From Nannocystis bainbridge (GTDB lineage Bacteria; Myxococcota_A; Polyangia; Nannocystales; Nannocystaceae), in assembly GCF_028368995.1 (NCBI RefSeq), contig NZ_JAQNDL010000002.1, positions 1,120,001-1,184,000 on the forward strand: DNA of 64,000 nucleotides. Direction: 5' to 3'. The stretch's first letter is position 1. The number at the start of each line of letters is the position of its first letter. Shown here in pieces: positions 1 to 64,000 of this stretch. The notes beneath the pieces were generated by a model that ran no database searches, was not told where the DNA came from, and was given only the letters and a program-made list of their open reading frames with translations. The position numbers were made by a program, and so were the translations under genes.

Positions 1-1
1 C

Positions 2-880
2 CTCACGATCATCCCCGCGGGTCTCTTCTACACCGCCAAGGCGCGGTTCCGCAGCGACGCGCTGGTCTACTTCGGCGCCCCGCTGAGCGTGCCGCACGCC
101 CCGCTCGACGAGCGCGGCGAGCCGCCCGCCGGCGCGGTCGCGTCGCTGACCCGCGACATCGACGTGGCCCTGCGCGCCGTCACCTTGCACGGCGACGATC
201 ACGAGATCCTGTCGCTCGTCGAGCGCACCTCCGACATCTTCGCCGCCGCCAGCGAAGAGGCGTGGAGCGTCGCCGAGGCGTTCGAGCTGCGGCAGAAGCT
301 GCTCACCGGCCACGCGCGCCTGCGGGCCCGCGACCCTGCGCGCCTCGACGCGCTCATCGCCCGCGTGCTCCGCTACGAGCGCGACCTCGCCGAGCTCGGC
401 CTCGGCCCCGATCACCTCGCGCCCGAGACCATCACCTTCACCGCCAGCCTGCGCTACGCCCTCCGCAGCCTGTTCGCGCTCGGCGTCGTGTTCCCGCTCG
501 CGCTGGCCGGCACCGCGATCCACTACCCCGCGTACCGGGCCAGCGGCATGGTCGCCGCGCGCGTCGCCGGCAAGTACGAGGACATGGTCGCGACCGGCAA
601 GCTGCTCGCGGCCATGGCCTTCTTCCCGCTCACGTGGGTGCTCGTCGGCCTCGCCGCCGGTCAATTCGGGGGCCTGCGGGCCGGGCTCGTCGCGGGCCTG
701 CTGTTCGCGCCGCTCGCCGGCTGGGCCGCGCTCTCGTTCTGGGAGCGCTTCGCCACCGTGCGGGCCGCCGCGCACGGCCTCGGCCTGTTCTTCCTGCGCC
801 GTCATCTGCTCACGCACCTGAGCGACGAGCGGCGGGCCATCCGCGCCGAGATCCTCGCGCTCGCCGAAGTCGTCGCCTGA
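2..880 (+). CDS. C-terminal part of a glycerol-3-phosphate/lysophospholipid acyltransferase-family membrane protein (5' truncated)
   Basis: Frame open from the window edge (LTIIPAGLFYTAKARFRSDALVYFGAP resembles the acyltransferase IxPxGLxY...FRS...FGxP motif), followed by hydrophobic TM segments. Confidence 0.6.
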   Translation, partial: LTIIPAGLFYTAKARFRSDALVYFGAPLSVPHAPLDERGEPPAGAVASLTRDIDVALRAVTLHGDDHEILSLVERTSDIFAAASEEAWSVAEAFELRQKLLTGHARLRARDPARLDALIARVLRYERDLAELGLGPDHLAPETITFTASLRYALRSLFALGVVFPLALAGTAIHYPAYRASGMVAARVAGKYEDMVATGKLLAAMAFFPLTWVLVGLAAGQFGGLRAGLVAGLLFAPLAGWAALSFWERFATVRAAAHGLGLFFLRRHLLTHLSDERRAIRAEILALAEVVA

Positions 881-1024
881 GCCGCGCACCGGCCCGAGGT
901 CCCGCGCACCTCGGGTCATGGGAAGATGCGTCCGCCGAAACTGTCATCGGCGTTACAGAAAGAATTGTCGCTCTGCGGGCGATCTGCGCCGAGCCCGCTG
1001 TGCCGCGCGATGCCGCGCTGAGCT

Positions 1025-3778
1025 ATGACTGAGCCCGCCGTGAACGCACCGCACACCTCGGCAGACACGCCGGTCATGCGCCAGTTCCTCGACATCAAGC
1101 GTCAGTTCCCTGACGCGATCGTGATGTTCCGGATGGGCGACTTCTACGAGATGTTCTTCGACGACGCGCTCACCGTCGGGCCCGTTCTCGAGATCGCCGT
1201 CACCACCCGCGACAAGGGCGAGGTCGAGAACCCGGTGCCGATGGCGGGCGTGCCGTACCACGCGATCGGCGGCTACCTGCGGACCCTGGTCGAGCGCGGC
1301 TTCAAGGTCGCGATCTGCGAGCAGATGGAGACCCCGGAGCAGGCTCGCCTGCGCAAGGGCCCGAGCAAGATCGTCCGCCGCGAGGTCGTCCGCGTCGTCA
1401 CCCCTGGCGTGCTGGTCGACGAGGAGCACCTGCGCGGCGAGGAACCCAACTACCTGGTCGCGCTGGCCCACGACGCCGCCGGCACCTACGGGCTCGGCGC
1501 GCTCGACATCTCGTGCGGCGAGTTCTTCGTCGTCACCTGCGAGGGCGCCGGCGCGGTGCGGGCCGCGCTGTCGCGCCTGGCGCCGCGCGAGATCGTGTGC
1601 GAGCCGGGGCTGCACCCGTGGCTGGGGCTCGAGCTCGGGCCGCTGTGCCCGCGGCTCGAGGGCCGCGATCCGGCCGCCGTCGGCGCCGCCCAGCTGGCCC
1701 GCGTCAAGCGCCTGCGCGAGGAGAGCGGCGGCGAGGCGCTGGCGCCGGTCGAGGCGCAGGCCGCCGCGCTCGCGCTGGCCTACGCCGAGGACACCCAGCC
1801 GGGCCAGACCTTGCTGCTGCATCGACTGCGGCGCCAGGCCTTCGAGGCCCACCTCGTGCTCGACGACGCCTCGCTGCGCAACCTCGAGGTGTTCCGCACG
1901 CTGCGCGACGGCCAGCGCAAGGGCAGCCTGCTGTGGGCCGTCGACGCCACCCGCACCGCCATGGGCGCGCGCCTGCTGCGGGCCTGGCTCGGCGCCCCTC
2001 TGCGCGCGCTCGGGGCCATCCGCGAGCGCCACGACGCCATCGAGGCCCTGCTCGCCGAGCCGCGCGTGCGCGGCGACCTGCAGGACCGCCTCAAGGACGT
2101 CCGCGACATCGCCCGCCTGGCCGCGCGCGCCCGCCTCGGCACCGTCAGCCCGCGCGAGCTGGCGGCCCTGCGCCAGTCGCTGGCGGCGTTGCCCGGGGTC
2201 GCCGCGCTGCTGCAGGAGCTGGCCCGCCGGCGCATCCCGCTGCTCACCGAAGGACAGGTCCCCGAGGACATGTCCGAGGGGACATGCGCCAAGAGCCAGG
2301 CCGAAGCCGCCCGCCTGCCGGTCCTGCTCGACCTCGGCGAGGACCTGCTGCAGGACGTCCACGCCGCGCTGGTCCGCCTGCTGGTCGACGAGCCGCCGGC
2401 CCACCAGCGCGACGGCGGCATGATCCGCGCCGGCGCCGACCCGGAGCTCGATCGCCAGCTCGGCCTGCGCGACGGCGGCCGCGAGGCGCTGGCGGCCATC
2501 GAGGCCCGCGAGCGCGAGCGCACCGGCATCGCCAACCTCCGCGTCCAGCACAACCGCGTGTTCGGCTACTACATCGAGGTCCTCAAGACCCAGCTGTCGC
2601 GCGTGCCGGCCGAGTACGTGCGCAAGCAGACCACCGCCAACGCCGAGCGCTACGTGACCGCCGAGCTGGCCGAGCACGAGACCGCGGTGCTCGGCGCCGT
2701 CGCGGCCGCGCTCGAGCGCGAGCAGCAGCTGTTCACCGCGCTGCGCGAGCAGGTCTCGGCGGCCGGCGATCGCCTATTGGCCGCCGCCGAGGGGCTGGCG
2801 CGGCTCGACGTGCTGGCCGGGCTGGCGGAGATCGCCGAGGACCACGCGTATGTCCGTCCGGACATGGTCGAAGAGCCAGTCCTCGACATCGAGGAGGGCC
2901 GCCACCCGGTCGTCGAGCGCATGCTCGACGCCGGCCGGTTCGTGCCCAACAACCTGGCCCTGCGCGCCTCGACCACCGCGAACACCGGGGCAGGGCGGCT
3001 GATGCTGCTGACCGGCCCCAACATGGGCGGCAAGAGCACGGCGATGCGCATGGCGGCGCTGGTGGCGATCCTCGCCCACGCCGGCGCCTTCGTGCCGGCG
3101 GTGCGGGCCCGCGTCGGCGTCGTCGACCGCGTGTTCACCCGCGTCGGCGCCGCCGACGACCTCGGCCGCGGCGAGTCGACCTTCATGGTCGAGATGCGCG
3201 AGGCCGCCCAGATCTTGAGCCAGGCGACCCCGCGCAGCCTGGTCCTGCTCGACGAGATCGGCCGCGGCACCGCGACCTACGACGGCCTCGCGCTGGCGTG
3301 GGCGATCACCGAATTCCTCCACGACCAGATCGGCTGCCGCGCGCTGTTCGCCACCCACTACCACGAGCTCACGCAGCTGCAGGCGCGCCTGGTCGGGCTG
3401 CGCAACGCCCACGTCACCGTGCACGAGGAGCGCGGCAGCATCGTGTTCCTGCACCGCGTCGAGGCCGGGCCGGCCGAGCGCAGCTACGGCATCCAGGTCG
3501 GCCGTCTCGCCGGCCTGCCGGCGTCGGTGCTGCGGCGGGCGCAGAAGCTGCTCACGCGCCTGGAGCAGGCCCAGGGCGAGGCGCGGCCGCTGCCGCAGCT
3601 CGACCTGTTCGCGGCCCCGACGCCGCCGCCGCAGGTCGTCGACGCCGCTCCGCCGGCCCTGGCCGCGATCCTGGCCGATCTGCGGGCTCTCCACCCCGAC
3701 GAGCTGAGCCCGCGCCACGCGCACGAGGCCCTGCGTCGGCTCCACGAGCGCCTGGTCGCGGTCGAAGGCGGCAGCTGA
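1025..3778 (+). CDS. mutS: DNA mismatch repair protein MutS
   Basis: TPVMRQF, FRMGDFYEMFFDDA, TGPNMGGKST Walker A, STFMVEM, DEIGRGT, LFATHYHEL, SYGIQV. Confidence 0.97.
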   Translation: MTEPAVNAPHTSADTPVMRQFLDIKRQFPDAIVMFRMGDFYEMFFDDALTVGPVLEIAVTTRDKGEVENPVPMAGVPYHAIGGYLRTLVERGFKVAICEQMETPEQARLRKGPSKIVRREVVRVVTPGVLVDEEHLRGEEPNYLVALAHDAAGTYGLGALDISCGEFFVVTCEGAGAVRAALSRLAPREIVCEPGLHPWLGLELGPLCPRLEGRDPAAVGAAQLARVKRLREESGGEALAPVEAQAAALALAYAEDTQPGQTLLLHRLRRQAFEAHLVLDDASLRNLEVFRTLRDGQRKGSLLWAVDATRTAMGARLLRAWLGAPLRALGAIRERHDAIEALLAEPRVRGDLQDRLKDVRDIARLAARARLGTVSPRELAALRQSLAALPGVAALLQELARRRIPLLTEGQVPEDMSEGTCAKSQAEAARLPVLLDLGEDLLQDVHAALVRLLVDEPPAHQRDGGMIRAGADPELDRQLGLRDGGREALAAIEARERERTGIANLRVQHNRVFGYYIEVLKTQLSRVPAEYVRKQTTANAERYVTAELAEHETAVLGAVAAALEREQQLFTALREQVSAAGDRLLAAAEGLARLDVLAGLAEIAEDHAYVRPDMVEEPVLDIEEGRHPVVERMLDAGRFVPNNLALRASTTANTGAGRLMLLTGPNMGGKSTAMRMAALVAILAHAGAFVPAVRARVGVVDRVFTRVGAADDLGRGESTFMVEMREAAQILSQATPRSLVLLDEIGRGTATYDGLALAWAITEFLHDQIGCRALFATHYHELTQLQARLVGLRNAHVTVHEERGSIVFLHRVEAGPAERSYGIQVGRLAGLPASVLRRAQKLLTRLEQAQGEARPLPQLDLFAAPTPPPQVVDAAPPALAAILADLRALHPDELSPRHAHEALRRLHERLVAVEGGS
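2243..2298. repeat. 4-unit array of the 14-bp TGTCC-N4-GGACA palindrome inside mutS
   Basis: ctcac-cgaa-ggaca / ggtcc-ccga-ggaca / tgtcc-gagg-ggaca / tgcgc-caag-agcca in 14-bp phase. Confidence 0.8.
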
Positions 3779-3961
3779 GTGCCTGTCCTTCGGGCCATGT
3801 CATGTCGTGAGGCGGCGAGGCGCACAGGTCCGCGGCCCTGCACTCCAGCGGCTCCAGGCAGCTGTCGCGGTTCCGGGGCGCGGCCTGAGCGTGCGGGTTC
3901 GCAAGCGTCACCCGCATCCGAGGACTCAACGCGCGCGCCCGTCCGCGGCAAGCTCGCCTTC

Positions 3962-4939
3962 ATGCCTCTCGTGCGCCTCCGCCTGAGCGTGCTCGCCCTC
4001 GCGGCGACCTCGCTCGCCTGTCCCGCGCTGGTCCCCGACGCCCAGGACAGCGACGACGGCGGGGCCTCCGACAGCTCGTCCTCGGAGCCGGCGCCGCCCG
4101 ACCTGCCGCCGCCGGGCCCGCAGGACGTCGTCGTCGCCACCTTCAACGTGCACCGCTTCTTCGACACGAAGTGCGACAGCGCCACGTGCGGCAACGGGGC
4201 CTACGAAGAGGTCTACTCGCAGGCCGAGTTCACCTACCGCGCCGACCAACTCGCCGACGCCATCGACGAGATGCAGGCCGACATCGTGATGCTGCAAGAG
4301 GTCGAGAGTCAGGCCTGCATCGACGCGCTGGTCGATCGCCTGCCGCAGTTCGAGACCGCGTTCATCGGCGAGACCGGCTTCGTCGCGTCGATCGACACCG
4401 CGATCCTCTCGCGCCTGCCGCTCATCGAGATCCGCAGCCACGGCAAGGCCCCGATCCCGCTGCCCGGCGGCGGCTCGACCCACTTCGCCCGCGACTACCT
4501 CGAGGCCCACCTCGACGCCGGCGGCCGGCGCCTGATCGCCTTTGTCGCCCACTTCAAGTCGAAGAACGACGACGACCCCGATCGCCGCCTGGCCGAGGCG
4601 AACGCCGCCCGCGACCTCATCGACCTCGCCGCCGACAACTACCCCGACGCGCTCGTGCTCATGGGCGGCGATCTCAACGACGTGCCCCAGTCGGAGCCGC
4701 TGCAGGCGATCGAGGCCGGCGGCGGCACCGTGCGCGTCGCCGAGGAGCTCGGCGACGACGACTGGACGTACGTCTACGACGGCGACACGCGCGCCATCGA
4801 CCACCTCTACCTGTCGACCCGCAGCGGCGGCGGCAGCTTCGTCAAGGGCAGCGCCCGCGTCCTCCGCGGCGCCGGCACCGACGGCTGGGGCGGCTCGGAC
4901 CACGCGGCCGTGCGCGGCACCTTCCGCGTCGGTGGCTGA
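3962..4939 (+). CDS. Endonuclease/exonuclease/phosphatase (EEP) family lipoprotein
   Basis: Lipobox-like SLAC, VATFNV, LQEVE, AHFKS, GGDLND, IDH, SDH motifs. Confidence 0.85.
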   Translation: MPLVRLRLSVLALAATSLACPALVPDAQDSDDGGASDSSSSEPAPPDLPPPGPQDVVVATFNVHRFFDTKCDSATCGNGAYEEVYSQAEFTYRADQLADAIDEMQADIVMLQEVESQACIDALVDRLPQFETAFIGETGFVASIDTAILSRLPLIEIRSHGKAPIPLPGGGSTHFARDYLEAHLDAGGRRLIAFVAHFKSKNDDDPDRRLAEANAARDLIDLAADNYPDALVLMGGDLNDVPQSEPLQAIEAGGGTVRVAEELGDDDWTYVYDGDTRAIDHLYLSTRSGGGSFVKGSARVLRGAGTDGWGGSDHAAVRGTFRVGG

Positions 4940-4948
4940 CGGCCGCGG

Positions 4949-5008
4949 CGCTTCCATCGCCCCGCGTCGCTTCCATCGCCCCGCGTCGCTCCGAGCGCCC
5001 CGCGTCGC
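4949..5008. repeat. 19-bp intergenic tandem repeat (about 3 copies)
   Basis: cgcttccatcgccccgcgt x2 plus degenerate cgctccgagcgccccgcgt. Confidence 0.8.
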
Positions 5009-5064
5009 AGGCGGACCCCACGGCGCCGGCGCGCGGCTGTGATACCGTGAGTCCGAGTCTCGGC

Positions 5065-6735
5065 ATGCGCTCCTCGCCGCTCTTCCCGCTGCTCGCCGCG
5101 CTCGCGCTGCCGGTCGCGTGCGCGCGCGAGGAGTTCGCGCCGGAGCGATCGGTCGTGTGCGAGGGCGCGGTCGAGGTCCCCGATCCGGCCCTGCGCGCGC
5201 TGCTCCTCGACATCCTCGACGATCCCGAGGCGAACGACAGCACCACCGGCGAGCCCGTCCTCACGGCCGCGTCGCTGGCCACGCTCACCGGGCTACAGGC
5301 CGCCGAGCGCGGGATCGTCGACCTGCAGGGCCTCGAGTGCGCCGTCAACCTCCGCACCCTCGGCCTCGCGCGCAACGAGATCGTCGACATCCGCCCGCTC
5401 ACCTGGTTGGGCGAGCTGCGGGAGGTCGAGCTGTCGGAGAACCCGATCGCCGGCCACGACCCGCTGGCGCGCCTCGTCAAGCTCGAGAAGCTCGTGCTCG
5501 GCGGCGCCGGCGTGAAGTCGATCGCCTTTGTCGCCGGCATGACCGCGCTGCGCCACCTCGACGTCGCCCGCGGCGAGGTCGGCGACATCGGCCCGCTCGC
5601 CGGCCTCGGCCGGATCGAGTCGCTCGTCCTCTCCGACAATCAGATCGCGGACATCGGCCCGCTCGCCGGCCTGCACGAGTTGTTCGCGCTCTCGCTCGAC
5701 GGCAACGCGATCGCCGACATCGGTCCGCTCGCTGCGCTGGCGCGGCTCGAGTACCTCGACATCGACGAGAACGCGATCGACTCGCTGGCCCCGCTGGCCG
5801 GCCTCACCCGCATGCGCCGGATCGAGGCCAACGCCAACGCGATCACCGACACCCGCGGCCTCGCCGGCAAGCCCGACCTCGTCGAGCTCGGGCTCGAGAA
5901 GAACCAGATCGCCGCGCTCGCCGATCTCAGCGGACTCACCGGCCTCGTCACCCTCGACCTCGACGAGAACCTGCTCACCAGCCTCGATGGCCTCGAGGTC
6001 CTGGTGGAGCTGCGCAACCTGACCGCCCGGATCAACGCCATCGCCGACATCAGCGCCGTCGTCGGGCTCACCGACCTGCGGCGCCTCGACCTGCGCGACA
6101 ACCCCGGCCTCGTCGACCTCACGCCGGTCGCGGGCTTGCAGTACCTCGACTACCTCGGCCTCGGCGGGCAGGGCGTCGCCCCCGACCTCGCGCCGCTGAC
6201 CGGCCTCCCGCTGCTGCGCCAGCTCGACGTCATCGACGGCGCCACCACCGAGTACGGCGTGCTCACCAGCTTGCCCGCGCTCCGGGTCCTGCGGCTGCTC
6301 AACGCCCCGCTCGACGTCGCCGACCTCGAGGCCATCGCCGGCGCCACCGCGCTCACCACCCTCGACATCTCCGGCGCGCCGGTGACCGACCTCGGCCCGC
6401 TCGCGCCGCTCACCGGCCTCGTCGACTTCTCCGCCAGCGGCACCCGGATCAACGCCCTGGGCCCCGTCACCGACTGGCTCGAGCTCGATTTCCTCCGCGT
6501 CGCCCGCACCCCGCTGAAGAGCCTCGCCGGCGTCGAGACCGTGCTCGGCGTCGACCAGATCGACATCAGCGACACTGAGGTCGACGACATCTCGCTGCTG
6601 CTCGGGCTCAAGGCGTTCCGCAAGAACGACCGCCTCGACGCCCGTGGCAGCCGGCTCGACGACGGCGACTGCGACGACATCCGCGCCCTCCGCGAGCGCG
6701 GCGTCAACGTCCTCGCCGACCCGACGTGCGAGTGA
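5065..6735 (+). CDS. Leucine-rich-repeat (internalin-like) lipoprotein
   Basis: Signal peptide ending PVAC, cap DPALRA...DLQGLE, many 22-aa LxxLxLxxNxIxDIxPL repeats. Confidence 0.9.
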   Translation: MRSSPLFPLLAALALPVACAREEFAPERSVVCEGAVEVPDPALRALLLDILDDPEANDSTTGEPVLTAASLATLTGLQAAERGIVDLQGLECAVNLRTLGLARNEIVDIRPLTWLGELREVELSENPIAGHDPLARLVKLEKLVLGGAGVKSIAFVAGMTALRHLDVARGEVGDIGPLAGLGRIESLVLSDNQIADIGPLAGLHELFALSLDGNAIADIGPLAALARLEYLDIDENAIDSLAPLAGLTRMRRIEANANAITDTRGLAGKPDLVELGLEKNQIAALADLSGLTGLVTLDLDENLLTSLDGLEVLVELRNLTARINAIADISAVVGLTDLRRLDLRDNPGLVDLTPVAGLQYLDYLGLGGQGVAPDLAPLTGLPLLRQLDVIDGATTEYGVLTSLPALRVLRLLNAPLDVADLEAIAGATALTTLDISGAPVTDLGPLAPLTGLVDFSASGTRINALGPVTDWLELDFLRVARTPLKSLAGVETVLGVDQIDISDTEVDDISLLLGLKAFRKNDRLDARGSRLDDGDCDDIRALRERGVNVLADPTCE

Positions 6736-6768
6736 GCGCGCGCGGTGCCTGCCTCGAAGACGGCCTGG

Positions 6769-7007
6769 AGCGAGGTCGGCACGACCGTCATCGACGCGGA
6801 CCAAACCCGCCGGCACGAGGCGAGCAGCCGGCGTGCTCGTGATCAGCGCCGAAGCACCTGCGGCACGACGCGAGCTGAAGACGCGCTCTTAGCGAGGTCG
6901 GTCAGCCGTGATCAGCGCCGAAGAACCTGCCGATCCGACGGGGGCCGAAGCCGCGCCAGCGAGACCGGCCAGACCGTGATCGTCGCCGTCGAACCCGCCG
7001 CCGCGAC
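6769..7007. repeat. Degenerate ~50-70-bp period repeat upstream of xerC
   Basis: cgtgatcagcgccgaagNacctgc at 6838 and 6907, with related units at 6786 and 6975. Confidence 0.6.
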
Positions 7008-7048
7008 GCAAATTTCGTGACCCGGCGGGCCCGCGCTACACCTCGGGC

Positions 7049-8044
7049 ATGCGCGACGCCGTCGAGCGCTTCCTCGAGCACCTGCGGGACGAGCGGCGGC
7101 TCTCGCCGCACACCCTCCGCGCCTACCGCGGCGACCTCCTCGATTTCCTCGACCGCTTCGAGGCTCGCCGCGGGCGCCCGGCCGAGCTCGCCGACCTGGG
7201 CGTGCGCGAGGTCCGGGCCGACCTCGCCGAGCGCTTCAGCGAGCAGGCCGCAAGCACCTCCGCGCGCAAGCTCTCCACCTTGCGCAGCTTCGCCGAGTTC
7301 CTGCGCAGGCGCGGCGAGCTGCCCGACAACGAGGCCGCGCTGGTGCGTCGGCCCAAGCTGCCGCAGCGCCTGCCGGTCGCTCTCCCGGTCGAGGATCTCA
7401 CCGACATGATCGATGGTCCTGGCCACGCCGACGGCGTGCTCGGCCTGCGCGACCGCGCGATCCTCGAGATCCTCTACGGCGCCGGCCTGCGCGTCGGCGA
7501 GTGCGTCGCCCTCGACCTCGAGCACCTGCGCTGGGACAGCGACGCGCTGACCCTGCGGGTCGTCGGTGGCAAGGGCAACAAGGACCGCGAGGTCCCGCTC
7601 GGGGCGCCTGGCGCCGCCGCGGTGCGGGCCTGGCTCGGCGTCCGCGAGAAGATGCTGCCGCCGGGTCAGCCCCTGTCCGAGAGCACAGGTTCGAAGCGCG
7701 GCGCCGCCAGGGGCGAGCGGGCGCTGTTCCTCGGCCGCCGCGGCCAGCGGCTCGGCGATCGCAGCGTGCGGGCCCTCGTCTACCGCCGCTGCGAGGCCAC
7801 CGGCGCGCGCGCCCGGGTCGGCCCGCACGGCCTGCGCCACAGCTTCGCCACCCACCTGCTCGAGGGCGGCTGCGACCTGCGCAGCATCCAGGCCATGCTC
7901 GGCCACGCCAGCCTCAGCACCACCCAGCGCTACACCCACCTCGACCTCGGCCGGATCGTCGACGTCTACGAGCGCGCCCACCCGCGCGCCCGGGCGGCCG
8001 CCCCCGCGCAGCCGGCCGAAGCCCGTCCGCGCCGGCGCGCCTGA
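7049..8044 (+). CDS. xerC: Tyrosine recombinase XerC
   Basis: ERRLSPHTLRAY N-terminus; catalytic GLRVGE, GKGNK, HGLRHSFATHLLEGG, LGHASLSTTQRYTH. Confidence 0.9.
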   Translation: MRDAVERFLEHLRDERRLSPHTLRAYRGDLLDFLDRFEARRGRPAELADLGVREVRADLAERFSEQAASTSARKLSTLRSFAEFLRRRGELPDNEAALVRRPKLPQRLPVALPVEDLTDMIDGPGHADGVLGLRDRAILEILYGAGLRVGECVALDLEHLRWDSDALTLRVVGGKGNKDREVPLGAPGAAAVRAWLGVREKMLPPGQPLSESTGSKRGAARGERALFLGRRGQRLGDRSVRALVYRRCEATGARARVGPHGLRHSFATHLLEGGCDLRSIQAMLGHASLSTTQRYTHLDLGRIVDVYERAHPRARAAAPAQPAEARPRRRA

Positions 8045-8166
8045 GCGGCCGCGCGGGGTGCAGGGCGCTGCGTGGGCGCGAACGAGGCGAGCGAGCGGAG
8101 CAGGGCGCTGCGTGGGGCGCGACCGAGGCGAGCGCAGCAAGGCGCGCCGCCGCGTACTCTACAAAA

Positions 8167-8250
8167 TGTCCTCGAAGACATGCTCATGAGGGCATGTCCT
8201 CACGAGCATGTTCGATCGTTCATGTCCTTTCGAGCATGCTCTTTCAGGCA
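8167..8250. repeat. 6-unit array of the 14-bp palindrome, between xerC and the M23 peptidase gene
   Basis: tgtcc-tcga-agaca, tgctc-atga-gggca, tgtcc-tcac-gagca, tgttc-gatc-gttca, tgtcc-tttc-gagca, tgctc-tttc-aggca in exact 14-bp phase. Confidence 0.9.
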
Positions 8251-8278
8251 CGCCCCGGCGCCCGCCGCCAGTCGCGCC

Positions 8279-9391
8279 TCACAGCGTCGCGTCGAGCAGC
8301 ACCTCGGCCGTGCCGCGCTGCTTGCGTTCGATGCGGTCGGTCGCGGTGCGGCGCACGCGGTCGTTGCGGACCGGCATCTCGCGCTCGTACCAGGCCCCGT
8401 CGATGTACACGTCCACGAACGGCGCGGGCAGCCCGAGCTCGCCCTGCGGCGAAGTCGTCTTGGTGGCCACGTGGAAGTGGATGTGCGGCCCGCTGCTGTG
8501 GCCCGAGTTGCCGACCTTGCCGAGCTCCTGGCCGAGCTCGACCTTGTCGCCGACCTTCACCTTCACCGTGCCCGGGATCATGTGCCACAGCGACGACGCC
8601 TCGCCGAAGCCGTGGTCGATCACCACCCCGTTGCCGCCGCCCTCGCCGGTCGCCCCGGGGCCGTTCTCGGCCACGTCGTTGACGGCGCGCATCACCGTCC
8701 CGGCGGCCGGCGCCAGCACCGGGTAGCCGTAGCAGTACGAGGCCTTGTTGCCGCTGCCGCCGACCGGCTTGCTGCGCCCGCCCTTCATCACGACCATGTC
8801 GTAGGCGAACCGCTGGCCGCGGTGATTGTGGTGGTAGTTCGTCATGCGCCGCGGGCCGCCGTGCACGACGGTCCACTCGCCGGTGCTCACGAAATGCAGC
8901 CGCGTCACCGTCGAGTAGCGGCGCGCCGGGCCGGCGATCTGCTCGAACGCCAGGTGCTCGCGGACCAGCAGGCGGTCGAGCGCGCGGTCGGGCGTGACGG
9001 CGAACTGGAACAGCACCAGCCGCACCTTGCGATCGGGCGCGCCGGCCTTGCCGCGGGCGTAGACCACCAGCCCCGAGTACCAGGTCAGGTCGCCCTCCTT
9101 GTGGACCTTCTCTTCGAGGATGCCGATCGGCTGGCCGTAGCGGGTGCGCAGGCGTTCACCGGTCGCCGCCAGCTCGGGCGGGCGGACCACCGTCTTGAGG
9201 CTGGGAGACATCCACGCGTGCAGCTCCGACACGCGGCCGAGGAGCAGCCCGTTGATCAGGCGATCCGCCTCCGGCATCAGCTCGGAGGTCGGCTTCAGCG
9301 ACGCCTGGTTGGGGGCGCGCAAGTCCTTGGGCTTGCAGCCGAGCCCGGCGGCCAGCGACAGCGCGACGACGAGGACCCGCAGCGGGTGCAT
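8279..9391 (-). CDS. M23 family metallopeptidase lipoprotein
   Basis: GLGC lipobox; VLAPAAGTV, GNGVVIDHG, GKVGNSGHSSGPHIHF (HxH). Confidence 0.9.
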   Translation of the reverse strand: MHPLRVLVVALSLAAGLGCKPKDLRAPNQASLKPTSELMPEADRLINGLLLGRVSELHAWMSPSLKTVVRPPELAATGERLRTRYGQPIGILEEKVHKEGDLTWYSGLVVYARGKAGAPDRKVRLVLFQFAVTPDRALDRLLVREHLAFEQIAGPARRYSTVTRLHFVSTGEWTVVHGGPRRMTNYHHNHRGQRFAYDMVVMKGGRSKPVGGSGNKASYCYGYPVLAPAAGTVMRAVNDVAENGPGATGEGGGNGVVIDHGFGEASSLWHMIPGTVKVKVGDKVELGQELGKVGNSGHSSGPHIHFHVATKTTSPQGELGLPAPFVDVYIDGAWYEREMPVRNDRVRRTATDRIERKQRGTAEVLLDATL

Positions 9392-9568
9392 GCCGGCGCC
9401 ATCCTAGCCGTTCTCTCGCATCCTTCACCGGGGCGTCCGCGCGCGCACGCCGACTCGCGCGCGCACGCGGGAGCGGCGTGGGGTCCGCGGATCGGGCGCG
9501 ATTTCGTGACGATCTTCACCTTGTTCGGCGCGCGGACGCGAGCGTCCGGGGGTACGCTCGTTTTCGCC

Positions 9569-10084
9569 ATGCGCCCCGCCACCGTCGTCGCCTCGCCGCT
9601 CGATGGCCCGTACAGCCCCGCGCTGCTCGGTCTTTCGGCCGCCACGTCGTCGCCGTGGAGCGCCGGCGAACCGGTCGCCCGGTGGCTCGCCGCGTGTCGC
9701 TGCGTCGCCGGGCGCTGGAGCGTGCGGCTCGAGCTGCGCGGCTCCCCGCGCGTCAGCGACGATCTCGACCTCGCGCGCGACGAGCAGGACCGCTTGCTCG
9801 GATTGTGGGGGCAGGGCGACCAGATCGGCCACTTCGAGCGGCTGGGCCTCGCCCCGACCGGCGACGACGCCGCGATCCGCCGCGCCTGGCTCGAGACCTG
9901 TCGTCAGCTGCACCCGGACCGTTACTACGGCAAACGGCTCGGGGCGTTCGCGGCGATCCTCGCCGAGCTCTTCGATCGCGCGCGAGCCTCTGCCGAGCTC
10001 CTCGGCGACCCGCGGCGTCGGGCCCGCTACCTGGCGGAGCTCGAAGCTGTTGTGCGCGACGAGGCCGACACCAAAGCGCTCTGA
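9569..10084 (+). CDS. J-domain-containing protein (start uncertain)
   Basis: HFERLGL...IRRAW...LHPDRY...LGDPRRRARY J-domain with HPD; directly upstream of an Hsp70 gene. Confidence 0.75.
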   Translation: MRPATVVASPLDGPYSPALLGLSAATSSPWSAGEPVARWLAACRCVAGRWSVRLELRGSPRVSDDLDLARDEQDRLLGLWGQGDQIGHFERLGLAPTGDDAAIRRAWLETCRQLHPDRYYGKRLGAFAAILAELFDRARASAELLGDPRRRARYLAELEAVVRDEADTKAL

Positions 10085-10155
10085 CCATGTGTTTCTACAC
10101 ACGATTTTTTGCGCGGCAGCTCACGCCCCGAGCGTGGTAGGTCTGCGACCTCGTC

Positions 10156-11997
<1,842 letters not shown>

Positions 11998-12022
11998 AGC
12001 GAAGCGCGTCGCCGCGCGCAGT

Positions 12023-12290
12023 GCAGCATGCGCAAGAGCGGCGAGTCGCCGATGGCGCAGCGCCGACGCAGCATGTGCCGACACAGCCTATGCAGATGAG
12101 CGGCGCGCAGCATGATGGTGCCCGAGCGGCGTCGAAGCAGGATGTGCGTACGAGCGGCGTAGAGTCGATGCGCAGCATGTTCGTGCCCGAGCGACGCTTG
12201 GCTGATGCGAAGCGATTCCTTGTCAGCGACGCCCCGCGCTGACGTGCAGCATGTTCGTGCACGAGTGTTGCCGATGCACGCAGCGTGATG
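12023..12290. repeat. Degenerate GCAGCATG-centred intergenic repeat
   Basis: GCAG(C/G)ATG at 12023, 12068, 12107, 12137, 12172, 12246; gcagcatgttcgtgcNcgag occurs twice. Confidence 0.6.
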
Positions 12291-12297
12291 ACCAGAA

Positions 12298-12437
12298 TGT
12301 TCGATGGGACATGTCCTTCATGACATGTCGAGAATGTTGAGGCTGTGCTGACCGCGCGCGCGGCCGCGTGACTGAAGTAGCGCCTCTCCGTCTCACCGCA
12401 GGCGCTGCATGCACCTCTGAACATGTCCTTCAGGACA
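12298..12437. repeat. Two short arrays of the 14-bp palindrome upstream of pyrK
   Basis: tgttc-gatg-ggaca/tgtcc-ttca-tgaca (12298-12325); tgcac-ctct-gaaca/tgtcc-ttca-ggaca (12410-12437). Confidence 0.8.
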
Positions 12438-12663
12438 CCTTCACAGCGCCCGCGCGCTATGAACTCGCCGCGACGGCGGCGCCGCAGCGGTCGGCGCCGG
12501 GAGCGATCGCGGGCCGGGGCTCATGCCACGGCGCGCGTGATCGAACCCGCGGACCGGCAAGACGAGCAGGCCTTGCGAATGCGGCCTCCTGCGTGCGGCT
12601 CCGCGCGCAAGGTCACGCTCCGCGCGCTTGTCTGGGGCGCGGGGCTGGCCTATTTCGCCCGCG

Positions 12664-13470
12664 ATGACCGCTGCTCAGTTCGAGGTGCGCGTCGAGGCCA
12701 ACCGTCGCCTCTCGGGCGGCTACTTCTTGCTCGAGCTCGCCGCCGCGGCGCCGACGCCGATGGCCGACGCGGTCCCGGGGCAGTTCGTGATGCTGCGCGG
12801 CGAGTGGGGCAGGGAGCTGCTCAACCCGCGGGCCTTCTCGATCCTCGACGTGCCCGATCCGACGCGCTTCTCGATCCTCGCCAAGGTCTACGGCGAGGGC
12901 ACGCGGCGGCTCAAGCGGGTCGAGCCCGGCGACCGCCTCGTCACCACCGGTCCGCTCGGGGCCGCGTTCCCGCGCCCGGGCGGACCGACGCGCGACCTGC
13001 TGGTCGCCGGCGGCGTCGGTCTGCCGCCGCTCCACTTCTACGCGCGCATGGCCCATCGAGCAGGTCTCTCGGGACATGTCGAAATGTTCTACGGCGGCCG
13101 CGACCGCGACGACCTGGTGCTGCTCGACGACCTCGAGGCGTGGGGCGTCCCCACCAACCTGGCCACCGAGGACGGCAGCGCCGGCGTGCGCGGCTACGTG
13201 ACCGCCGCCCTCGGGCCGCGCCTCGACGCCGCCGCGCGCACGGGCGAGGCGGTGCGGGTGCTCGCGTGCGGGCCGACGCCGATGCTGGCCGCGGTCCGCC
13301 GCCTGGTGCTCGAGCGCGGGGTGCAGGCGTTCCTCTGCCTCGAGGAGAACATGGCCTGCGGCTTCGGCGTGTGCCTCGGCTGCGCCGTGCCGGTCTACGG
13401 CGCCAAACCTTACCGCTACTGCTGCACCGACGGCCCGGTGTTCGACGCTCGCGAGGTGCGCTGGCCATGA
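12664..13470 (+). CDS. pyrK: Dihydroorotate dehydrogenase B electron-transfer subunit
   Basis: PGQFVML, RAFSI, GPLG, VAGGVG, CGPTPM, MACGFGVCLGC...CTDGPVF 2Fe-2S motif. Confidence 0.93.
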   Translation: MTAAQFEVRVEANRRLSGGYFLLELAAAAPTPMADAVPGQFVMLRGEWGRELLNPRAFSILDVPDPTRFSILAKVYGEGTRRLKRVEPGDRLVTTGPLGAAFPRPGGPTRDLLVAGGVGLPPLHFYARMAHRAGLSGHVEMFYGGRDRDDLVLLDDLEAWGVPTNLATEDGSAGVRGYVTAALGPRLDAAARTGEAVRVLACGPTPMLAAVRRLVLERGVQAFLCLEENMACGFGVCLGCAVPVYGAKPYRYCCTDGPVFDAREVRWP

Positions 13471-14438
13471 CCGAAGGCATCGACCTCACCACTTCGTGCG
13501 GCCCGATCGCGCTGCGCACCCCGATCCTCGCGGCCTCGGGCTGCTTCGCCTACGGCCAGCAGTTCGCCGCCTTCACCGACCTGCGCGCGCTCGGCGGGAT
13601 CTCGACCAAGGGCATCTCGCCGCTGCCGCGCTTCGGCAACCCGCTGCCGCGGATCTGCGAGACAACCGGCGGGATGCTCAACTCGATCGGGCTCGAGAAC
13701 GTCGGCGTCGAGTCGTTCCTGCGGGACAAGCTGCCGTTTCTGCGCGACCTCGGCGTGTCGGTGTGGGTCAACTTCTTCGGCGTCGACTTCGAGACCTACG
13801 TCGACTGCGCGCGCCAGTTGAGCGCGGGGCAGGGCATCGACGCGCTCGAGATGAACATCTCGTGCCCCAACATCAAGAAGGGCGGCATCGAGTTCGGCAC
13901 CGTCCCCGAGGTCGCGCACCGGCTCACCCGCGCCGTGGTCGAGGCCTCGAGCGTCCCGATCATCGTCAAGCTGAGCCCGAACGTCAGCGACATCGTCGCC
14001 ATGGCCGACGCGGTGCAGAAGGCCGGCGCCGCGGGCGTGTCGCTGATCAACACGATTACCGGCATGGCGATCGACGTGCGCACGCGCCGGCCGAAGATCG
14101 CCACCACCTACGGCGGCCTCTCGGGCCCCGCGATCAAGCCGATCGCCCTGCGCATGGTCCATCAAGTCGCGCGCGCGCTGCCAGATCTCCCGATCTGCGG
14201 CATGGGCGGGATCCTCAGCGGCGAGGACGCGCTCGAGTTCCTGATGGCCGGTGCGCGCTGCGTGCAGGTCGGCACCGCCAACTTCGCCGAGCCCGGCGCG
14301 TGCGTGCGCATCACCGAGGAGCTCGGCGCCCTGCTGCGCACGCTCAAGTTCCCGTCGGCGCGCGCGGCGATCGGCTGCCTCGAGCCGCACGCGGCCGAGC
14401 CCGAGCACCTGGCCGAGTCGCCGTGGTGCTCGAGCTAG
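13467..14438 (+). CDS. pyrD: Dihydroorotate dehydrogenase B catalytic subunit
   Basis: AASGCF, GMLNSIGLEN, EMNISCPN, VKLSPN, LINT, GGLSGPAIKP; ATGA overlap with pyrK. Confidence 0.95.
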   Translation: MTEGIDLTTSCGPIALRTPILAASGCFAYGQQFAAFTDLRALGGISTKGISPLPRFGNPLPRICETTGGMLNSIGLENVGVESFLRDKLPFLRDLGVSVWVNFFGVDFETYVDCARQLSAGQGIDALEMNISCPNIKKGGIEFGTVPEVAHRLTRAVVEASSVPIIVKLSPNVSDIVAMADAVQKAGAAGVSLINTITGMAIDVRTRRPKIATTYGGLSGPAIKPIALRMVHQVARALPDLPICGMGGILSGEDALEFLMAGARCVQVGTANFAEPGACVRITEELGALLRTLKFPSARAAIGCLEPHAAEPEHLAESPWCSS

Positions 14439-14828
14439 ACGCCGCGCCCTGACCGCGCGGCTCGCCCGCGCAGGAGGTCGCCCGGCTCGCTGGCGTCGGC
14501 CTTCGCGCTCGCAGGGGGAGCGACTCACGCCGCCGCCGCGGCTGGTCGACGCCCGTGCGAGTGGGCTCTCGTTCTCTTGCAGCCTCGTCATGCAGCACAT
14601 GGGGCGGGGAGAGCGAGCCTGGTCTTTGGGTCAGGCGATGCAGCGCCGCCGGCGCGCCGCCAGTGTGCGTCCCCCGGCGATGTAGGTGTCGCGTGATTGT
14701 TCGGTGCGGAGCGGTGTCTTCCTCGCGGTCCTGCCGCGGCCACGGGCGCGCGCGTCCACGCGCGAGGGCGGGGGACCGCGCCGCCGCTTGCGGCCAAAAC
14801 CCGGCCTCGGATACGCTGCCGGTCGCCG

Positions 14829-15710
14829 ATGACGGATCGTGAAATTCCCTGGCGGGCTCGCCTCGCGGCCGCAGTCCTCGACGTTTCACCCGATTGGGGT
14901 GCGAGCGCTGCCAGCAAGGCTCTAGGCGCGGCCGCTCGTGCTCGTCTGCCGCGCCCGCTGAGCCGCGCGTTCGTCTCTGCCTATGTCCGCTTCTTCGGCG
15001 TCGACCTCGAGGATGTCGAACCGCGCTCGGTGCAGGACGGCTACGACAGCTTCAACGCCTTCTTCACCCGCCGCCTGCGACCGGGCGCGCGGCCGGTCGA
15101 CGCGCGGCGCGACGTCCTGAGCGCCCCGTGCGACGGCTTGCTCCGCGGCATCGCGCCGATCGAGCGCGACACCGCGGTGGTCGCCAAGGGTCACCAGTAC
15201 ACGCTGGGCGAGCTGCTCGCTGACGACGCGCTCGCCGAGTCGTTCCTCGGCGGCCTGGCCTCCACCATCTATTTGCATCCGCGCGACTACCACCGCGTGC
15301 ACACGCCGTGCGACGGCACTGCGCAGCGCGTGATCGCGGTGCCGGGCCGGCTGCTCCCGGTCACTGCCGCCGCGCTCGAGCGGGCGCCGCGGCTGTTCGC
15401 CCTCAACGAGCGGCTGATCCACGTGCTCGACACCTCGTTCGGGACGATCGCCGTGGTGATGATCGCCGCCTTCGGCGTTGGCCACATGAGCTGCGCCTAT
15501 CGCCACATCGCGCCGCATCCGCGCGAGATCCAGCGCGTCGAATGCGAACCGCCGGTGCGCCTGCGCAAGGGCGACGAGCTCGGCGTGTTCCACCTCGGCA
15601 GCACCGTCGTGGTGTTGACCCAGGCCGGCGTCGGCCCGCTCGCGCCGACCGACGAGCCCACCGTCGTGCGCATGGGCCAGCCCCTCTTGCAGCGAGGCGA
15701 CGTCGCATGA
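14829..15710 (+). CDS. psd: Phosphatidylserine decarboxylase proenzyme
   Basis: SFNAFFTRRL, YLHPRDYHRVH, NER, GDELGVFHLGSTVV (LGST cleavage motif). Confidence 0.92.
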   Translation: MTDREIPWRARLAAAVLDVSPDWGASAASKALGAAARARLPRPLSRAFVSAYVRFFGVDLEDVEPRSVQDGYDSFNAFFTRRLRPGARPVDARRDVLSAPCDGLLRGIAPIERDTAVVAKGHQYTLGELLADDALAESFLGGLASTIYLHPRDYHRVHTPCDGTAQRVIAVPGRLLPVTAAALERAPRLFALNERLIHVLDTSFGTIAVVMIAAFGVGHMSCAYRHIAPHPREIQRVECEPPVRLRKGDELGVFHLGSTVVVLTQAGVGPLAPTDEPTVVRMGQPLLQRGDVA

Positions 15711-17419
15711 CTTGGCAGGTATCACCCGAGGAGTGGCTGCTCGACTTCACGATCATTCCGCGCGGCCTCGCGCGCGGCAACGACTCGCTCGATGTGATCG
15801 ACGATCGCCTGCGGACCATGCTGACGCCCCCGGGTCCACCGGCGGGGATCATCATCCCGACGATCACCGCGCCCACGCGTCCCGCGAAGTCCGCCACGGG
15901 GCCGCTCCCCTCGGCCTCCGCGAAGCAGCCCACCGGCCCCAAACCCGTCGCTGCGCCGCTCTCGGAGCCTGCCGCGGGCAGCGGCCTCAGCATCGAGCTG
16001 CGGCCGGTCGGCCCGGCGGCGCCGAGCCCGACCCCGCCCGAGAAGGGTGCGAGCGTGGTCATCCCGTCGCTCACCCGGCCGGGAGGCGCGCTCGTCGACG
16101 ATGACGACGACGACGCGATGGCGCTCGAGCGCCTCGTGCCCGCCGGCGCCGAGCCCAGCCCGCGTGACGACGACGTCGATGACGTGATGTCGGCGGTGGC
16201 CTCCTCTGCGTCGCTCCTGCCAGTCGGCGCCGAGGCCGAGGCCGAGCCGGACGTGGACGAAGAGGATCCCGAGGAGGAGATCCAAGCGGCTGAGCCCGAC
16301 GCCGCCGAGGCTGAGGACGACGCCGAGATCGAGGACGACGAAGAGATCGAGGTCCAGGAAGAGGTCGTCGAGGCGCGACCCGCGCCCGTCGTCGAAAAGC
16401 CCGTGCCGCCCCCACGTCAGCTGACCGGCCCAGTCCCGGCCGCCGAAAAGCTGGGCCCGCCGCGCCCTCCCGCTGGGGCATCGCCAGCAGCGTCCGAAAA
16501 GTCGGGGCCGCCGCGGCCACCGCCGACGCCGGAAAAGGCCGGGCCGCCGCGACCGCCGCCGACCGCCGCCGAGAAGCCGGTCGCCCCGCCGCGCCCGCCG
16601 CCCGAAAAGGCGCCCCCGTCGAAGCCGACGTCGTCCACCGCGCCCCGCAGCGACGGCCGCAAGCGCCGCAACTGGCACGAAGAGGTCTTCGGCGACCACT
16701 ACGCCGCGATCTTGCCGGTCGACGCCGACGCCAGCGCCGAGATCGACGCCGCGTTCGTGCAGAAGTCGCTCGATCTGGCGAACGGCCAGACCCTCCTCGA
16801 CGTCGGCTGCGGCGACGGCCGCCACGCCACCGCTTTCGCCGCCCTGGGGCTCGATGTCACGGGCCTCGACAACTCGATGCCGCAGCTGCTGCGGGCGGCG
16901 CGGCGCAACGAGGCCAGCCGCTTCAACTTCGACATCCTGCACGGCGACATGCGTAACCTGCCGCGCGACCGCACGTACGACGCGGTCACCTGCCTGGGCA
17001 GCAGCTTCGGCTACTTCGAGAGCGACGAGCAGAACCGGCAGTGCCTACAGGACATGGTCGAAGTGCTCAAGCCGGGCGGCAAGCTCGCGCTGCAGCTCTT
17101 CAACCGCGACTACCTCATGGGGGTCCTGCCGTGTCGGTCGTGGTGGCAGGGCCGGGGCTGCCTGGTGCTCGACGTTGCAGACATGCAATTTTCCACCGGG
17201 CGCGTGCGGATCCACCGGACGGTCGTCTTCGAGGACGGCCGTCAGTTCGAGCACCACATCTCGATCCGCGCCTACTCCGCACACACGCTGGCGAAGATGC
17301 TGCCGACGATGGGGGCCCGCGTGATCGAGCTGTCGGGCAGTCGTGACACTCGCGGCCGCTTCTATGGCGGCGCCTCGCCCGAGATCTGGATCTTCGCCCA
17401 GCGTCGCGACGACGTCTGA
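15707..17419 (+). CDS. Class I SAM-dependent methyltransferase with a long acidic/Pro-rich N-terminal region
   Basis: C-terminal LLDVGCGDGRH, GDMR, SFGYF, LKPGG; ATGA overlap with psd. Confidence 0.85.
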   Translation: MTWQVSPEEWLLDFTIIPRGLARGNDSLDVIDDRLRTMLTPPGPPAGIIIPTITAPTRPAKSATGPLPSASAKQPTGPKPVAAPLSEPAAGSGLSIELRPVGPAAPSPTPPEKGASVVIPSLTRPGGALVDDDDDDAMALERLVPAGAEPSPRDDDVDDVMSAVASSASLLPVGAEAEAEPDVDEEDPEEEIQAAEPDAAEAEDDAEIEDDEEIEVQEEVVEARPAPVVEKPVPPPRQLTGPVPAAEKLGPPRPPAGASPAASEKSGPPRPPPTPEKAGPPRPPPTAAEKPVAPPRPPPEKAPPSKPTSSTAPRSDGRKRRNWHEEVFGDHYAAILPVDADASAEIDAAFVQKSLDLANGQTLLDVGCGDGRHATAFAALGLDVTGLDNSMPQLLRAARRNEASRFNFDILHGDMRNLPRDRTYDAVTCLGSSFGYFESDEQNRQCLQDMVEVLKPGGKLALQLFNRDYLMGVLPCRSWWQGRGCLVLDVADMQFSTGRVRIHRTVVFEDGRQFEHHISIRAYSAHTLAKMLPTMGARVIELSGSRDTRGRFYGGASPEIWIFAQRRDDV

Positions 17420-17946
17420 TCGCCGTCCGAACGTCGCGCAGGGCTAGCTTGCTCGCGCGACAGCGATGTCAGAGGGAATGACAGCGGTGTCTCGCGGGTT
17501 TCGAACCCGTGACCCCGCGTCGTGCCTGTGGAGGAAGATCACGAGCGCTGTGGCCGCGATGCCCTGGACGGGGCGGCGGTCCGTACCCAGTTTGGGTCAA
17601 GTCCGCGGAACGAGCCTCTGTTGCGTCGTCAAGGCTCTTGCGTGCGGTTCCATGTGAGACAAAGCGTCCGAGAAGCACCTACATCTGCGCAGGTCTACGG
17701 ACGCAGAGGGTGATGAAACTTCCACCTCGGACTTGCGTAGGACCTTGAAGCAGAAGGCCCCGAAACGGTGCCTAACAAGAGGTCCTCCAGTGATCCTGGC
17801 CGAGCCTGGCGACACTACCATCGCAGGCCCGAATCACGCGAAGCCGTTTCTATCCGCCGTACACGACTATTCCGCGCTTTCCGCGACGCGAATTCCCGCC
17901 CCTTGGCTTGGCCCGAAACTAGCACCCCAACCGAACGAGGTCGATC

Positions 17947-19302
<1,356 letters not shown>

Positions 19303-19354
19303 AGCCCTGAGCCCTCGCGGCTCGCGCCGGCGCGCCTGGTGGTATGTTCCCACC

Positions 19355-19741
19355 ATGCGCGCCGGTCTTCGCTTTCTCGTCCTCACGTCCGTCGCCCTCG
19401 CGTGCGGCCGGGCGACCGAGATGCGCGTCGAGCCAGCGAACGGCGAGAGTGACGGCGGCCAGACGGTCCGCCTGGTCGGCTCCGATTTCCTCGGCCACGG
19501 CCCCGCGGTCGTCTACCTCGGGATGCGTTCGGCCCGCGCGGTGGTCCTCGAGGACGATCATCACATCTCGCTGAAGACGCCGGAGGCCGAAGGATTCGGC
19601 GCCGTCGATGTGCGAGTCGAGTTCGCCGACGGCACCTCACACACGCTGCCGCAGGCGTTCACGTACCGCCAAGTCGAGGGCAAGCCGCTGCGGCCGGTCC
19701 TCTTCAAGCCGGGCACCGCGCCCGTGCCGACCGCGAAGTGA
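19355..19741 (+). CDS. IPT/TIG-domain lipoprotein
   Basis: ALAC lipobox; VEPANG..GGQTVRLVGSDF...AFTY pattern. Confidence 0.75.
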   Translation: MRAGLRFLVLTSVALACGRATEMRVEPANGESDGGQTVRLVGSDFLGHGPAVVYLGMRSARAVVLEDDHHISLKTPEAEGFGAVDVRVEFADGTSHTLPQAFTYRQVEGKPLRPVLFKPGTAPVPTAK

Positions 19742-19908
19742 GAGCTCGGCGCTGGCGAGCTCGTCCTCGTCAAGCCGGGTGCCGCGCCCGTGCCGACCGC
19801 AGTGTGAGAGCTCGGCGCTGGCGACGAGTGAGCTCGTCTCGGGCCCTCACGCGAGGACAAGGCGAGGGCAGGCCGCTGCGGCCGACCCTCTTCAAGCCGG
19901 GCGCACTG
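19684..19908. repeat. Local duplications of the IPT gene 3' end
   Basis: tcaagccggg..ccgcgcccgtgccgaccgc....gtgagagctcggcgctggcga repeated at ~19770; gccgctgcggccg..cctcttcaagccgggc repeated at ~19872. Confidence 0.75.
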
Positions 19909-19909
19909 C

Positions 19910-21001
19910 TCAGCTCTCGCGCACGTGGAACAGCTGCTGGCCGATGAGCAGCAGGCTGCCGAACGGGACGCACTGGCCGCTGCGCACGCGCAGGTAGGTG
20001 CCGTTGGACGAGCCGCGGTCCTCGAGGAACACGCCGTCGTCGTCGCCGCCGACCCGGCAGTGGGTGCTCGAGACGTAGCCGTCGGTCGGGAAGGTGAGGT
20101 CGCCTCGCTCGCGGCCGACGATGAACTCGTTGCCGACGATCGGCACGGCCTCGCACGCGCGACCACCATCGACGATGACGCTGATCCGACCCCAGTAGCC
20201 CGGATTGGGGCTGCCCATGCGCTCGGTGCCGTCGGCCAGCGCTTCGGCTTCGGGCAGGTCCTCGTAGTAAAGGAGCTCCTGGCCGACGCGGAAGGTGTCG
20301 CCGTGCTGCAGCTCGATGCGCCCCTCGATCTTGCGGTAGACACCGTTGACCGGGCTGAGATCGTCGACACGCACGCCATCGGCCTCGACCGAGAAGGCGC
20401 AGTGCTTGGGGTTGAGATAGAAGTCCTGATCGAACGGCGCGCCGGAGTCACGACCGAAGGGGATCGGGCCGTCCTCGAGGTCGATGGTGCCGCCGTCGCT
20501 GCCGTCCTCGCGCAGCAAGTGGAGGCACGCGCGCAGCTTGGGCTTCGACGACGACGCCGCGGCGGGCCGAGCCGTGACGGGCGGGGGCGTGACAGCCGCG
20601 GGCGGCGGTGTCGTGGGGGCGGCGTTCAGCCGGTTGCCGCAGCGCCCGCAGAACAAGAACCCCGGCGGATTGACCATGCCGCACGCGTTGCAACCGTTCG
20701 ACGCGGCCTCGACCGGCGCGCTGGCGGCGGGGCTCGGCGGGGTGACGGCGGGCGGAGCGGCGAGGGGCGGTGTAACGACGGGCGGCGGGGCCTTGGCGAT
20801 CGGCGGCTTCGGCGGATCGATCACGGTGCCGCTCGACGAAGTCGGCGACGCGACGGGCGGGGTGATCTGCGTGCCCGCAGGCGTATGATTCGAGCGCGGC
20901 GGCACCGACGCGGGCGCGCCTCCGGGCAGGCGCGCGCCACACCCGAGGCAGAACTTGTAGTGGTCCTGATTCTCCTTGCCGCAGTTCGGACAGATGATCA
21001 C
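19910..21001 (-). CDS. Double zinc-ribbon plus tandem FHA domain protein
   Basis: CPNCG..FCLGCG and CNACG..FCGRCG; FHA motifs VGRE, VSSTHC, GSSNGTY. Confidence 0.88.
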   Translation of the reverse strand: MIICPNCGKENQDHYKFCLGCGARLPGGAPASVPPRSNHTPAGTQITPPVASPTSSSGTVIDPPKPPIAKAPPPVVTPPLAAPPAVTPPSPAASAPVEAASNGCNACGMVNPPGFLFCGRCGNRLNAAPTTPPPAAVTPPPVTARPAAASSSKPKLRACLHLLREDGSDGGTIDLEDGPIPFGRDSGAPFDQDFYLNPKHCAFSVEADGVRVDDLSPVNGVYRKIEGRIELQHGDTFRVGQELLYYEDLPEAEALADGTERMGSPNPGYWGRISVIVDGGRACEAVPIVGNEFIVGRERGDLTFPTDGYVSSTHCRVGGDDDGVFLEDRGSSNGTYLRVRSGQCVPFGSLLLIGQQLFHVRES

Positions 21002-21052
21002 AACAGAGGCCCCTTCTTCAGGCCGCGACGGGCCGTGAAGCGAAGTGTTCGC

Positions 21053-22081
21053 TTACGAGATCTCGACGCGCAGCAGCTGCTGGCCGATGAAGATGTAGTC
21101 GCCGTGGAACAGCTCGACGGCGCCCTTGATCCGCACGAAGGTGCCGTTGCGCGAGCCGGTGTCGGTCAAGATGATGTGGTGCGAGTCGGACGCCGAATCG
21201 AGGCGCGCGTGGCGGCCCGAGATGAAGCGGTCCTGCGGGAAGTTCATGTGGTTGGCTTCGCGCCCGAGCGTCAGCGTGGTGGCCTGGGCCGAGACGATGC
21301 GACCCTCGCCGCCGCCCGCGAGCAGCTGGACGACGCGGAAGCGCGCGTCGGGCCGCGGGCTGGTGTAGCTGTAGGTGTGGTTGGCGTCGGGGCCGGGCTC
21401 GTTGAAGGGCGCGCTGTCGAGGCGGAGTAGCTGCTCGCCGACGAGGAAGCAGTCGCCGTGATCGAGCGGCACCGGCGACTTGATCCGCACGAACACGCCG
21501 TTGATGCTGCCGAGATCCTTGGCGAACAGGCGGTTGCCCTGGACGCTGAAGAGGGCGTGCTCGGGGCTGAGGAAGAAATCCTCGTTGAAGCGGATTTCGC
21601 CGGTGCTGCGACCTACGACATGGTTGGTGGCGCTGAGGTGATAGGTGACGCCGTCGCCGCCTTCACCCTTGATGACCACCAGCCGCGGCACGACGTGCTG
21701 CTGCTGCAGAGCGCCGAAGAACATGGTCTTGGCGGCGGGCTTGCCCTGCGACGCCTCGAGCGGGGCGCCGGTGACGGCGTTGAAGCGCGGCTGGGCGGCA
21801 GGGGGCGCGGCGGTGACCGGCTGAACGCTGGAGATCACCGTGGAGGGCGGCTTCACCGGGCTGCTCTGCGACGTCGCGGCCGGGGAGGGCAGCGGGACGG
21901 TGGCCGGCGAGGACGCGGCCGCGTTCGCCTGGGTGATCGGACGCGCAGCCGCGCCGAGACCCAGCAGCACCGCCGACGGCGGGATCGGTTGCGGCGCGAG
22001 GACGCCAGCGCACCGGTCGCAGACTACGGCGCGCAACTGGTTGAGGTGGCCACACACCGAACAGGCAAGGCCCAGTTCCAT
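21053..22081 (-). CDS. Zinc-ribbon plus tandem FHA domain protein
   Basis: CSVCG..CDRC; VGRS..LSPEH..GSINGVF and LGRE..ISGRH..GSRNGTF. Confidence 0.88.
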   Translation of the reverse strand: MELGLACSVCGHLNQLRAVVCDRCAGVLAPQPIPPSAVLLGLGAAARPITQANAAASSPATVPLPSPAATSQSSPVKPPSTVISSVQPVTAAPPAAQPRFNAVTGAPLEASQGKPAAKTMFFGALQQQHVVPRLVVIKGEGGDGVTYHLSATNHVVGRSTGEIRFNEDFFLSPEHALFSVQGNRLFAKDLGSINGVFVRIKSPVPLDHGDCFLVGEQLLRLDSAPFNEPGPDANHTYSYTSPRPDARFRVVQLLAGGGEGRIVSAQATTLTLGREANHMNFPQDRFISGRHARLDSASDSHHIILTDTGSRNGTFVRIKGAVELFHGDYIFIGQQLLRVEIS

Positions 22082-22116
22082 GACCCGGGGATCCTCATCC
22101 GCGCGTGGCCTCGTTG

Positions 22117-25100
22117 TCAACGCGAGTCGGCCGCGCGAGGCGCCGGCACCGGCTCGCGGATCAGGGGGCGCAGGTCGAGGCATTCGCGCTCGCCGCTGGC
22201 GGCGCACGGGCGGCGCAGGCGGTCCTGGGACCACGCCTCGGCGCGCGTGCCCGCAGCCGCGGCCGCGAGCGCCTGCTGCAGCGCAGCGGTATGGGGCCTC
22301 AGGACCGAGGCGGGCAGGGCCTCGATCGGCGGCGCGATCGCCTGGGCGAGCCAGCGATCGATGGCGATCTCCCAGCTCCCGGCGCGTAATGGCGGAAGCG
22401 GCGGCAGCTCGACGCGCGCGGACGACGGGGCCAGCAAACGCCCGAGCGCGGCGCCGGCGGCGTCCCGCGGCAATCCGCGCGGACCGACGTAGCGCCCGAG
22501 CAGGGTGGCGATCGCGTCGTCGCGCGCGGCCTCGCGACGGAGCTGTCCGAAGCGCCAGGCCGCGATCGCGGCGACCACGGGATCGCTGGCGTTCAGGTCG
22601 GCGCCGACGCGCGCGAGCTGGTCGTCGCCGGTCAGGGCCGCGCGGGCGAACGCGCAGACCCGTCGCGCCTGCTGGCTGCTTGCGGCGGCCGCCAGACGGG
22701 CGACGCGGTCGCGGTCGGCGAGGTCGCCTCCGCGCGCCAGCGAGGCGCAGGCGAGCGCGATCATCAATCCCTCGTGCTCCGGCGCGGCGAAGCGACGCAG
22801 CTCGGTGGCGGCCGCGGGGGCGCTGCTGCGGGCCAGGGCCCAGGCGGCGGCGTACCAGCTCTCGCGCGAGGCGTCGCCGGTGCGCAGCAGGTCGGCGAAC
22901 ACCGATACGGCCTCGGGCTCGTCGAGGGCGCCCGCGGCCTGAATGGCGGCCGCGCGGGCCTGTTCGAACGCCGTGCGGACGGTGCGGGTGGCGTCGCGTG
23001 GCGGGGTCAGCTGCGCGCCCATGCGCGCGAGCGGCAGCGCGGTCTGGGGCAGGGCGAGGCGGCCGAGGTGCTCGGCGGCGCGGAGGCGACCGGTGACCGG
23101 GCCGCGCGCGAGCGCCTCGACCAGCGAGCGCCGCAGCGCGCCGGTCCGCGCGGTCCGCTCGGGCTCGTCGCCGCTGGCGAGCCACGTCTTGATCGCGGAG
23201 GTACTGGCCCGATCGAGGGCGTCGAGCAGCAGCGCGCGGCCCTCGTCGGCGCTTGGATCGCGCCGCGCCCGGGCGAGCGCGAGATCGAGGATCGGCGCGA
23301 TCGCGCCGCGCGTCTCCGCGAGGTCGAGGGCGCGTCGCCCGGCCTGCTCGACGACCTCGGGCGCGCCGCCCTGCTCCACGATCGCGCGCAGCATCGCCTC
23401 GGCGCGCTCGGGCCTGCCGCGCGCGAGCTCGAGCTCCGCCAGTCGCAGGCGCGCCGGGGCGTTGGACGGATCGCGCTGCAGCAACCCCTCGTAGAGCTTG
23501 GAGGCCTGCTCGGGCTCGCCGCGGCGCTCGTAGAGCTCGCCGATACGGATCAGCACCCGGGCGCTGTCGGCCTTGTCGAGCTCGACATGCGCGGCGGCCA
23601 GCAGCACGCGCTCGATGTCCCCCGACTCGAAGGCCACCTCGGCGAGCTCGGCCAGGACGTCGGCGCTGCGCTTGGGGTCGAGCGTCATCATCCGCTCGAG
23701 CGCGTCCATCGCCGCATCGCCGCGGCCGGCGCGACGCAGGGCCAGGGCCAGCTCGGCGAGCCGCTCCGGATCCTGAGCCCGCAGGCGCACCAGCTTCTCG
23801 TGCACCGCGACCGCCTTGGCGTACTTCTCCTCGCGTGTGTAGATCTCGGCCAGCAGCAGACCTGCCTCGAAGGCCAGGTCGGTGTCCTTGCCGTCGAGGT
23901 CGAGCAGGGCCTGCTTCTCGATCGCCTGGCGACGGCTGGTGAACTGCGACAGCGTGCCGCCGACCAGGATGTCGACGATCCGCGTGCGCGCCTCGTCGTG
24001 GAGGATCCGGTGCTCGGGCGCGCGGGTCAGCTCGAACACTTGCTGCCAGGTGGTGAGCGCCTGGTGGGGCAGGCGATCGTCGGTCTCGAGGATCGCGCGC
24101 AGGCGCAGGTACTTGGGATCGCGCGGCGCGGCGGCCAGGGCCTTCTGCAGCGACAACACGGCCTCGGGCCGGCGGTGCTCGGCGAGGATCTCGGCGTGGC
24201 GGGCCCAGCCGGCGTGCCCCGGACGCACGAGCCCCGGCAGCAGCGCCCACTCCTTCATGGCTTCGGGCTCGCGGTTCATCTGGAACAGCTGCTCACCGAG
24301 AGCCACGCGCGCGTCGGGGTCGCGCGGTCGGGCGCGGACCAGCCGCTGCGCCACCGCGAGCGCGCGATCGGGTTCGTCCTGCAAATTGTAGAAGTCGAGC
24401 AGCCGCAGCAGCGCGTCGCCCTGGGTGCTGGCGGCGGCCTCGAGCTCGGCGGCGACCTTGAGCCCTTGCTCGCGCTTGCCGGTGCCGATGAGCCGCGCCG
24501 CCAGCTCGAGCCCCAGCTGCAGGCGCTCGGGGCTCTTGGGCCCGAGCTTGGCGAACTCGGCCAGCGCCGCCTCGGCCTCGCCACCTGACTCGAGGGACAT
24601 GACCAAAGCAGCACGTGCTTCCGGGTCGTCGGGATCGGCCGCGAGCGCGCGGCGCCAGGCGTCGACCGGATCGGCCCCGCCCGCCGCCTGTGCGCGGGCC
24701 AGGGCGCGCCAGCCGGCGCCGTCGCGGGCCTGCTCGGCGCGGCCGAGGAACCGCTCGATCCGCGCCGGCGCATCGCCGCTGGCCTGACGCGCACCTGCCT
24801 CCAAGACCAGGTCCCACGCCGACGCACGCTCGGGGCTGCCGACCCGCGTCGCCTCCACCTGCGCCCACGCGAGCTCGCTCGCCCCCGCGGCGTCACCGTT
24901 CGACAGCCGCGTGCGGGCCCACTCCTCGCGCGCGCTCAGTTGATCGGCGCCGCGGAGGCCCGCCACCGCCTTGGCGTAGGCGGCCTCGGCGGGCGCGGAT
25001 TGACCGGCGCGGGCGGCCGCGCGGGCGAGTCGGAGCTGGGCCGCGCCGTTGCTCGGATCGCGGGCCAGCGCCTGGGCCAGCCGCAGCGCCTCGGGTCCGA

Positions 25101-25659
25101 GGCCGTTGCGATCGGCGATGTCGAGCGCTTGCAGGCGCAGCGCGTCGTCATTGTTCGCCTGGGCCGCGGCCTCGAGCGCGGTCACGGCTCCGCGGGCGTC
25201 GCCGGCGGCTTGCAGCGCCTCGACGCGCAGCTTGAACACGCGGGCGCGCAGGCTGCCGGCTCGTGGTTCGACCTCGACGAGGCGGGCCGCAGCGCCGCGC
25301 GGATCGCCGAGGCCGAGCTTGGCCCGCGCGTCGAGGATCCCCAGGGACAGGTCACCTGGCGTTCGGGACAGCCCGGCCTCGATGCGTTTGGCCAGGCCGG
25401 CCTTGCCGAGCACCGCTTCGAGCGCGCGCCACTGGGCCTGATCGAACGGCTGTTTGCGCAGCTTGTCGAACCGCTGCTGCACCAGCGCGGGGTCGGCGGC
25501 GCTGCGCTCGACGCTCCAGTCGTCCTCCGCGGGGGCTGCCTGAGCCGATGGCGCAGCGAACAGGGCGAGAGCGAGCGGGATCCATCCGTAAAGCGCGTGA
25601 GCCCCAGCACGCGGACGAGCCGTTCGCGAGCGCGGCGCGAGGCGAGGCCGGAGGACCAT
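22117..25659 (-). CDS. Large secreted TPR/HEAT-repeat protein (start approximate)
   Basis: Signal-peptide-like LALALFAAPSAQA; repeated DPxxxxARLxLA TPR units. Confidence 0.75.
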   Translation of the reverse strand: MVLRPRLAPRSRTARPRAGAHALYGWIPLALALFAAPSAQAAPAEDDWSVERSAADPALVQQRFDKLRKQPFDQAQWRALEAVLGKAGLAKRIEAGLSRTPGDLSLGILDARAKLGLGDPRGAAARLVEVEPRAGSLRARVFKLRVEALQAAGDARGAVTALEAAAQANNDDALRLQALDIADRNGLGPEALRLAQALARDPSNGAAQLRLARAAARAGQSAPAEAAYAKAVAGLRGADQLSAREEWARTRLSNGDAAGASELAWAQVEATRVGSPERASAWDLVLEAGARQASGDAPARIERFLGRAEQARDGAGWRALARAQAAGGADPVDAWRRALAADPDDPEARAALVMSLESGGEAEAALAEFAKLGPKSPERLQLGLELAARLIGTGKREQGLKVAAELEAAASTQGDALLRLLDFYNLQDEPDRALAVAQRLVRARPRDPDARVALGEQLFQMNREPEAMKEWALLPGLVRPGHAGWARHAEILAEHRRPEAVLSLQKALAAAPRDPKYLRLRAILETDDRLPHQALTTWQQVFELTRAPEHRILHDEARTRIVDILVGGTLSQFTSRRQAIEKQALLDLDGKDTDLAFEAGLLLAEIYTREEKYAKAVAVHEKLVRLRAQDPERLAELALALRRAGRGDAAMDALERMMTLDPKRSADVLAELAEVAFESGDIERVLLAAAHVELDKADSARVLIRIGELYERRGEPEQASKLYEGLLQRDPSNAPARLRLAELELARGRPERAEAMLRAIVEQGGAPEVVEQAGRRALDLAETRGAIAPILDLALARARRDPSADEGRALLLDALDRASTSAIKTWLASGDEPERTARTGALRRSLVEALARGPVTGRLRAAEHLGRLALPQTALPLARMGAQLTPPRDATRTVRTAFEQARAAAIQAAGALDEPEAVSVFADLLRTGDASRESWYAAAWALARSSAPAAATELRRFAAPEHEGLMIALACASLARGGDLADRDRVARLAAAASSQQARRVCAFARAALTGDDQLARVGADLNASDPVVAAIAAWRFGQLRREAARDDAIATLLGRYVGPRGLPRDAAGAALGRLLAPSSARVELPPLPPLRAGSWEIAIDRWLAQAIAPPIEALPASVLRPHTAALQQALAAAAAGTRAEAWSQDRLRRPCAASGERECLDLRPLIREPVPAPRAADSR

Positions 25660-25805
25660 TGCAGCGAGCCTAGCAGGTTTGCCGGCGGCGTCGCGGGCGA
25701 ACCCGGCCGAGCTCCCGCGCACGGCGAGACGGGCGCATCGACGTGCGACGCGCGGCGCGGCGGACCGGACCGGTCGGGCGCGAACGGGCGCGCGCCGGGT
25801 GGGTC

Positions 25806-25833
25806 TTGACCACAATTTCGTGCACCCTACATT
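25806..25833 (+). promoter_or_regulatory. Putative sigma-70 promoter for the FmdB-family gene and folD
   Basis: TTGACC-16 bp-TACATT. Confidence 0.5.
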
Positions 25834-25849
25834 CGCCCGAACCACGGTC

Positions 25850-26161
25850 ATGCCGATCTACGCCTATCGTTGTCTGCAATGCGAAGCCGAGCCCGAGTTC
25901 ATCCAGAAGATGAGCGAGGACCCGATCACCGTGTGCGAGGCCTGCGGTGGCCAACTGGTCCGCAAGGTGACCTCCGCGTCGTTCCACCTCAAGGGCGGCG
26001 GCTGGTACAAGGACGGCTACGCCAGCACCAAGCCGGGTGACGGCGGCGACAGCAAGAGCAGCGAGTCGAGCTCGACGCCCGCCACCGACACGGCCAGCAA
26101 GTCCGAGACACCCGCCAGCAAGCCGGCCGAGTCGACGAGCGCGAAGGCGGCCACGTCATGA
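25850..26161 (+). CDS. FmdB-family zinc-ribbon regulatory protein
   Basis: [11 protein letters not shown]...CEACGG...[13 protein letters not shown]. Confidence 0.9.
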
Positions 26162-27015
26162 GCGCGCGCCGGCTCGACGGCAAGGCGCGGGCGGCCCGGC
26201 TGCTCGGCGAGGTCGAGCAGCGGGTGCGTGCGTGCAGCGAGCGCGGCGTCCGGCCGTGCCTGGCCGTCGTGCTGGTCGGCGACGATCCCGCGTCGCAGGT
26301 CTACGTCCGCAGCAAGGAGAAGCGGGCCGCCGAGATCGGCATCGAGGCCCGCGATCATCGCCTGCCGGCGAGCACGACCACCGACGAGCTGCTCGCGCTG
26401 GTCGCGGCCCTCAACGCCGAGAGCGCCGTCGACGGGATCCTGATCCAGCTGCCGCTGCCGCCCCAGTGCGACGCGCAGCGGATCTTGCTCGCGGTCGACC
26501 CGGCCAAGGACGTCGACGGCTTCCACCCCGACAACCTCGGGCGCCTCATGCTCGGCCAGCCGCGCTTCGTCGCCTGCACTCCGCAAGGCTGCATGTTGCT
26601 GCTCGAAGACTCGGGCGTCTCGCTCGCAGGGGCGCGCGCGCTGGTGATCGGCCGCTCGACGATCGTCGGCAAGCCGATGGCGCAGCTGCTGGTCCACGCC
26701 GACGCGACGGTGACGGTCGCCCACTCGCGCACGCGCGACCTGGCGGCCGAGGTGGCCCGCGCCGACATCGTGGTCGCGGCGATCGGCCGCCCCGAGTTCG
26801 TCCGCGGCGAGTGGATCAAGCCCGGCGCGGTCGTGATCGACGTCGGCATGAACCGCCTGGCCGACGGCCGCCTGGTGGGCGACGTCGAGTTCGCGGCCGC
26901 CGAGGCGCGCGCGTCGGCGATCACGCCGGTGCCCGGCGGCGTGGGCCCGATGACGATCGCGTGCCTGCTCCACAACGTGGTGCTGGCGGCCGAGCGCCGG
27001 GCCGGCCTGGTCTGA
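26158..27015 (+). CDS. folD: Methylene-THF dehydrogenase/cyclohydrolase
   Basis: [48 protein letters not shown]. Confidence 0.96.
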
Positions 27016-27022
27016 CAGGGCG

Positions 27023-27106
27023 TGGCCTTGGGAGCATGTTCATCGGAACATGCTCCGAGGGCCATGTGCCCATGAGCATGTCCTGGAGGACATGCTCCCA
27101 CGGACA
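27023..27106. repeat. 6-unit array of the 14-bp palindrome between convergent folD and parB
   Basis: tggcc-ttgg-gagca, tgttc-atcg-gaaca, tgctc-cgag-ggcca, tgtgc-ccat-gagca, tgtcc-tgga-ggaca, tgctc-ccac-ggaca. Confidence 0.9.
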
Positions 27107-27111
27107 GGCGC

Positions 27112-28053
27112 TCAGGTTTCGTCGTCGCGGCGCTCGCCGAGGAAGTGCTCGAGCAGGCGGTCGAGCTCGTCGAGGCTGCCGTAGGGCACCTCGATGGTGC
27201 CGGCGCCCTTCTTCTTGCTGTCCGAGCGCACGGCCACCTGGACGCCGAGGCTGCGACGCAGGCGCTCCTCGAGGTCGCGGACGATCACCGCGCGCTTGTG
27301 CGTCTCGGGGTCGGGCTCGGCCTCGGGCTCGCTCGGCCGCAGCCGCTCACGCACCGCGCGTTCGACCGCGCGGACGCTGAGGCCCTTCTCGATCGCCTCA
27401 TAGGCGAGCGCCAGCATGTCCGCCGCGTTCTCGAGCGCCAGCAGGGCGCGCGCGTGGCCCATGCTGAGGCGGCCGTCCTGCACCAGGTCTTGCACCTTCG
27501 ACGGCAGGCGGAGCAGCCGCAGCGAGTTGGCGACGGTGCTGCGGTCCTTGCTCAGGCGCTCGGCCAGCTGGTCCTGCGTGAAGCCGCGGACGTCGATCAG
27601 CTGACGGAAGGCCTGAGCCTCCTCGATCGGCGACAGGTCGAGTCGCTGCAGGTTCTCGAGCACGGCCAGCTCGAGGCGGTCGCTCTCGGGCGTGTCGCGG
27701 ATGACGGCCGGCAGCTCGTGCAGCCCGGCCAGCTGGGCCGCGCGCCAGCGGCGTTCACCGGCGACGAGGATGTAGTGCCCGTGCAGGCCGGGGTTCGGCG
27801 TCACGACCACTGGTTGCAGCAGCCCGTGGCGCTTGAGGCTGTCGGCCAGCTCGCGCAGCAGGACCGGCTCGAACTGCTTGCGCGGCTGGTCGGGGTTGGC
27901 CGCGATCTGCTCGATCGGCAAGATGCGCAGCGCCGGGCCGCCCGGCGTGGGAACAGGCGAAGCCGCGGCGTCGGCGGAGGCCGGCGCGGGCGCCTGCGGG
28001 ATCAGAGCGCCGAGGCCGCGGCCGAGGGCAGGGGGCCGTTTGGGGAGGTTCAC
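27112..28053 (-). CDS. parB: Chromosome partitioning protein ParB
   Basis: LGRGLGALI, NPDQPRK, VAGERRWRA, ENLQR, RSTVANSLRLL; GTG start overlapping the parA stop. Confidence 0.93.
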   Translation of the reverse strand: MNLPKRPPALGRGLGALIPQAPAPASADAAASPVPTPGGPALRILPIEQIAANPDQPRKQFEPVLLRELADSLKRHGLLQPVVVTPNPGLHGHYILVAGERRWRAAQLAGLHELPAVIRDTPESDRLELAVLENLQRLDLSPIEEAQAFRQLIDVRGFTQDQLAERLSKDRSTVANSLRLLRLPSKVQDLVQDGRLSMGHARALLALENAADMLALAYEAIEKGLSVRAVERAVRERLRPSEPEAEPDPETHKRAVIVRDLEERLRRSLGVQVAVRSDSKKKGAGTIEVPYGSLDELDRLLEHFLGERRDDET

Positions 28054-28892
28054 GCGTCGGGCCTCGCTTCGATGCGGGACAGCAGCTCCTGGGCGAGGTC
28101 GAGGTAGGCGCGGGCGCCCTTGCTCTCGATGTCGTAGAGGAGGACCGGCTTGCCGTGGCTCGGGCTCTCGCTCAGGCGGACGTTGGGCGGGATGGCGGTG
28201 GCGAACACCTTGTCGGCGAAGTGCTGGCGGACCTCGGCGACGACCTGCTGGGCCAGGTTGGTGCGGCGGTCGAACATGCAGAAGACGATGCCCTCGATCG
28301 CCAGGCGGGGGTTGAGCGCCGCGCGGACGCGCTCGATCGTCCCGGTCAGCGCGCCCAGGCCCTCGAGCGAGAAGTACTTGGCCTGCATCGGGATCAGCAC
28401 CGTGTCGGCGGCCACGAGCGCGTTGAGGGTCAGCAGGCCGAGCGACGGCGGGCAGTCGAAGATGACGAAGTCCCAGTCGAGCTCCGCCTCGGCCCGCTCG
28501 AACGCGGCGCGCAGGACCATCTCGCGGCCGTGGACGCTCACGAGCTCGATCTCGGCGCCCGTCAGGTCGGGCGATGCCGGGATGACCTGAAGCGTCGGCA
28601 GCTCGGTCGCGTGGACCACGGCCTTGAGCGGGGCGGCGCCCAGCATCAGCTCGTAGGTGCCTGTGTCGACCTGGCCACGCGTGTAGCCGACCGCGGAGCT
28701 GGCGTTGCCCTGGGGGTCGAGATCGACGAGGAGGACCTTGCGCTCGGCTGCGGCCAGGCTGGCGGCGAGGTTGACGGCGGTGGTCGTCTTGCCCTCGCCG
28801 CCCTTTTGGTTGCTGACAGCGACGATCCGCGGCCGCCGCCGCGCGGGCGACCTCGATGCGGTGACCTTCGGCACGGGGCCACTCCCTACCAC
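28050..28892 (-). CDS. parA: Chromosome partitioning ATPase ParA/Soj
   Basis: NQKGGEGKTTT, DLDPQGNAS, DCPPSLG, NVRLSESPSHG. Confidence 0.93.
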   Translation of the reverse strand: MVGSGPVPKVTASRSPARRRPRIVAVSNQKGGEGKTTTAVNLAASLAAAERKVLLVDLDPQGNASSAVGYTRGQVDTGTYELMLGAAPLKAVVHATELPTLQVIPASPDLTGAEIELVSVHGREMVLRAAFERAEAELDWDFVIFDCPPSLGLLTLNALVAADTVLIPMQAKYFSLEGLGALTGTIERVRAALNPRLAIEGIVFCMFDRRTNLAQQVVAEVRQHFADKVFATAIPPNVRLSESPSHGKPVLLYDIESKGARAYLDLAQELLSRIEARPDA

Positions 28893-28986
28893 GGCCGGAG
28901 CCGCGCTGCTCGCCCGTGAAGAGGAGGTTAGTGTGATTCAAGGTCGTTTTCTTGCCCACATGTGGGACAAGACTTACAAGGTGGGC

Positions 28987-29160
28987 ATGAGCTACTACCG
29001 CACGGCGTTCACCAGCTTCGAAGAGTTCCAGCGCGAGGCCCTGCACGGCGAGTGTGACGACCTCGGCAAGGAAGAGCTCGAGCTCATCTACGACCTCGAG
29101 GACAGCGACAACCTGGTGCGGCCGGCTGCTCGTGCGCGTCGGCGACGGAGCCGCGAGTAG
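28987..29160 (+). CDS. Small acidic hypothetical protein (57 aa)
   Basis: ATG ORF MSYYRTAFTSFEEFQREAL... with strong GC3 codon bias; divergent from parA. Confidence 0.6.
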   Translation: MSYYRTAFTSFEEFQREALHGECDDLGKEELELIYDLEDSDNLVRPAARARRRRSRE

Positions 29161-29288
29161 GCCATGGCCGCGATGACCGGGACCTTCGCCGCGAACCCCA
29201 TCGCGGCCGCCCAGGGGGGCGATCTTTCGACCCTCCTGCTCGGCGCTTCGAAGCTGATCGTGTTCGGGATTTTGAGCTGTGCCGTGTC

Positions 29289-30656
29289 TCAAAGCCCCGG
29301 GCTCGGCGCCGCGAAGTCCCAGCTGTCCGGCGCGTCGGGTGCCTCCGGCGCGGCGCGGACCAGCGCGGCCTCCTGGGTCGCCGGGTCAGGCGCCGCCAGC
29401 GGATCGGGCCAGGCGCGGTAGCTGCTCCGCAGCTCGCCGAGGTCGTCGCGCAGCACGACCGGCTCGACGTTGCCGAGCCCCGCGTTGGCGAGCGCGTTGT
29501 CGTCGGTCCGCAGGACCAGCGCCGCGCCGACCGGCCCCTCGTACAGTGAACCGACGAGCAGGGCCTTGCGGCCAGGTGCGAGGCAGGTGTTCGGCGCGCA
29601 GCCGCCGTCGCCGCTGAAGTAGAGCAGGGGATCGACGCCCGGCGCACCGGGATCGACGGAGTCGGCCAGCGTGAAGCCGGCGAGGTCGACGGCGCCAGGC
29701 CCGAGGTTGACGACCTCGACGAACTCGGCGTGCTTCTCGAGGCTGGCCGGCCCGGACGGGTTGCTGAGCACCTCGACGATCGCCAGGGTCGCGGGCAGGG
29801 ACGGCTCGCCGGTGCTGTCGTCATCGCCGCCGAGCACGGGCAGCTCACCCGGACTCGGGGCGCAGGCGATCCAGTCGGCGGCGCTGTCGCTGTCGACCGC
29901 CGGATCGACGCGACACAGCGACTCGCCGGCGCCAGGCACCGCCGCGGGTGGGCCGCTCCACAGCGCGGGATCGTCGAAGGGCGCCGGCTGCGTCGCGCCG
30001 TAGAGGAGTGTGTCGCCGAGGTTGCCGTCCTGATCGCGCAGGCCGACGGCGCCGTCGTCGTTGCGCAGGCCGCCGCTGTCGGCGAACGCGGCGCGCAGGA
30101 CCTCGCCTTCGCGCAGGATGGCCGGGACCGGCAGGTCGGCGGGGCTGGCGTAGCGCAGCAGCAGCAGGCGTTCGCCAGGCTGCAGCACTTCGCCGCCGAT
30201 CCCGAGATCGCCCATCCACAGCTCGGGCCAGCTGCGCGCCGCGACCACCAGCCCGCCGAGCGTCAGCGGTTGTTCGCCGACGTGGGCGATCTCGACGAAC
30301 TCCGGGCTGGTGGCGCCGCCGTCCTTGCCGTCGGGATCGGCCATCACCTCCGTGATCCGCAGCACGCCGAGGGCGATGCTCGGCTCGCCGAATGTGTCCG
30401 TGAGGACAGGTCCTCCGGACCCTGTCCCCAGGGTCGAAGTGGCCTCGGGCAGCCCGAGGTCGACCGGCGCGGCGCCCCAGTCGGTGAGGCTCGGCCAGGT
30501 GGTGGTGTCGGCCGCGGTCGAGGTCCCGAGGCCGGTGCTGCCGGTCGTGGAGGTCGAGGTGTCGGCGGGGACGCCGGCGGGCTGCGGACTCCAGGCGCCG
30601 CAAGCGGCCGTGAACGCGAAGAAGAAGAGGGGAGTGACGAGGTGTCGTGAGTGCAC
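29289..30656 (-). CDS. Lipoprotein with two lamin-tail-like domains
   Basis: TAAC lipobox, Thr/Ser-rich linker, ITEVMADP..EFVEI and IVEVLSNP..EFVEVVN. Confidence 0.75.
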   Translation of the reverse strand: MHSRHLVTPLFFFAFTAACGAWSPQPAGVPADTSTSTTGSTGLGTSTAADTTTWPSLTDWGAAPVDLGLPEATSTLGTGSGGPVLTDTFGEPSIALGVLRITEVMADPDGKDGGATSPEFVEIAHVGEQPLTLGGLVVAARSWPELWMGDLGIGGEVLQPGERLLLLRYASPADLPVPAILREGEVLRAAFADSGGLRNDDGAVGLRDQDGNLGDTLLYGATQPAPFDDPALWSGPPAAVPGAGESLCRVDPAVDSDSAADWIACAPSPGELPVLGGDDDSTGEPSLPATLAIVEVLSNPSGPASLEKHAEFVEVVNLGPGAVDLAGFTLADSVDPGAPGVDPLLYFSGDGGCAPNTCLAPGRKALLVGSLYEGPVGAALVLRTDDNALANAGLGNVEPVVLRDDLGELRSSYRAWPDPLAAPDPATQEAALVRAAPEAPDAPDSWDFAAPSPGL

Positions 30657-30751
30657 ACCCGGAGGTCGTGGTTCGCGGGGTCGGTCTTGCAGCCCGGACG
30701 CGAAAGTTGAGCGCGGCGATGCGTGAGGCCGCGCCACAACTCGCGTTGGGG

Positions 30752-32584
<1,833 letters not shown>

Positions 32585-32742
32585 TTCCCGCGACTATAAC
32601 ATCGTCGCACTGCCCGGCCGGGGCGCGCGCCGATTCTCGCGGACTATCAGCGAGATTGACGACGCGTCCGTCCGCGCCCGCGACCGCGAATTCGGTCCTC
32701 GGGGCCACGAATCAGCCGTCCGTACGCGTGGAACTCGCGTGG

Positions 32743-32770
32743 TTGACAGCCTAGGGCCGAGTGTTACGTT
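32743..32770 (+). promoter_or_regulatory. Putative lon promoter
   Basis: TTGACA-16 bp-TACGTT with extended TG. Confidence 0.55.
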
Positions 32771-32782
32771 TCCGGCACTCTT

Positions 32783-35233
<2,451 letters not shown>

Positions 35234-35383
35234 GCGCGGCTTTTGCGGACCGTCGGGCCCCGGGTTCGTCCCTGGGCCCCGCGGTCCGCGTTCGCGTGCG
35301 CCCGTTTTCCCGGCCGTTGCGAGCGCCCGTGGCACGGTGCATTTTCCGGGCCCTCGCGCTGGCTCGGCCCGCTCGACGGCCGA

Positions 35384-35411
35384 TTGACATGCGAGAACCG
35401 GGCCTTACTCT
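35384..35411 (+). promoter_or_regulatory. Putative dnaK promoter
   Basis: TTGACA-16 bp-TACTCT. Confidence 0.55.
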
Positions 35412-35508
35412 GCGCCCGTAACGCTTCCCGGCCTTTCTGGGCCCGAGAGGGAAGCAGAAGTCCCCCGGCCCGTACAGGCCAAGTCCCGAGAAAGGTCAGA
35501 GTTCCACA

Positions 35509-37449
<1,941 letters not shown>

Positions 37450-37467
37450 CGCGCTCCGGCGCGCAGC

Positions 37468-37504
37468 GGGCCGAGTCCCTCACGGGGGCTCGGCCCTTTC
37501 TATT
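37468..37504 (+). terminator. Rho-independent terminator after dnaK
   Basis: gggccgagtccc/gggctcggccc stem followed by tttctatt. Confidence 0.8.
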
Positions 37505-37722
37505 GGGTCACCGCGAGCTCGTGGCCCAGCAGCGGTGGGAGCGGGGTCTCCTGCACCGATCTTCGGCCTCGGCCCGACTGCGCCGGGAGGGGCCCTGCGG
37601 CCCGGCCTCCGGCGATCCGCGCGGGTCTGCAATCACGGACGCGCGGCCCGTCCTGATGCGCGCCAGCGCGAGTCTGCCCGTCTTTGGACAGCGCGACGCG
37701 GAGGGACTAAAAGAATTGGGTC

Positions 37723-38592
37723 ATGCCCCTTCGCGCGAAGGCCGTCGCTACGCTCGCGTTCGGGCTCGTCCTCACCAGCTGCGCCGGTCCCAACCTCTGG
37801 ACCGACGGCACCAGCGTGTCGACCGGCCTTTCGAGCCGCGGCCGCCTGCGTCGCCCGGCGAAGCTGGAGCTCACAGGCAGCGGCTTCACGGTGCCGGAGC
37901 GCTGGACGAAGCGAGGCTTCCAGTACGGCACCGAGGAGCTGGTGGCGGCGCTCGGCCGCGCGGCCAAGACGGTCCGCGGCGGCGCCAAGAAGGTGACGCT
38001 CGGCATCGCCGACCTCAGCCCGCAGCGCGGCGGCAAGTCGAAGTGGCACAGCAGCCACCAGAGCGGCCGCGACGTCGACCTGATCTTCTACAGCGCGGAC
38101 GAGCAGGGCAAGCCGCTGGCGCCGCCCGAGAACGACATGATCCGCTACGACGGCGAGGGCAAGCCGTACATCCGCGGCAAGGGCACTTACAGCGACGCGA
38201 TCTGGCAAGAGCGCCGGTTCGACACGGCCCGCAATTGGGCCCTGGTCGAAGCGCTGCTCGGCGACGCGACCATCCGCGTGCAGTGGATCTTCGTCTCGCA
38301 GCCGCTCGAGGATCGGCTGGTCGAGTACGCGACGCGGCACAAGAAGCCGCGCTGGCTCATCGAGTACGCGCGCGCCGTGATGTACGACCCGCCCGACGCG
38401 CCGACGCACAGCGACCACTTCCACGTCCGGATCTACTGCCCGCGCGACGACCGGTTCCACGGCTGCGTCGACCGCGGTGTCGTCTGGCAGCACGAGAAGA
38501 AGTCGTACAAGTACGGCGGCCCCGAGCGCTACGATCCCATCGCGTGGCGCTCGCTGGCGTCGCTCTCGGCGATCGCAATGGCGCCGGGCTGA
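37723..38592 (+). CDS. Penicillin-insensitive murein endopeptidase (MepA-like) lipoprotein
   Basis: LTSC lipobox, YGT, IADLS..RGG, HSSHQSGRDVD, HSDHFHVR. Confidence 0.85.
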   Translation: MPLRAKAVATLAFGLVLTSCAGPNLWTDGTSVSTGLSSRGRLRRPAKLELTGSGFTVPERWTKRGFQYGTEELVAALGRAAKTVRGGAKKVTLGIADLSPQRGGKSKWHSSHQSGRDVDLIFYSADEQGKPLAPPENDMIRYDGEGKPYIRGKGTYSDAIWQERRFDTARNWALVEALLGDATIRVQWIFVSQPLEDRLVEYATRHKKPRWLIEYARAVMYDPPDAPTHSDHFHVRIYCPRDDRFHGCVDRGVVWQHEKKSYKYGGPERYDPIAWRSLASLSAIAMAPG

Positions 38593-39318
38593 AGCCGCCG
38601 TTTCGGCGAGAGAGCGCGTCGTGCGGGCGCGTAGAGGGTCATTCTGTCCCTGAGGACATGTGCGTCCGAGCCGCGATCGCACGTGCATCGTGACGGGTTG
38701 GAATTGCGAGCGGCGCTCTCGCAGCGCGAGTCGAGCTCGCTGGCGGAGTGCTCAGCCTCGTGGCGAGACGGGGCTGCGAGTGATGCTCTCGCTGCACGTC
38801 GGATCGAGTCCGACGGAGCGGCGCATCGAGGCGCGATCGAGCTCCCTGTGTCGTGCGACGAGCGAGCGAGCGATGGCCCGCGAGGATCCTCGCGGGTTGG
38901 GGTCGCAGGGATTGAGTGAGGGCTGGGACCCTCAAGACACGGCTGCGCGCGTACGCGCATCGCGGGGTGCCAGGGGTGCGGTCGACCGGACTCGCAAGTT
39001 GCGAGCGCCGCGGGCCGGCCCGCGAGGTGCGAGCGTAGGGCCGAGCGGGTAGGGCAGATCGCAAGTTGCGAGCGACCGCCCGCGGTGGCTGAAGGCCGCG
39101 GCTCCGCGGCTGCGCTCGTTGGCCGTGCTCGAGCGGGCGGCGAGGGCAGGGGGCGAGGGCAGGGGGCGCGGCGAGCGAGCGAGGTCTCCCTCGCAACTTG
39201 CGAGCGACGATCGAGACCCGGGCGCGCGTCACGGGCCCGGTCCGGCGAGGTCTCGCGGCTTGCGAGCGAGATCTGCAGAGCCTCGCTGCGAAGTGGGGCC
39301 GGTGGGAACTTGCAGCCG

Positions 39319-39388
39319 CGGCAAGTCGGCTCGGCGAGCCGACTTGCCGGCTAGCGATTCTCGGAAGTCGGCTCGGCGAGCCGACTTG
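39319..39388. repeat. Two tandem REP-like palindromes
   Basis: aagtcggctc-ggc-gagccgactt hairpin at 39323 and 39365. Confidence 0.8.
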
Positions 39389-40006
39389 CTGAGACACTGT
39401 CACGAGGACCCGCAGCGCGAGCCGGCCGCGCTCGTGGCGATTTTCGGAATCGCCGCTGATCGCCCGTTTGCTGGCTTATACGGGTGAATCGCTTGAAGCG
39501 ATCGGGCGACTGCGCGGCTGCGCGCGTCCGCTGCGCCTGGCTCGAAGGTCAGGCGTGGCTGCGAGATCTCGGCCGATGGAGATCTGCACGTCGAGCATAC
39601 GAGCGTGCAGCGCTCCGATCTCTTGAGTAGATCGACGCGGCGATCGGCCCTCGCGCCACGGCTGCGAGATCTCGCGTCTCCGTGGTGCTGCACCGGCTGA
39701 GGCTGATGCTTGCGCTTCGAGACTCGCGGCCGCGACAGCTGCTCGTACGGCGCGTGAACTGAATGCTTGGGCAGGGGGGTACTGAACGTTCTCGCAGAAT
39801 GCGAGGCGACCGAAACTTGCCGGTCTCGCGTGAAAGTGCTTCTAGTGATCTACTCAGTAGATTATATTGCGGACCCACAAGCCAACCTGATCGCGCCAAA
39901 GGAACTACACGGCTTGGATCGCTCCTCCGCTACCTTGTGAAGCCTCTCCGCCCGGGTTCTGCAGCCCACGCGCTCCCGACCGCGACTCTCTCCGCCGCAC
40001 GCCGCC

Positions 40007-40552
40007 ATGCCGACCTCGCTCACCGAAGCCCAGATCCGCGACATCGAAGTGACCAGCCCCGAGGGGCTGTCGTCGCAGCAGCTCGTCGCGGCCTTCGAGG
40101 ACGCCGACGTCAAGTTCAGCGAGGCCAACCTGCGCCGCTACGTGCAGCTCGGCCTCGTGCCGCGCTCGCGGCGAGTCGGCCACAAGGGCAAGCACCTCGG
40201 CTCGCACGGCGTGTACCCGATCCGCGCGGTGCGGCGCATCAACACCATCAAGAAGCTGATGGCGGAGCGCTACACGATCGAGGAGATCCAGGCCAAGTTC
40301 CTCACCTTCAAGGACAGCATCGAGATCCTCGACGAGGCGCTCGAGGAGCTGCTGTCCGCCTTCGCCGCGAAGATCGACGCCGAGGATCCGTCGCCGCGGC
40401 GCGAGAGCCTCTACGGCGAGCTCCGCTCGCTCCGCTCGGCCGCTGACTCGCTGCTGTCCGGCGTCTACCGCCTCGAGAAGCTGCTCATCGCCGGCGGCGG
40501 CGCTGTCCGTCCGCGGGGCGGTGGGGCCGCGAGTCCGACTGAACTTCTGTGA
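40007..40552 (+). CDS. MerR-like HTH transcriptional regulator
   Basis: [15 protein letters not shown]...GVY...RRINTIKKL...YTIEEI. Confidence 0.75.
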
Positions 40553-40553
40553 C

Positions 40554-40595
40554 TGTCCTTTTAGACCTGTCCTTTTAGACCTGTTCGTTCGTTCC
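40554..40595. repeat. 14-bp palindrome-family array upstream of the sigma4-like gene
   Basis: tgtcc-tttt-agacc x2, then tgttc-gttc-gttcc. Confidence 0.75.
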
Positions 40596-40655
40596 GCTCA
40601 CCTCCGCGCATTGGGTATACCGGCGCCGCTTCGCGCGCGCCGCCAGGGGATCATC

Positions 40656-41231
40656 ATGTTGAAGCACGACTCTTTCGCCACCGGCAGCGACCTCGATCGC
40701 GACAGCGACCTCGACGAGGTCCGCGACCACGACACCGACCAAGAAGTCGCGAGCGACGCCGGCGAAGAAGCCGGCGACGCTGACGCCGGCGACGATGGCG
40801 ACGGCCCGCCGCCGATCGTGCGGCGCGCCCGCGCCAAGACGATCGCGATGAAGCGGCTCACCAAAGAAGAGCTGCGGATCGGCGCGCTGCTGTACCCCGA
40901 GCGCAGCTATTGGCGGCCCAAGGCCCGCGGCGAGTGTGCCAACGTGTCCCGCCCGTGCCCGTACGTGAGCTGCAAGCATCACCTCTACATCGACGTGAAC
41001 CCGGCGACCGGCAGTATCAAGATCAACTTCCCCGACCTCGAGGTGTGGGAGCTACAGCACTCGTGCGCCCTCGACGTCGCCCAGACCGGCGGGATCACGC
41101 TGGAAGAGGTCGGTGAGATCCTCAACCTGACGCGCGAGCGCATCCGTCAGGTCGAGGTCCGCGGCCTGCTCAAGCTGAAGGAAGCGGGCGGCGAGGATCT
41201 CCTGTCGTATCTGGCCCGCGAAGAGGGTTGA
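40656..41231 (+). CDS. Cys-rich protein with a sigma-70 region-4-like HTH
   Basis: [12 protein letters not shown]...SCALDVA; [21 protein letters not shown]; no sigma region 2. Confidence 0.8.
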
Positions 41232-41265
41232 CCGGGCCGCCGCGCGGGTGGTACCGCGGGCGCGC

Positions 41266-42873
41266 ATGACCGCGCCCACGCCGATCCGTCGCGCCCTCGT
41301 CAGCGTCAGCGACAAGACCCACCTCGAGGTCCTGGCGCAGATCCTCATCGACGCCCAGGTCGAGGTGCTGTCGACCGGAGGCACGTTCAAGTCGCTCGAA
41401 GCGCTCGGCGTCGCGGTCGTCAAGGTGAGCGAGTACACCGGTGCGCCCGAGATCCTCGGCGGGCGCGTCAAGACGCTGCACCCGAAGATCCACGGCGGCA
41501 TCCTGGCCCTGCCGACGCCGGCGCACGAGGCCGAGCTGCGGCTCCATGGCATCGCCCCGATCGACCTCGTGGTCGTCAACCTCTATCCGTTCCGCCAGGT
41601 GGTGGCGAAGCCCGGCAGCAGCTTCGAGGACGCGGTCGAGAACATCGACATCGGCGGCCCGGCGATGGTGCGCGCGGCGGCCAAGAACTGGCAGCGGGTG
41701 GCGGTGATCGTCGACCCGGCCGACTACGCGCGCGTCGGCGCGGCGCTGCGCGAGCACGGCGGCGCGCTGCCCGAGAGCCTGCGGCGGTCGCTGATGCGCA
41801 AGGCCTACGCGCACACGGCCGCCTACGACGCGGCGATCGCCGGCTACCTGGCGCGCTTCGACGACGGCGGCCTGTCCCTCGAGACAGATGCGCTGCCCGA
41901 GCAGCTGCTCGTCGCCGGCGCCGCCCAGGGCGAGCTGCGCTACGGCGAGAACCCGCACCAGCCGGCCCGCTTCTACGCCACCGAGCAGGCGGCCGGCGAG
42001 CCGGCGGGGCTCCACCGAGCCGTCCAGCACCAGGGCAAGGCGCTCTCGTACAACAACCTGCTCGACGCCGACGCGGCGCTCGGCCTGTGCCGCGACCTCA
42101 GCCGCCTGGGCCCGGCGGCGGCCGTCATCAAGCACGTGTCGCCCTGCGGCGCGGCGATCGCCCGCGGCGACGAGACGCTGGCCGACGTGTACGTGCGCGC
42201 CCGCGAGGCCGACGCCGAGAGCGCCTTCGGCGGGATCGTGGCGCTGTCCGGCCCGGTCGATCGCGCCGTCGCCGAGCGCCTGGCCGAGACCTTCCTCGAG
42301 GTCGTGATCGCGCCGTCGTTCACCCCCGAGGCGCTGGCGCTGCTGGCCGCCAAGAAGAACCTGCGCCTGCTCAGCCTCGAGGACATGTTCGTCGGGACAG
42401 GTCCCGAGAGCCAGCCGGCGCTGCGCCTGCGCTCGATCGCCGGCGGCCTGCTGGCCCAGCGCGAGGACGCGGTGTCGGTCGCGGCGGCGCAGGGCCGGGT
42501 GACGACCCGCCGCGCGCCGACGGCCGCGGAGCTGCGGGACCTCGAGCTGGCGCAGATCGTCGGCAAGGCGGTCCGCTCCAACGCGATCGTGCTGTGCAAG
42601 GACGGCGCGACGGTCGGCATCGGCGGCGGGCAGACCTCGCGCGTCGAGGCGGCCAGGCAAGCGACGGCCCGCGCGGGGGCGCGCGCGCAGGGGGCGGTGC
42701 TCGCCTCCGACGCGTTCTTCCCGTTCCGCGACGGGGTCGACGCGGCGGCCGCGGCCGGGGTCACGGCGATCGTCCAGCCCGGCGGCTCGGTCCGCGACGA
42801 GGAGGTCGTGACCGCGGCCGACGAGCACGGCGTGGCGATGGTGTTCACCGGTCAGCGGCACTTCCGGCACTGA
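41266..42873 (+). CDS. purH: Bifunctional AICAR transformylase/IMP cyclohydrolase
   Basis: [44 protein letters not shown]. Confidence 0.97.
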
Positions 42874-42882
42874 GGCCGCGAC

Positions 42883-42938
42883 TATCTCTCCAAACAGGTC
42901 CGAAAGGACAGGTGCGATCGTGCATGTCCCGAAGAGCA
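42883..42938. repeat. 4-unit 14-bp array spanning the purD RBS/start
   Basis: tatct-ctcc-aaaca, ggtcc-gaaa-ggaca, ggtgc-gatc-gtgca, tgtcc-cgaa-gagca. Confidence 0.75.
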
Positions 42939-44212
42939 GCTTGAAGGTCCTGATCGTCGGCGGCGGCGGCCGCGAGCACGCGCTGGCGTGGCGCTGCCGG
43001 ATCGAGGGCCATGAGGCCCACGCCGCGCCGGGCAGCGACGGCATCGCCGAGGACGCGACCTGCCACGCCGTCGGCGTCGGCGACCTCGCCGGCCTGGTCG
43101 CGCTGGCCGACGCGCTGGGCCCGGACCTGGTGATCGTCGGGCCCGAGCAGCCGCTGGTCGACGGGCTGGCCGACCGCCTGCGCGCGGCCGGACACGCGGT
43201 GTTCGGGCCGTCGGCGGCGGCCGCGGAGCTCGAGGGCAGCAAGGCGGTGGCCAAGGCGTTCATGGCCCGCCACGCGATCCCGACGGCCAAGCACGTCACG
43301 GCCACCAGGCTCGACGAGGCGCTGGCGGCGGTGCGATCGTTCGCCAGCCCGCCGGTGATCAAGGCCAGCGGCCTGGCGGCGGGCAAGGGCGTGGTCGTGC
43401 CCGAGAGCTTCGAGGAGGCGGAGCTGGCCGTTCGTTCCTGTCTCGAAGGACATGTCTTCGGCGACGCCGGGGCGACGGTGGTGCTCGAGGAGCGGCTGCA
43501 CGGCGAGGAGGCGTCGCTGTTCGTGCTGACCGACGGCGAGCGCTGGAGCCTCCTGCCGCCGGCGCAGGACCACAAGCGCCTGCGCGACGGCGACCAGGGG
43601 CCGAACACGGGCGGGATGGGCGCTTACTGCCCGGCGCCGGTGTGCGACGCGGCGGTGCTGCGGCGGGCGGAGCAGGAGATCGTGGCGCCGACGCTGGCCG
43701 GGCTGCGCGCGGAGGGACGGACGTTCGTCGGCGTGCTGTTCGTCGGCCTGATGATCGCGCCGGACGGCACTCCGAAGGTGATCGAGTACAACTGCCGCTT
43801 CGGCGATCCGGAGGCGCAGCCGGTGCTGTTCGGGCTGCAGACGCCGATCGTCGCCGACCTGCTGGCGGCCGCCCGCGGCGAGTTGACGCCGCGGACCTAC
43901 GCGGCCGCACCGGCCGCCAGCGTGGTGGTCGCCGCGGCGAACTATCCCGGCGAGACCCGGCCGGGCGCGGCGCTCCGCGGGCTCGAGGCCGCCGCAGGGC
44001 TCGCCGACGTCAAGGTGTTCCACGCCGGCACGCGTCGCGGCGCGCACGGCTGGGAGACCCGCGGCGGGCGGGTGCTGGGGGTCTGCGCTCGCGGCGACGA
44101 TCTGCGGGCGGCCATCGAGCGCGCCTACGCGGCGCTGGCCGCCATCGAGGTCGAGGGCGGCCAGTACCGCCGTGATATCGGCGTGCGAGCGCTCACCCGT
44201 CGCGGCGATTGA
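42920..44212 (+). CDS. purD: Phosphoribosylamine-glycine ligase
   Basis: [51 protein letters not shown]. Confidence 0.96.
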
Positions 44213-44279
44213 GGCGGGCCCGTCCGCGCGGGCAGGGGTCGGCCACGCCGCGCGGAGGAAGCGTGGTATACGCCCGGCA

Positions 44280-45575
44280 ATGGCACACGTCCGCCCGCTC
44301 CGCGGCTTCCGTTACGACCTCCCCCGCCTCGGCGACGCCGGTCTTCTGCTCGCGCCCCCGTACGACGTCGTCGACGCAGCCGGCCGGACCCGGATCGGCG
44401 CACGCTCGCCACACAACTGCATCCACACGATCCTGCCCGAAGGGGAAGGGGACGCGAAGTACGCCGAGGGCGCGCGGCAGTTCGCGGCGCTCGAGGCCGA
44501 GGCGCTGGTGCGCGACGCCAGCCCGAGCTTCTACGTGTACCACCAGACGTTCACGTCCGAGGGTCAGCAGTACACCCGCAAGGGCTTCATCGGCCTGATC
44601 GAGCTGACCCGCTTCGGCGCCGGCCCGGTGCTCGCGCACGAGCGCACGCTCTCGGGCCCGAAGGCCGACCGCCTCAAGTTGATGCGCGCGTGCGAGGCCC
44701 ACCTCGAGCTGGTGTTCGGCATGTTCTCCGATCCAGGTCGCGCGTGGGAGGCCGCGACCACGCGGGCGCTCGGCGACGCGGTGCTCGAGTGCGATTTCGA
44801 CGGCACCCACCACACGCTCTATCGCGTCGACGATCCGGCGGCCACCGCCGCGCTCAGCTCCGTCCTCGAGGACAAGCAGATCTACATCGCCGACGGTCAC
44901 CATCGCTATGAGACGATGTGCAGCTTCCGCGACGAGCTCGCGGCCGCGGGCAAGGGCGAGGTGGCGCGCTGGGGCCTCATCTTCCTGTCGAACCTCGACG
45001 ACCCGGGCCTCGTCGTGCTGCCGACGCACCGCCTGATCCACAGCGTGCCCGGGCTCGACCTCGCGGCCGCGCTGGCGCAGGTCGAGCCGTTCTTCACCAT
45101 CACCCGCGAGCCGCTGCCCGCCAGCGGCCCGGCCGTGCGCGCGCGCCTGGCCGAGGCGGGGGCCCAGGGCGCGGCGTTTGGGCTGGCGGCGCCGGCCAGC
45201 GGCGAGCTGGTGGTGCTGTCGCTGCGGCCCGACTTCGACCCCGCGGTGGCCGGCCTGCAGCACCTGGCGCCGGCGCTGCAGCGCCTCGACGTCGCGCTGC
45301 TGCACGAGCTCATCCTCGACCGCGGGTTCGGCGTCACGCGCGAGGCCCAGGCGCAGAACACCAACATCCGCTACTACAAGTCGACCGACGAGGCGCTGGC
45401 GGTGGCGCGTGACGGCGGCGGCGACGTGCAGCTGGTGTGCTTCATGAACCCGACCCCGGTCCGCGACGTGCGGGCGGTGTGCGACAGCGGCGAAGTGATG
45501 CCGCAGAAGAGCACCTTCTTCTATCCGAAGATCCCGACCGGCCTGGTGTTCCACGATCTCAAGGCGGGCCTTTGA
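44280..45575 (+). CDS. DUF1015 family protein
   Basis: PPYDV, HERTL, YIADGHHRYET, MPQKSTFFYPK. Confidence 0.88.
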   Translation: MAHVRPLRGFRYDLPRLGDAGLLLAPPYDVVDAAGRTRIGARSPHNCIHTILPEGEGDAKYAEGARQFAALEAEALVRDASPSFYVYHQTFTSEGQQYTRKGFIGLIELTRFGAGPVLAHERTLSGPKADRLKLMRACEAHLELVFGMFSDPGRAWEAATTRALGDAVLECDFDGTHHTLYRVDDPAATAALSSVLEDKQIYIADGHHRYETMCSFRDELAAAGKGEVARWGLIFLSNLDDPGLVVLPTHRLIHSVPGLDLAAALAQVEPFFTITREPLPASGPAVRARLAEAGAQGAAFGLAAPASGELVVLSLRPDFDPAVAGLQHLAPALQRLDVALLHELILDRGFGVTREAQAQNTNIRYYKSTDEALAVARDGGGDVQLVCFMNPTPVRDVRAVCDSGEVMPQKSTFFYPKIPTGLVFHDLKAGL

Positions 45576-46822
45576 GCGCAGGGCTGCCCGAGGGCGCCCT
45601 CGCGGTGCTGCCGCGCGGCGCCCGTGACCTGCTGCCCGGCGCCGCCCGGCGCCGGCGCGCGCTGACCGAGGCGCTGCTGGCCGGGTTCGACCGCTGGGGC
45701 TATGACCCGGTGGTGACGCCGGCGATCGAGTACTTCGCGGTGTTCGGCCGCTGGCTGGCCGAGCGCGAGCGGCAGCGCTGCGTCCGCTTCATCGAGGCCG
45801 GCTCGGGCGAACTCGTGACGCTGCGCTCCGACATCACGCCGCAGATCGCCCGCCTCGCCGAGCAGCAGCTGCGCGAGCGGCTGGCGGCCGGCGAGGCGGT
45901 GCGCCTGTGCTACGCGGCCGACGTCGTCCGCCTGTCCGAAGGGACACGTGAGCAGGCCGAGCGCCACCAGGTCGGGGTCGAGCTGCTCGGCGACGACGCG
46001 CCCGAGGCCGACGCCGAGCTGATCCTGCTGGCCGACGAGGCGCTGCGGGCCGCAGGCGTGACGGCGGCCACGATCGAGGTCGCCGACGTCGGCATCGCCC
46101 GCGGGGTGTTCGAGCGCCTGCCGAGCTGCGACGTGGAAGCGCTGCACGGGCTGCTGGCGCGCAAGGACGCCGGCGGAGTGGCGCGCTTCGCCGCCGGGCT
46201 GGCGCTGGGCGAGGCGCCGCGGCGCTGGCTCGGGCTGCTCTGTGAGCTGTTCGGAGCGCCAGGTATTTTGGGACATGTCCCCGCGGACATCCGCGCGCGC
46301 TGGCCGTGGCTGGCCGAGCGGCTGGCGCGGCTCGAGGCGACGCTCGCGGTGGTGGAGGCGCGCGCGCCGGAGCTGCACGCGCGCCTCGTGGTCGACCTCG
46401 GCGAGGTGCGCGGCTTCGACTACTACACCGGGCTGCGGCTGCGCGCCTGGGCTCCGGGCTCGGCGCGGCCGCTGGTGGTCGGCGGGCGCTACGCCGGCGG
46501 GGCGGGCTTCGCGGTCGAGCTCGACGCGCTCGAGGCCTCGCTCGACGCCGATGCGGTGACCACGGCGACCCGGGCGGGCGGGGTGATGATCGCGATCCAG
46601 AGTCGAGAGCCGCGGGCGCGAGCGCTGGCGGCGGGGCGCGCGGGGGTCGAACGGGCCGCCGGGCGGCGCGCATGGGTCCAGGTGGGGCTGTCCCTCGAGA
46701 CAGCTCAGGCCGCGGCCGCGGAGGCGGACGCGCTGGTGTACTTCGGCGCCGACGAGCGGGCCGAGATCTGGTCGCAAAGACAGCCGGGCGCGTGGCGCCG
46801 GGCGGAGGAGAGCGGAGCATGA
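45572..46822 (+). CDS. hisZ: ATP phosphoribosyltransferase regulatory subunit
   Basis: LPRGARDLL, TLRSDITPQIAR, QVGVEL, FDYYTG, GGRY; upstream of purA; TTG start overlapping the previous stop. Confidence 0.8.
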   Translation: MSAGLPEGALAVLPRGARDLLPGAARRRRALTEALLAGFDRWGYDPVVTPAIEYFAVFGRWLAERERQRCVRFIEAGSGELVTLRSDITPQIARLAEQQLRERLAAGEAVRLCYAADVVRLSEGTREQAERHQVGVELLGDDAPEADAELILLADEALRAAGVTAATIEVADVGIARGVFERLPSCDVEALHGLLARKDAGGVARFAAGLALGEAPRRWLGLLCELFGAPGILGHVPADIRARWPWLAERLARLEATLAVVEARAPELHARLVVDLGEVRGFDYYTGLRLRAWAPGSARPLVVGGRYAGGAGFAVELDALEASLDADAVTTATRAGGVMIAIQSREPRARALAAGRAGVERAAGRRAWVQVGLSLETAQAAAAEADALVYFGADERAEIWSQRQPGAWRRAEESGA

Positions 46823-48102
46823 CGACGCTGATCGTGGTCGGCGCTCAGTGGGGCGACGAAGGCAAGGGCAAGGTGGTCGACTACCTGGCCAGCCAGGCGC
46901 AGCTGGTGGCGCGCTACGCCGGGGGCAACAACGCCGGGCACACGCTCGTGATCGGCGGGCGCAAGCTGGTGACGCACCTGGTGCCGTCGGGCTGCGCGTA
47001 TCCGGGGACGCCGTGCGTGCTCGGTGCGGGGATGGTGATCGACGTCGAGGTGTTCCGCGCCGAGGTCGAGGAGCTGCAGTCGGCCGGGATGCTGCAAGGC
47101 GACGAGCTCCGGGTGTCGCGCGACGCCCACGTGATCTTCCCGCATCATCGGCTGCTCGACGGGCTGCGCGAGGATAGGGCCCAGGCGGCCAAGATCGGCA
47201 CGACGCGCCGTGGCATCGGCCCGGCGTACGAGGCCAAGGCGGGGCGCCGCGGGGTGCGGGTGCGCGACCTGTTCCGCCCCGAGCGGCTGCGAGCCCGGCT
47301 CGAGCTGGCGAAGGAGGTCGTCGACGCCGAGATCGCCCGCCTGGGATCCAGCGAACGGGTCGACGTCGCGGCGGAGCTGGCCCGCGCCGAGGCGTGGTCG
47401 GCGTGGCTGGCCGACAAGGTGTGCGACGCCGGCGAGCTGGTCGACACGGCCATCCGCGCCGGCAAGCGCGTGCTCTTCGAGGGCGCGCAGGGGGCCCTCC
47501 TCGATCTCGATCACGGCACGTATCCGTTCGTCACCTCGTCGACGACGCTGGCGGGCGGCGTGTGCTCGGGCATCGGCGTCGGTCCGACGGCGATCGACGG
47601 GGTCTGGGGCATCAGCAAGGCCTACGCCACGCGCGTCGGCTCCGGCCCGTTCCCGTCCAAGCTCGAGGGGGCGCTCGGCGATCAGCTGCGCCGCGCCGGC
47701 GACGAGTTCGGCGCGACCACGGGCCGCCCGCGCGACTGCGGCTGGCTCGACCTGCCGGCGCTGCGCTACGCGGCCCGCCTCAACGGCCTCACCGGCCTGT
47801 GCATCACCAAGCTCGACGTGCTCGCGGCGCTGCCCGAAGTCCACGTCTGCCGCGCCTACGCCGACGGGGCGATGCCCGGCGACGTCGAGCTCGACGAGGT
47901 CGTGCCCGTGCTCAGCCCGGCGCCGGGCTGGGGCGATCCCTCGCTGCACGGACAAATCTTGGCCGCGCGCCGCCTCGAAGATCTCCCTGCCGCCGTGCGC
48001 GCCTACCTCGACCTGATCGCAGACGAGGTCGGCGTCCCCATCACCCTGGTCTCGCTCGGTCCCGATCGAGAGCAGACCATTCTGCTGCGGGACCCGTTTT
48101 GA
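46819..48102 (+). CDS. purA: Adenylosuccinate synthetase
   Basis: GAQWGDEGKGK, GGNNAGHT, EGAQG..LD.DHGTYPFVTSS, GATTGRPR, TKLDVL. Confidence 0.97.
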   Translation: MTTLIVVGAQWGDEGKGKVVDYLASQAQLVARYAGGNNAGHTLVIGGRKLVTHLVPSGCAYPGTPCVLGAGMVIDVEVFRAEVEELQSAGMLQGDELRVSRDAHVIFPHHRLLDGLREDRAQAAKIGTTRRGIGPAYEAKAGRRGVRVRDLFRPERLRARLELAKEVVDAEIARLGSSERVDVAAELARAEAWSAWLADKVCDAGELVDTAIRAGKRVLFEGAQGALLDLDHGTYPFVTSSTTLAGGVCSGIGVGPTAIDGVWGISKAYATRVGSGPFPSKLEGALGDQLRRAGDEFGATTGRPRDCGWLDLPALRYAARLNGLTGLCITKLDVLAALPEVHVCRAYADGAMPGDVELDEVVPVLSPAPGWGDPSLHGQILAARRLEDLPAAVRAYLDLIADEVGVPITLVSLGPDREQTILLRDPF

Positions 48103-48508
48103 GCCCGTTGCCCGTGATCCCCCGTCACGACCCTGCAGCGCGCCAGCCCTTCTTCGGGCCCGCAACGCCGCGGCGTGACGACTCGAAGGTCGCGCCGGCA
48201 CCGCAACTGCCTCGCGCTCGCTCCATGAACGGGCGCCGGCGCAGCGCATTTGACGCGGGTGGCGTGCAAACCCGCGCTGACGGCCGTTGCGGGGCTACTG
48301 GGCAGATGTCCGGTGGCGTGGGTCCGAGCTCGCGTCGGCCCTTTACCGGCTCGCGGCGGCTCCAGGCGACGCCTGCTGCGGCCGTCGGCTGTTTTCTCCG
48401 TCTGGTTGTACCTACCAGCCGCATTTCCTATACTGGCGCCCTCGCGGACGTTGTCAGTTCTGCAGGACGCCGTCGCGCCTTGGCGAGCGACTCCCAGGAA
48501 TCACGCTC

Positions 48509-50200
48509 ATGAAGATCGAATGCGATAAGTGCGGAGCCAAATACTCCATTGCGGACGACAAGGTCCGCGGCAAGACCTTCAAGATCCGCTGCAAGAAGTG
48601 CAGCAACGTCATCATCGTCCGCGACAAGGCGGGCGGCGCAGACGACGGGGGTGATGCGCCAGCCGACGAGCCGGGCTGGCACCTGGCGATCGGTGGCGAG
48701 ACCGTGGGGCCGATCAGCGAGGCCGAGGTCCGCGATCGCTTCGCAGCCGGCGAGATCGACAAGGACACGTCGGTCTGGCAGGAGGGCTTCGAGGACTGGT
48801 TGCCGCTCGGTGAAGTGAGCGCGTTCTCCGATCTGGCCGCCGCGGCGCCCAGCCACAGCTCCGCGCCGGATCCGTTCGCGGGCGGCAGCGACGACGACTA
48901 CAGCGCGCCGGCGTCGACCCCGAGCCCGGCGAGCTACAGCTCGCCCGAGCCCGCGCGGCCGGCCGTCGCGGCGACGCCCGCGGCTGCGTCCAGCGGCCCG
49001 AAGGCGTCGGCCTCGCCGGCTGCTGGCGGCGCCGACCCGCGCGTGTCCTCGTTGACCGGCGCGCGCAACGAGAACTCCGTGCTCTTCTCGCTCGACAGCC
49101 TGTCGTCGATCGCGATGGGCAGCAAGCAAGGCGGAGGCGGCGCGCCTGCTCCCAGCGGCCCGTCGTTCTCGCTCGGCGGCGGTGGCGGCGGTGGCGGTGG
49201 CGCTCCGGCGGCCTCGCCGACCGGCAACAGCGAGGGCTCTGGCCTCATCGACATCCGTGCCATGAGCGGCATGATGGGCGGCGGTGGCGGCGGTGGCGGC
49301 GGTGGCGGCGGCGGCGAAGAGGGTCGTGACGACTCGATGCTGCCGAGCTTCGGCGGCACCGGCTTCGGCGGCCTCTCGGCCGCGCCGCTGCTCGTGACGC
49401 CGGCGCAGCCGGTCGTCGAGCACGTGGCGGCTCCCGAGCCGCAGCGGTCCAACGCGCCGCTCTACGCGCTGATGGCCATCCTGCTGCTCGGCATGGGCGG
49501 CATGGCTTGGTACATCCTCACCCGGCCACCGCCGACGGCCGAGACGAAGATCGTCGAGGTCATCAAGCCGGTCGAGGTCAAGGCGACGCCCAGCGACGAG
49601 GACGACGGCGACAAGCCCAAGAAGAAGAAGAAGGAAGAGGACGAGGAGGCGGACGAGACCGGCGCCGCCGACACGCCGCCCGCCAACCCGGACGACAAGA
49701 AGGGCACGGTCGCCAAGACCACCCCGAAGAAGACCGACAAGAAGGGCGAGAAGACGGACGGCAAGTCGGCCGCCGTCGACTCCAAGCCCGAGCCGAAGAA
49801 GGAAGACAAGAAGGAAGACAAGAAAGAGGACTACAGCGTCGACTGCATCCTCGATCCTTCCAAGTGCGGCAAGAAGGGCGGCGGCAGCGGCGACAGCGGC
49901 TCCAAGCCGCCGTCGGACGCGAGCATGCCGGAGAAGCTCGAGCTCTCCGACATCCAGGCGGGCGTCAACCCGGTCAAGGCCAACGCCAAGTCCAACTGCG
50001 CCAAGAATGCCAAGGGCGGCGAGAAGGTCTCGATCAAGCTGTCGATCAGCGGCCCGTCGGGCACGGTGCTGAGCTCGACGGTGGTCGACGCCGCGGGCAA
50101 CGACGGCCTCGCCAACTGCGTGGCTGCGGAGCTCAAGAAGGCGACCTTCAAGAAGGTCCAGAAGGAGCAGATCGGCACGCAGGTGTCCGTGAGCTTCTGA
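48509..50200 (+). CDS. Zinc-ribbon/GYF_2/TM/TonB-C-like protein (GltJ/AgmX-like gliding protein)
   Basis: MKIECDKC..KIRCKKC, GYF-like VGPIS..VWQEGFEDW, RNENSVLFSL, one TM helix, C-terminal ANCVAAEL..ATF domain. Confidence 0.75.
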   Translation: MKIECDKCGAKYSIADDKVRGKTFKIRCKKCSNVIIVRDKAGGADDGGDAPADEPGWHLAIGGETVGPISEAEVRDRFAAGEIDKDTSVWQEGFEDWLPLGEVSAFSDLAAAAPSHSSAPDPFAGGSDDDYSAPASTPSPASYSSPEPARPAVAATPAAASSGPKASASPAAGGADPRVSSLTGARNENSVLFSLDSLSSIAMGSKQGGGGAPAPSGPSFSLGGGGGGGGGAPAASPTGNSEGSGLIDIRAMSGMMGGGGGGGGGGGGGEEGRDDSMLPSFGGTGFGGLSAAPLLVTPAQPVVEHVAAPEPQRSNAPLYALMAILLLGMGGMAWYILTRPPPTAETKIVEVIKPVEVKATPSDEDDGDKPKKKKKEEDEEADETGAADTPPANPDDKKGTVAKTTPKKTDKKGEKTDGKSAAVDSKPEPKKEDKKEDKKEDYSVDCILDPSKCGKKGGGSGDSGSKPPSDASMPEKLELSDIQAGVNPVKANAKSNCAKNAKGGEKVSIKLSISGPSGTVLSSTVVDAAGNDGLANCVAAELKKATFKKVQKEQIGTQVSVSF

Positions 50201-50229
50201 GTTCGGCACACGCACCGACTCGCAGTCAG

Positions 50230-50266
50230 GCGGGGTCGTCCTTCGGGGCGGCCCCGTCGCGTTTTG
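50230..50266 (+). terminator. Putative terminator hairpin
   Basis: cggggtcgtcc-ttcg-gggcggccccg followed by gtttt. Confidence 0.55.
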
Positions 50267-50480
50267 GTCGGTCGTCGCCCGCGCGAGTTCGTCGCTGCAG
50301 CGCGTGGCCGGCCGCACGGCGCCGCTGTGAGCGCGCCGACACGAGGGACTAGGCAGGGCGGCTGATTTGCGGCAACCTGAAGTTCTCCGCGGCGCCGGCC
50401 GAGACCTGTCCCTCGGTCGCTCGCGTCGGACCGCCTTCCCGGCCCTCCACGGGCCCCGAATTCCAGGAGCACCGCTCGCC

Positions 50481-51278
50481 ATGTCGAACACCGAGAACTC
50501 CGCCCTCATCGCCCTCAGTGAGCTCAAGAACCTCGAGGCCAATCGCGTGGCCGAGGTCGAGAGCGAACGGCGCGCCAAGGAAGACGCCGAGCGTCGCGCC
50601 CGTGAAGAGGCCGAGCGCAAGGCGCGTGAGATCGCCGAGCGCAAGGCTCGCGAAGAGGCGGAGCGGATCGCCAAGGAGACGGCGGAGCGCGAGGCCCGTG
50701 AGCGAGAGGAGCGCCTGCGGCTGCAAGAGGCCGACCTGCGCGCCCGCGCCGAGCAGGAGGCCCGCCTCAAGGAAGAGCAGATGCGCCTCGACGCGCAGGT
50801 CAAGCTGGCCGAGAAGAAGGCCCGCCCGATGTGGCTGTACGGCATCGCCGGGCTCCTCTTCCTCGCTCTGGTCGGTGGCGTGTACTGGATCTACGACTAC
50901 ATGGAGCGCCAGGAAGAGGCCCAGCGTATCGCGGCGATCGAGCAGAAGAAGAAGGATGACGCCGAGGCCGAAGCGCGGGCCGCTCTGATGAAGGACTTGG
51001 CCTCTCTCCGCGAGGAGCAGAACAATCTCAAGTCGCAGAAGGACGATATCGAGAACCAGCTCAAGAACGTCCAGGACGAGACGGAGCGGCAGAAGCTCCT
51101 GGCCAAGCAGGCCGCCCTCGACGCGCAGTTGGTCGCCAACGAGGACAAGCAGAAGAAGAACAAGGGCAAGTCCGGCAGCAGCAGCAAGTCGAGCGGCGAC
51201 GGCGAGCCCAAGTCCGAGAAGCCGAAGGGCGGGATCTCGGTCAGCAAGAACGTCGACGATCCGCTCGACGGCCTGTGA
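50481..51278 (+). CDS. Coiled-coil single-TM protein (TolA-like charge-rich)
   Basis: E/R/K-rich helices flanking one TM segment; N-terminal ENSALIAL resembles the ENSVLFSL motif of the upstream gene. Confidence 0.7.
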   Translation: MSNTENSALIALSELKNLEANRVAEVESERRAKEDAERRAREEAERKAREIAERKAREEAERIAKETAEREAREREERLRLQEADLRARAEQEARLKEEQMRLDAQVKLAEKKARPMWLYGIAGLLFLALVGGVYWIYDYMERQEEAQRIAAIEQKKKDDAEAEARAALMKDLASLREEQNNLKSQKDDIENQLKNVQDETERQKLLAKQAALDAQLVANEDKQKKNKGKSGSSSKSSGDGEPKSEKPKGGISVSKNVDDPLDGL

Positions 51279-51396
51279 TCGAGGTTTGCTGGCGGCGCGC
51301 GTGAGGTGCTCGCGCCGCCGCCCGCACGGGGCCCGGAAAAATGCGCTGCGTGGTCTTGCGAGGCGTTTTTTCCCGTGATACAGAAGTCGCCCCTTC

Positions 51397-51468
51397 GGCC
51401 TGGTAGCCAAGTGGTAAGGCAGAGCTCTGCAAAAGCTCTATTCGCCGGTTCGATTCCGGCCCAGGCCT
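51397..51468 (+). tRNA. tRNA-Cys (GCA)
   Basis: Acceptor stem GGCCTGG/CCAGGCC, D-loop AGTGGTAA, anticodon stem GAGCT-CTGCAAA-AGCTC, T-loop GTTCGATTC; CCA not encoded. Confidence 0.95.
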
Positions 51469-51477
51469 CCCCGAAGA

Positions 51478-51514
51478 AAAGAGCCCCTGCGACCCCGCAG
51501 GGGCTCTTTGCTTT
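51478..51514 (+). terminator. Rho-independent terminator after the tRNA
   Basis: aaagagcccctgcg-accc-cgcaggggctcttt, then gcttt. Confidence 0.85.
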
Positions 51515-51761
51515 GGTCGCCGCTCAGCGGAACTTCAGCGCGAGCCGCGAGCTTCGGATGTTGTCGGCGGTGAGCATCGTCGAGGCCAGGACGTAGTCGT
51601 CGCTGCGGCTGCCGTCAGCCAGTAGGTGCTGCGAGTCGGCGGGCCGAGCCAGGCGCGGACGTCGGCCAGTGACGCGAGCCAGGCGCGCGGAGGGGCCGGG
51701 CGCATGCTCTTCGAACGGGTGGGCCGTGGGGCGCGAGTGCGGGCCCTCGCGCTCGCATGGC

Positions 51762-52727
51762 TCAACGGACAGGTGGGCCTTCGAGCTCGAGGTCGGCCAG
51801 GCGCGCGCGGACCCTGGCCATGAACGCGGGCCCGGGGTCGACCTTGCGGGTGCGGTACTTGGGATCGCGCTCGACGAAGTAGGGGTGTCCCTCCATCGCC
51901 AGGTACTCGTGGTGCCCGATCAAGTGCGTGATCGCGGGGAAGCGGGCCTTGAGGTGGCGGACCAGGGCCGCGTCGGCCTCGACCTGGGCGTCGGTCAGGA
52001 GGTGCGCTTCGAGGTCGCCGACGTTCTCGACGCCGATGGCGACGTGGTTGAGTCCGACGCAGTGACGCGCCATCGAGGTCTCCGGCATGAGGCGGAAGAT
52101 CGTGCCGTCGCGGTCGACCAGGAACTGCGAGGAGACGTTGAGATCGCCGGCGGCGGCGATCGCCTTGCGCCCGCTCTCGATGGTCGGGCGGTCGAAGTAG
52201 CGCCAGGTGGCGTCAGCCGAGCCGCCGCCGGTGTGGTGGAGGACGATCATGCGCGGCTCGATCGCTACGCTGTCGGCGGCGGGATCCTGGTGCGCGCGGC
52301 GGTAGGCGATCGTGCGGGCGACCCGGGCCTCGTCGTAGGTGATCGGGCGGTCGACGAGCACCGGCGCCGACGGGGCCGAGGGCTCGGTCGGGGTCGGAAC
52401 TTGGATGTCCTCGGGGGCATGTCCGATAGGACCGGACCCTTCGGGCAGGTTCGAGGGGACATGTTCCGAAGGACGCGTGATGGGAGGCGCCGGCGCAGGC
52501 TCGGGCGGGGCGCAGGCGGCCGCGAGCGCCGCAGCCAGCAGCCAGCCGAGAGCCACGGCCCGGGGTTCGCTCGCTCGCCGGCGGGCGCGCGTGAAGGACC
52601 GGAGCTCGCTCGCCCGGCGGGCTGCGACGCGCGTGAAGGACGGGGGCTCGCTCACCCAACGGGCCGCGACGGTCGTGACGAGCTGTGACGGGCCGCGGGC
52701 GGCAGGGCCCGGGCGCTCACCGCTCAT
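51762..52727 (-). CDS. N-acetylmuramoyl-L-alanine amidase (Amidase_2) lipoprotein; the start may be the GTG at 52556
   Basis: IVLHHT, SSQFLVDRDGTI, ARHC, AIGVEN, LIGHHE, KVDPG; AAAC lipobox. Confidence 0.85.
   Translation of the reverse strand: MSGERPGPAARGPSQLVTTVAARWVSEPPSFTRVAARRASELRSFTRARRRASEPRAVALGWLLAAALAAACAPPEPAPAPPITRPSEHVPSNLPEGSGPIGHAPEDIQVPTPTEPSAPSAPVLVDRPITYDEARVARTIAYRRAHQDPAADSVAIEPRMIVLHHTGGGSADATWRYFDRPTIESGRKAIAAAGDLNVSSQFLVDRDGTIFRLMPETSMARHCVGLNHVAIGVENVGDLEAHLLTDAQVEADAALVRHLKARFPAITHLIGHHEYLAMEGHPYFVERDPKYRTRKVDPGPAFMARVRARLADLELEGPPVR
52406..52475. repeat. 5-unit 14-bp array in the amidase linker
   Basis: tgtcc-tcgg-gggca, tgtcc-gata-ggacc, ggacc-cttc-gggca, ggttc-gagg-ggaca, tgttc-cgaa-ggacg. 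Confidence 0.85.
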
Positions 52728-53667
52728 CGTCGTCGCCTTGCGGGCGGGTGCGGGCGGCCTTGCGCTCGCGTTTGACCCGCTTCGCCTCGACCTGCTGGAT
52801 CCGCTTGTTGCGCTGCTTCTCGGTCGGTGGGCGGCCGGGCAGCGGGGGCTGGTCGACGTGGTGCTCCTCGAAGCTCCCGGGCGCCGCGCCGAGCTCGAAG
52901 ATCGTGACCTCGCGGCGGGCCCGTTCGCCGAGGCGCAGCGGGACGACGGCCGCGCCGATGCCTGCGCCGACGTACACCGCGCCGCGCGGGCGCTCGTCGA
53001 TCCGCGAGCCGTAGAGGCCGTGGACGTATTTGTGGCCGATGAGGCGGCCGAGCGCGAGCTCGTTGAGGCGAGCGAGCGTGACCTGTCCGGCGTGGGTGTG
53101 CCCGGACAGCACCAGCTGCACGCCGGTGGTCCACAGGTGATCGGCCTCCTCGGCGATGTGCGACAGGCCGAGGGTCGGGAGGTCGTGGCGCAGGCCCCGG
53201 GTGGCGCGCTCGACGTCGGCGTGGCCGGTGTAAGCGTCGTCGAGGCCGACGACCTGCAGCGCCTGGCCGCGCAGGGTGATCGTGGTGTGGATGTTGTCGA
53301 GGACCTCGGCGCCGGCGCGGCGCAGGGCGGCGCGCACCTCGGGGCCGCCCGACCAGTGATCGTGGTTGCCGAGCACCGCCATCACCGGGGCCTGGTAGCC
53401 GCGGATGAGCTCCCCGAGCTGGTCGAGGAACGCCTGGCTGTGGCACACGAAATCGCCGGTGATGCACACGAGGTCGGGCCGCTCGGCGTTGACGAGGTCG
53501 ACCGCGGCGCGCTGGACCTTCATCGGCGTGATCCGGCCGACGTGGATGTCGGTGACGTGGGCGACGCGGAGCGGGCTGGCGAGCTGGGCCACGTACGAGG
53601 CCGGACCGGCGAACCGGCGCACCTCGATCTGCGCGCTGGTGTCAAACCATGCCAGCGGGTTCAGCAT
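52717..53667 (-). CDS. Metallophosphoesterase (YkuE-like)
   Basis: TDIHVG, TGDFV, GNHD, LSH, SGHTHAGQ motifs. Confidence 0.9.
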   Translation of the reverse strand: MLNPLAWFDTSAQIEVRRFAGPASYVAQLASPLRVAHVTDIHVGRITPMKVQRAAVDLVNAERPDLVCITGDFVCHSQAFLDQLGELIRGYQAPVMAVLGNHDHWSGGPEVRAALRRAGAEVLDNIHTTITLRGQALQVVGLDDAYTGHADVERATRGLRHDLPTLGLSHIAEEADHLWTTGVQLVLSGHTHAGQVTLARLNELALGRLIGHKYVHGLYGSRIDERPRGAVYVGAGIGAAVVPLRLGERARREVTIFELGAAPGSFEEHHVDQPPLPGRPPTEKQRNKRIQQVEAKRVKRERKAARTRPQGDDDER

Positions 53668-53835
53668 CCGCGAGCGCGCGAGGGCGGCGGCAAGTCCTGC
53701 TCCGGCGGGCTTGGGCGGCGAAGCGCACACGTGCTGGTGAGTATAGGGATCACGCGGCCAAGTTCCAGCGGGGTTGTCGCCTGGACCGCGGGGGAGGTCG
53801 GTGATAAAGGCAGGCGAGCCTCGTCGGGGTTCGCC

Positions 53836-55905
53836 ATGAGCGCCGCGCCCGTCCCTCGTCCGTCTCGCCGTCTGCAGGCGGCCCGCGTCGCAGGCGCGAG
53901 TCTGCTCAGCGTGTTGGGCGTGCGGATCGTGGCCGACATGCACCGCGCCAGCTTTCTCGGGCCGGTCGACGAGCTGCTCAGCCTCGGCAACCTCTACGCG
54001 ATCGCGGTCGGGCTCACCACGCTCGCGGTGATCGCCGGTCTGCTCGGCGGGCGCCGCTGGGCCTTCGTGCTGGTGCCGCTGCTGCTTTCGCTCAACGTCG
54101 GGATGTTCGTGCCGGTGCTGGCGTCGGACGTCCAGATCGGCGGCTTCCTCATCGTCTGGAACCTGTCGCTGATCGGCGACAGTCTGTTCTCGCTCACGAC
54201 CGCGAGCGCGCGGGCAAAACGCGTCGGCGATCGCGGGGCCTCGTTCGCGTGGCTGCAGCGCTACGGAGCCGCGGCGCAGCACCTGCTGCTGGTGTCGCTG
54301 CTGGCTGGGTTGGCGCTGTTCGGCTTCGAGGTCGAGCACGAGCTCGTCCCCGATCTGCTGGGCCTCGTGTTCGCGCTGACGACCCTCGCGTTGGTCTCGC
54401 CGTACGTGCTGGAGCTGCTGCGGCAGCGGCGACGCTACGTGCTCGTGCCGGTGGCCCTGCTCGCCGTGCTGATCTCGCTGGCGCTGAACAGCCCGGGCGC
54501 CGCGATCGGTCTGCTGTGGGCGCTGCAGGCGGTGGTGCTGCTGGTGATCGTCGCCCGCGGGCCGGTGTTCGCCGATCTGCTGCAGAGCTTCTACTCGCGG
54601 CCGGCGCTGCTGATCCTTGCGACGTTCGGGCTCATCGCGTTCGCGGGGGCGCTGGTGCTGACGTTCCCGGCGGCATCGGCCACGGAGCGATCGATCGCGT
54701 TCATCGACGCGCTGTTCACGGCGATGAGCGCGACCTGCGTGACCGGGCTGATCGTGCTCGACACGCCGGTCGCGTTCTCCCACTTCGGGCAGGTCGTGAT
54801 CCTGCTGCTGATCCAGCTCGGCGGCCTCGGGATCATGGTGCTCTCGACGTTCGCGGCGGTGCTGCTCGGCGGTCGCCTGGCGCTGCGCGGCGAGCAGGCG
54901 CTCGAGGAGGTGCTCGACCTGACCAGCCCCGGCTCGGCCTACGAGCTGACGCGCTTCATCGTCGTGTCGACGCTGCTCATCGAGGCCGCGGGCGCGCTGC
55001 TGTTGGCGCTGATGTTCTACTTCGGCTACGGCTTCGAAGCCGCGGCGGCGCTGTGGCGCGGGACGTTCCACGCGGTGTCGGCGTTCTGCAACGCCGGCTT
55101 CGCGCTGTGGAGCGACAACCTGATCCAGTTCCAGTCGGACGGCCCGATCCAGGCGGTCCACGGCACGCTCATCACGCTCGGCGGGCTCGGCTTCCCGGTG
55201 CTGCTGGCGCTGTGGCTGCGGGCGCGCGGCGGCGCGCGGCGGCTGCCGCTGCAGGCGCGGGTGGTCCTGTGGATGTCGCTGAGCCTGGTGGTCGTCGGCG
55301 CGGTCCTGTTCGCGGTCGCCGAGTGGGACGCGTCGCTGCACGGGCTGTCGCTGGTCGACAAGCTCATCAACTCGCTGTTCCAGAGCGTGACGCTGCGGAC
55401 GGCGGGCTTCAACAGCGTCGACTTCTCCGCGCTCGAGCGCTCGACGATCCTGATGATGATCGTGTGGATGTTCATCGGCGCCTCGCCGGGCAGCACCGGC
55501 GGCGGGATCAAGACGACGACGCTGGCGGTGGTGCTGGCGGCGATCCCGGCGCTGATCCGCAACCAGGCGCGGGCGCAGCTGTTCGGGCGCACGATCCCCC
55601 ACGACATCGTCTATCGCGCCGGGACCATCATGACCCTGGCGGCGATGGTGGCGGTGGTCATCACCTTCGCGCTGCTCGCCAGCCACGACATGCCGTTCGA
55701 GCGGGCCGCCTTCGAGACCGTCAGCGCCCTGGCGACCGTCGGCCTGTCGATCGGGGCCACGGCCGAATTGAACGCGCTGGGCAAGTGGCTCATCATCATC
55801 ACGATGTTCGTCGGCCGCGTCGGCCCGATCTCGCTCGCCCTCGCGCTCGGCACGCCGCGCGGCGCGCACGTCCAGTTCCCCGAGACCAAGATCATGGTCG
55901 GCTGA
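53836..55905 (+). CDS. KtrB/TrkH-family K+ uptake membrane protein with an extra N-terminal TM region
   Basis: SATCVTGL, QLGGLG, SAFCNAGF, RTAGF, GASPGSTGGGIKTTT, ATVGLS, MFVGRVGP. Confidence 0.9.
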   Translation: MSAAPVPRPSRRLQAARVAGASLLSVLGVRIVADMHRASFLGPVDELLSLGNLYAIAVGLTTLAVIAGLLGGRRWAFVLVPLLLSLNVGMFVPVLASDVQIGGFLIVWNLSLIGDSLFSLTTASARAKRVGDRGASFAWLQRYGAAAQHLLLVSLLAGLALFGFEVEHELVPDLLGLVFALTTLALVSPYVLELLRQRRRYVLVPVALLAVLISLALNSPGAAIGLLWALQAVVLLVIVARGPVFADLLQSFYSRPALLILATFGLIAFAGALVLTFPAASATERSIAFIDALFTAMSATCVTGLIVLDTPVAFSHFGQVVILLLIQLGGLGIMVLSTFAAVLLGGRLALRGEQALEEVLDLTSPGSAYELTRFIVVSTLLIEAAGALLLALMFYFGYGFEAAAALWRGTFHAVSAFCNAGFALWSDNLIQFQSDGPIQAVHGTLITLGGLGFPVLLALWLRARGGARRLPLQARVVLWMSLSLVVVGAVLFAVAEWDASLHGLSLVDKLINSLFQSVTLRTAGFNSVDFSALERSTILMMIVWMFIGASPGSTGGGIKTTTLAVVLAAIPALIRNQARAQLFGRTIPHDIVYRAGTIMTLAAMVAVVITFALLASHDMPFERAAFETVSALATVGLSIGATAELNALGKWLIIITMFVGRVGPISLALALGTPRGAHVQFPETKIMVG

Positions 55906-55947
55906 GCGCCGGGGCTCCTCGTCACCTGAACTCAAGGACATGTCCTC

Positions 55948-56604
55948 ATGAGCGGAGAATTCGCAGTCATCGGCCTCGGGCAGTTCGGACGGGCGGTCGC
56001 GCTGAGCCTGGTGCGCGAGGGCGCGGCGGTGCTGGCGATCGATCAGCTCGAGGAGCGGGCGCAGTTGGTCGAGTCCGAGGTCGACGCGGTCGCCTGCGCC
56101 GACGCGACCGACGAGCGCGCGCTCAACGAGCTGGGCCTCGAGCGCATGTCGTGCGTGGTGGTGGCGATGGGGGCTCGCGCCCGCGAGACTTCGATCCTCA
56201 CGACCTCGCTGCTGCGCCAGCGCGGGATCCCGCGCATCATCAGCCGCGCGGCCAACGAGCTGCACGCGCGCGTGCTGCTGGCCGTGGGCGCGCACGAGGT
56301 CATCAACCCGGAGCTGCAGATGGGCCAGCGTCTGGCCCGCAACCTGGCCCACCCGACGATCCTCGAGCAGATCGCGCTCGACGAGAACACCAACCTGGTC
56401 GAGGTCGCCACGCCCGAGCAGTTCATCGGCAAGTCGATGACGGAGGTCGACCTGAAGCGCCGCTACGGCGTGTCGGTGATCGCGGTCCGCCGCGCCGGCC
56501 AGGTGCTGCCGCAGCTCGCCGGCGACGATCGGCTGCAGCGCGGCGATCGCCTGCTCATCGTCGGCCAGCCGGCCTCGGTCCGCCGGCTGGCGAGCCTGGC
56601 GTAG
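55948..56604 (+). CDS. ktrA: KtrA/TrkA-family RCK regulatory subunit
   Basis: FAVIGLGQFG Rossmann motif, DATDE..L..LG, TrkA-C domain. Confidence 0.85.
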   Translation: MSGEFAVIGLGQFGRAVALSLVREGAAVLAIDQLEERAQLVESEVDAVACADATDERALNELGLERMSCVVVAMGARARETSILTTSLLRQRGIPRIISRAANELHARVLLAVGAHEVINPELQMGQRLARNLAHPTILEQIALDENTNLVEVATPEQFIGKSMTEVDLKRRYGVSVIAVRRAGQVLPQLAGDDRLQRGDRLLIVGQPASVRRLASLA

Positions 56605-56622
56605 TCCCCTGGAGCTTCTGCG

Positions 56623-57870
56623 ATGACCCTGCGCACCCGCCTCCTGCTCGGCTACGGCTACCTGATCGCGCTGCTGCTGCTCAGCGTCGGCACGGCCGCG
56701 TTCAACTCGCAACGCGTCGCCCGCAACGTGCAGGTGGTCGTGCAGAACAACCTGGTCAGCCTCAGCGCGGCGGTGGCGATGCTCGACCAGATCGAGCGCC
56801 AGGACAGCGCGACGCTGGTCGGGTTGATGCAGCGCAGCGAGCCGACCGAGATGACGGCGGCCGAGGAGGACTTCGAGAAGGCGCTGGTGCAGGCCCGCAG
56901 CGCGGCGATGACGGACGACGACATCGCCATGCTGAAGAACCTGCAGGAGAACTACGAGGTCTACCGCAAGGCCCGCGACGAGCTGCTGCGCAGCATCCCG
57001 GAGGAGCCGTACGCGGCCTACCACGAGTCGGTGTTCCGCGTGTTCGAGGAGCTGAAGCGCGACGTAAACCAGTACCTCGAGGCGAAGAAGACGGCGCTCG
57101 GCGACGCCAACATCGAGGCGTCGCAGTCGGCGATCGAGGCGGCGGTGCTGCTCGGGGTGTTGGTCACGGTGGCGCTGCTGTCGCTCGGGCCGCTGTCGCG
57201 CAGCCTGCAGCGCGACGTGCTCGGGCGCCTGTCGGAGGTCGGCAGCGTGACCGAGGCGATCGCCAGCGGCGACCGCCGCCGCCGCGTCCGCGACTTCTAT
57301 CAGGACGAGCTGGGGCAGGTGGCGCGCCAGCTCAACGCGGCGCTCGATCGCCAGCAAGAGCTCGAGTCGCAGATGCAAGGCCGGTTGCTCGAGCAGCGGC
57401 GCGTGCTGGTCGGACTGATGAAACAGTGGCCGATGCCGGCGGCGCTGATCGGGATCGACGGCGAGCTGGTGGCGTCGACGCTGAGCGAGGACGACGAGGA
57501 CGAGCTCGATCGCCTGACGCCGCGCGTGCGTATGGCCGCGAAGGTGCTGATGACGCGCCGCTTCGTCCGCGCCGAGGAGCTATCCGCCGACATCAAGGCG
57601 AGCGACGCGGTGCGCGTGGTGCAGATGCGCGCGCTGGCCTCGGGCGACAATCAAATCGCGGGCTGGCTGGCGTCTTTCGTCGATCCGCGGGTCGGCGTGC
57701 TGGCGCCGCGCGGGCCGGGCGATCCCGAGCCGAGCGGCGACACACCGGTGAGCGAGGCGAGCGACGCGCCGGCGAGCGAGAACGCCGAACCCGCGGTGAC
57801 CGCCGAAGCGAACGACGAACCCGCAGTCGCCGCCGTCGTCGCCGAGGATCCCGCGTCGCGGTCGAGCTGA
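56623..57870 (+). CDS. Membrane sensor with four-helix-bundle and HAMP domains and no recognisable kinase domain
   Basis: Two TM segments flanking a helical periplasmic domain; HAMP IASGD...DELGQVARQLN; no H/N/G boxes. Confidence 0.7.
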   Translation: MTLRTRLLLGYGYLIALLLLSVGTAAFNSQRVARNVQVVVQNNLVSLSAAVAMLDQIERQDSATLVGLMQRSEPTEMTAAEEDFEKALVQARSAAMTDDDIAMLKNLQENYEVYRKARDELLRSIPEEPYAAYHESVFRVFEELKRDVNQYLEAKKTALGDANIEASQSAIEAAVLLGVLVTVALLSLGPLSRSLQRDVLGRLSEVGSVTEAIASGDRRRRVRDFYQDELGQVARQLNAALDRQQELESQMQGRLLEQRRVLVGLMKQWPMPAALIGIDGELVASTLSEDDEDELDRLTPRVRMAAKVLMTRRFVRAEELSADIKASDAVRVVQMRALASGDNQIAGWLASFVDPRVGVLAPRGPGDPEPSGDTPVSEASDAPASENAEPAVTAEANDEPAVAAVVAEDPASRSS

Positions 57871-57915
57871 GCCGTCGCCGGCGGCCTCGCGCGGCGCCTG
57901 GTGTACGATGCGGAC

Positions 57916-59054
57916 ATGGCGCAACAGCGGAAATCAGGCCAGCCGAGCGGCGGCCAGATCCTGGGAAATCTCCAGGGGAAGCTCAAATCGGTGACGGGAG
58001 GCGGCGGCGGTTCGGGCTGGTTCGACTGGGTGTGGATCGGCGGGGCGCTGATCGCCGGGCTGGTCTTGATGACGACCTCGTTCACGGCGATCGAGCCCGG
58101 CCAGGTCGCGGTGCGGATCAACAACATCACCGGCGGGCTGACGACAGTGACGCAGCCGGGCTGGATCACGCGGATGCCGTTCGGCATCCACTCGGTCTAC
58201 GTGCTCGATGCCAGCCCGCAGACGTTCTCGATGCACGGCTCGAAGAACGTCGACGACCTCGAGGTCAGCGAGCTGACGGTGCGCGCGAGCGACGGCTCGA
58301 ACTTCCACTTCTCCGACACGACGATCATCTTCCAGCTGTCCGGCGCCGAGGCGCAGACGGTCATCCGCGACGGCGGTGAGGACCGCGGCTTCCTCAAGTG
58401 GATGCGCCCGTACGTGCGCGCCATCCTGCGCGACGAGTTCGGCCGCGAGTCGACGATCTCGGTGTCGAACCCGACCAAATTCGGCGAGGCGACCGAGCGC
58501 GCCAAGAGCCGGCTCAACGAGCTGCTCGGGGTGCACGGGGTGATCGTGACCCAGATCGTGACGCCGCGGCCGCAGTTCAACGACGAGTACGAGAAGCTGA
58601 TCGAGGAGCGCAACAAGCTCGGCAACCAGCTCGAGGTCATCAAGTCCAACCTCGCGGCGGCCGGGACCAGCCGCGAGCGCCGGCTCGCCGAGGTCAACCG
58701 CGATCAGAACCGCCTGATCCAGGAGAAGCGCACCGAGCTCGAGTCGGCGCTGGCGACCGCGATCGCGGCCCAGGCCGACGCGACCCGCGAGGCCGACACT
58801 TACAAGATCTCGAAGGTCGCCGAGGGGCAGGCGGCCCTCAGCGCCGCCAGGCAGCAGGCGACCGAGCTGCGCGGCCAGCTCGAAGCGGTCTACCGCGCGC
58901 GCAAGGCCGAGATCGACGCGTTCCGCACGCAACCGGTCGAGCGCGTGATGGAGCGCCTGGGTGAGCGCCTGCGCGGAGTGACGATAGCGATCGAGCCGTG
59001 GGCCAACGACGCCAGCCCGTCGCGCGTCGAGATCGAGAAGATCGGGGGTGCGCA

Positions 59055-59058
<4 letters not shown>
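57916..59058 (+). CDS. SPFH/band-7 domain protein
   Basis: [16 protein letters not shown], coiled-coil C-terminus. Confidence 0.8.
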
Positions 59059-60266
<1,208 letters not shown>

Positions 60267-60372
60267 GCGAACCCGTGAAGGGGTGAAGCAGCGACGCGTG
60301 GCCGTGAGGCGCGCGTCGCTTTTCTGTTCGTGGGTCGCGCGCTTCGCTCGTAGTTCGCAGAGCGACGGCGAC

Positions 60373-61119
60373 CTACGGTCCGCGCGCGACCAGCAGGCCG
60401 TCGGCGACCAGGCCGGCCAGCAGCTCGTCGGCCTCGTGCGGCTCGGCGCCCAGGCGCACCGCCTCGGCCGTCAGCTCGGCGCGCGGGCGGCCGTCGCCAG
60501 CGAATTGAAGCAAGCGGACGAGCGGTTCGCTGGCTGTCCCGAGAGACACCTCGCCGCCGGGGCCGGCCTCGACCAGCAGCGGCTCGCGGTCGGGCCCGCG
60601 GGGCGGCTTCTCGCGTGCGGAGCGGGCGGTCGCCAGGGTCGTCGCGGGGTCGGGCCCGAGGCGGGCGCGCATGCGCTCGAGGCAGGCGAGGCTGCCTTTC
60701 GGGACCCGCAGCGGGGCCACGCATGGGTTGCACGCCAGGCCCTCGCCGGCGCCGGGGCGCGGGCGGCGGGCGTGGGCGATCGCCGCTTCGATCCGGCCTG
60801 GGCCACCGGCCTGTCCTCCGAGCCATGTCCCGAAGGACATGGCCATCGAACCATGTTCGAACACGCAGGTGCGGAACGCCGCCGACGAGAAGAACGCGTC
60901 GACCGCCGGCACGCCGAGCAGCGCCGCCGTGGCCGGGTACTCCTCGAGCAGGGCGTGCACGGCCCGGGCGCGGCGGTACGGATCGACGGTCAGGGCCCGG
61001 GGGTCGACGGCGCGCAGCAGCGACCGCTCGCGCTCGGCCAGCTCGGGCAGCGGCCCGGCGCCGCGCACCGCCGCGGCGTAGGCGGGGTCGAGGTGCATGC
61101 AGACGAGCGCGGCCTGCAC
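60373..61119 (-). CDS. Hypothetical protein, probable MNIO partner (DUF2063-like position; start uncertain)
   Basis: Immediately downstream of DUF692; LLEEYPATAALLG...FF pattern; C-terminal winged-helix-like ELLAGLVADGLL. Confidence 0.55.
   Translation of the reverse strand: MQAALVCMHLDPAYAAAVRGAGPLPELAERERSLLRAVDPRALTVDPYRRARAVHALLEEYPATAALLGVPAVDAFFSSAAFRTCVFEHGSMAMSFGTWLGGQAGGPGRIEAAIAHARRPRPGAGEGLACNPCVAPLRVPKGSLACLERMRARLGPDPATTLATARSAREKPPRGPDREPLLVEAGPGGEVSLGTASEPLVRLLQFAGDGRPRAELTAEAVRLGAEPHEADELLAGLVADGLLVARGP
60812..60867. repeat. 4-unit 14-bp array within the MNIO-partner gene
   Basis: tgtcc-tccg-agcca, tgtcc-cgaa-ggaca, tggcc-atcg-aacca, tgttc-gaac-acgca. Confidence 0.8.
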
Positions 61120-61139
61120 GCGGCGAGGGTCGAGGCGGC

Positions 61140-62021
61140 TCAGGCGGCCTCCGGGCCGCGCGCGGGCCACAGCGCGGCCACGCGGTCGAACAGCGGCAGC
61201 ACGGCGTCGATCGGGTTGCGCTCGCACTCGACGACGATCGAGCGCAGGTTGACCGCGCGCCGGGCCGCCTCGTTGGCGATGTCCCAGGTGTCCGGGAGGA
61301 CCTCCGTGCCGTGATCGTCCTCGACCCACGCGAGCCCGGCGGTGTCGTGGACGCGACCGCCGGCGACGTGCAGCTCGACCACGCGGTCCCACGGGAACCC
61401 GTCGAAGCCGGTCCGCGGGGCGTGGCCGCGGGCCCGCTGGAACATGGCCAGGTGGGCGCAGTCGAGCAGCAGCCCGGTGTCGGCGCGCTCGGCGACGCGG
61501 GCGAAGAAGTCGAGCAGGTGCATGTCGCCGACGAACGCGGCGCCCGGCGGGTTCTCGGGCAGCACCTCGAGGCCGGTCGCCTCGCGCAGCGCCTGCAGGC
61601 CGTCAGCCAGCGGCCCGATCGCCTCCTCGACGAGGATCGGCGGCAGCAGCAGCATGTGCCCGCGGTCGCGGCGGCCGAGGTGCCACAGCCCGGCGTCGCC
61701 GCACAGCCACGCCGGCCGCAGCTCGCCGGCGATCGTGCGCACGGCGGCCAGCCACTCGGGGTCGAAGTCTTCGGGCTCGTCGAGGTTGATGTCGAGGAAG
61801 TGGTAGGTGGTGGGCAGGCCGGCGGCGGCCCACGCCCGCGCGTCGTCGTCGAGGCCCTTGACGACCTCGACGCCGACCTCGAGGAAGCCGGCGCAGTCGG
61901 GCCGGCGCCGCCGCAGCTCGAGCGGGTCGAGCGCGCCGTCCTGGCGCCGCGCGCCGTACTCGGTGCTGACGCCGAGGCCGAGGCGCGGCAGGGCGCGGAC
62001 GCGGTCGAGGAAGTCGGGCAT
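61140..62021 (-). CDS. DUF692 family multinuclear non-heme iron oxidase (MNIO)
   Basis: LGLG N-terminus, LPENPP, GLLLDCAHL, VVELHVAGG, DDHG, VVECE. Confidence 0.85.
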   Translation of the reverse strand: MPDFLDRVRALPRLGLGVSTEYGARRQDGALDPLELRRRRPDCAGFLEVGVEVVKGLDDDARAWAAAGLPTTYHFLDINLDEPEDFDPEWLAAVRTIAGELRPAWLCGDAGLWHLGRRDRGHMLLLPPILVEEAIGPLADGLQALREATGLEVLPENPPGAAFVGDMHLLDFFARVAERADTGLLLDCAHLAMFQRARGHAPRTGFDGFPWDRVVELHVAGGRVHDTAGLAWVEDDHGTEVLPDTWDIANEAARRAVNLRSIVVECERNPIDAVLPLFDRVAALWPARGPEAA

Positions 62022-62099
62022 TCGGGACAGGTCCGTGAGAACATGTCCGATCGGGCAGGTCCTCAAGGACATGCCCGTTCGGACATGGCAGATCGGTCA
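62016..62099. repeat. 6-unit 14-bp array filling the GST-DUF692 spacer
   Basis: gggca-ttcg-ggaca, ggtcc-gtga-gaaca, tgtcc-gatc-gggca, ggtcc-tcaa-ggaca, tgccc-gttc-ggaca, tggca-gatc-ggtca. Confidence 0.9.
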
Positions 62100-62720
62100 G
62101 CCGGCTTCGACCGCGCGGTTGGCCGGGCGGCTGACGCAGCGCTCGATCCACGCGCCGACGGCCGGGTAGGCGGCGATGTCGGTCTTGATGAAGCTCAGGG
62201 CCCAGGCGAGCGCCGCGGCGTTCGCGGCGTCGACGAGGGTGAAGCCGCTGCCGACCAGGTACTCGCGGCCCTGCAGGCGCTGGTCGAGGACCTTGAGCGC
62301 GGCCTCGAACTCCTTGGTGGCGGCCTCGGCCTGGAGGGCGTTGCGCGAGTCGGCGGGGAACCACTCGCTGGTGTTGAAGAAGATGCGGAAGATGGTGCCG
62401 CCGAGGGTGACCGAGCCCCACACGCTCCACGACAGCGCCTCGGCGTACTCGCTGGAGCCGACGCGCGGCCACAGGCCCTTGTCGACGCCGAAGCGGTCGC
62501 CGAGGTAGAGGATGATCGCCAGCGACTCGAACAACGGGGTGCCGTCGACGACCAGCGCGGGCACCTTGCCGTTGGGGTTGATGGCCAGGAATTCGGGCTT
62601 GTGCTGGTCGCCGGCGCGGAGGTCCAGCTTGACCTTGTCGTAAGGGACGCCGAGCTCCTCGAGGACCCAGTGGACGCGTGAGGCGCTCGTGTGGGGGGTG
62701 TAATAGAACGTGATCGACAT
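62097..62720 (-). CDS. Glutathione S-transferase family protein
   Basis: LEELG..Y, INPNGKVPAL, LFESLAI, YLVG..FTLVD. Confidence 0.92.
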   Translation of the reverse strand: MSITFYYTPHTSASRVHWVLEELGVPYDKVKLDLRAGDQHKPEFLAINPNGKVPALVVDGTPLFESLAIILYLGDRFGVDKGLWPRVGSSEYAEALSWSVWGSVTLGGTIFRIFFNTSEWFPADSRNALQAEAATKEFEAALKVLDQRLQGREYLVGSGFTLVDAANAAALAWALSFIKTDIAAYPAVGAWIERCVSRPANRAVEAG

Positions 62721-62795
62721 GGGGCCTGGTCTCCGCGGGTTATGTACGCGATCGGGCGGCGCAGGGGTAGGCGAGCGCAGCGGTCGGGGCTCGGG

Positions 62796-63998
62796 TCAGG
62801 TGGGGATGCAGTGGACCAGCAGCCACTGGTTGCTGGTGCCGGGGCCGATCTCGCGGCGCTCGAGCGCTTCGAGGCGCAGGTCGAGCGCGGCGGCGGCGGC
62901 CTCGATCCGCCGGACGGCCGCGGCCGCGTCGTCGTTGCGGTAGTGCTCGCGGCGGGCGCTCGAGCGCTCGCCGCGGGTGGTCTGCGCCGGCGTGCGAGCC
63001 AGGCCGAACGCTGTGTTGTCGCAGACGACGAGCACGCCGCCGGGCCGCAGTCGCGACAGGGCCGTGACGAGCACGCGATCGGGGTCGCGCAGGTGGTTGT
63101 AGCTGCGCAGGATCGTGACGGCGTCGAAGCGGCGTTCGCCGAGCTCGAGCGCCTCGGCGTCGCCGCGCTCGAGCGTCGCGCCGGGCGGCAGGCGGGCGCG
63201 CAGGCGGGTCAGCGCGGCCTCGTCGGGGTCGACGCCGGTGTAGCGGATCCCGCCGGCGGCGATCCGCGGGGCCAGGACCTCGAGGTAGGGCGCGTCGCCG
63301 CAGCCGAGGTCGAGGACGTCGCCGACGAGCGCGGCGAGGCGGGCGCGCACGGCCGCGTCGTCGCGGGTAAAGATGTCCTCGAAGACAGGTTCGAACATCC
63401 CCGTGCACGCGGAGAAGTGCGGGCAGCCGGCGCACAGCGGGCTGCGGGTCAGCGGCACCAGCTCGCGGGCGAAGTCCTGCGGCGCCGGACCGCGGGCGGC
63501 GTCGACGTAGACCTGGCCGAGGTCGTGCTTGACCGCGGCGATCTCCTCGTCGGTGAAGTCGCGGGTGTCGGCGCGGTAGCGGGCGATCGCGGCGCCGCGG
63601 CGGACGAACAGGTGACGGCCGCGCTCCCACGGGGTGACGCCGAGCGGCCCCTGTCGCAAGGGACAGGTGCCCTCGGCGGCCTCGTGCACCGCCTCGAGCG
63701 TGTAGTTGAAGGAGTTGGCGCGCGGGCGATCGGTGACCGGGCGCAGCTCGCCGGCGCCGTGGACCTCGTGGTAGCCGCGGTAGAGCCCGGGGCAGCCGCC
63801 GCGCAGGCTGCAGCCGTCGCAGGCCGGCGGGTGGCGCTTGTTGTCGTCGTCGACCGGGAACAGGTCGGGCTCGCCGATCTCGACCATGGTCCAGTAGCGG
63901 TGGCTGCGGAGGTCGCTGTAGCTGTCCTCGAGGCCAGGTACGAGGCAGCGTGGGATGCCGCCGTGCTGGACCCGGACGCCGCGCTCGCGGGCGTGCGC
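62796..63998 (-). CDS. C-terminal part of a probable radical-SAM protein fused to a class I methyltransferase (5' end outside the window)
   Basis: Frame open to the edge: GIPRCL...CDGCSLRGGCPG, a second CAGCPHFSACTG, then VLDLGCGD...LRPGG; the CxxxCxxC core is not in the window. Confidence 0.6.
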   Translation of the reverse strand, partial: AHARERGVRVQHGGIPRCLVPGLEDSYSDLRSHRYWTMVEIGEPDLFPVDDDNKRHPPACDGCSLRGGCPGLYRGYHEVHGAGELRPVTDRPRANSFNYTLEAVHEAAEGTCPLRQGPLGVTPWERGRHLFVRRGAAIARYRADTRDFTDEEIAAVKHDLGQVYVDAARGPAPQDFARELVPLTRSPLCAGCPHFSACTGMFEPVFEDIFTRDDAAVRARLAALVGDVLDLGCGDAPYLEVLAPRIAAGGIRYTGVDPDEAALTRLRARLPPGATLERGDAEALELGERRFDAVTILRSYNHLRDPDRVLVTALSRLRPGGVLVVCDNTAFGLARTPAQTTRGERSSARREHYRNDDAAAAVRRIEAAAAALDLRLEALERREIGPGTSNQWLLVHCIPT

Positions 63999-64000
63999 GG

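Follow-up and report, generated by a model that had tools for sequence, protein, structure and literature searches.

A strongly enriched, dyad-symmetric DNA word of a Nannocystis-like genus, arrayed in phase within and behind genes

A 14-bp palindrome, TGTCC-N4-GGACA, recurs in genes and spacers throughout a 64,000-nucleotide stretch of the Nannocystis bainbridge genome (the window), which raises the question of what reads such a word and how it is used. The original prediction, made from the window, took it for a site of an abundant nucleoid-organising protein rather than a pathway operator. We find that the palindrome is the core of a ~20-bp dyad-symmetric DNA word, R-S-M-TGTCC-Y-N-N-R-GGACA-K-S-Y, and our results support its being a genome-wide word rather than an operator of one pathway. 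A literature search turned up no description of TGTCC-N4-GGACA, in agreement with the claim that the motif is undescribed, and no Rfam family accounts for the palindrome.

Abundance and arrangement of the word

The nine perfect copies reported in the window (2271, 2851, 12424, 27079, 30395, 38645, 45933, 46276 and 60826) were each confirmed at that coordinate, while 100 dinucleotide shuffles gave 0.02 on average and never more than 1. The 21 near-copies that had been picked out by eye are likewise all real; 15 match nine of the ten core bases and six (13063, 24586, 31703, 40554, 55927 and 62030) match eight. The complete tally is 9 sites with 10/10 core bases, 24 with 9/10 and 35 with 8/10. 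The GC content, judged by eye as ~72%, is 0.69–0.74 along the window.

The enrichment extends to the whole 11-Mb genome, survived every null tried and is far larger than first noted. There are 1,987 perfect sites where 9.5 are expected (~200-fold) and 4,258 sites with a 9/10 match where 330 are expected, giving 6,245 sites with at least nine core bases; 29 other palindromes, made by permuting the half-sites, have only 1–83 copies each. Based on a maximal-order Markov model, no 8-mers of the genome are more over-represented than TGTCCCGA and TCGGGACA. Predicted coding sequences hold 717 perfect sites, compared to a mean of 21.3 (range 15–31) when synonymous codons are shuffled within genes (10 shuffles), a 34-fold excess. 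The gene coordinates were predicted from codon usage with a crude finder (7,819 genes, 81% coding), and the context classes used below are therefore approximate. Among related genomes, strong enrichment is confined to one Nannocystis-like genus.

About 10,000 units, grouped into 5,331 arrays, make up 1.3% of the genome. The 14-bp phase of abutting copies noted in the window is real, strict and genome-wide: TGTCC-to-GGACA offsets peak only at 9, 23, 37, 51 and 65 and at −5, −19, −33 and −47, and arrays reach up to 11 units. The phase is strict because each site's flank (CA|TG) is at the same time the start of its neighbour.

Each of the 109 bins of 100 kb contains units (10–108 per bin), and arrays are clustered along the genome, not regularly spaced (CV 1.48). 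Their density runs inverse to functional constraint and is highest behind genes, with 1.37 sites per kb in convergent spacers, 0.59 in tandem spacers, 0.18 in divergent spacers and 0.08 in coding sequence. Among spacers of 51–400 bp, 58–68% of the convergent but 0–16% of the divergent ones carry units, and in tandem spacers 134 of 672 units begin within 25 nt of the stop codon. About 36% of perfect units are intragenic; these 717 are evenly distributed along genes and divide into 405, 251 and 61 among the three reading frames. Units are scarcer in low-GC regions. This gradient with constraint and the low-GC depletion fit a function-free drive equally well.

The sites bound by Noc (NBS), SlmA (SBS) and MatP (matS) number in the tens and have macrodomain-specific placement. 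They resemble the Nannocystis word as dispersed 12–16 bp palindromes, many of them intragenic, but here about 6,000–10,000 units are spread over all bins, strong enrichment is confined to one genus, and there is a 3′ bias and selection for hairpins. The proposed analogy to these systems fails on these grounds; we rejected a site of this kind since density tracks inverse constraint and units in 3′ spacers are additionally selected as hairpins.

Symmetric recognition and hairpins in 3′ spacers

In the flanks of perfect units, and likewise in degenerate neighbours in phase with them, Watson-Crick pairing between the arms is at or below the independence expectation, and half-sites decay independently of each other. 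The spacer has Y at position 5 and R at position 8, yet these do not pair (584 observed, 661 expected), and wobble-compatible variants have no consistent advantage over mismatch variants. The logo of 1,880 units oriented by transcription is mirror-symmetric, with TTCG (91) equal to CGAA (90). Isolated perfect units (n = 1,051) keep the flank preference for R at −3, S at −2 and M at −1, with −4 and −5 at background. The independent decay of half-sites and the strand symmetry thus point to a symmetric factor that reads the motif on double-stranded DNA, by sequence and not structure. Some component of the cell probably reads the palindrome, and this part of the original prediction holds up: the features fit a symmetric, probably dimeric, double-stranded-DNA-binding factor, although the sites do not behave like those of Noc, SlmA or MatP and an abundant nucleoid protein is a putative reader.

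Selection for long perfect hairpins is found only in 3′ spacers. We counted stems of at least 10 bp in perfect units and in 8/10 units, each against shuffles: convergent spacers have 75 versus 14.5 and 56 versus 14.4, tandem spacers 20 versus 11.4 and 21 versus 7.1, and divergent spacers 1 versus 1.5 and 1 versus 0.9, respectively. Coding sequence avoids long stems (2 versus 8.6 and 2 versus 5.3). Convergent spacers hold 74% of the 178 long-stem units. The long hairpins have no U-tract (1.6–1.7 T in the 8 nt past the stem, compared to 1.8 for the A control), and canonical terminator-like sites in window positions 1–20000 are not above chance (6 found, 5.1 expected).

The window contains several arrays behind genes. 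Six phased units at 27023–27106 fill the convergent spacer between the stop codons of genes 26158–27015(+) and 27112–27921(−) and fold at −65.3 kcal/mol (z −7.0), with two 10–11 bp stems that include compensated variant units; three congeners also have arrays at this location, which are not alignable to this one. Five phased units (8167–8236) in the convergent spacer between genes 7049–8044(+) and 8279–9391(−) fold at −35.6 kcal/mol (z −3.8) on one strand and −37.1 kcal/mol (z −3.6) on the other, and the six units at 62016–62099, filling the spacer between genes 62097–62720(−) and 61140–62021(−), fold at −42.3 kcal/mol (z −3.9). A five-unit array (52406–52475) between genes 51762–52361(−) and 52717–53667(−) sits immediately behind the 3′ end of the upstream gene, and a single perfect unit (38645–38658) lies 53 nt past the stop of predicted gene 37723–38592(+). 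Downstream of gene 10156–11997(+), the spacer region 12298–12437 holds two two-unit arrays (12298–12325 and 12410–12437); a metagenome contig covering 12280–12624 differs at 4 positions, with no gaps.

Conservation and origin of the units

We examined conservation on 390 kb aligned to one congener, with expected values taken from bases of the same kind at the same codon position. The 38 perfect coding units share 367 of their 380 core bases with the congener (332 expected), and 28 of them have all ten core bases intact (7.9 expected), while the 4-bp spacer is at baseline (136 of 152 identical, 134 expected). Similarly, 14 intergenic units retain 133 of 140 core bases (119 expected) but only 30 of 56 spacer bases (47.6 expected). 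Evolution has thus preserved the core in genes and in intergenic DNA alike and let the 4-bp spacer drift, a pattern compatible with purifying selection or with an ongoing biased-transmission drive, which conservation alone does not separate. Spacers that bear units usually do so in the congener as well (convergent 21/26, tandem 21/32, divergent 5/5), and those free of units are likewise mostly free there (7/10, 91/94 and 38/40, respectively).

In the window, single perfect units at 30395–30408, inside predicted gene 29289–30656(−), and at 45933–45946, inside predicted gene 45605–46822(+), score 10/10 in all three congeners, the former with a flank identity of 86–89%. The same score in 3/3 congeners is found for the two-unit array at 60812–60839 (perfect unit at 60826) inside predicted gene 60373–61119(−). 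A three-unit array at 46248–46289 (perfect unit at 46276), also inside 45605–46822(+), scores 10, 9 and 10 in three congeners. Predicted gene 41266–42873(+) contains a further three-unit array (42372–42413).

The mutS-like gene at 1025–3778(+) has two sites. An array of about three units (2243–2300, called at 2257–2284) encodes ...EGQVPEDMSEGT... in a lineage-specific loop of the protein, 24–32 residues longer than in four other Myxococcota MutS; all five congeners have arrays at this position, which evolve faster than their flanks. A single perfect unit (2851–2864) lies in the conserved segment AYVRPDMV and is identical in 6/6 genomes of the genus. Three other genera of the family have YVRPEV, YVRPEI or YVRPDL there and no motif; the site was therefore made by substitutions, including amino-acid changes. 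Comparison of these sequences at the YVRPDM site indicates that intragenic sites originate by point substitution.

What may read the word

Several explanations other than a DNA-binding protein have to be weighed. One, which we consider unlikely, is an uptake signal for transformation of the DUS/USS type, in which a surface or periplasmic receptor prefers the word and biased uptake with recombination (molecular drive) spreads and keeps copies wherever they are tolerated, those in 3′ spacers being co-opted as hairpins. DUS/USS are described as asymmetric words with a pilin as reader, about half of them in terminators, where inverted repeats form stem-loops, with biased intragenic frames, accumulation in permissive regions and a preference for genome-maintenance genes (10.1101/2025.10.24.684340). 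The distribution of the Nannocystis word matches these published features (10.1101/2025.10.24.684340): both have thousands of lineage-restricted copies in spacers and, in preferred frames (here 405/251/61), in genes, about half of them in 3′-end hairpins, with build-up in permissive regions and conservation between related species. The substitution origin, a restriction to one genus that resembles a ‘dialect’, the depletion in low-GC regions and the two sites in mutS also agree with uptake; ComEC is present, but is uninformative because 27 of 31 relatives have it whatever their motif content. DUS/USS are, however, 9–12-base asymmetric words, single or in inverted pairs, while the word here is a 14–20 bp dyad whose free 4-bp centre is typical of dimeric cytoplasmic DNA binders, and head-to-tail arrays in strict 14-bp phase, up to 11 units long, have no known counterpart among them. 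A purely RNA-level element, a genus-specific family of terminator or 3′-stabiliser hairpins like TRIT or REP, possibly read by a double-stranded-RNA-binding protein and with intragenic copies as by-products, is distinctly unlikely. It would account for units in two thirds of the 51–400 bp convergent spacers, their start near stop codons, the stable folding of arrays (z down to −7.0) and the enrichment of long perfect stems with compensated variants only at 3′ ends. TRIT (Tuberculosis Rho-independent terminator) of Mycobacterium is also a genus-restricted, sequence-conserved, palindromic, bidirectional gene-end motif of a high-GC bacterium, for which the authors proposed a dsRNA-binding factor (PMC3152330). 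But TRIT has 147 copies, compared to about 10,000 units here, forms one longer hairpin around position −8 of the stop codon and is not known to have a selected intragenic population or 14-bp arrays. Moreover, the 717 perfect intragenic units have 5-bp stems too weak for a role at the RNA level, yet core conservation in them is far above the baseline; coding sequence avoids long stems, neither strand asymmetry nor wobble preference relative to transcription is seen, most degenerate units lack compensation and there is no U-tract.

We find it very unlikely that the word is a neutral by-product of sequence-biased repair or gene conversion (very-short-patch-like) that turns near-matches into the word with no reader afterwards, even though the substitution origin, the large halo of 9/10 and 8/10 variants and a density that follows constraint would suit it. 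Such a process would still need an enzyme recognising about 16–20 bp and leaves the confinement of hairpin selection to 3′ spacers unexplained. Such an origin has also been considered for HIP1 (GCGATCGC), a cyanobacterial palindrome that is 15- to 300-fold over-represented and conserved within and between ORFs; the authors of that work take conservation at orthologous sites, the pattern also seen here, as selection rather than replenishment, and a role in nucleoid structure has been proposed (PMC5861425). HIP1 resembles our word in its strong over-representation (here ~200-fold) and conservation, but is a contiguous 8-mer that spans a phylum, with no known phased tandem arrays and no reported gene-3′-end bias. 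A selfish REP/REPIN/MITE-type repeat spreading by transposition is highly improbable. REP/BIME elements, which are known docking sites for proteins (PMC2817692), are also short palindromic units clustering at regular spacing in spacers behind genes, and the Nannocystis units share with mobile repeats their palindromic form, lineage specificity, clustering in 3′ spacers and convergent regions and 1.3% share of the genome. They are, however, smaller and often intragenic (about 36% of perfect units), and a Y1/RAYT transposase was not found (no PF01797 match in the 90% complete genome, while control genomes matched). Array-specific spacers and unconserved flanks mean that a master copy is lacking; identical adjacent pairs are only 26 of 4,716, arrays keep their positions from species to species instead of showing presence/absence polymorphism, and no indels accompanied the origin of sites in conserved protein segments.

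The reading we favour, at a probability of roughly 0.45, is that a genus-specific dimeric DNA-binding protein reads the ~20-bp word and that phased arrays behind genes serve as 3′-end punctuation. The protein itself is putative. A screen of candidate genes yielded no identified binder; the 20 small genes screened for a perfect site within 150 nt upstream include one HTH protein (ArsR-type), with its site 134 bp upstream. In MetJ met-boxes and omega heptads, symmetric short units follow one another directly, with one dimer on each, and the dimers spiral around the DNA; phage stoperators lie dispersed through genes, where they bind repressor and stop transcription. The Nannocystis arrays may work like these systems, in which a replicon has 2–30 sites, found at promoters or on phage genomes; we know of none that is chromosome-wide with thousands of 3′-end sites. 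One symmetric, sequence-specific dimer would occupy each 14-bp unit, with adjacent dimers rotated by about 120 degrees, so that three units would span four helical turns. Arrays behind genes could act as a protein roadblock, or as hairpins stopping or stabilising transcripts from either direction. The palindrome would belong with genome-signature words like DUS/USS or HIP1, and would also be used in the manner of REP/TRIT hairpins at the 3′ ends of genes.

Abundance of the word and anatomy of its arrays

All nine perfect copies of TGTCC-N4-GGACA that the original prediction had placed in the window (2271, 2851, 12424, 27079, 30395, 38645, 45933, 46276 and 60826) are present, compared to a mean of 0.02 in dinucleotide shuffles of the window, and the 21 near-copies it had listed also exist, 15 of them matching nine and six matching eight of the ten fixed core bases. 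The genome (11.05 Mb in five contigs, 71.5% GC, with the window at 1,120,001-1,184,000 of contig C3) contains 1,987 perfect sites where 9.5 are expected; by comparison, 29 other palindromes made from the permuted half-site occur 1-83 times each. Sites that match nine core bases number 4,258 (330 expected), which brings the units with at least nine to 6,245, and sites that match eight number 7,530 (4,982 expected). The most over-represented 8-mers of the genome, relative to a maximal-order Markov model, are TGTCCCGA and TCGGGACA. Predicted coding sequences hold 717 perfect sites, compared to a mean of 21.3 in 10 within-gene synonymous-codon shuffles. Enrichment over chance, on which the original prediction depended, persists against both dinucleotide- and codon-preserving nulls.

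The distance from TGTCC to GGACA peaks across the genome at offsets of 9, 23, 37, 51 and 65 and of -5, -19, -33 and -47, and at no others, and thus units form head-to-tail arrays in strict 14-bp phase; the abutting arrangement noticed in the window holds strictly genome-wide. Calling arrays from seeds of at least nine core bases yielded 5,331 arrays with 10,047 units, which cover 140.7 kb or 1.27% of the genome. Single units account for 3,160 of these arrays, while arrays of 2, 3, 4, 5, 6, 7, 8, 9 and 11 units number 1,058, 467, 174, 252, 156, 44, 14, 4 and 2, respectively. The fall-off with size is uneven, with a bump at five and six units after the dip at four, which hints at a preferred array length of ~70-84 bp.

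The extended logo spans ~20 bp (R-S-M-TGTCC-Y-N-N-R-GGACA-K-S-Y). This preference in the flanks belongs to the site itself: 1,051 isolated perfect units, defined as those whose in-phase neighbours are unlike the unit, retain it, with positions -4 and -5 at background. Because the flanking CA|TG doubles as the start of the next unit, phased arrays can grow by accretion. The PadR-type site, ATGT-N8-ACAT, overlaps the extended consensus, but the likeness is weak, as position -1 is C in 63% of isolated units.

In a sample of 45 of the 472 arrays with at least five units, the spacers and flanks all differ, which rules out a MITE with a master copy. Adjacent units are identical in only 26 of 4,716 pairs, and therefore slippage contributes a minor part of the arrays at most; adjacent pairs with identical spacers number 134, compared to 74 expected. 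Since spacers are array-specific, flanks are not conserved and identical pairs are few, the arrays are not copies of a master element.

Placement, origin and conservation of units

We assigned units to genes with a codon-usage gene finder of our own, which predicts 7,819 genes on 81% of the genome; it is crude and its calls are approximate, but its errors would be expected to weaken differences between contexts, not to produce them. By this assignment, 1,255 perfect units are intergenic, 717 are coding and 15 lie across a boundary, while intergenic DNA makes up 19% of the genome. The density of perfect units is 1.37 per kb in convergent spacers, 0.59 in tandem spacers, 0.18 in divergent spacers and 0.08 in coding sequence; tolerance of the word is inversely proportional to constraint. 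Units in tandem spacers lie a median of 86 nt from the upstream stop codon but 229 nt from the downstream start, and 134 of the 672 are within 25 nt of the stop codon. Among spacers of 51-400 bp, at least one unit with at least nine core bases is found in 58-68% of convergent, 14-36% of tandem and 0-16% of divergent spacers. This order is the reverse of that expected for an operator, in line with the original prediction that the word is not a pathway-specific one, and the occupancy of two thirds of convergent spacers in this size range is new.

Coding units are distributed evenly along genes and are biased among the three frames, with 405 units as xxT GTC CNN NNG GAC Axx, 251 as xTG TCC NNN NGG ACA and 61 as TGT CCN NNN GGA CAx. 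On the scale of the chromosome, the 109 bins (100 kb each) contain between 10 and 108 units with at least nine core bases, and unit density in the GC-skew switch region on contig C3 is not distinct from that in other bins. The distances between neighbouring arrays are clustered (CV 1.48). Thus, neither macrodomain placement nor regular spacing is seen in the bins or in the inter-array distances. Sites of the Noc/SlmA/MatP type number in the tens and either keep to a single region of the chromosome or avoid one. The analogy to these systems that had been proposed does not hold, because both the numbers (6,245 units) and the placement (every bin occupied) put the word outside this class.

GC content is 0.66-0.71, compared to 0.715 overall, in the bins with the fewest units and in four of the five longest gaps that we examined; this low GC, together with the paucity of recognisable genes in one such stretch, suggests younger DNA. 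Word-poor stretches with a GC content of 0.66-0.70 include C1:1,100,000-1,300,000, where the gene finder recognises few genes, C2:741,520-785,870 and C2:2,192,315-2,224,832; the gaps reach 44 kb, and some of them contain genes of 2,400-5,700 residues. Such stretches may be islands of recent acquisition or else large biosynthetic clusters.

Three congeners are collinear with the window, at ~88-94% nucleotide identity, and its coding units recur at orthologous positions in all three. We measured conservation in 390 kb aligned to one congener, G001, with baselines matched by codon position and base. The 38 perfect coding units in this alignment share 367 of 380 core bases with G001, compared to 332 expected, and 28 of them have the whole ten-base core intact, compared to 7.9 expected, while the spacers of these units are at baseline (136 of 152 identical versus 134 expected). 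Similarly, in 88 coding units with nine core bases, 831 of 880 core bases are identical, compared to 773 expected. In the 14 intergenic perfect units that can be aligned, identity is 133 of 140 in the core (119 expected) but 30 of 56 in the spacer (47.6 expected); the core of 45 intergenic units with nine core bases is at baseline (388 of 450 versus 384.5 expected). Intergenic arrays are mostly unalignable between species, yet they are kept in position, as exemplified at 27015-27112. Where a spacer bears a unit, its G001 counterpart also bears one in 21 of 26 convergent, 21 of 32 tandem and 5 of 5 divergent cases; where a spacer is free of units, its counterpart is free as well in 7 of 10, 91 of 94 and 38 of 40 cases, respectively. 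The word is held at individual sites by selection or transmission drive.

The word is created by substitution, as is seen in mutS, where the intragenic units were verified by translation and alignment. The perfect unit at 2851 encodes part of the conserved MutS segment AYVRPDMV and is invariant across six genomes of the genus, while three other genera of the family have YVRPEV, YVRPEI or YVRPDL in this segment and lack the site. Thus, the site was made by amino-acid-changing substitutions and with a rare TAT codon. The array at 2243-2300, within the same mutS-like gene (1025-3778), is translated as …EGQVPEDMSEGT…, in a loop that exceeds its counterpart in other Myxococcota MutS proteins by 24-32 residues; the array is found in all congeners and evolves faster than its flanks with the 14-bp pattern retained. 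Three-unit arrays (42 bp, 14 codons) occur inside predicted genes 131 times in the genome, and the repeat may therefore generate protein insertions more generally.

Among named relatives of the window MutS, the best match is a record from an 'uncultured Nannocystis sp.', with 88% identity over the N-terminal third. The mutS orthologue of a second congener, G007 (G007:C2:3,109,431-3,112,174), gives two overlapping matches (residues 3-225 and 212-917), which suggests a frameshift or an assembly error. In public sequencing data, parts of the window are matched only by contigs from soil and other metagenomes, with no RNA from pure culture among the runs; one contig spans 12280-12624 without gaps. 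The genes at 10156-11997 and 35509-37449 are paralogues with ~73% nucleotide identity (10495-11696 versus 35839-37046); the former has very high contig depth in soil metagenomes and is thus probably a highly conserved housekeeping gene.

The word is largely a property of the genus. All ten other Nannocystis genomes are strongly enriched, with 114-2,090 sites compared to 1-6 for a reversed-pattern control. In two other genera of the family, enrichment is weak but clear (G011, 87 sites versus 10 in the control; G013, 161 versus 1), and this could represent a system at an early stage or in decay. Site counts drop to 3-5 in each of six further genera of the family and to 0-7 in 12 other families of the class, and the maximum among 300 further genomes of the phylum (~209 genera) is 18. 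We found no other hyper-abundant palindrome in G013 in a scan of 150 kb of its 8.6-Mb genome, with a maximum z of 5.7 compared to 37 in an equal amount of the N. bainbridge genome.

Probable recognition as DNA and selection as a hairpin

The word is sequence-defined and dyad-symmetric. Complementarity between the arms is at the level of two consensus halves that decay independently, both in the flanks of perfect units and in degenerate in-phase neighbours, and spacer positions 5 and 8, which are Y and R, are unpaired (584 Watson-Crick pairs versus 661 expected). Orienting 1,880 tandem-spacer units by transcription gives a mirror-symmetric logo; the loop TTCG (91) and its complement CGAA (90) are found in similar numbers, and variants that keep a G-U wobble show no consistent preference over C-A mismatch variants. 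Because the arms do not covary, the logo is mirror-symmetric and wobble pairs are not preferred, we favour recognition of the word as double-stranded DNA, by a putative symmetric reader.

Selection also acts on the word as a hairpin behind genes, while long hairpins are avoided inside genes. We counted units whose arms lie in a perfect stem of at least 10 bp, and compared these counts to shuffles made for each context; in units with eight core bases, such a stem requires that both mismatches be compensated. In convergent spacers, long stems are formed by 75 perfect units (14.5 in shuffles) and 56 units with eight core bases (14.4), and in tandem spacers by 20 (11.4) and 21 (7.1), respectively. 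The corresponding counts are 1 (1.5) and 1 (0.9) in divergent spacers, and 2 (8.6) and 2 (5.3) in coding sequence. Thus, selection for the hairpin is limited to 3' spacers, and use of the word as a hairpin is limited to positions behind genes. Indeed, 74% of the 178 long-stem units are in convergent spacers and 2% are coding; compensated variants among them include TGTTC/GAACA, TGCCC/GGGCA and TGACC/GGTCA. This dual signature, with sequence-level constraint everywhere and hairpin-level constraint at 3' ends only, is new.

Arrays in the window fold with energies of -30 to -65 kcal/mol and z-scores of -2.1 to -7.0. The long stems are not followed by a U-tract, as the next 8 nt hold 1.6-1.7 T, compared to 1.8 A as a control and 1.2 as background, and canonical terminator-like sites are not in excess over chance in positions 1-20000 of the window. 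The hairpins are present without a U-tract, and the word is therefore not a canonical intrinsic terminator. In the window, no Rfam 15 family matches the word at the gathering threshold; the sole match is a tRNA gene at 51397-51468 on the + strand.

Comparison with known systems and possible readings

We found no description of the word in the literature searched, exclusive of supplementary files, consistent with the original prediction that the motif is undescribed. The main text of the RepRanger paper (PMC12306157) has no mention of Myxococc-, Nannocystis or RAYT. The word resembles REP/BIME elements in that palindromic units are clustered behind genes. It falls outside this class because there is no RAYT (PF01797, the Y1 transposase, has no match in the N. 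bainbridge genome, which is 90.5% complete, compared to matches in 6 of 14 control genomes) and because REP/BIME elements are strictly extragenic, whereas 717 of the 1,987 perfect units are in predicted coding sequences. The word is over-represented more than 15-fold, with sites conserved within and between ORFs, as for HIP1, and it agrees with the descriptive criteria for HIP1-type iterated palindromes (PMC5861425). According to PMC3152330, TRIT elements are likewise palindromic, bidirectional, genus-restricted and concentrated at gene ends, but their sequence is unrelated and the word has ~40-70 times more copies, which makes this an analogy and not homology. We class the word as a lineage-specific hyper-abundant genome word, of which the strict 14-bp phased arrays are a new feature.

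A perfect unit lies within 150 nt upstream of 252 genes, 76 of which encode at most 260 residues. We screened 20 of these 76 against Pfam for an autoregulated reader (14 from divergent spacers and 6 with long upstream gaps), and none was found among the 20; the one DNA-binding protein among them, an HTH protein of ArsR type (C2:1,651,110-1,651,442, 110 aa, in a divergent spacer), has its site 134 bp upstream, and we do not count it as a candidate. ComEC is present in N. bainbridge and in 27 of 31 relatives irrespective of their word content, and thus it is not a correlate of the word.

We infer, with a probability of roughly 0.45, that the word is recognised by a putative symmetric, genus-specific DNA-binding factor, one dimer of which would occupy each 14-bp unit, and that arrays behind genes would serve as 3'-end punctuation. 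It is doubtful, though conceivable, that an abundant dimeric protein polymerises on the phased arrays and on single intragenic sites as a genus-specific punctuation of the chromosome; the arrays behind most transcription units would then act as a protein-based bidirectional terminator, insulator or supercoiling barrier. If true, this would be a previously unknown sequence-coded marking of gene ends in bacteria, unlike intrinsic or Rho-dependent termination.

The main rival, which we consider unlikely, is an uptake signal of the DUS/USS type that is kept by molecular drive. Like DUS/USS, the word is lineage-specific and hyper-abundant in both genes and spacers, with a frame bias and an enrichment in 3' hairpins, and the published distribution criteria for DUS/USS (bioRxiv 10.1101/2025.10.24.684340) agree with it almost point for point. 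However, DUS/USS is an asymmetric word read by a pilin receptor, such that DNA bearing it is preferred for uptake, whereas the Nannocystis word is dyad-symmetric, and both this symmetry and the phased arrays are without known precedent among uptake signals. A TRIT- or REP-type hairpin family that works at the RNA level alone would fit the long stems behind genes but is quite unlikely, given the conserved single units inside genes and the strand symmetry. A repair bias that has no function is improbable, and a transposing repeat, which the differing spacers and flanks of the arrays argue against, is very improbable.

Few genomes have hyper-abundant words like DUS/USS, HIP1 or REP, and each of these words opened up a field of biology, whether uptake specificity, nucleoid structure or the control of mRNA and topology. 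The word described here is unusually tractable, as it is long, specific, measurably constrained, restricted to one culturable myxobacterial genus and present in two thirds of convergent 51-400-bp spacers. In practical terms, the arrays make up 1.3% of the genome, add translated loops to proteins such as MutS and provide a ready signature of Nannocystis DNA in metagenomes. Should the word prove to be an uptake signal, it would be the first palindromic one known and the first outside the two classical families. If its reader is a DNA-binding protein, gene ends would be marked in a novel manner in a genome of high GC in which the 20 kb scanned have no excess of canonical terminators.
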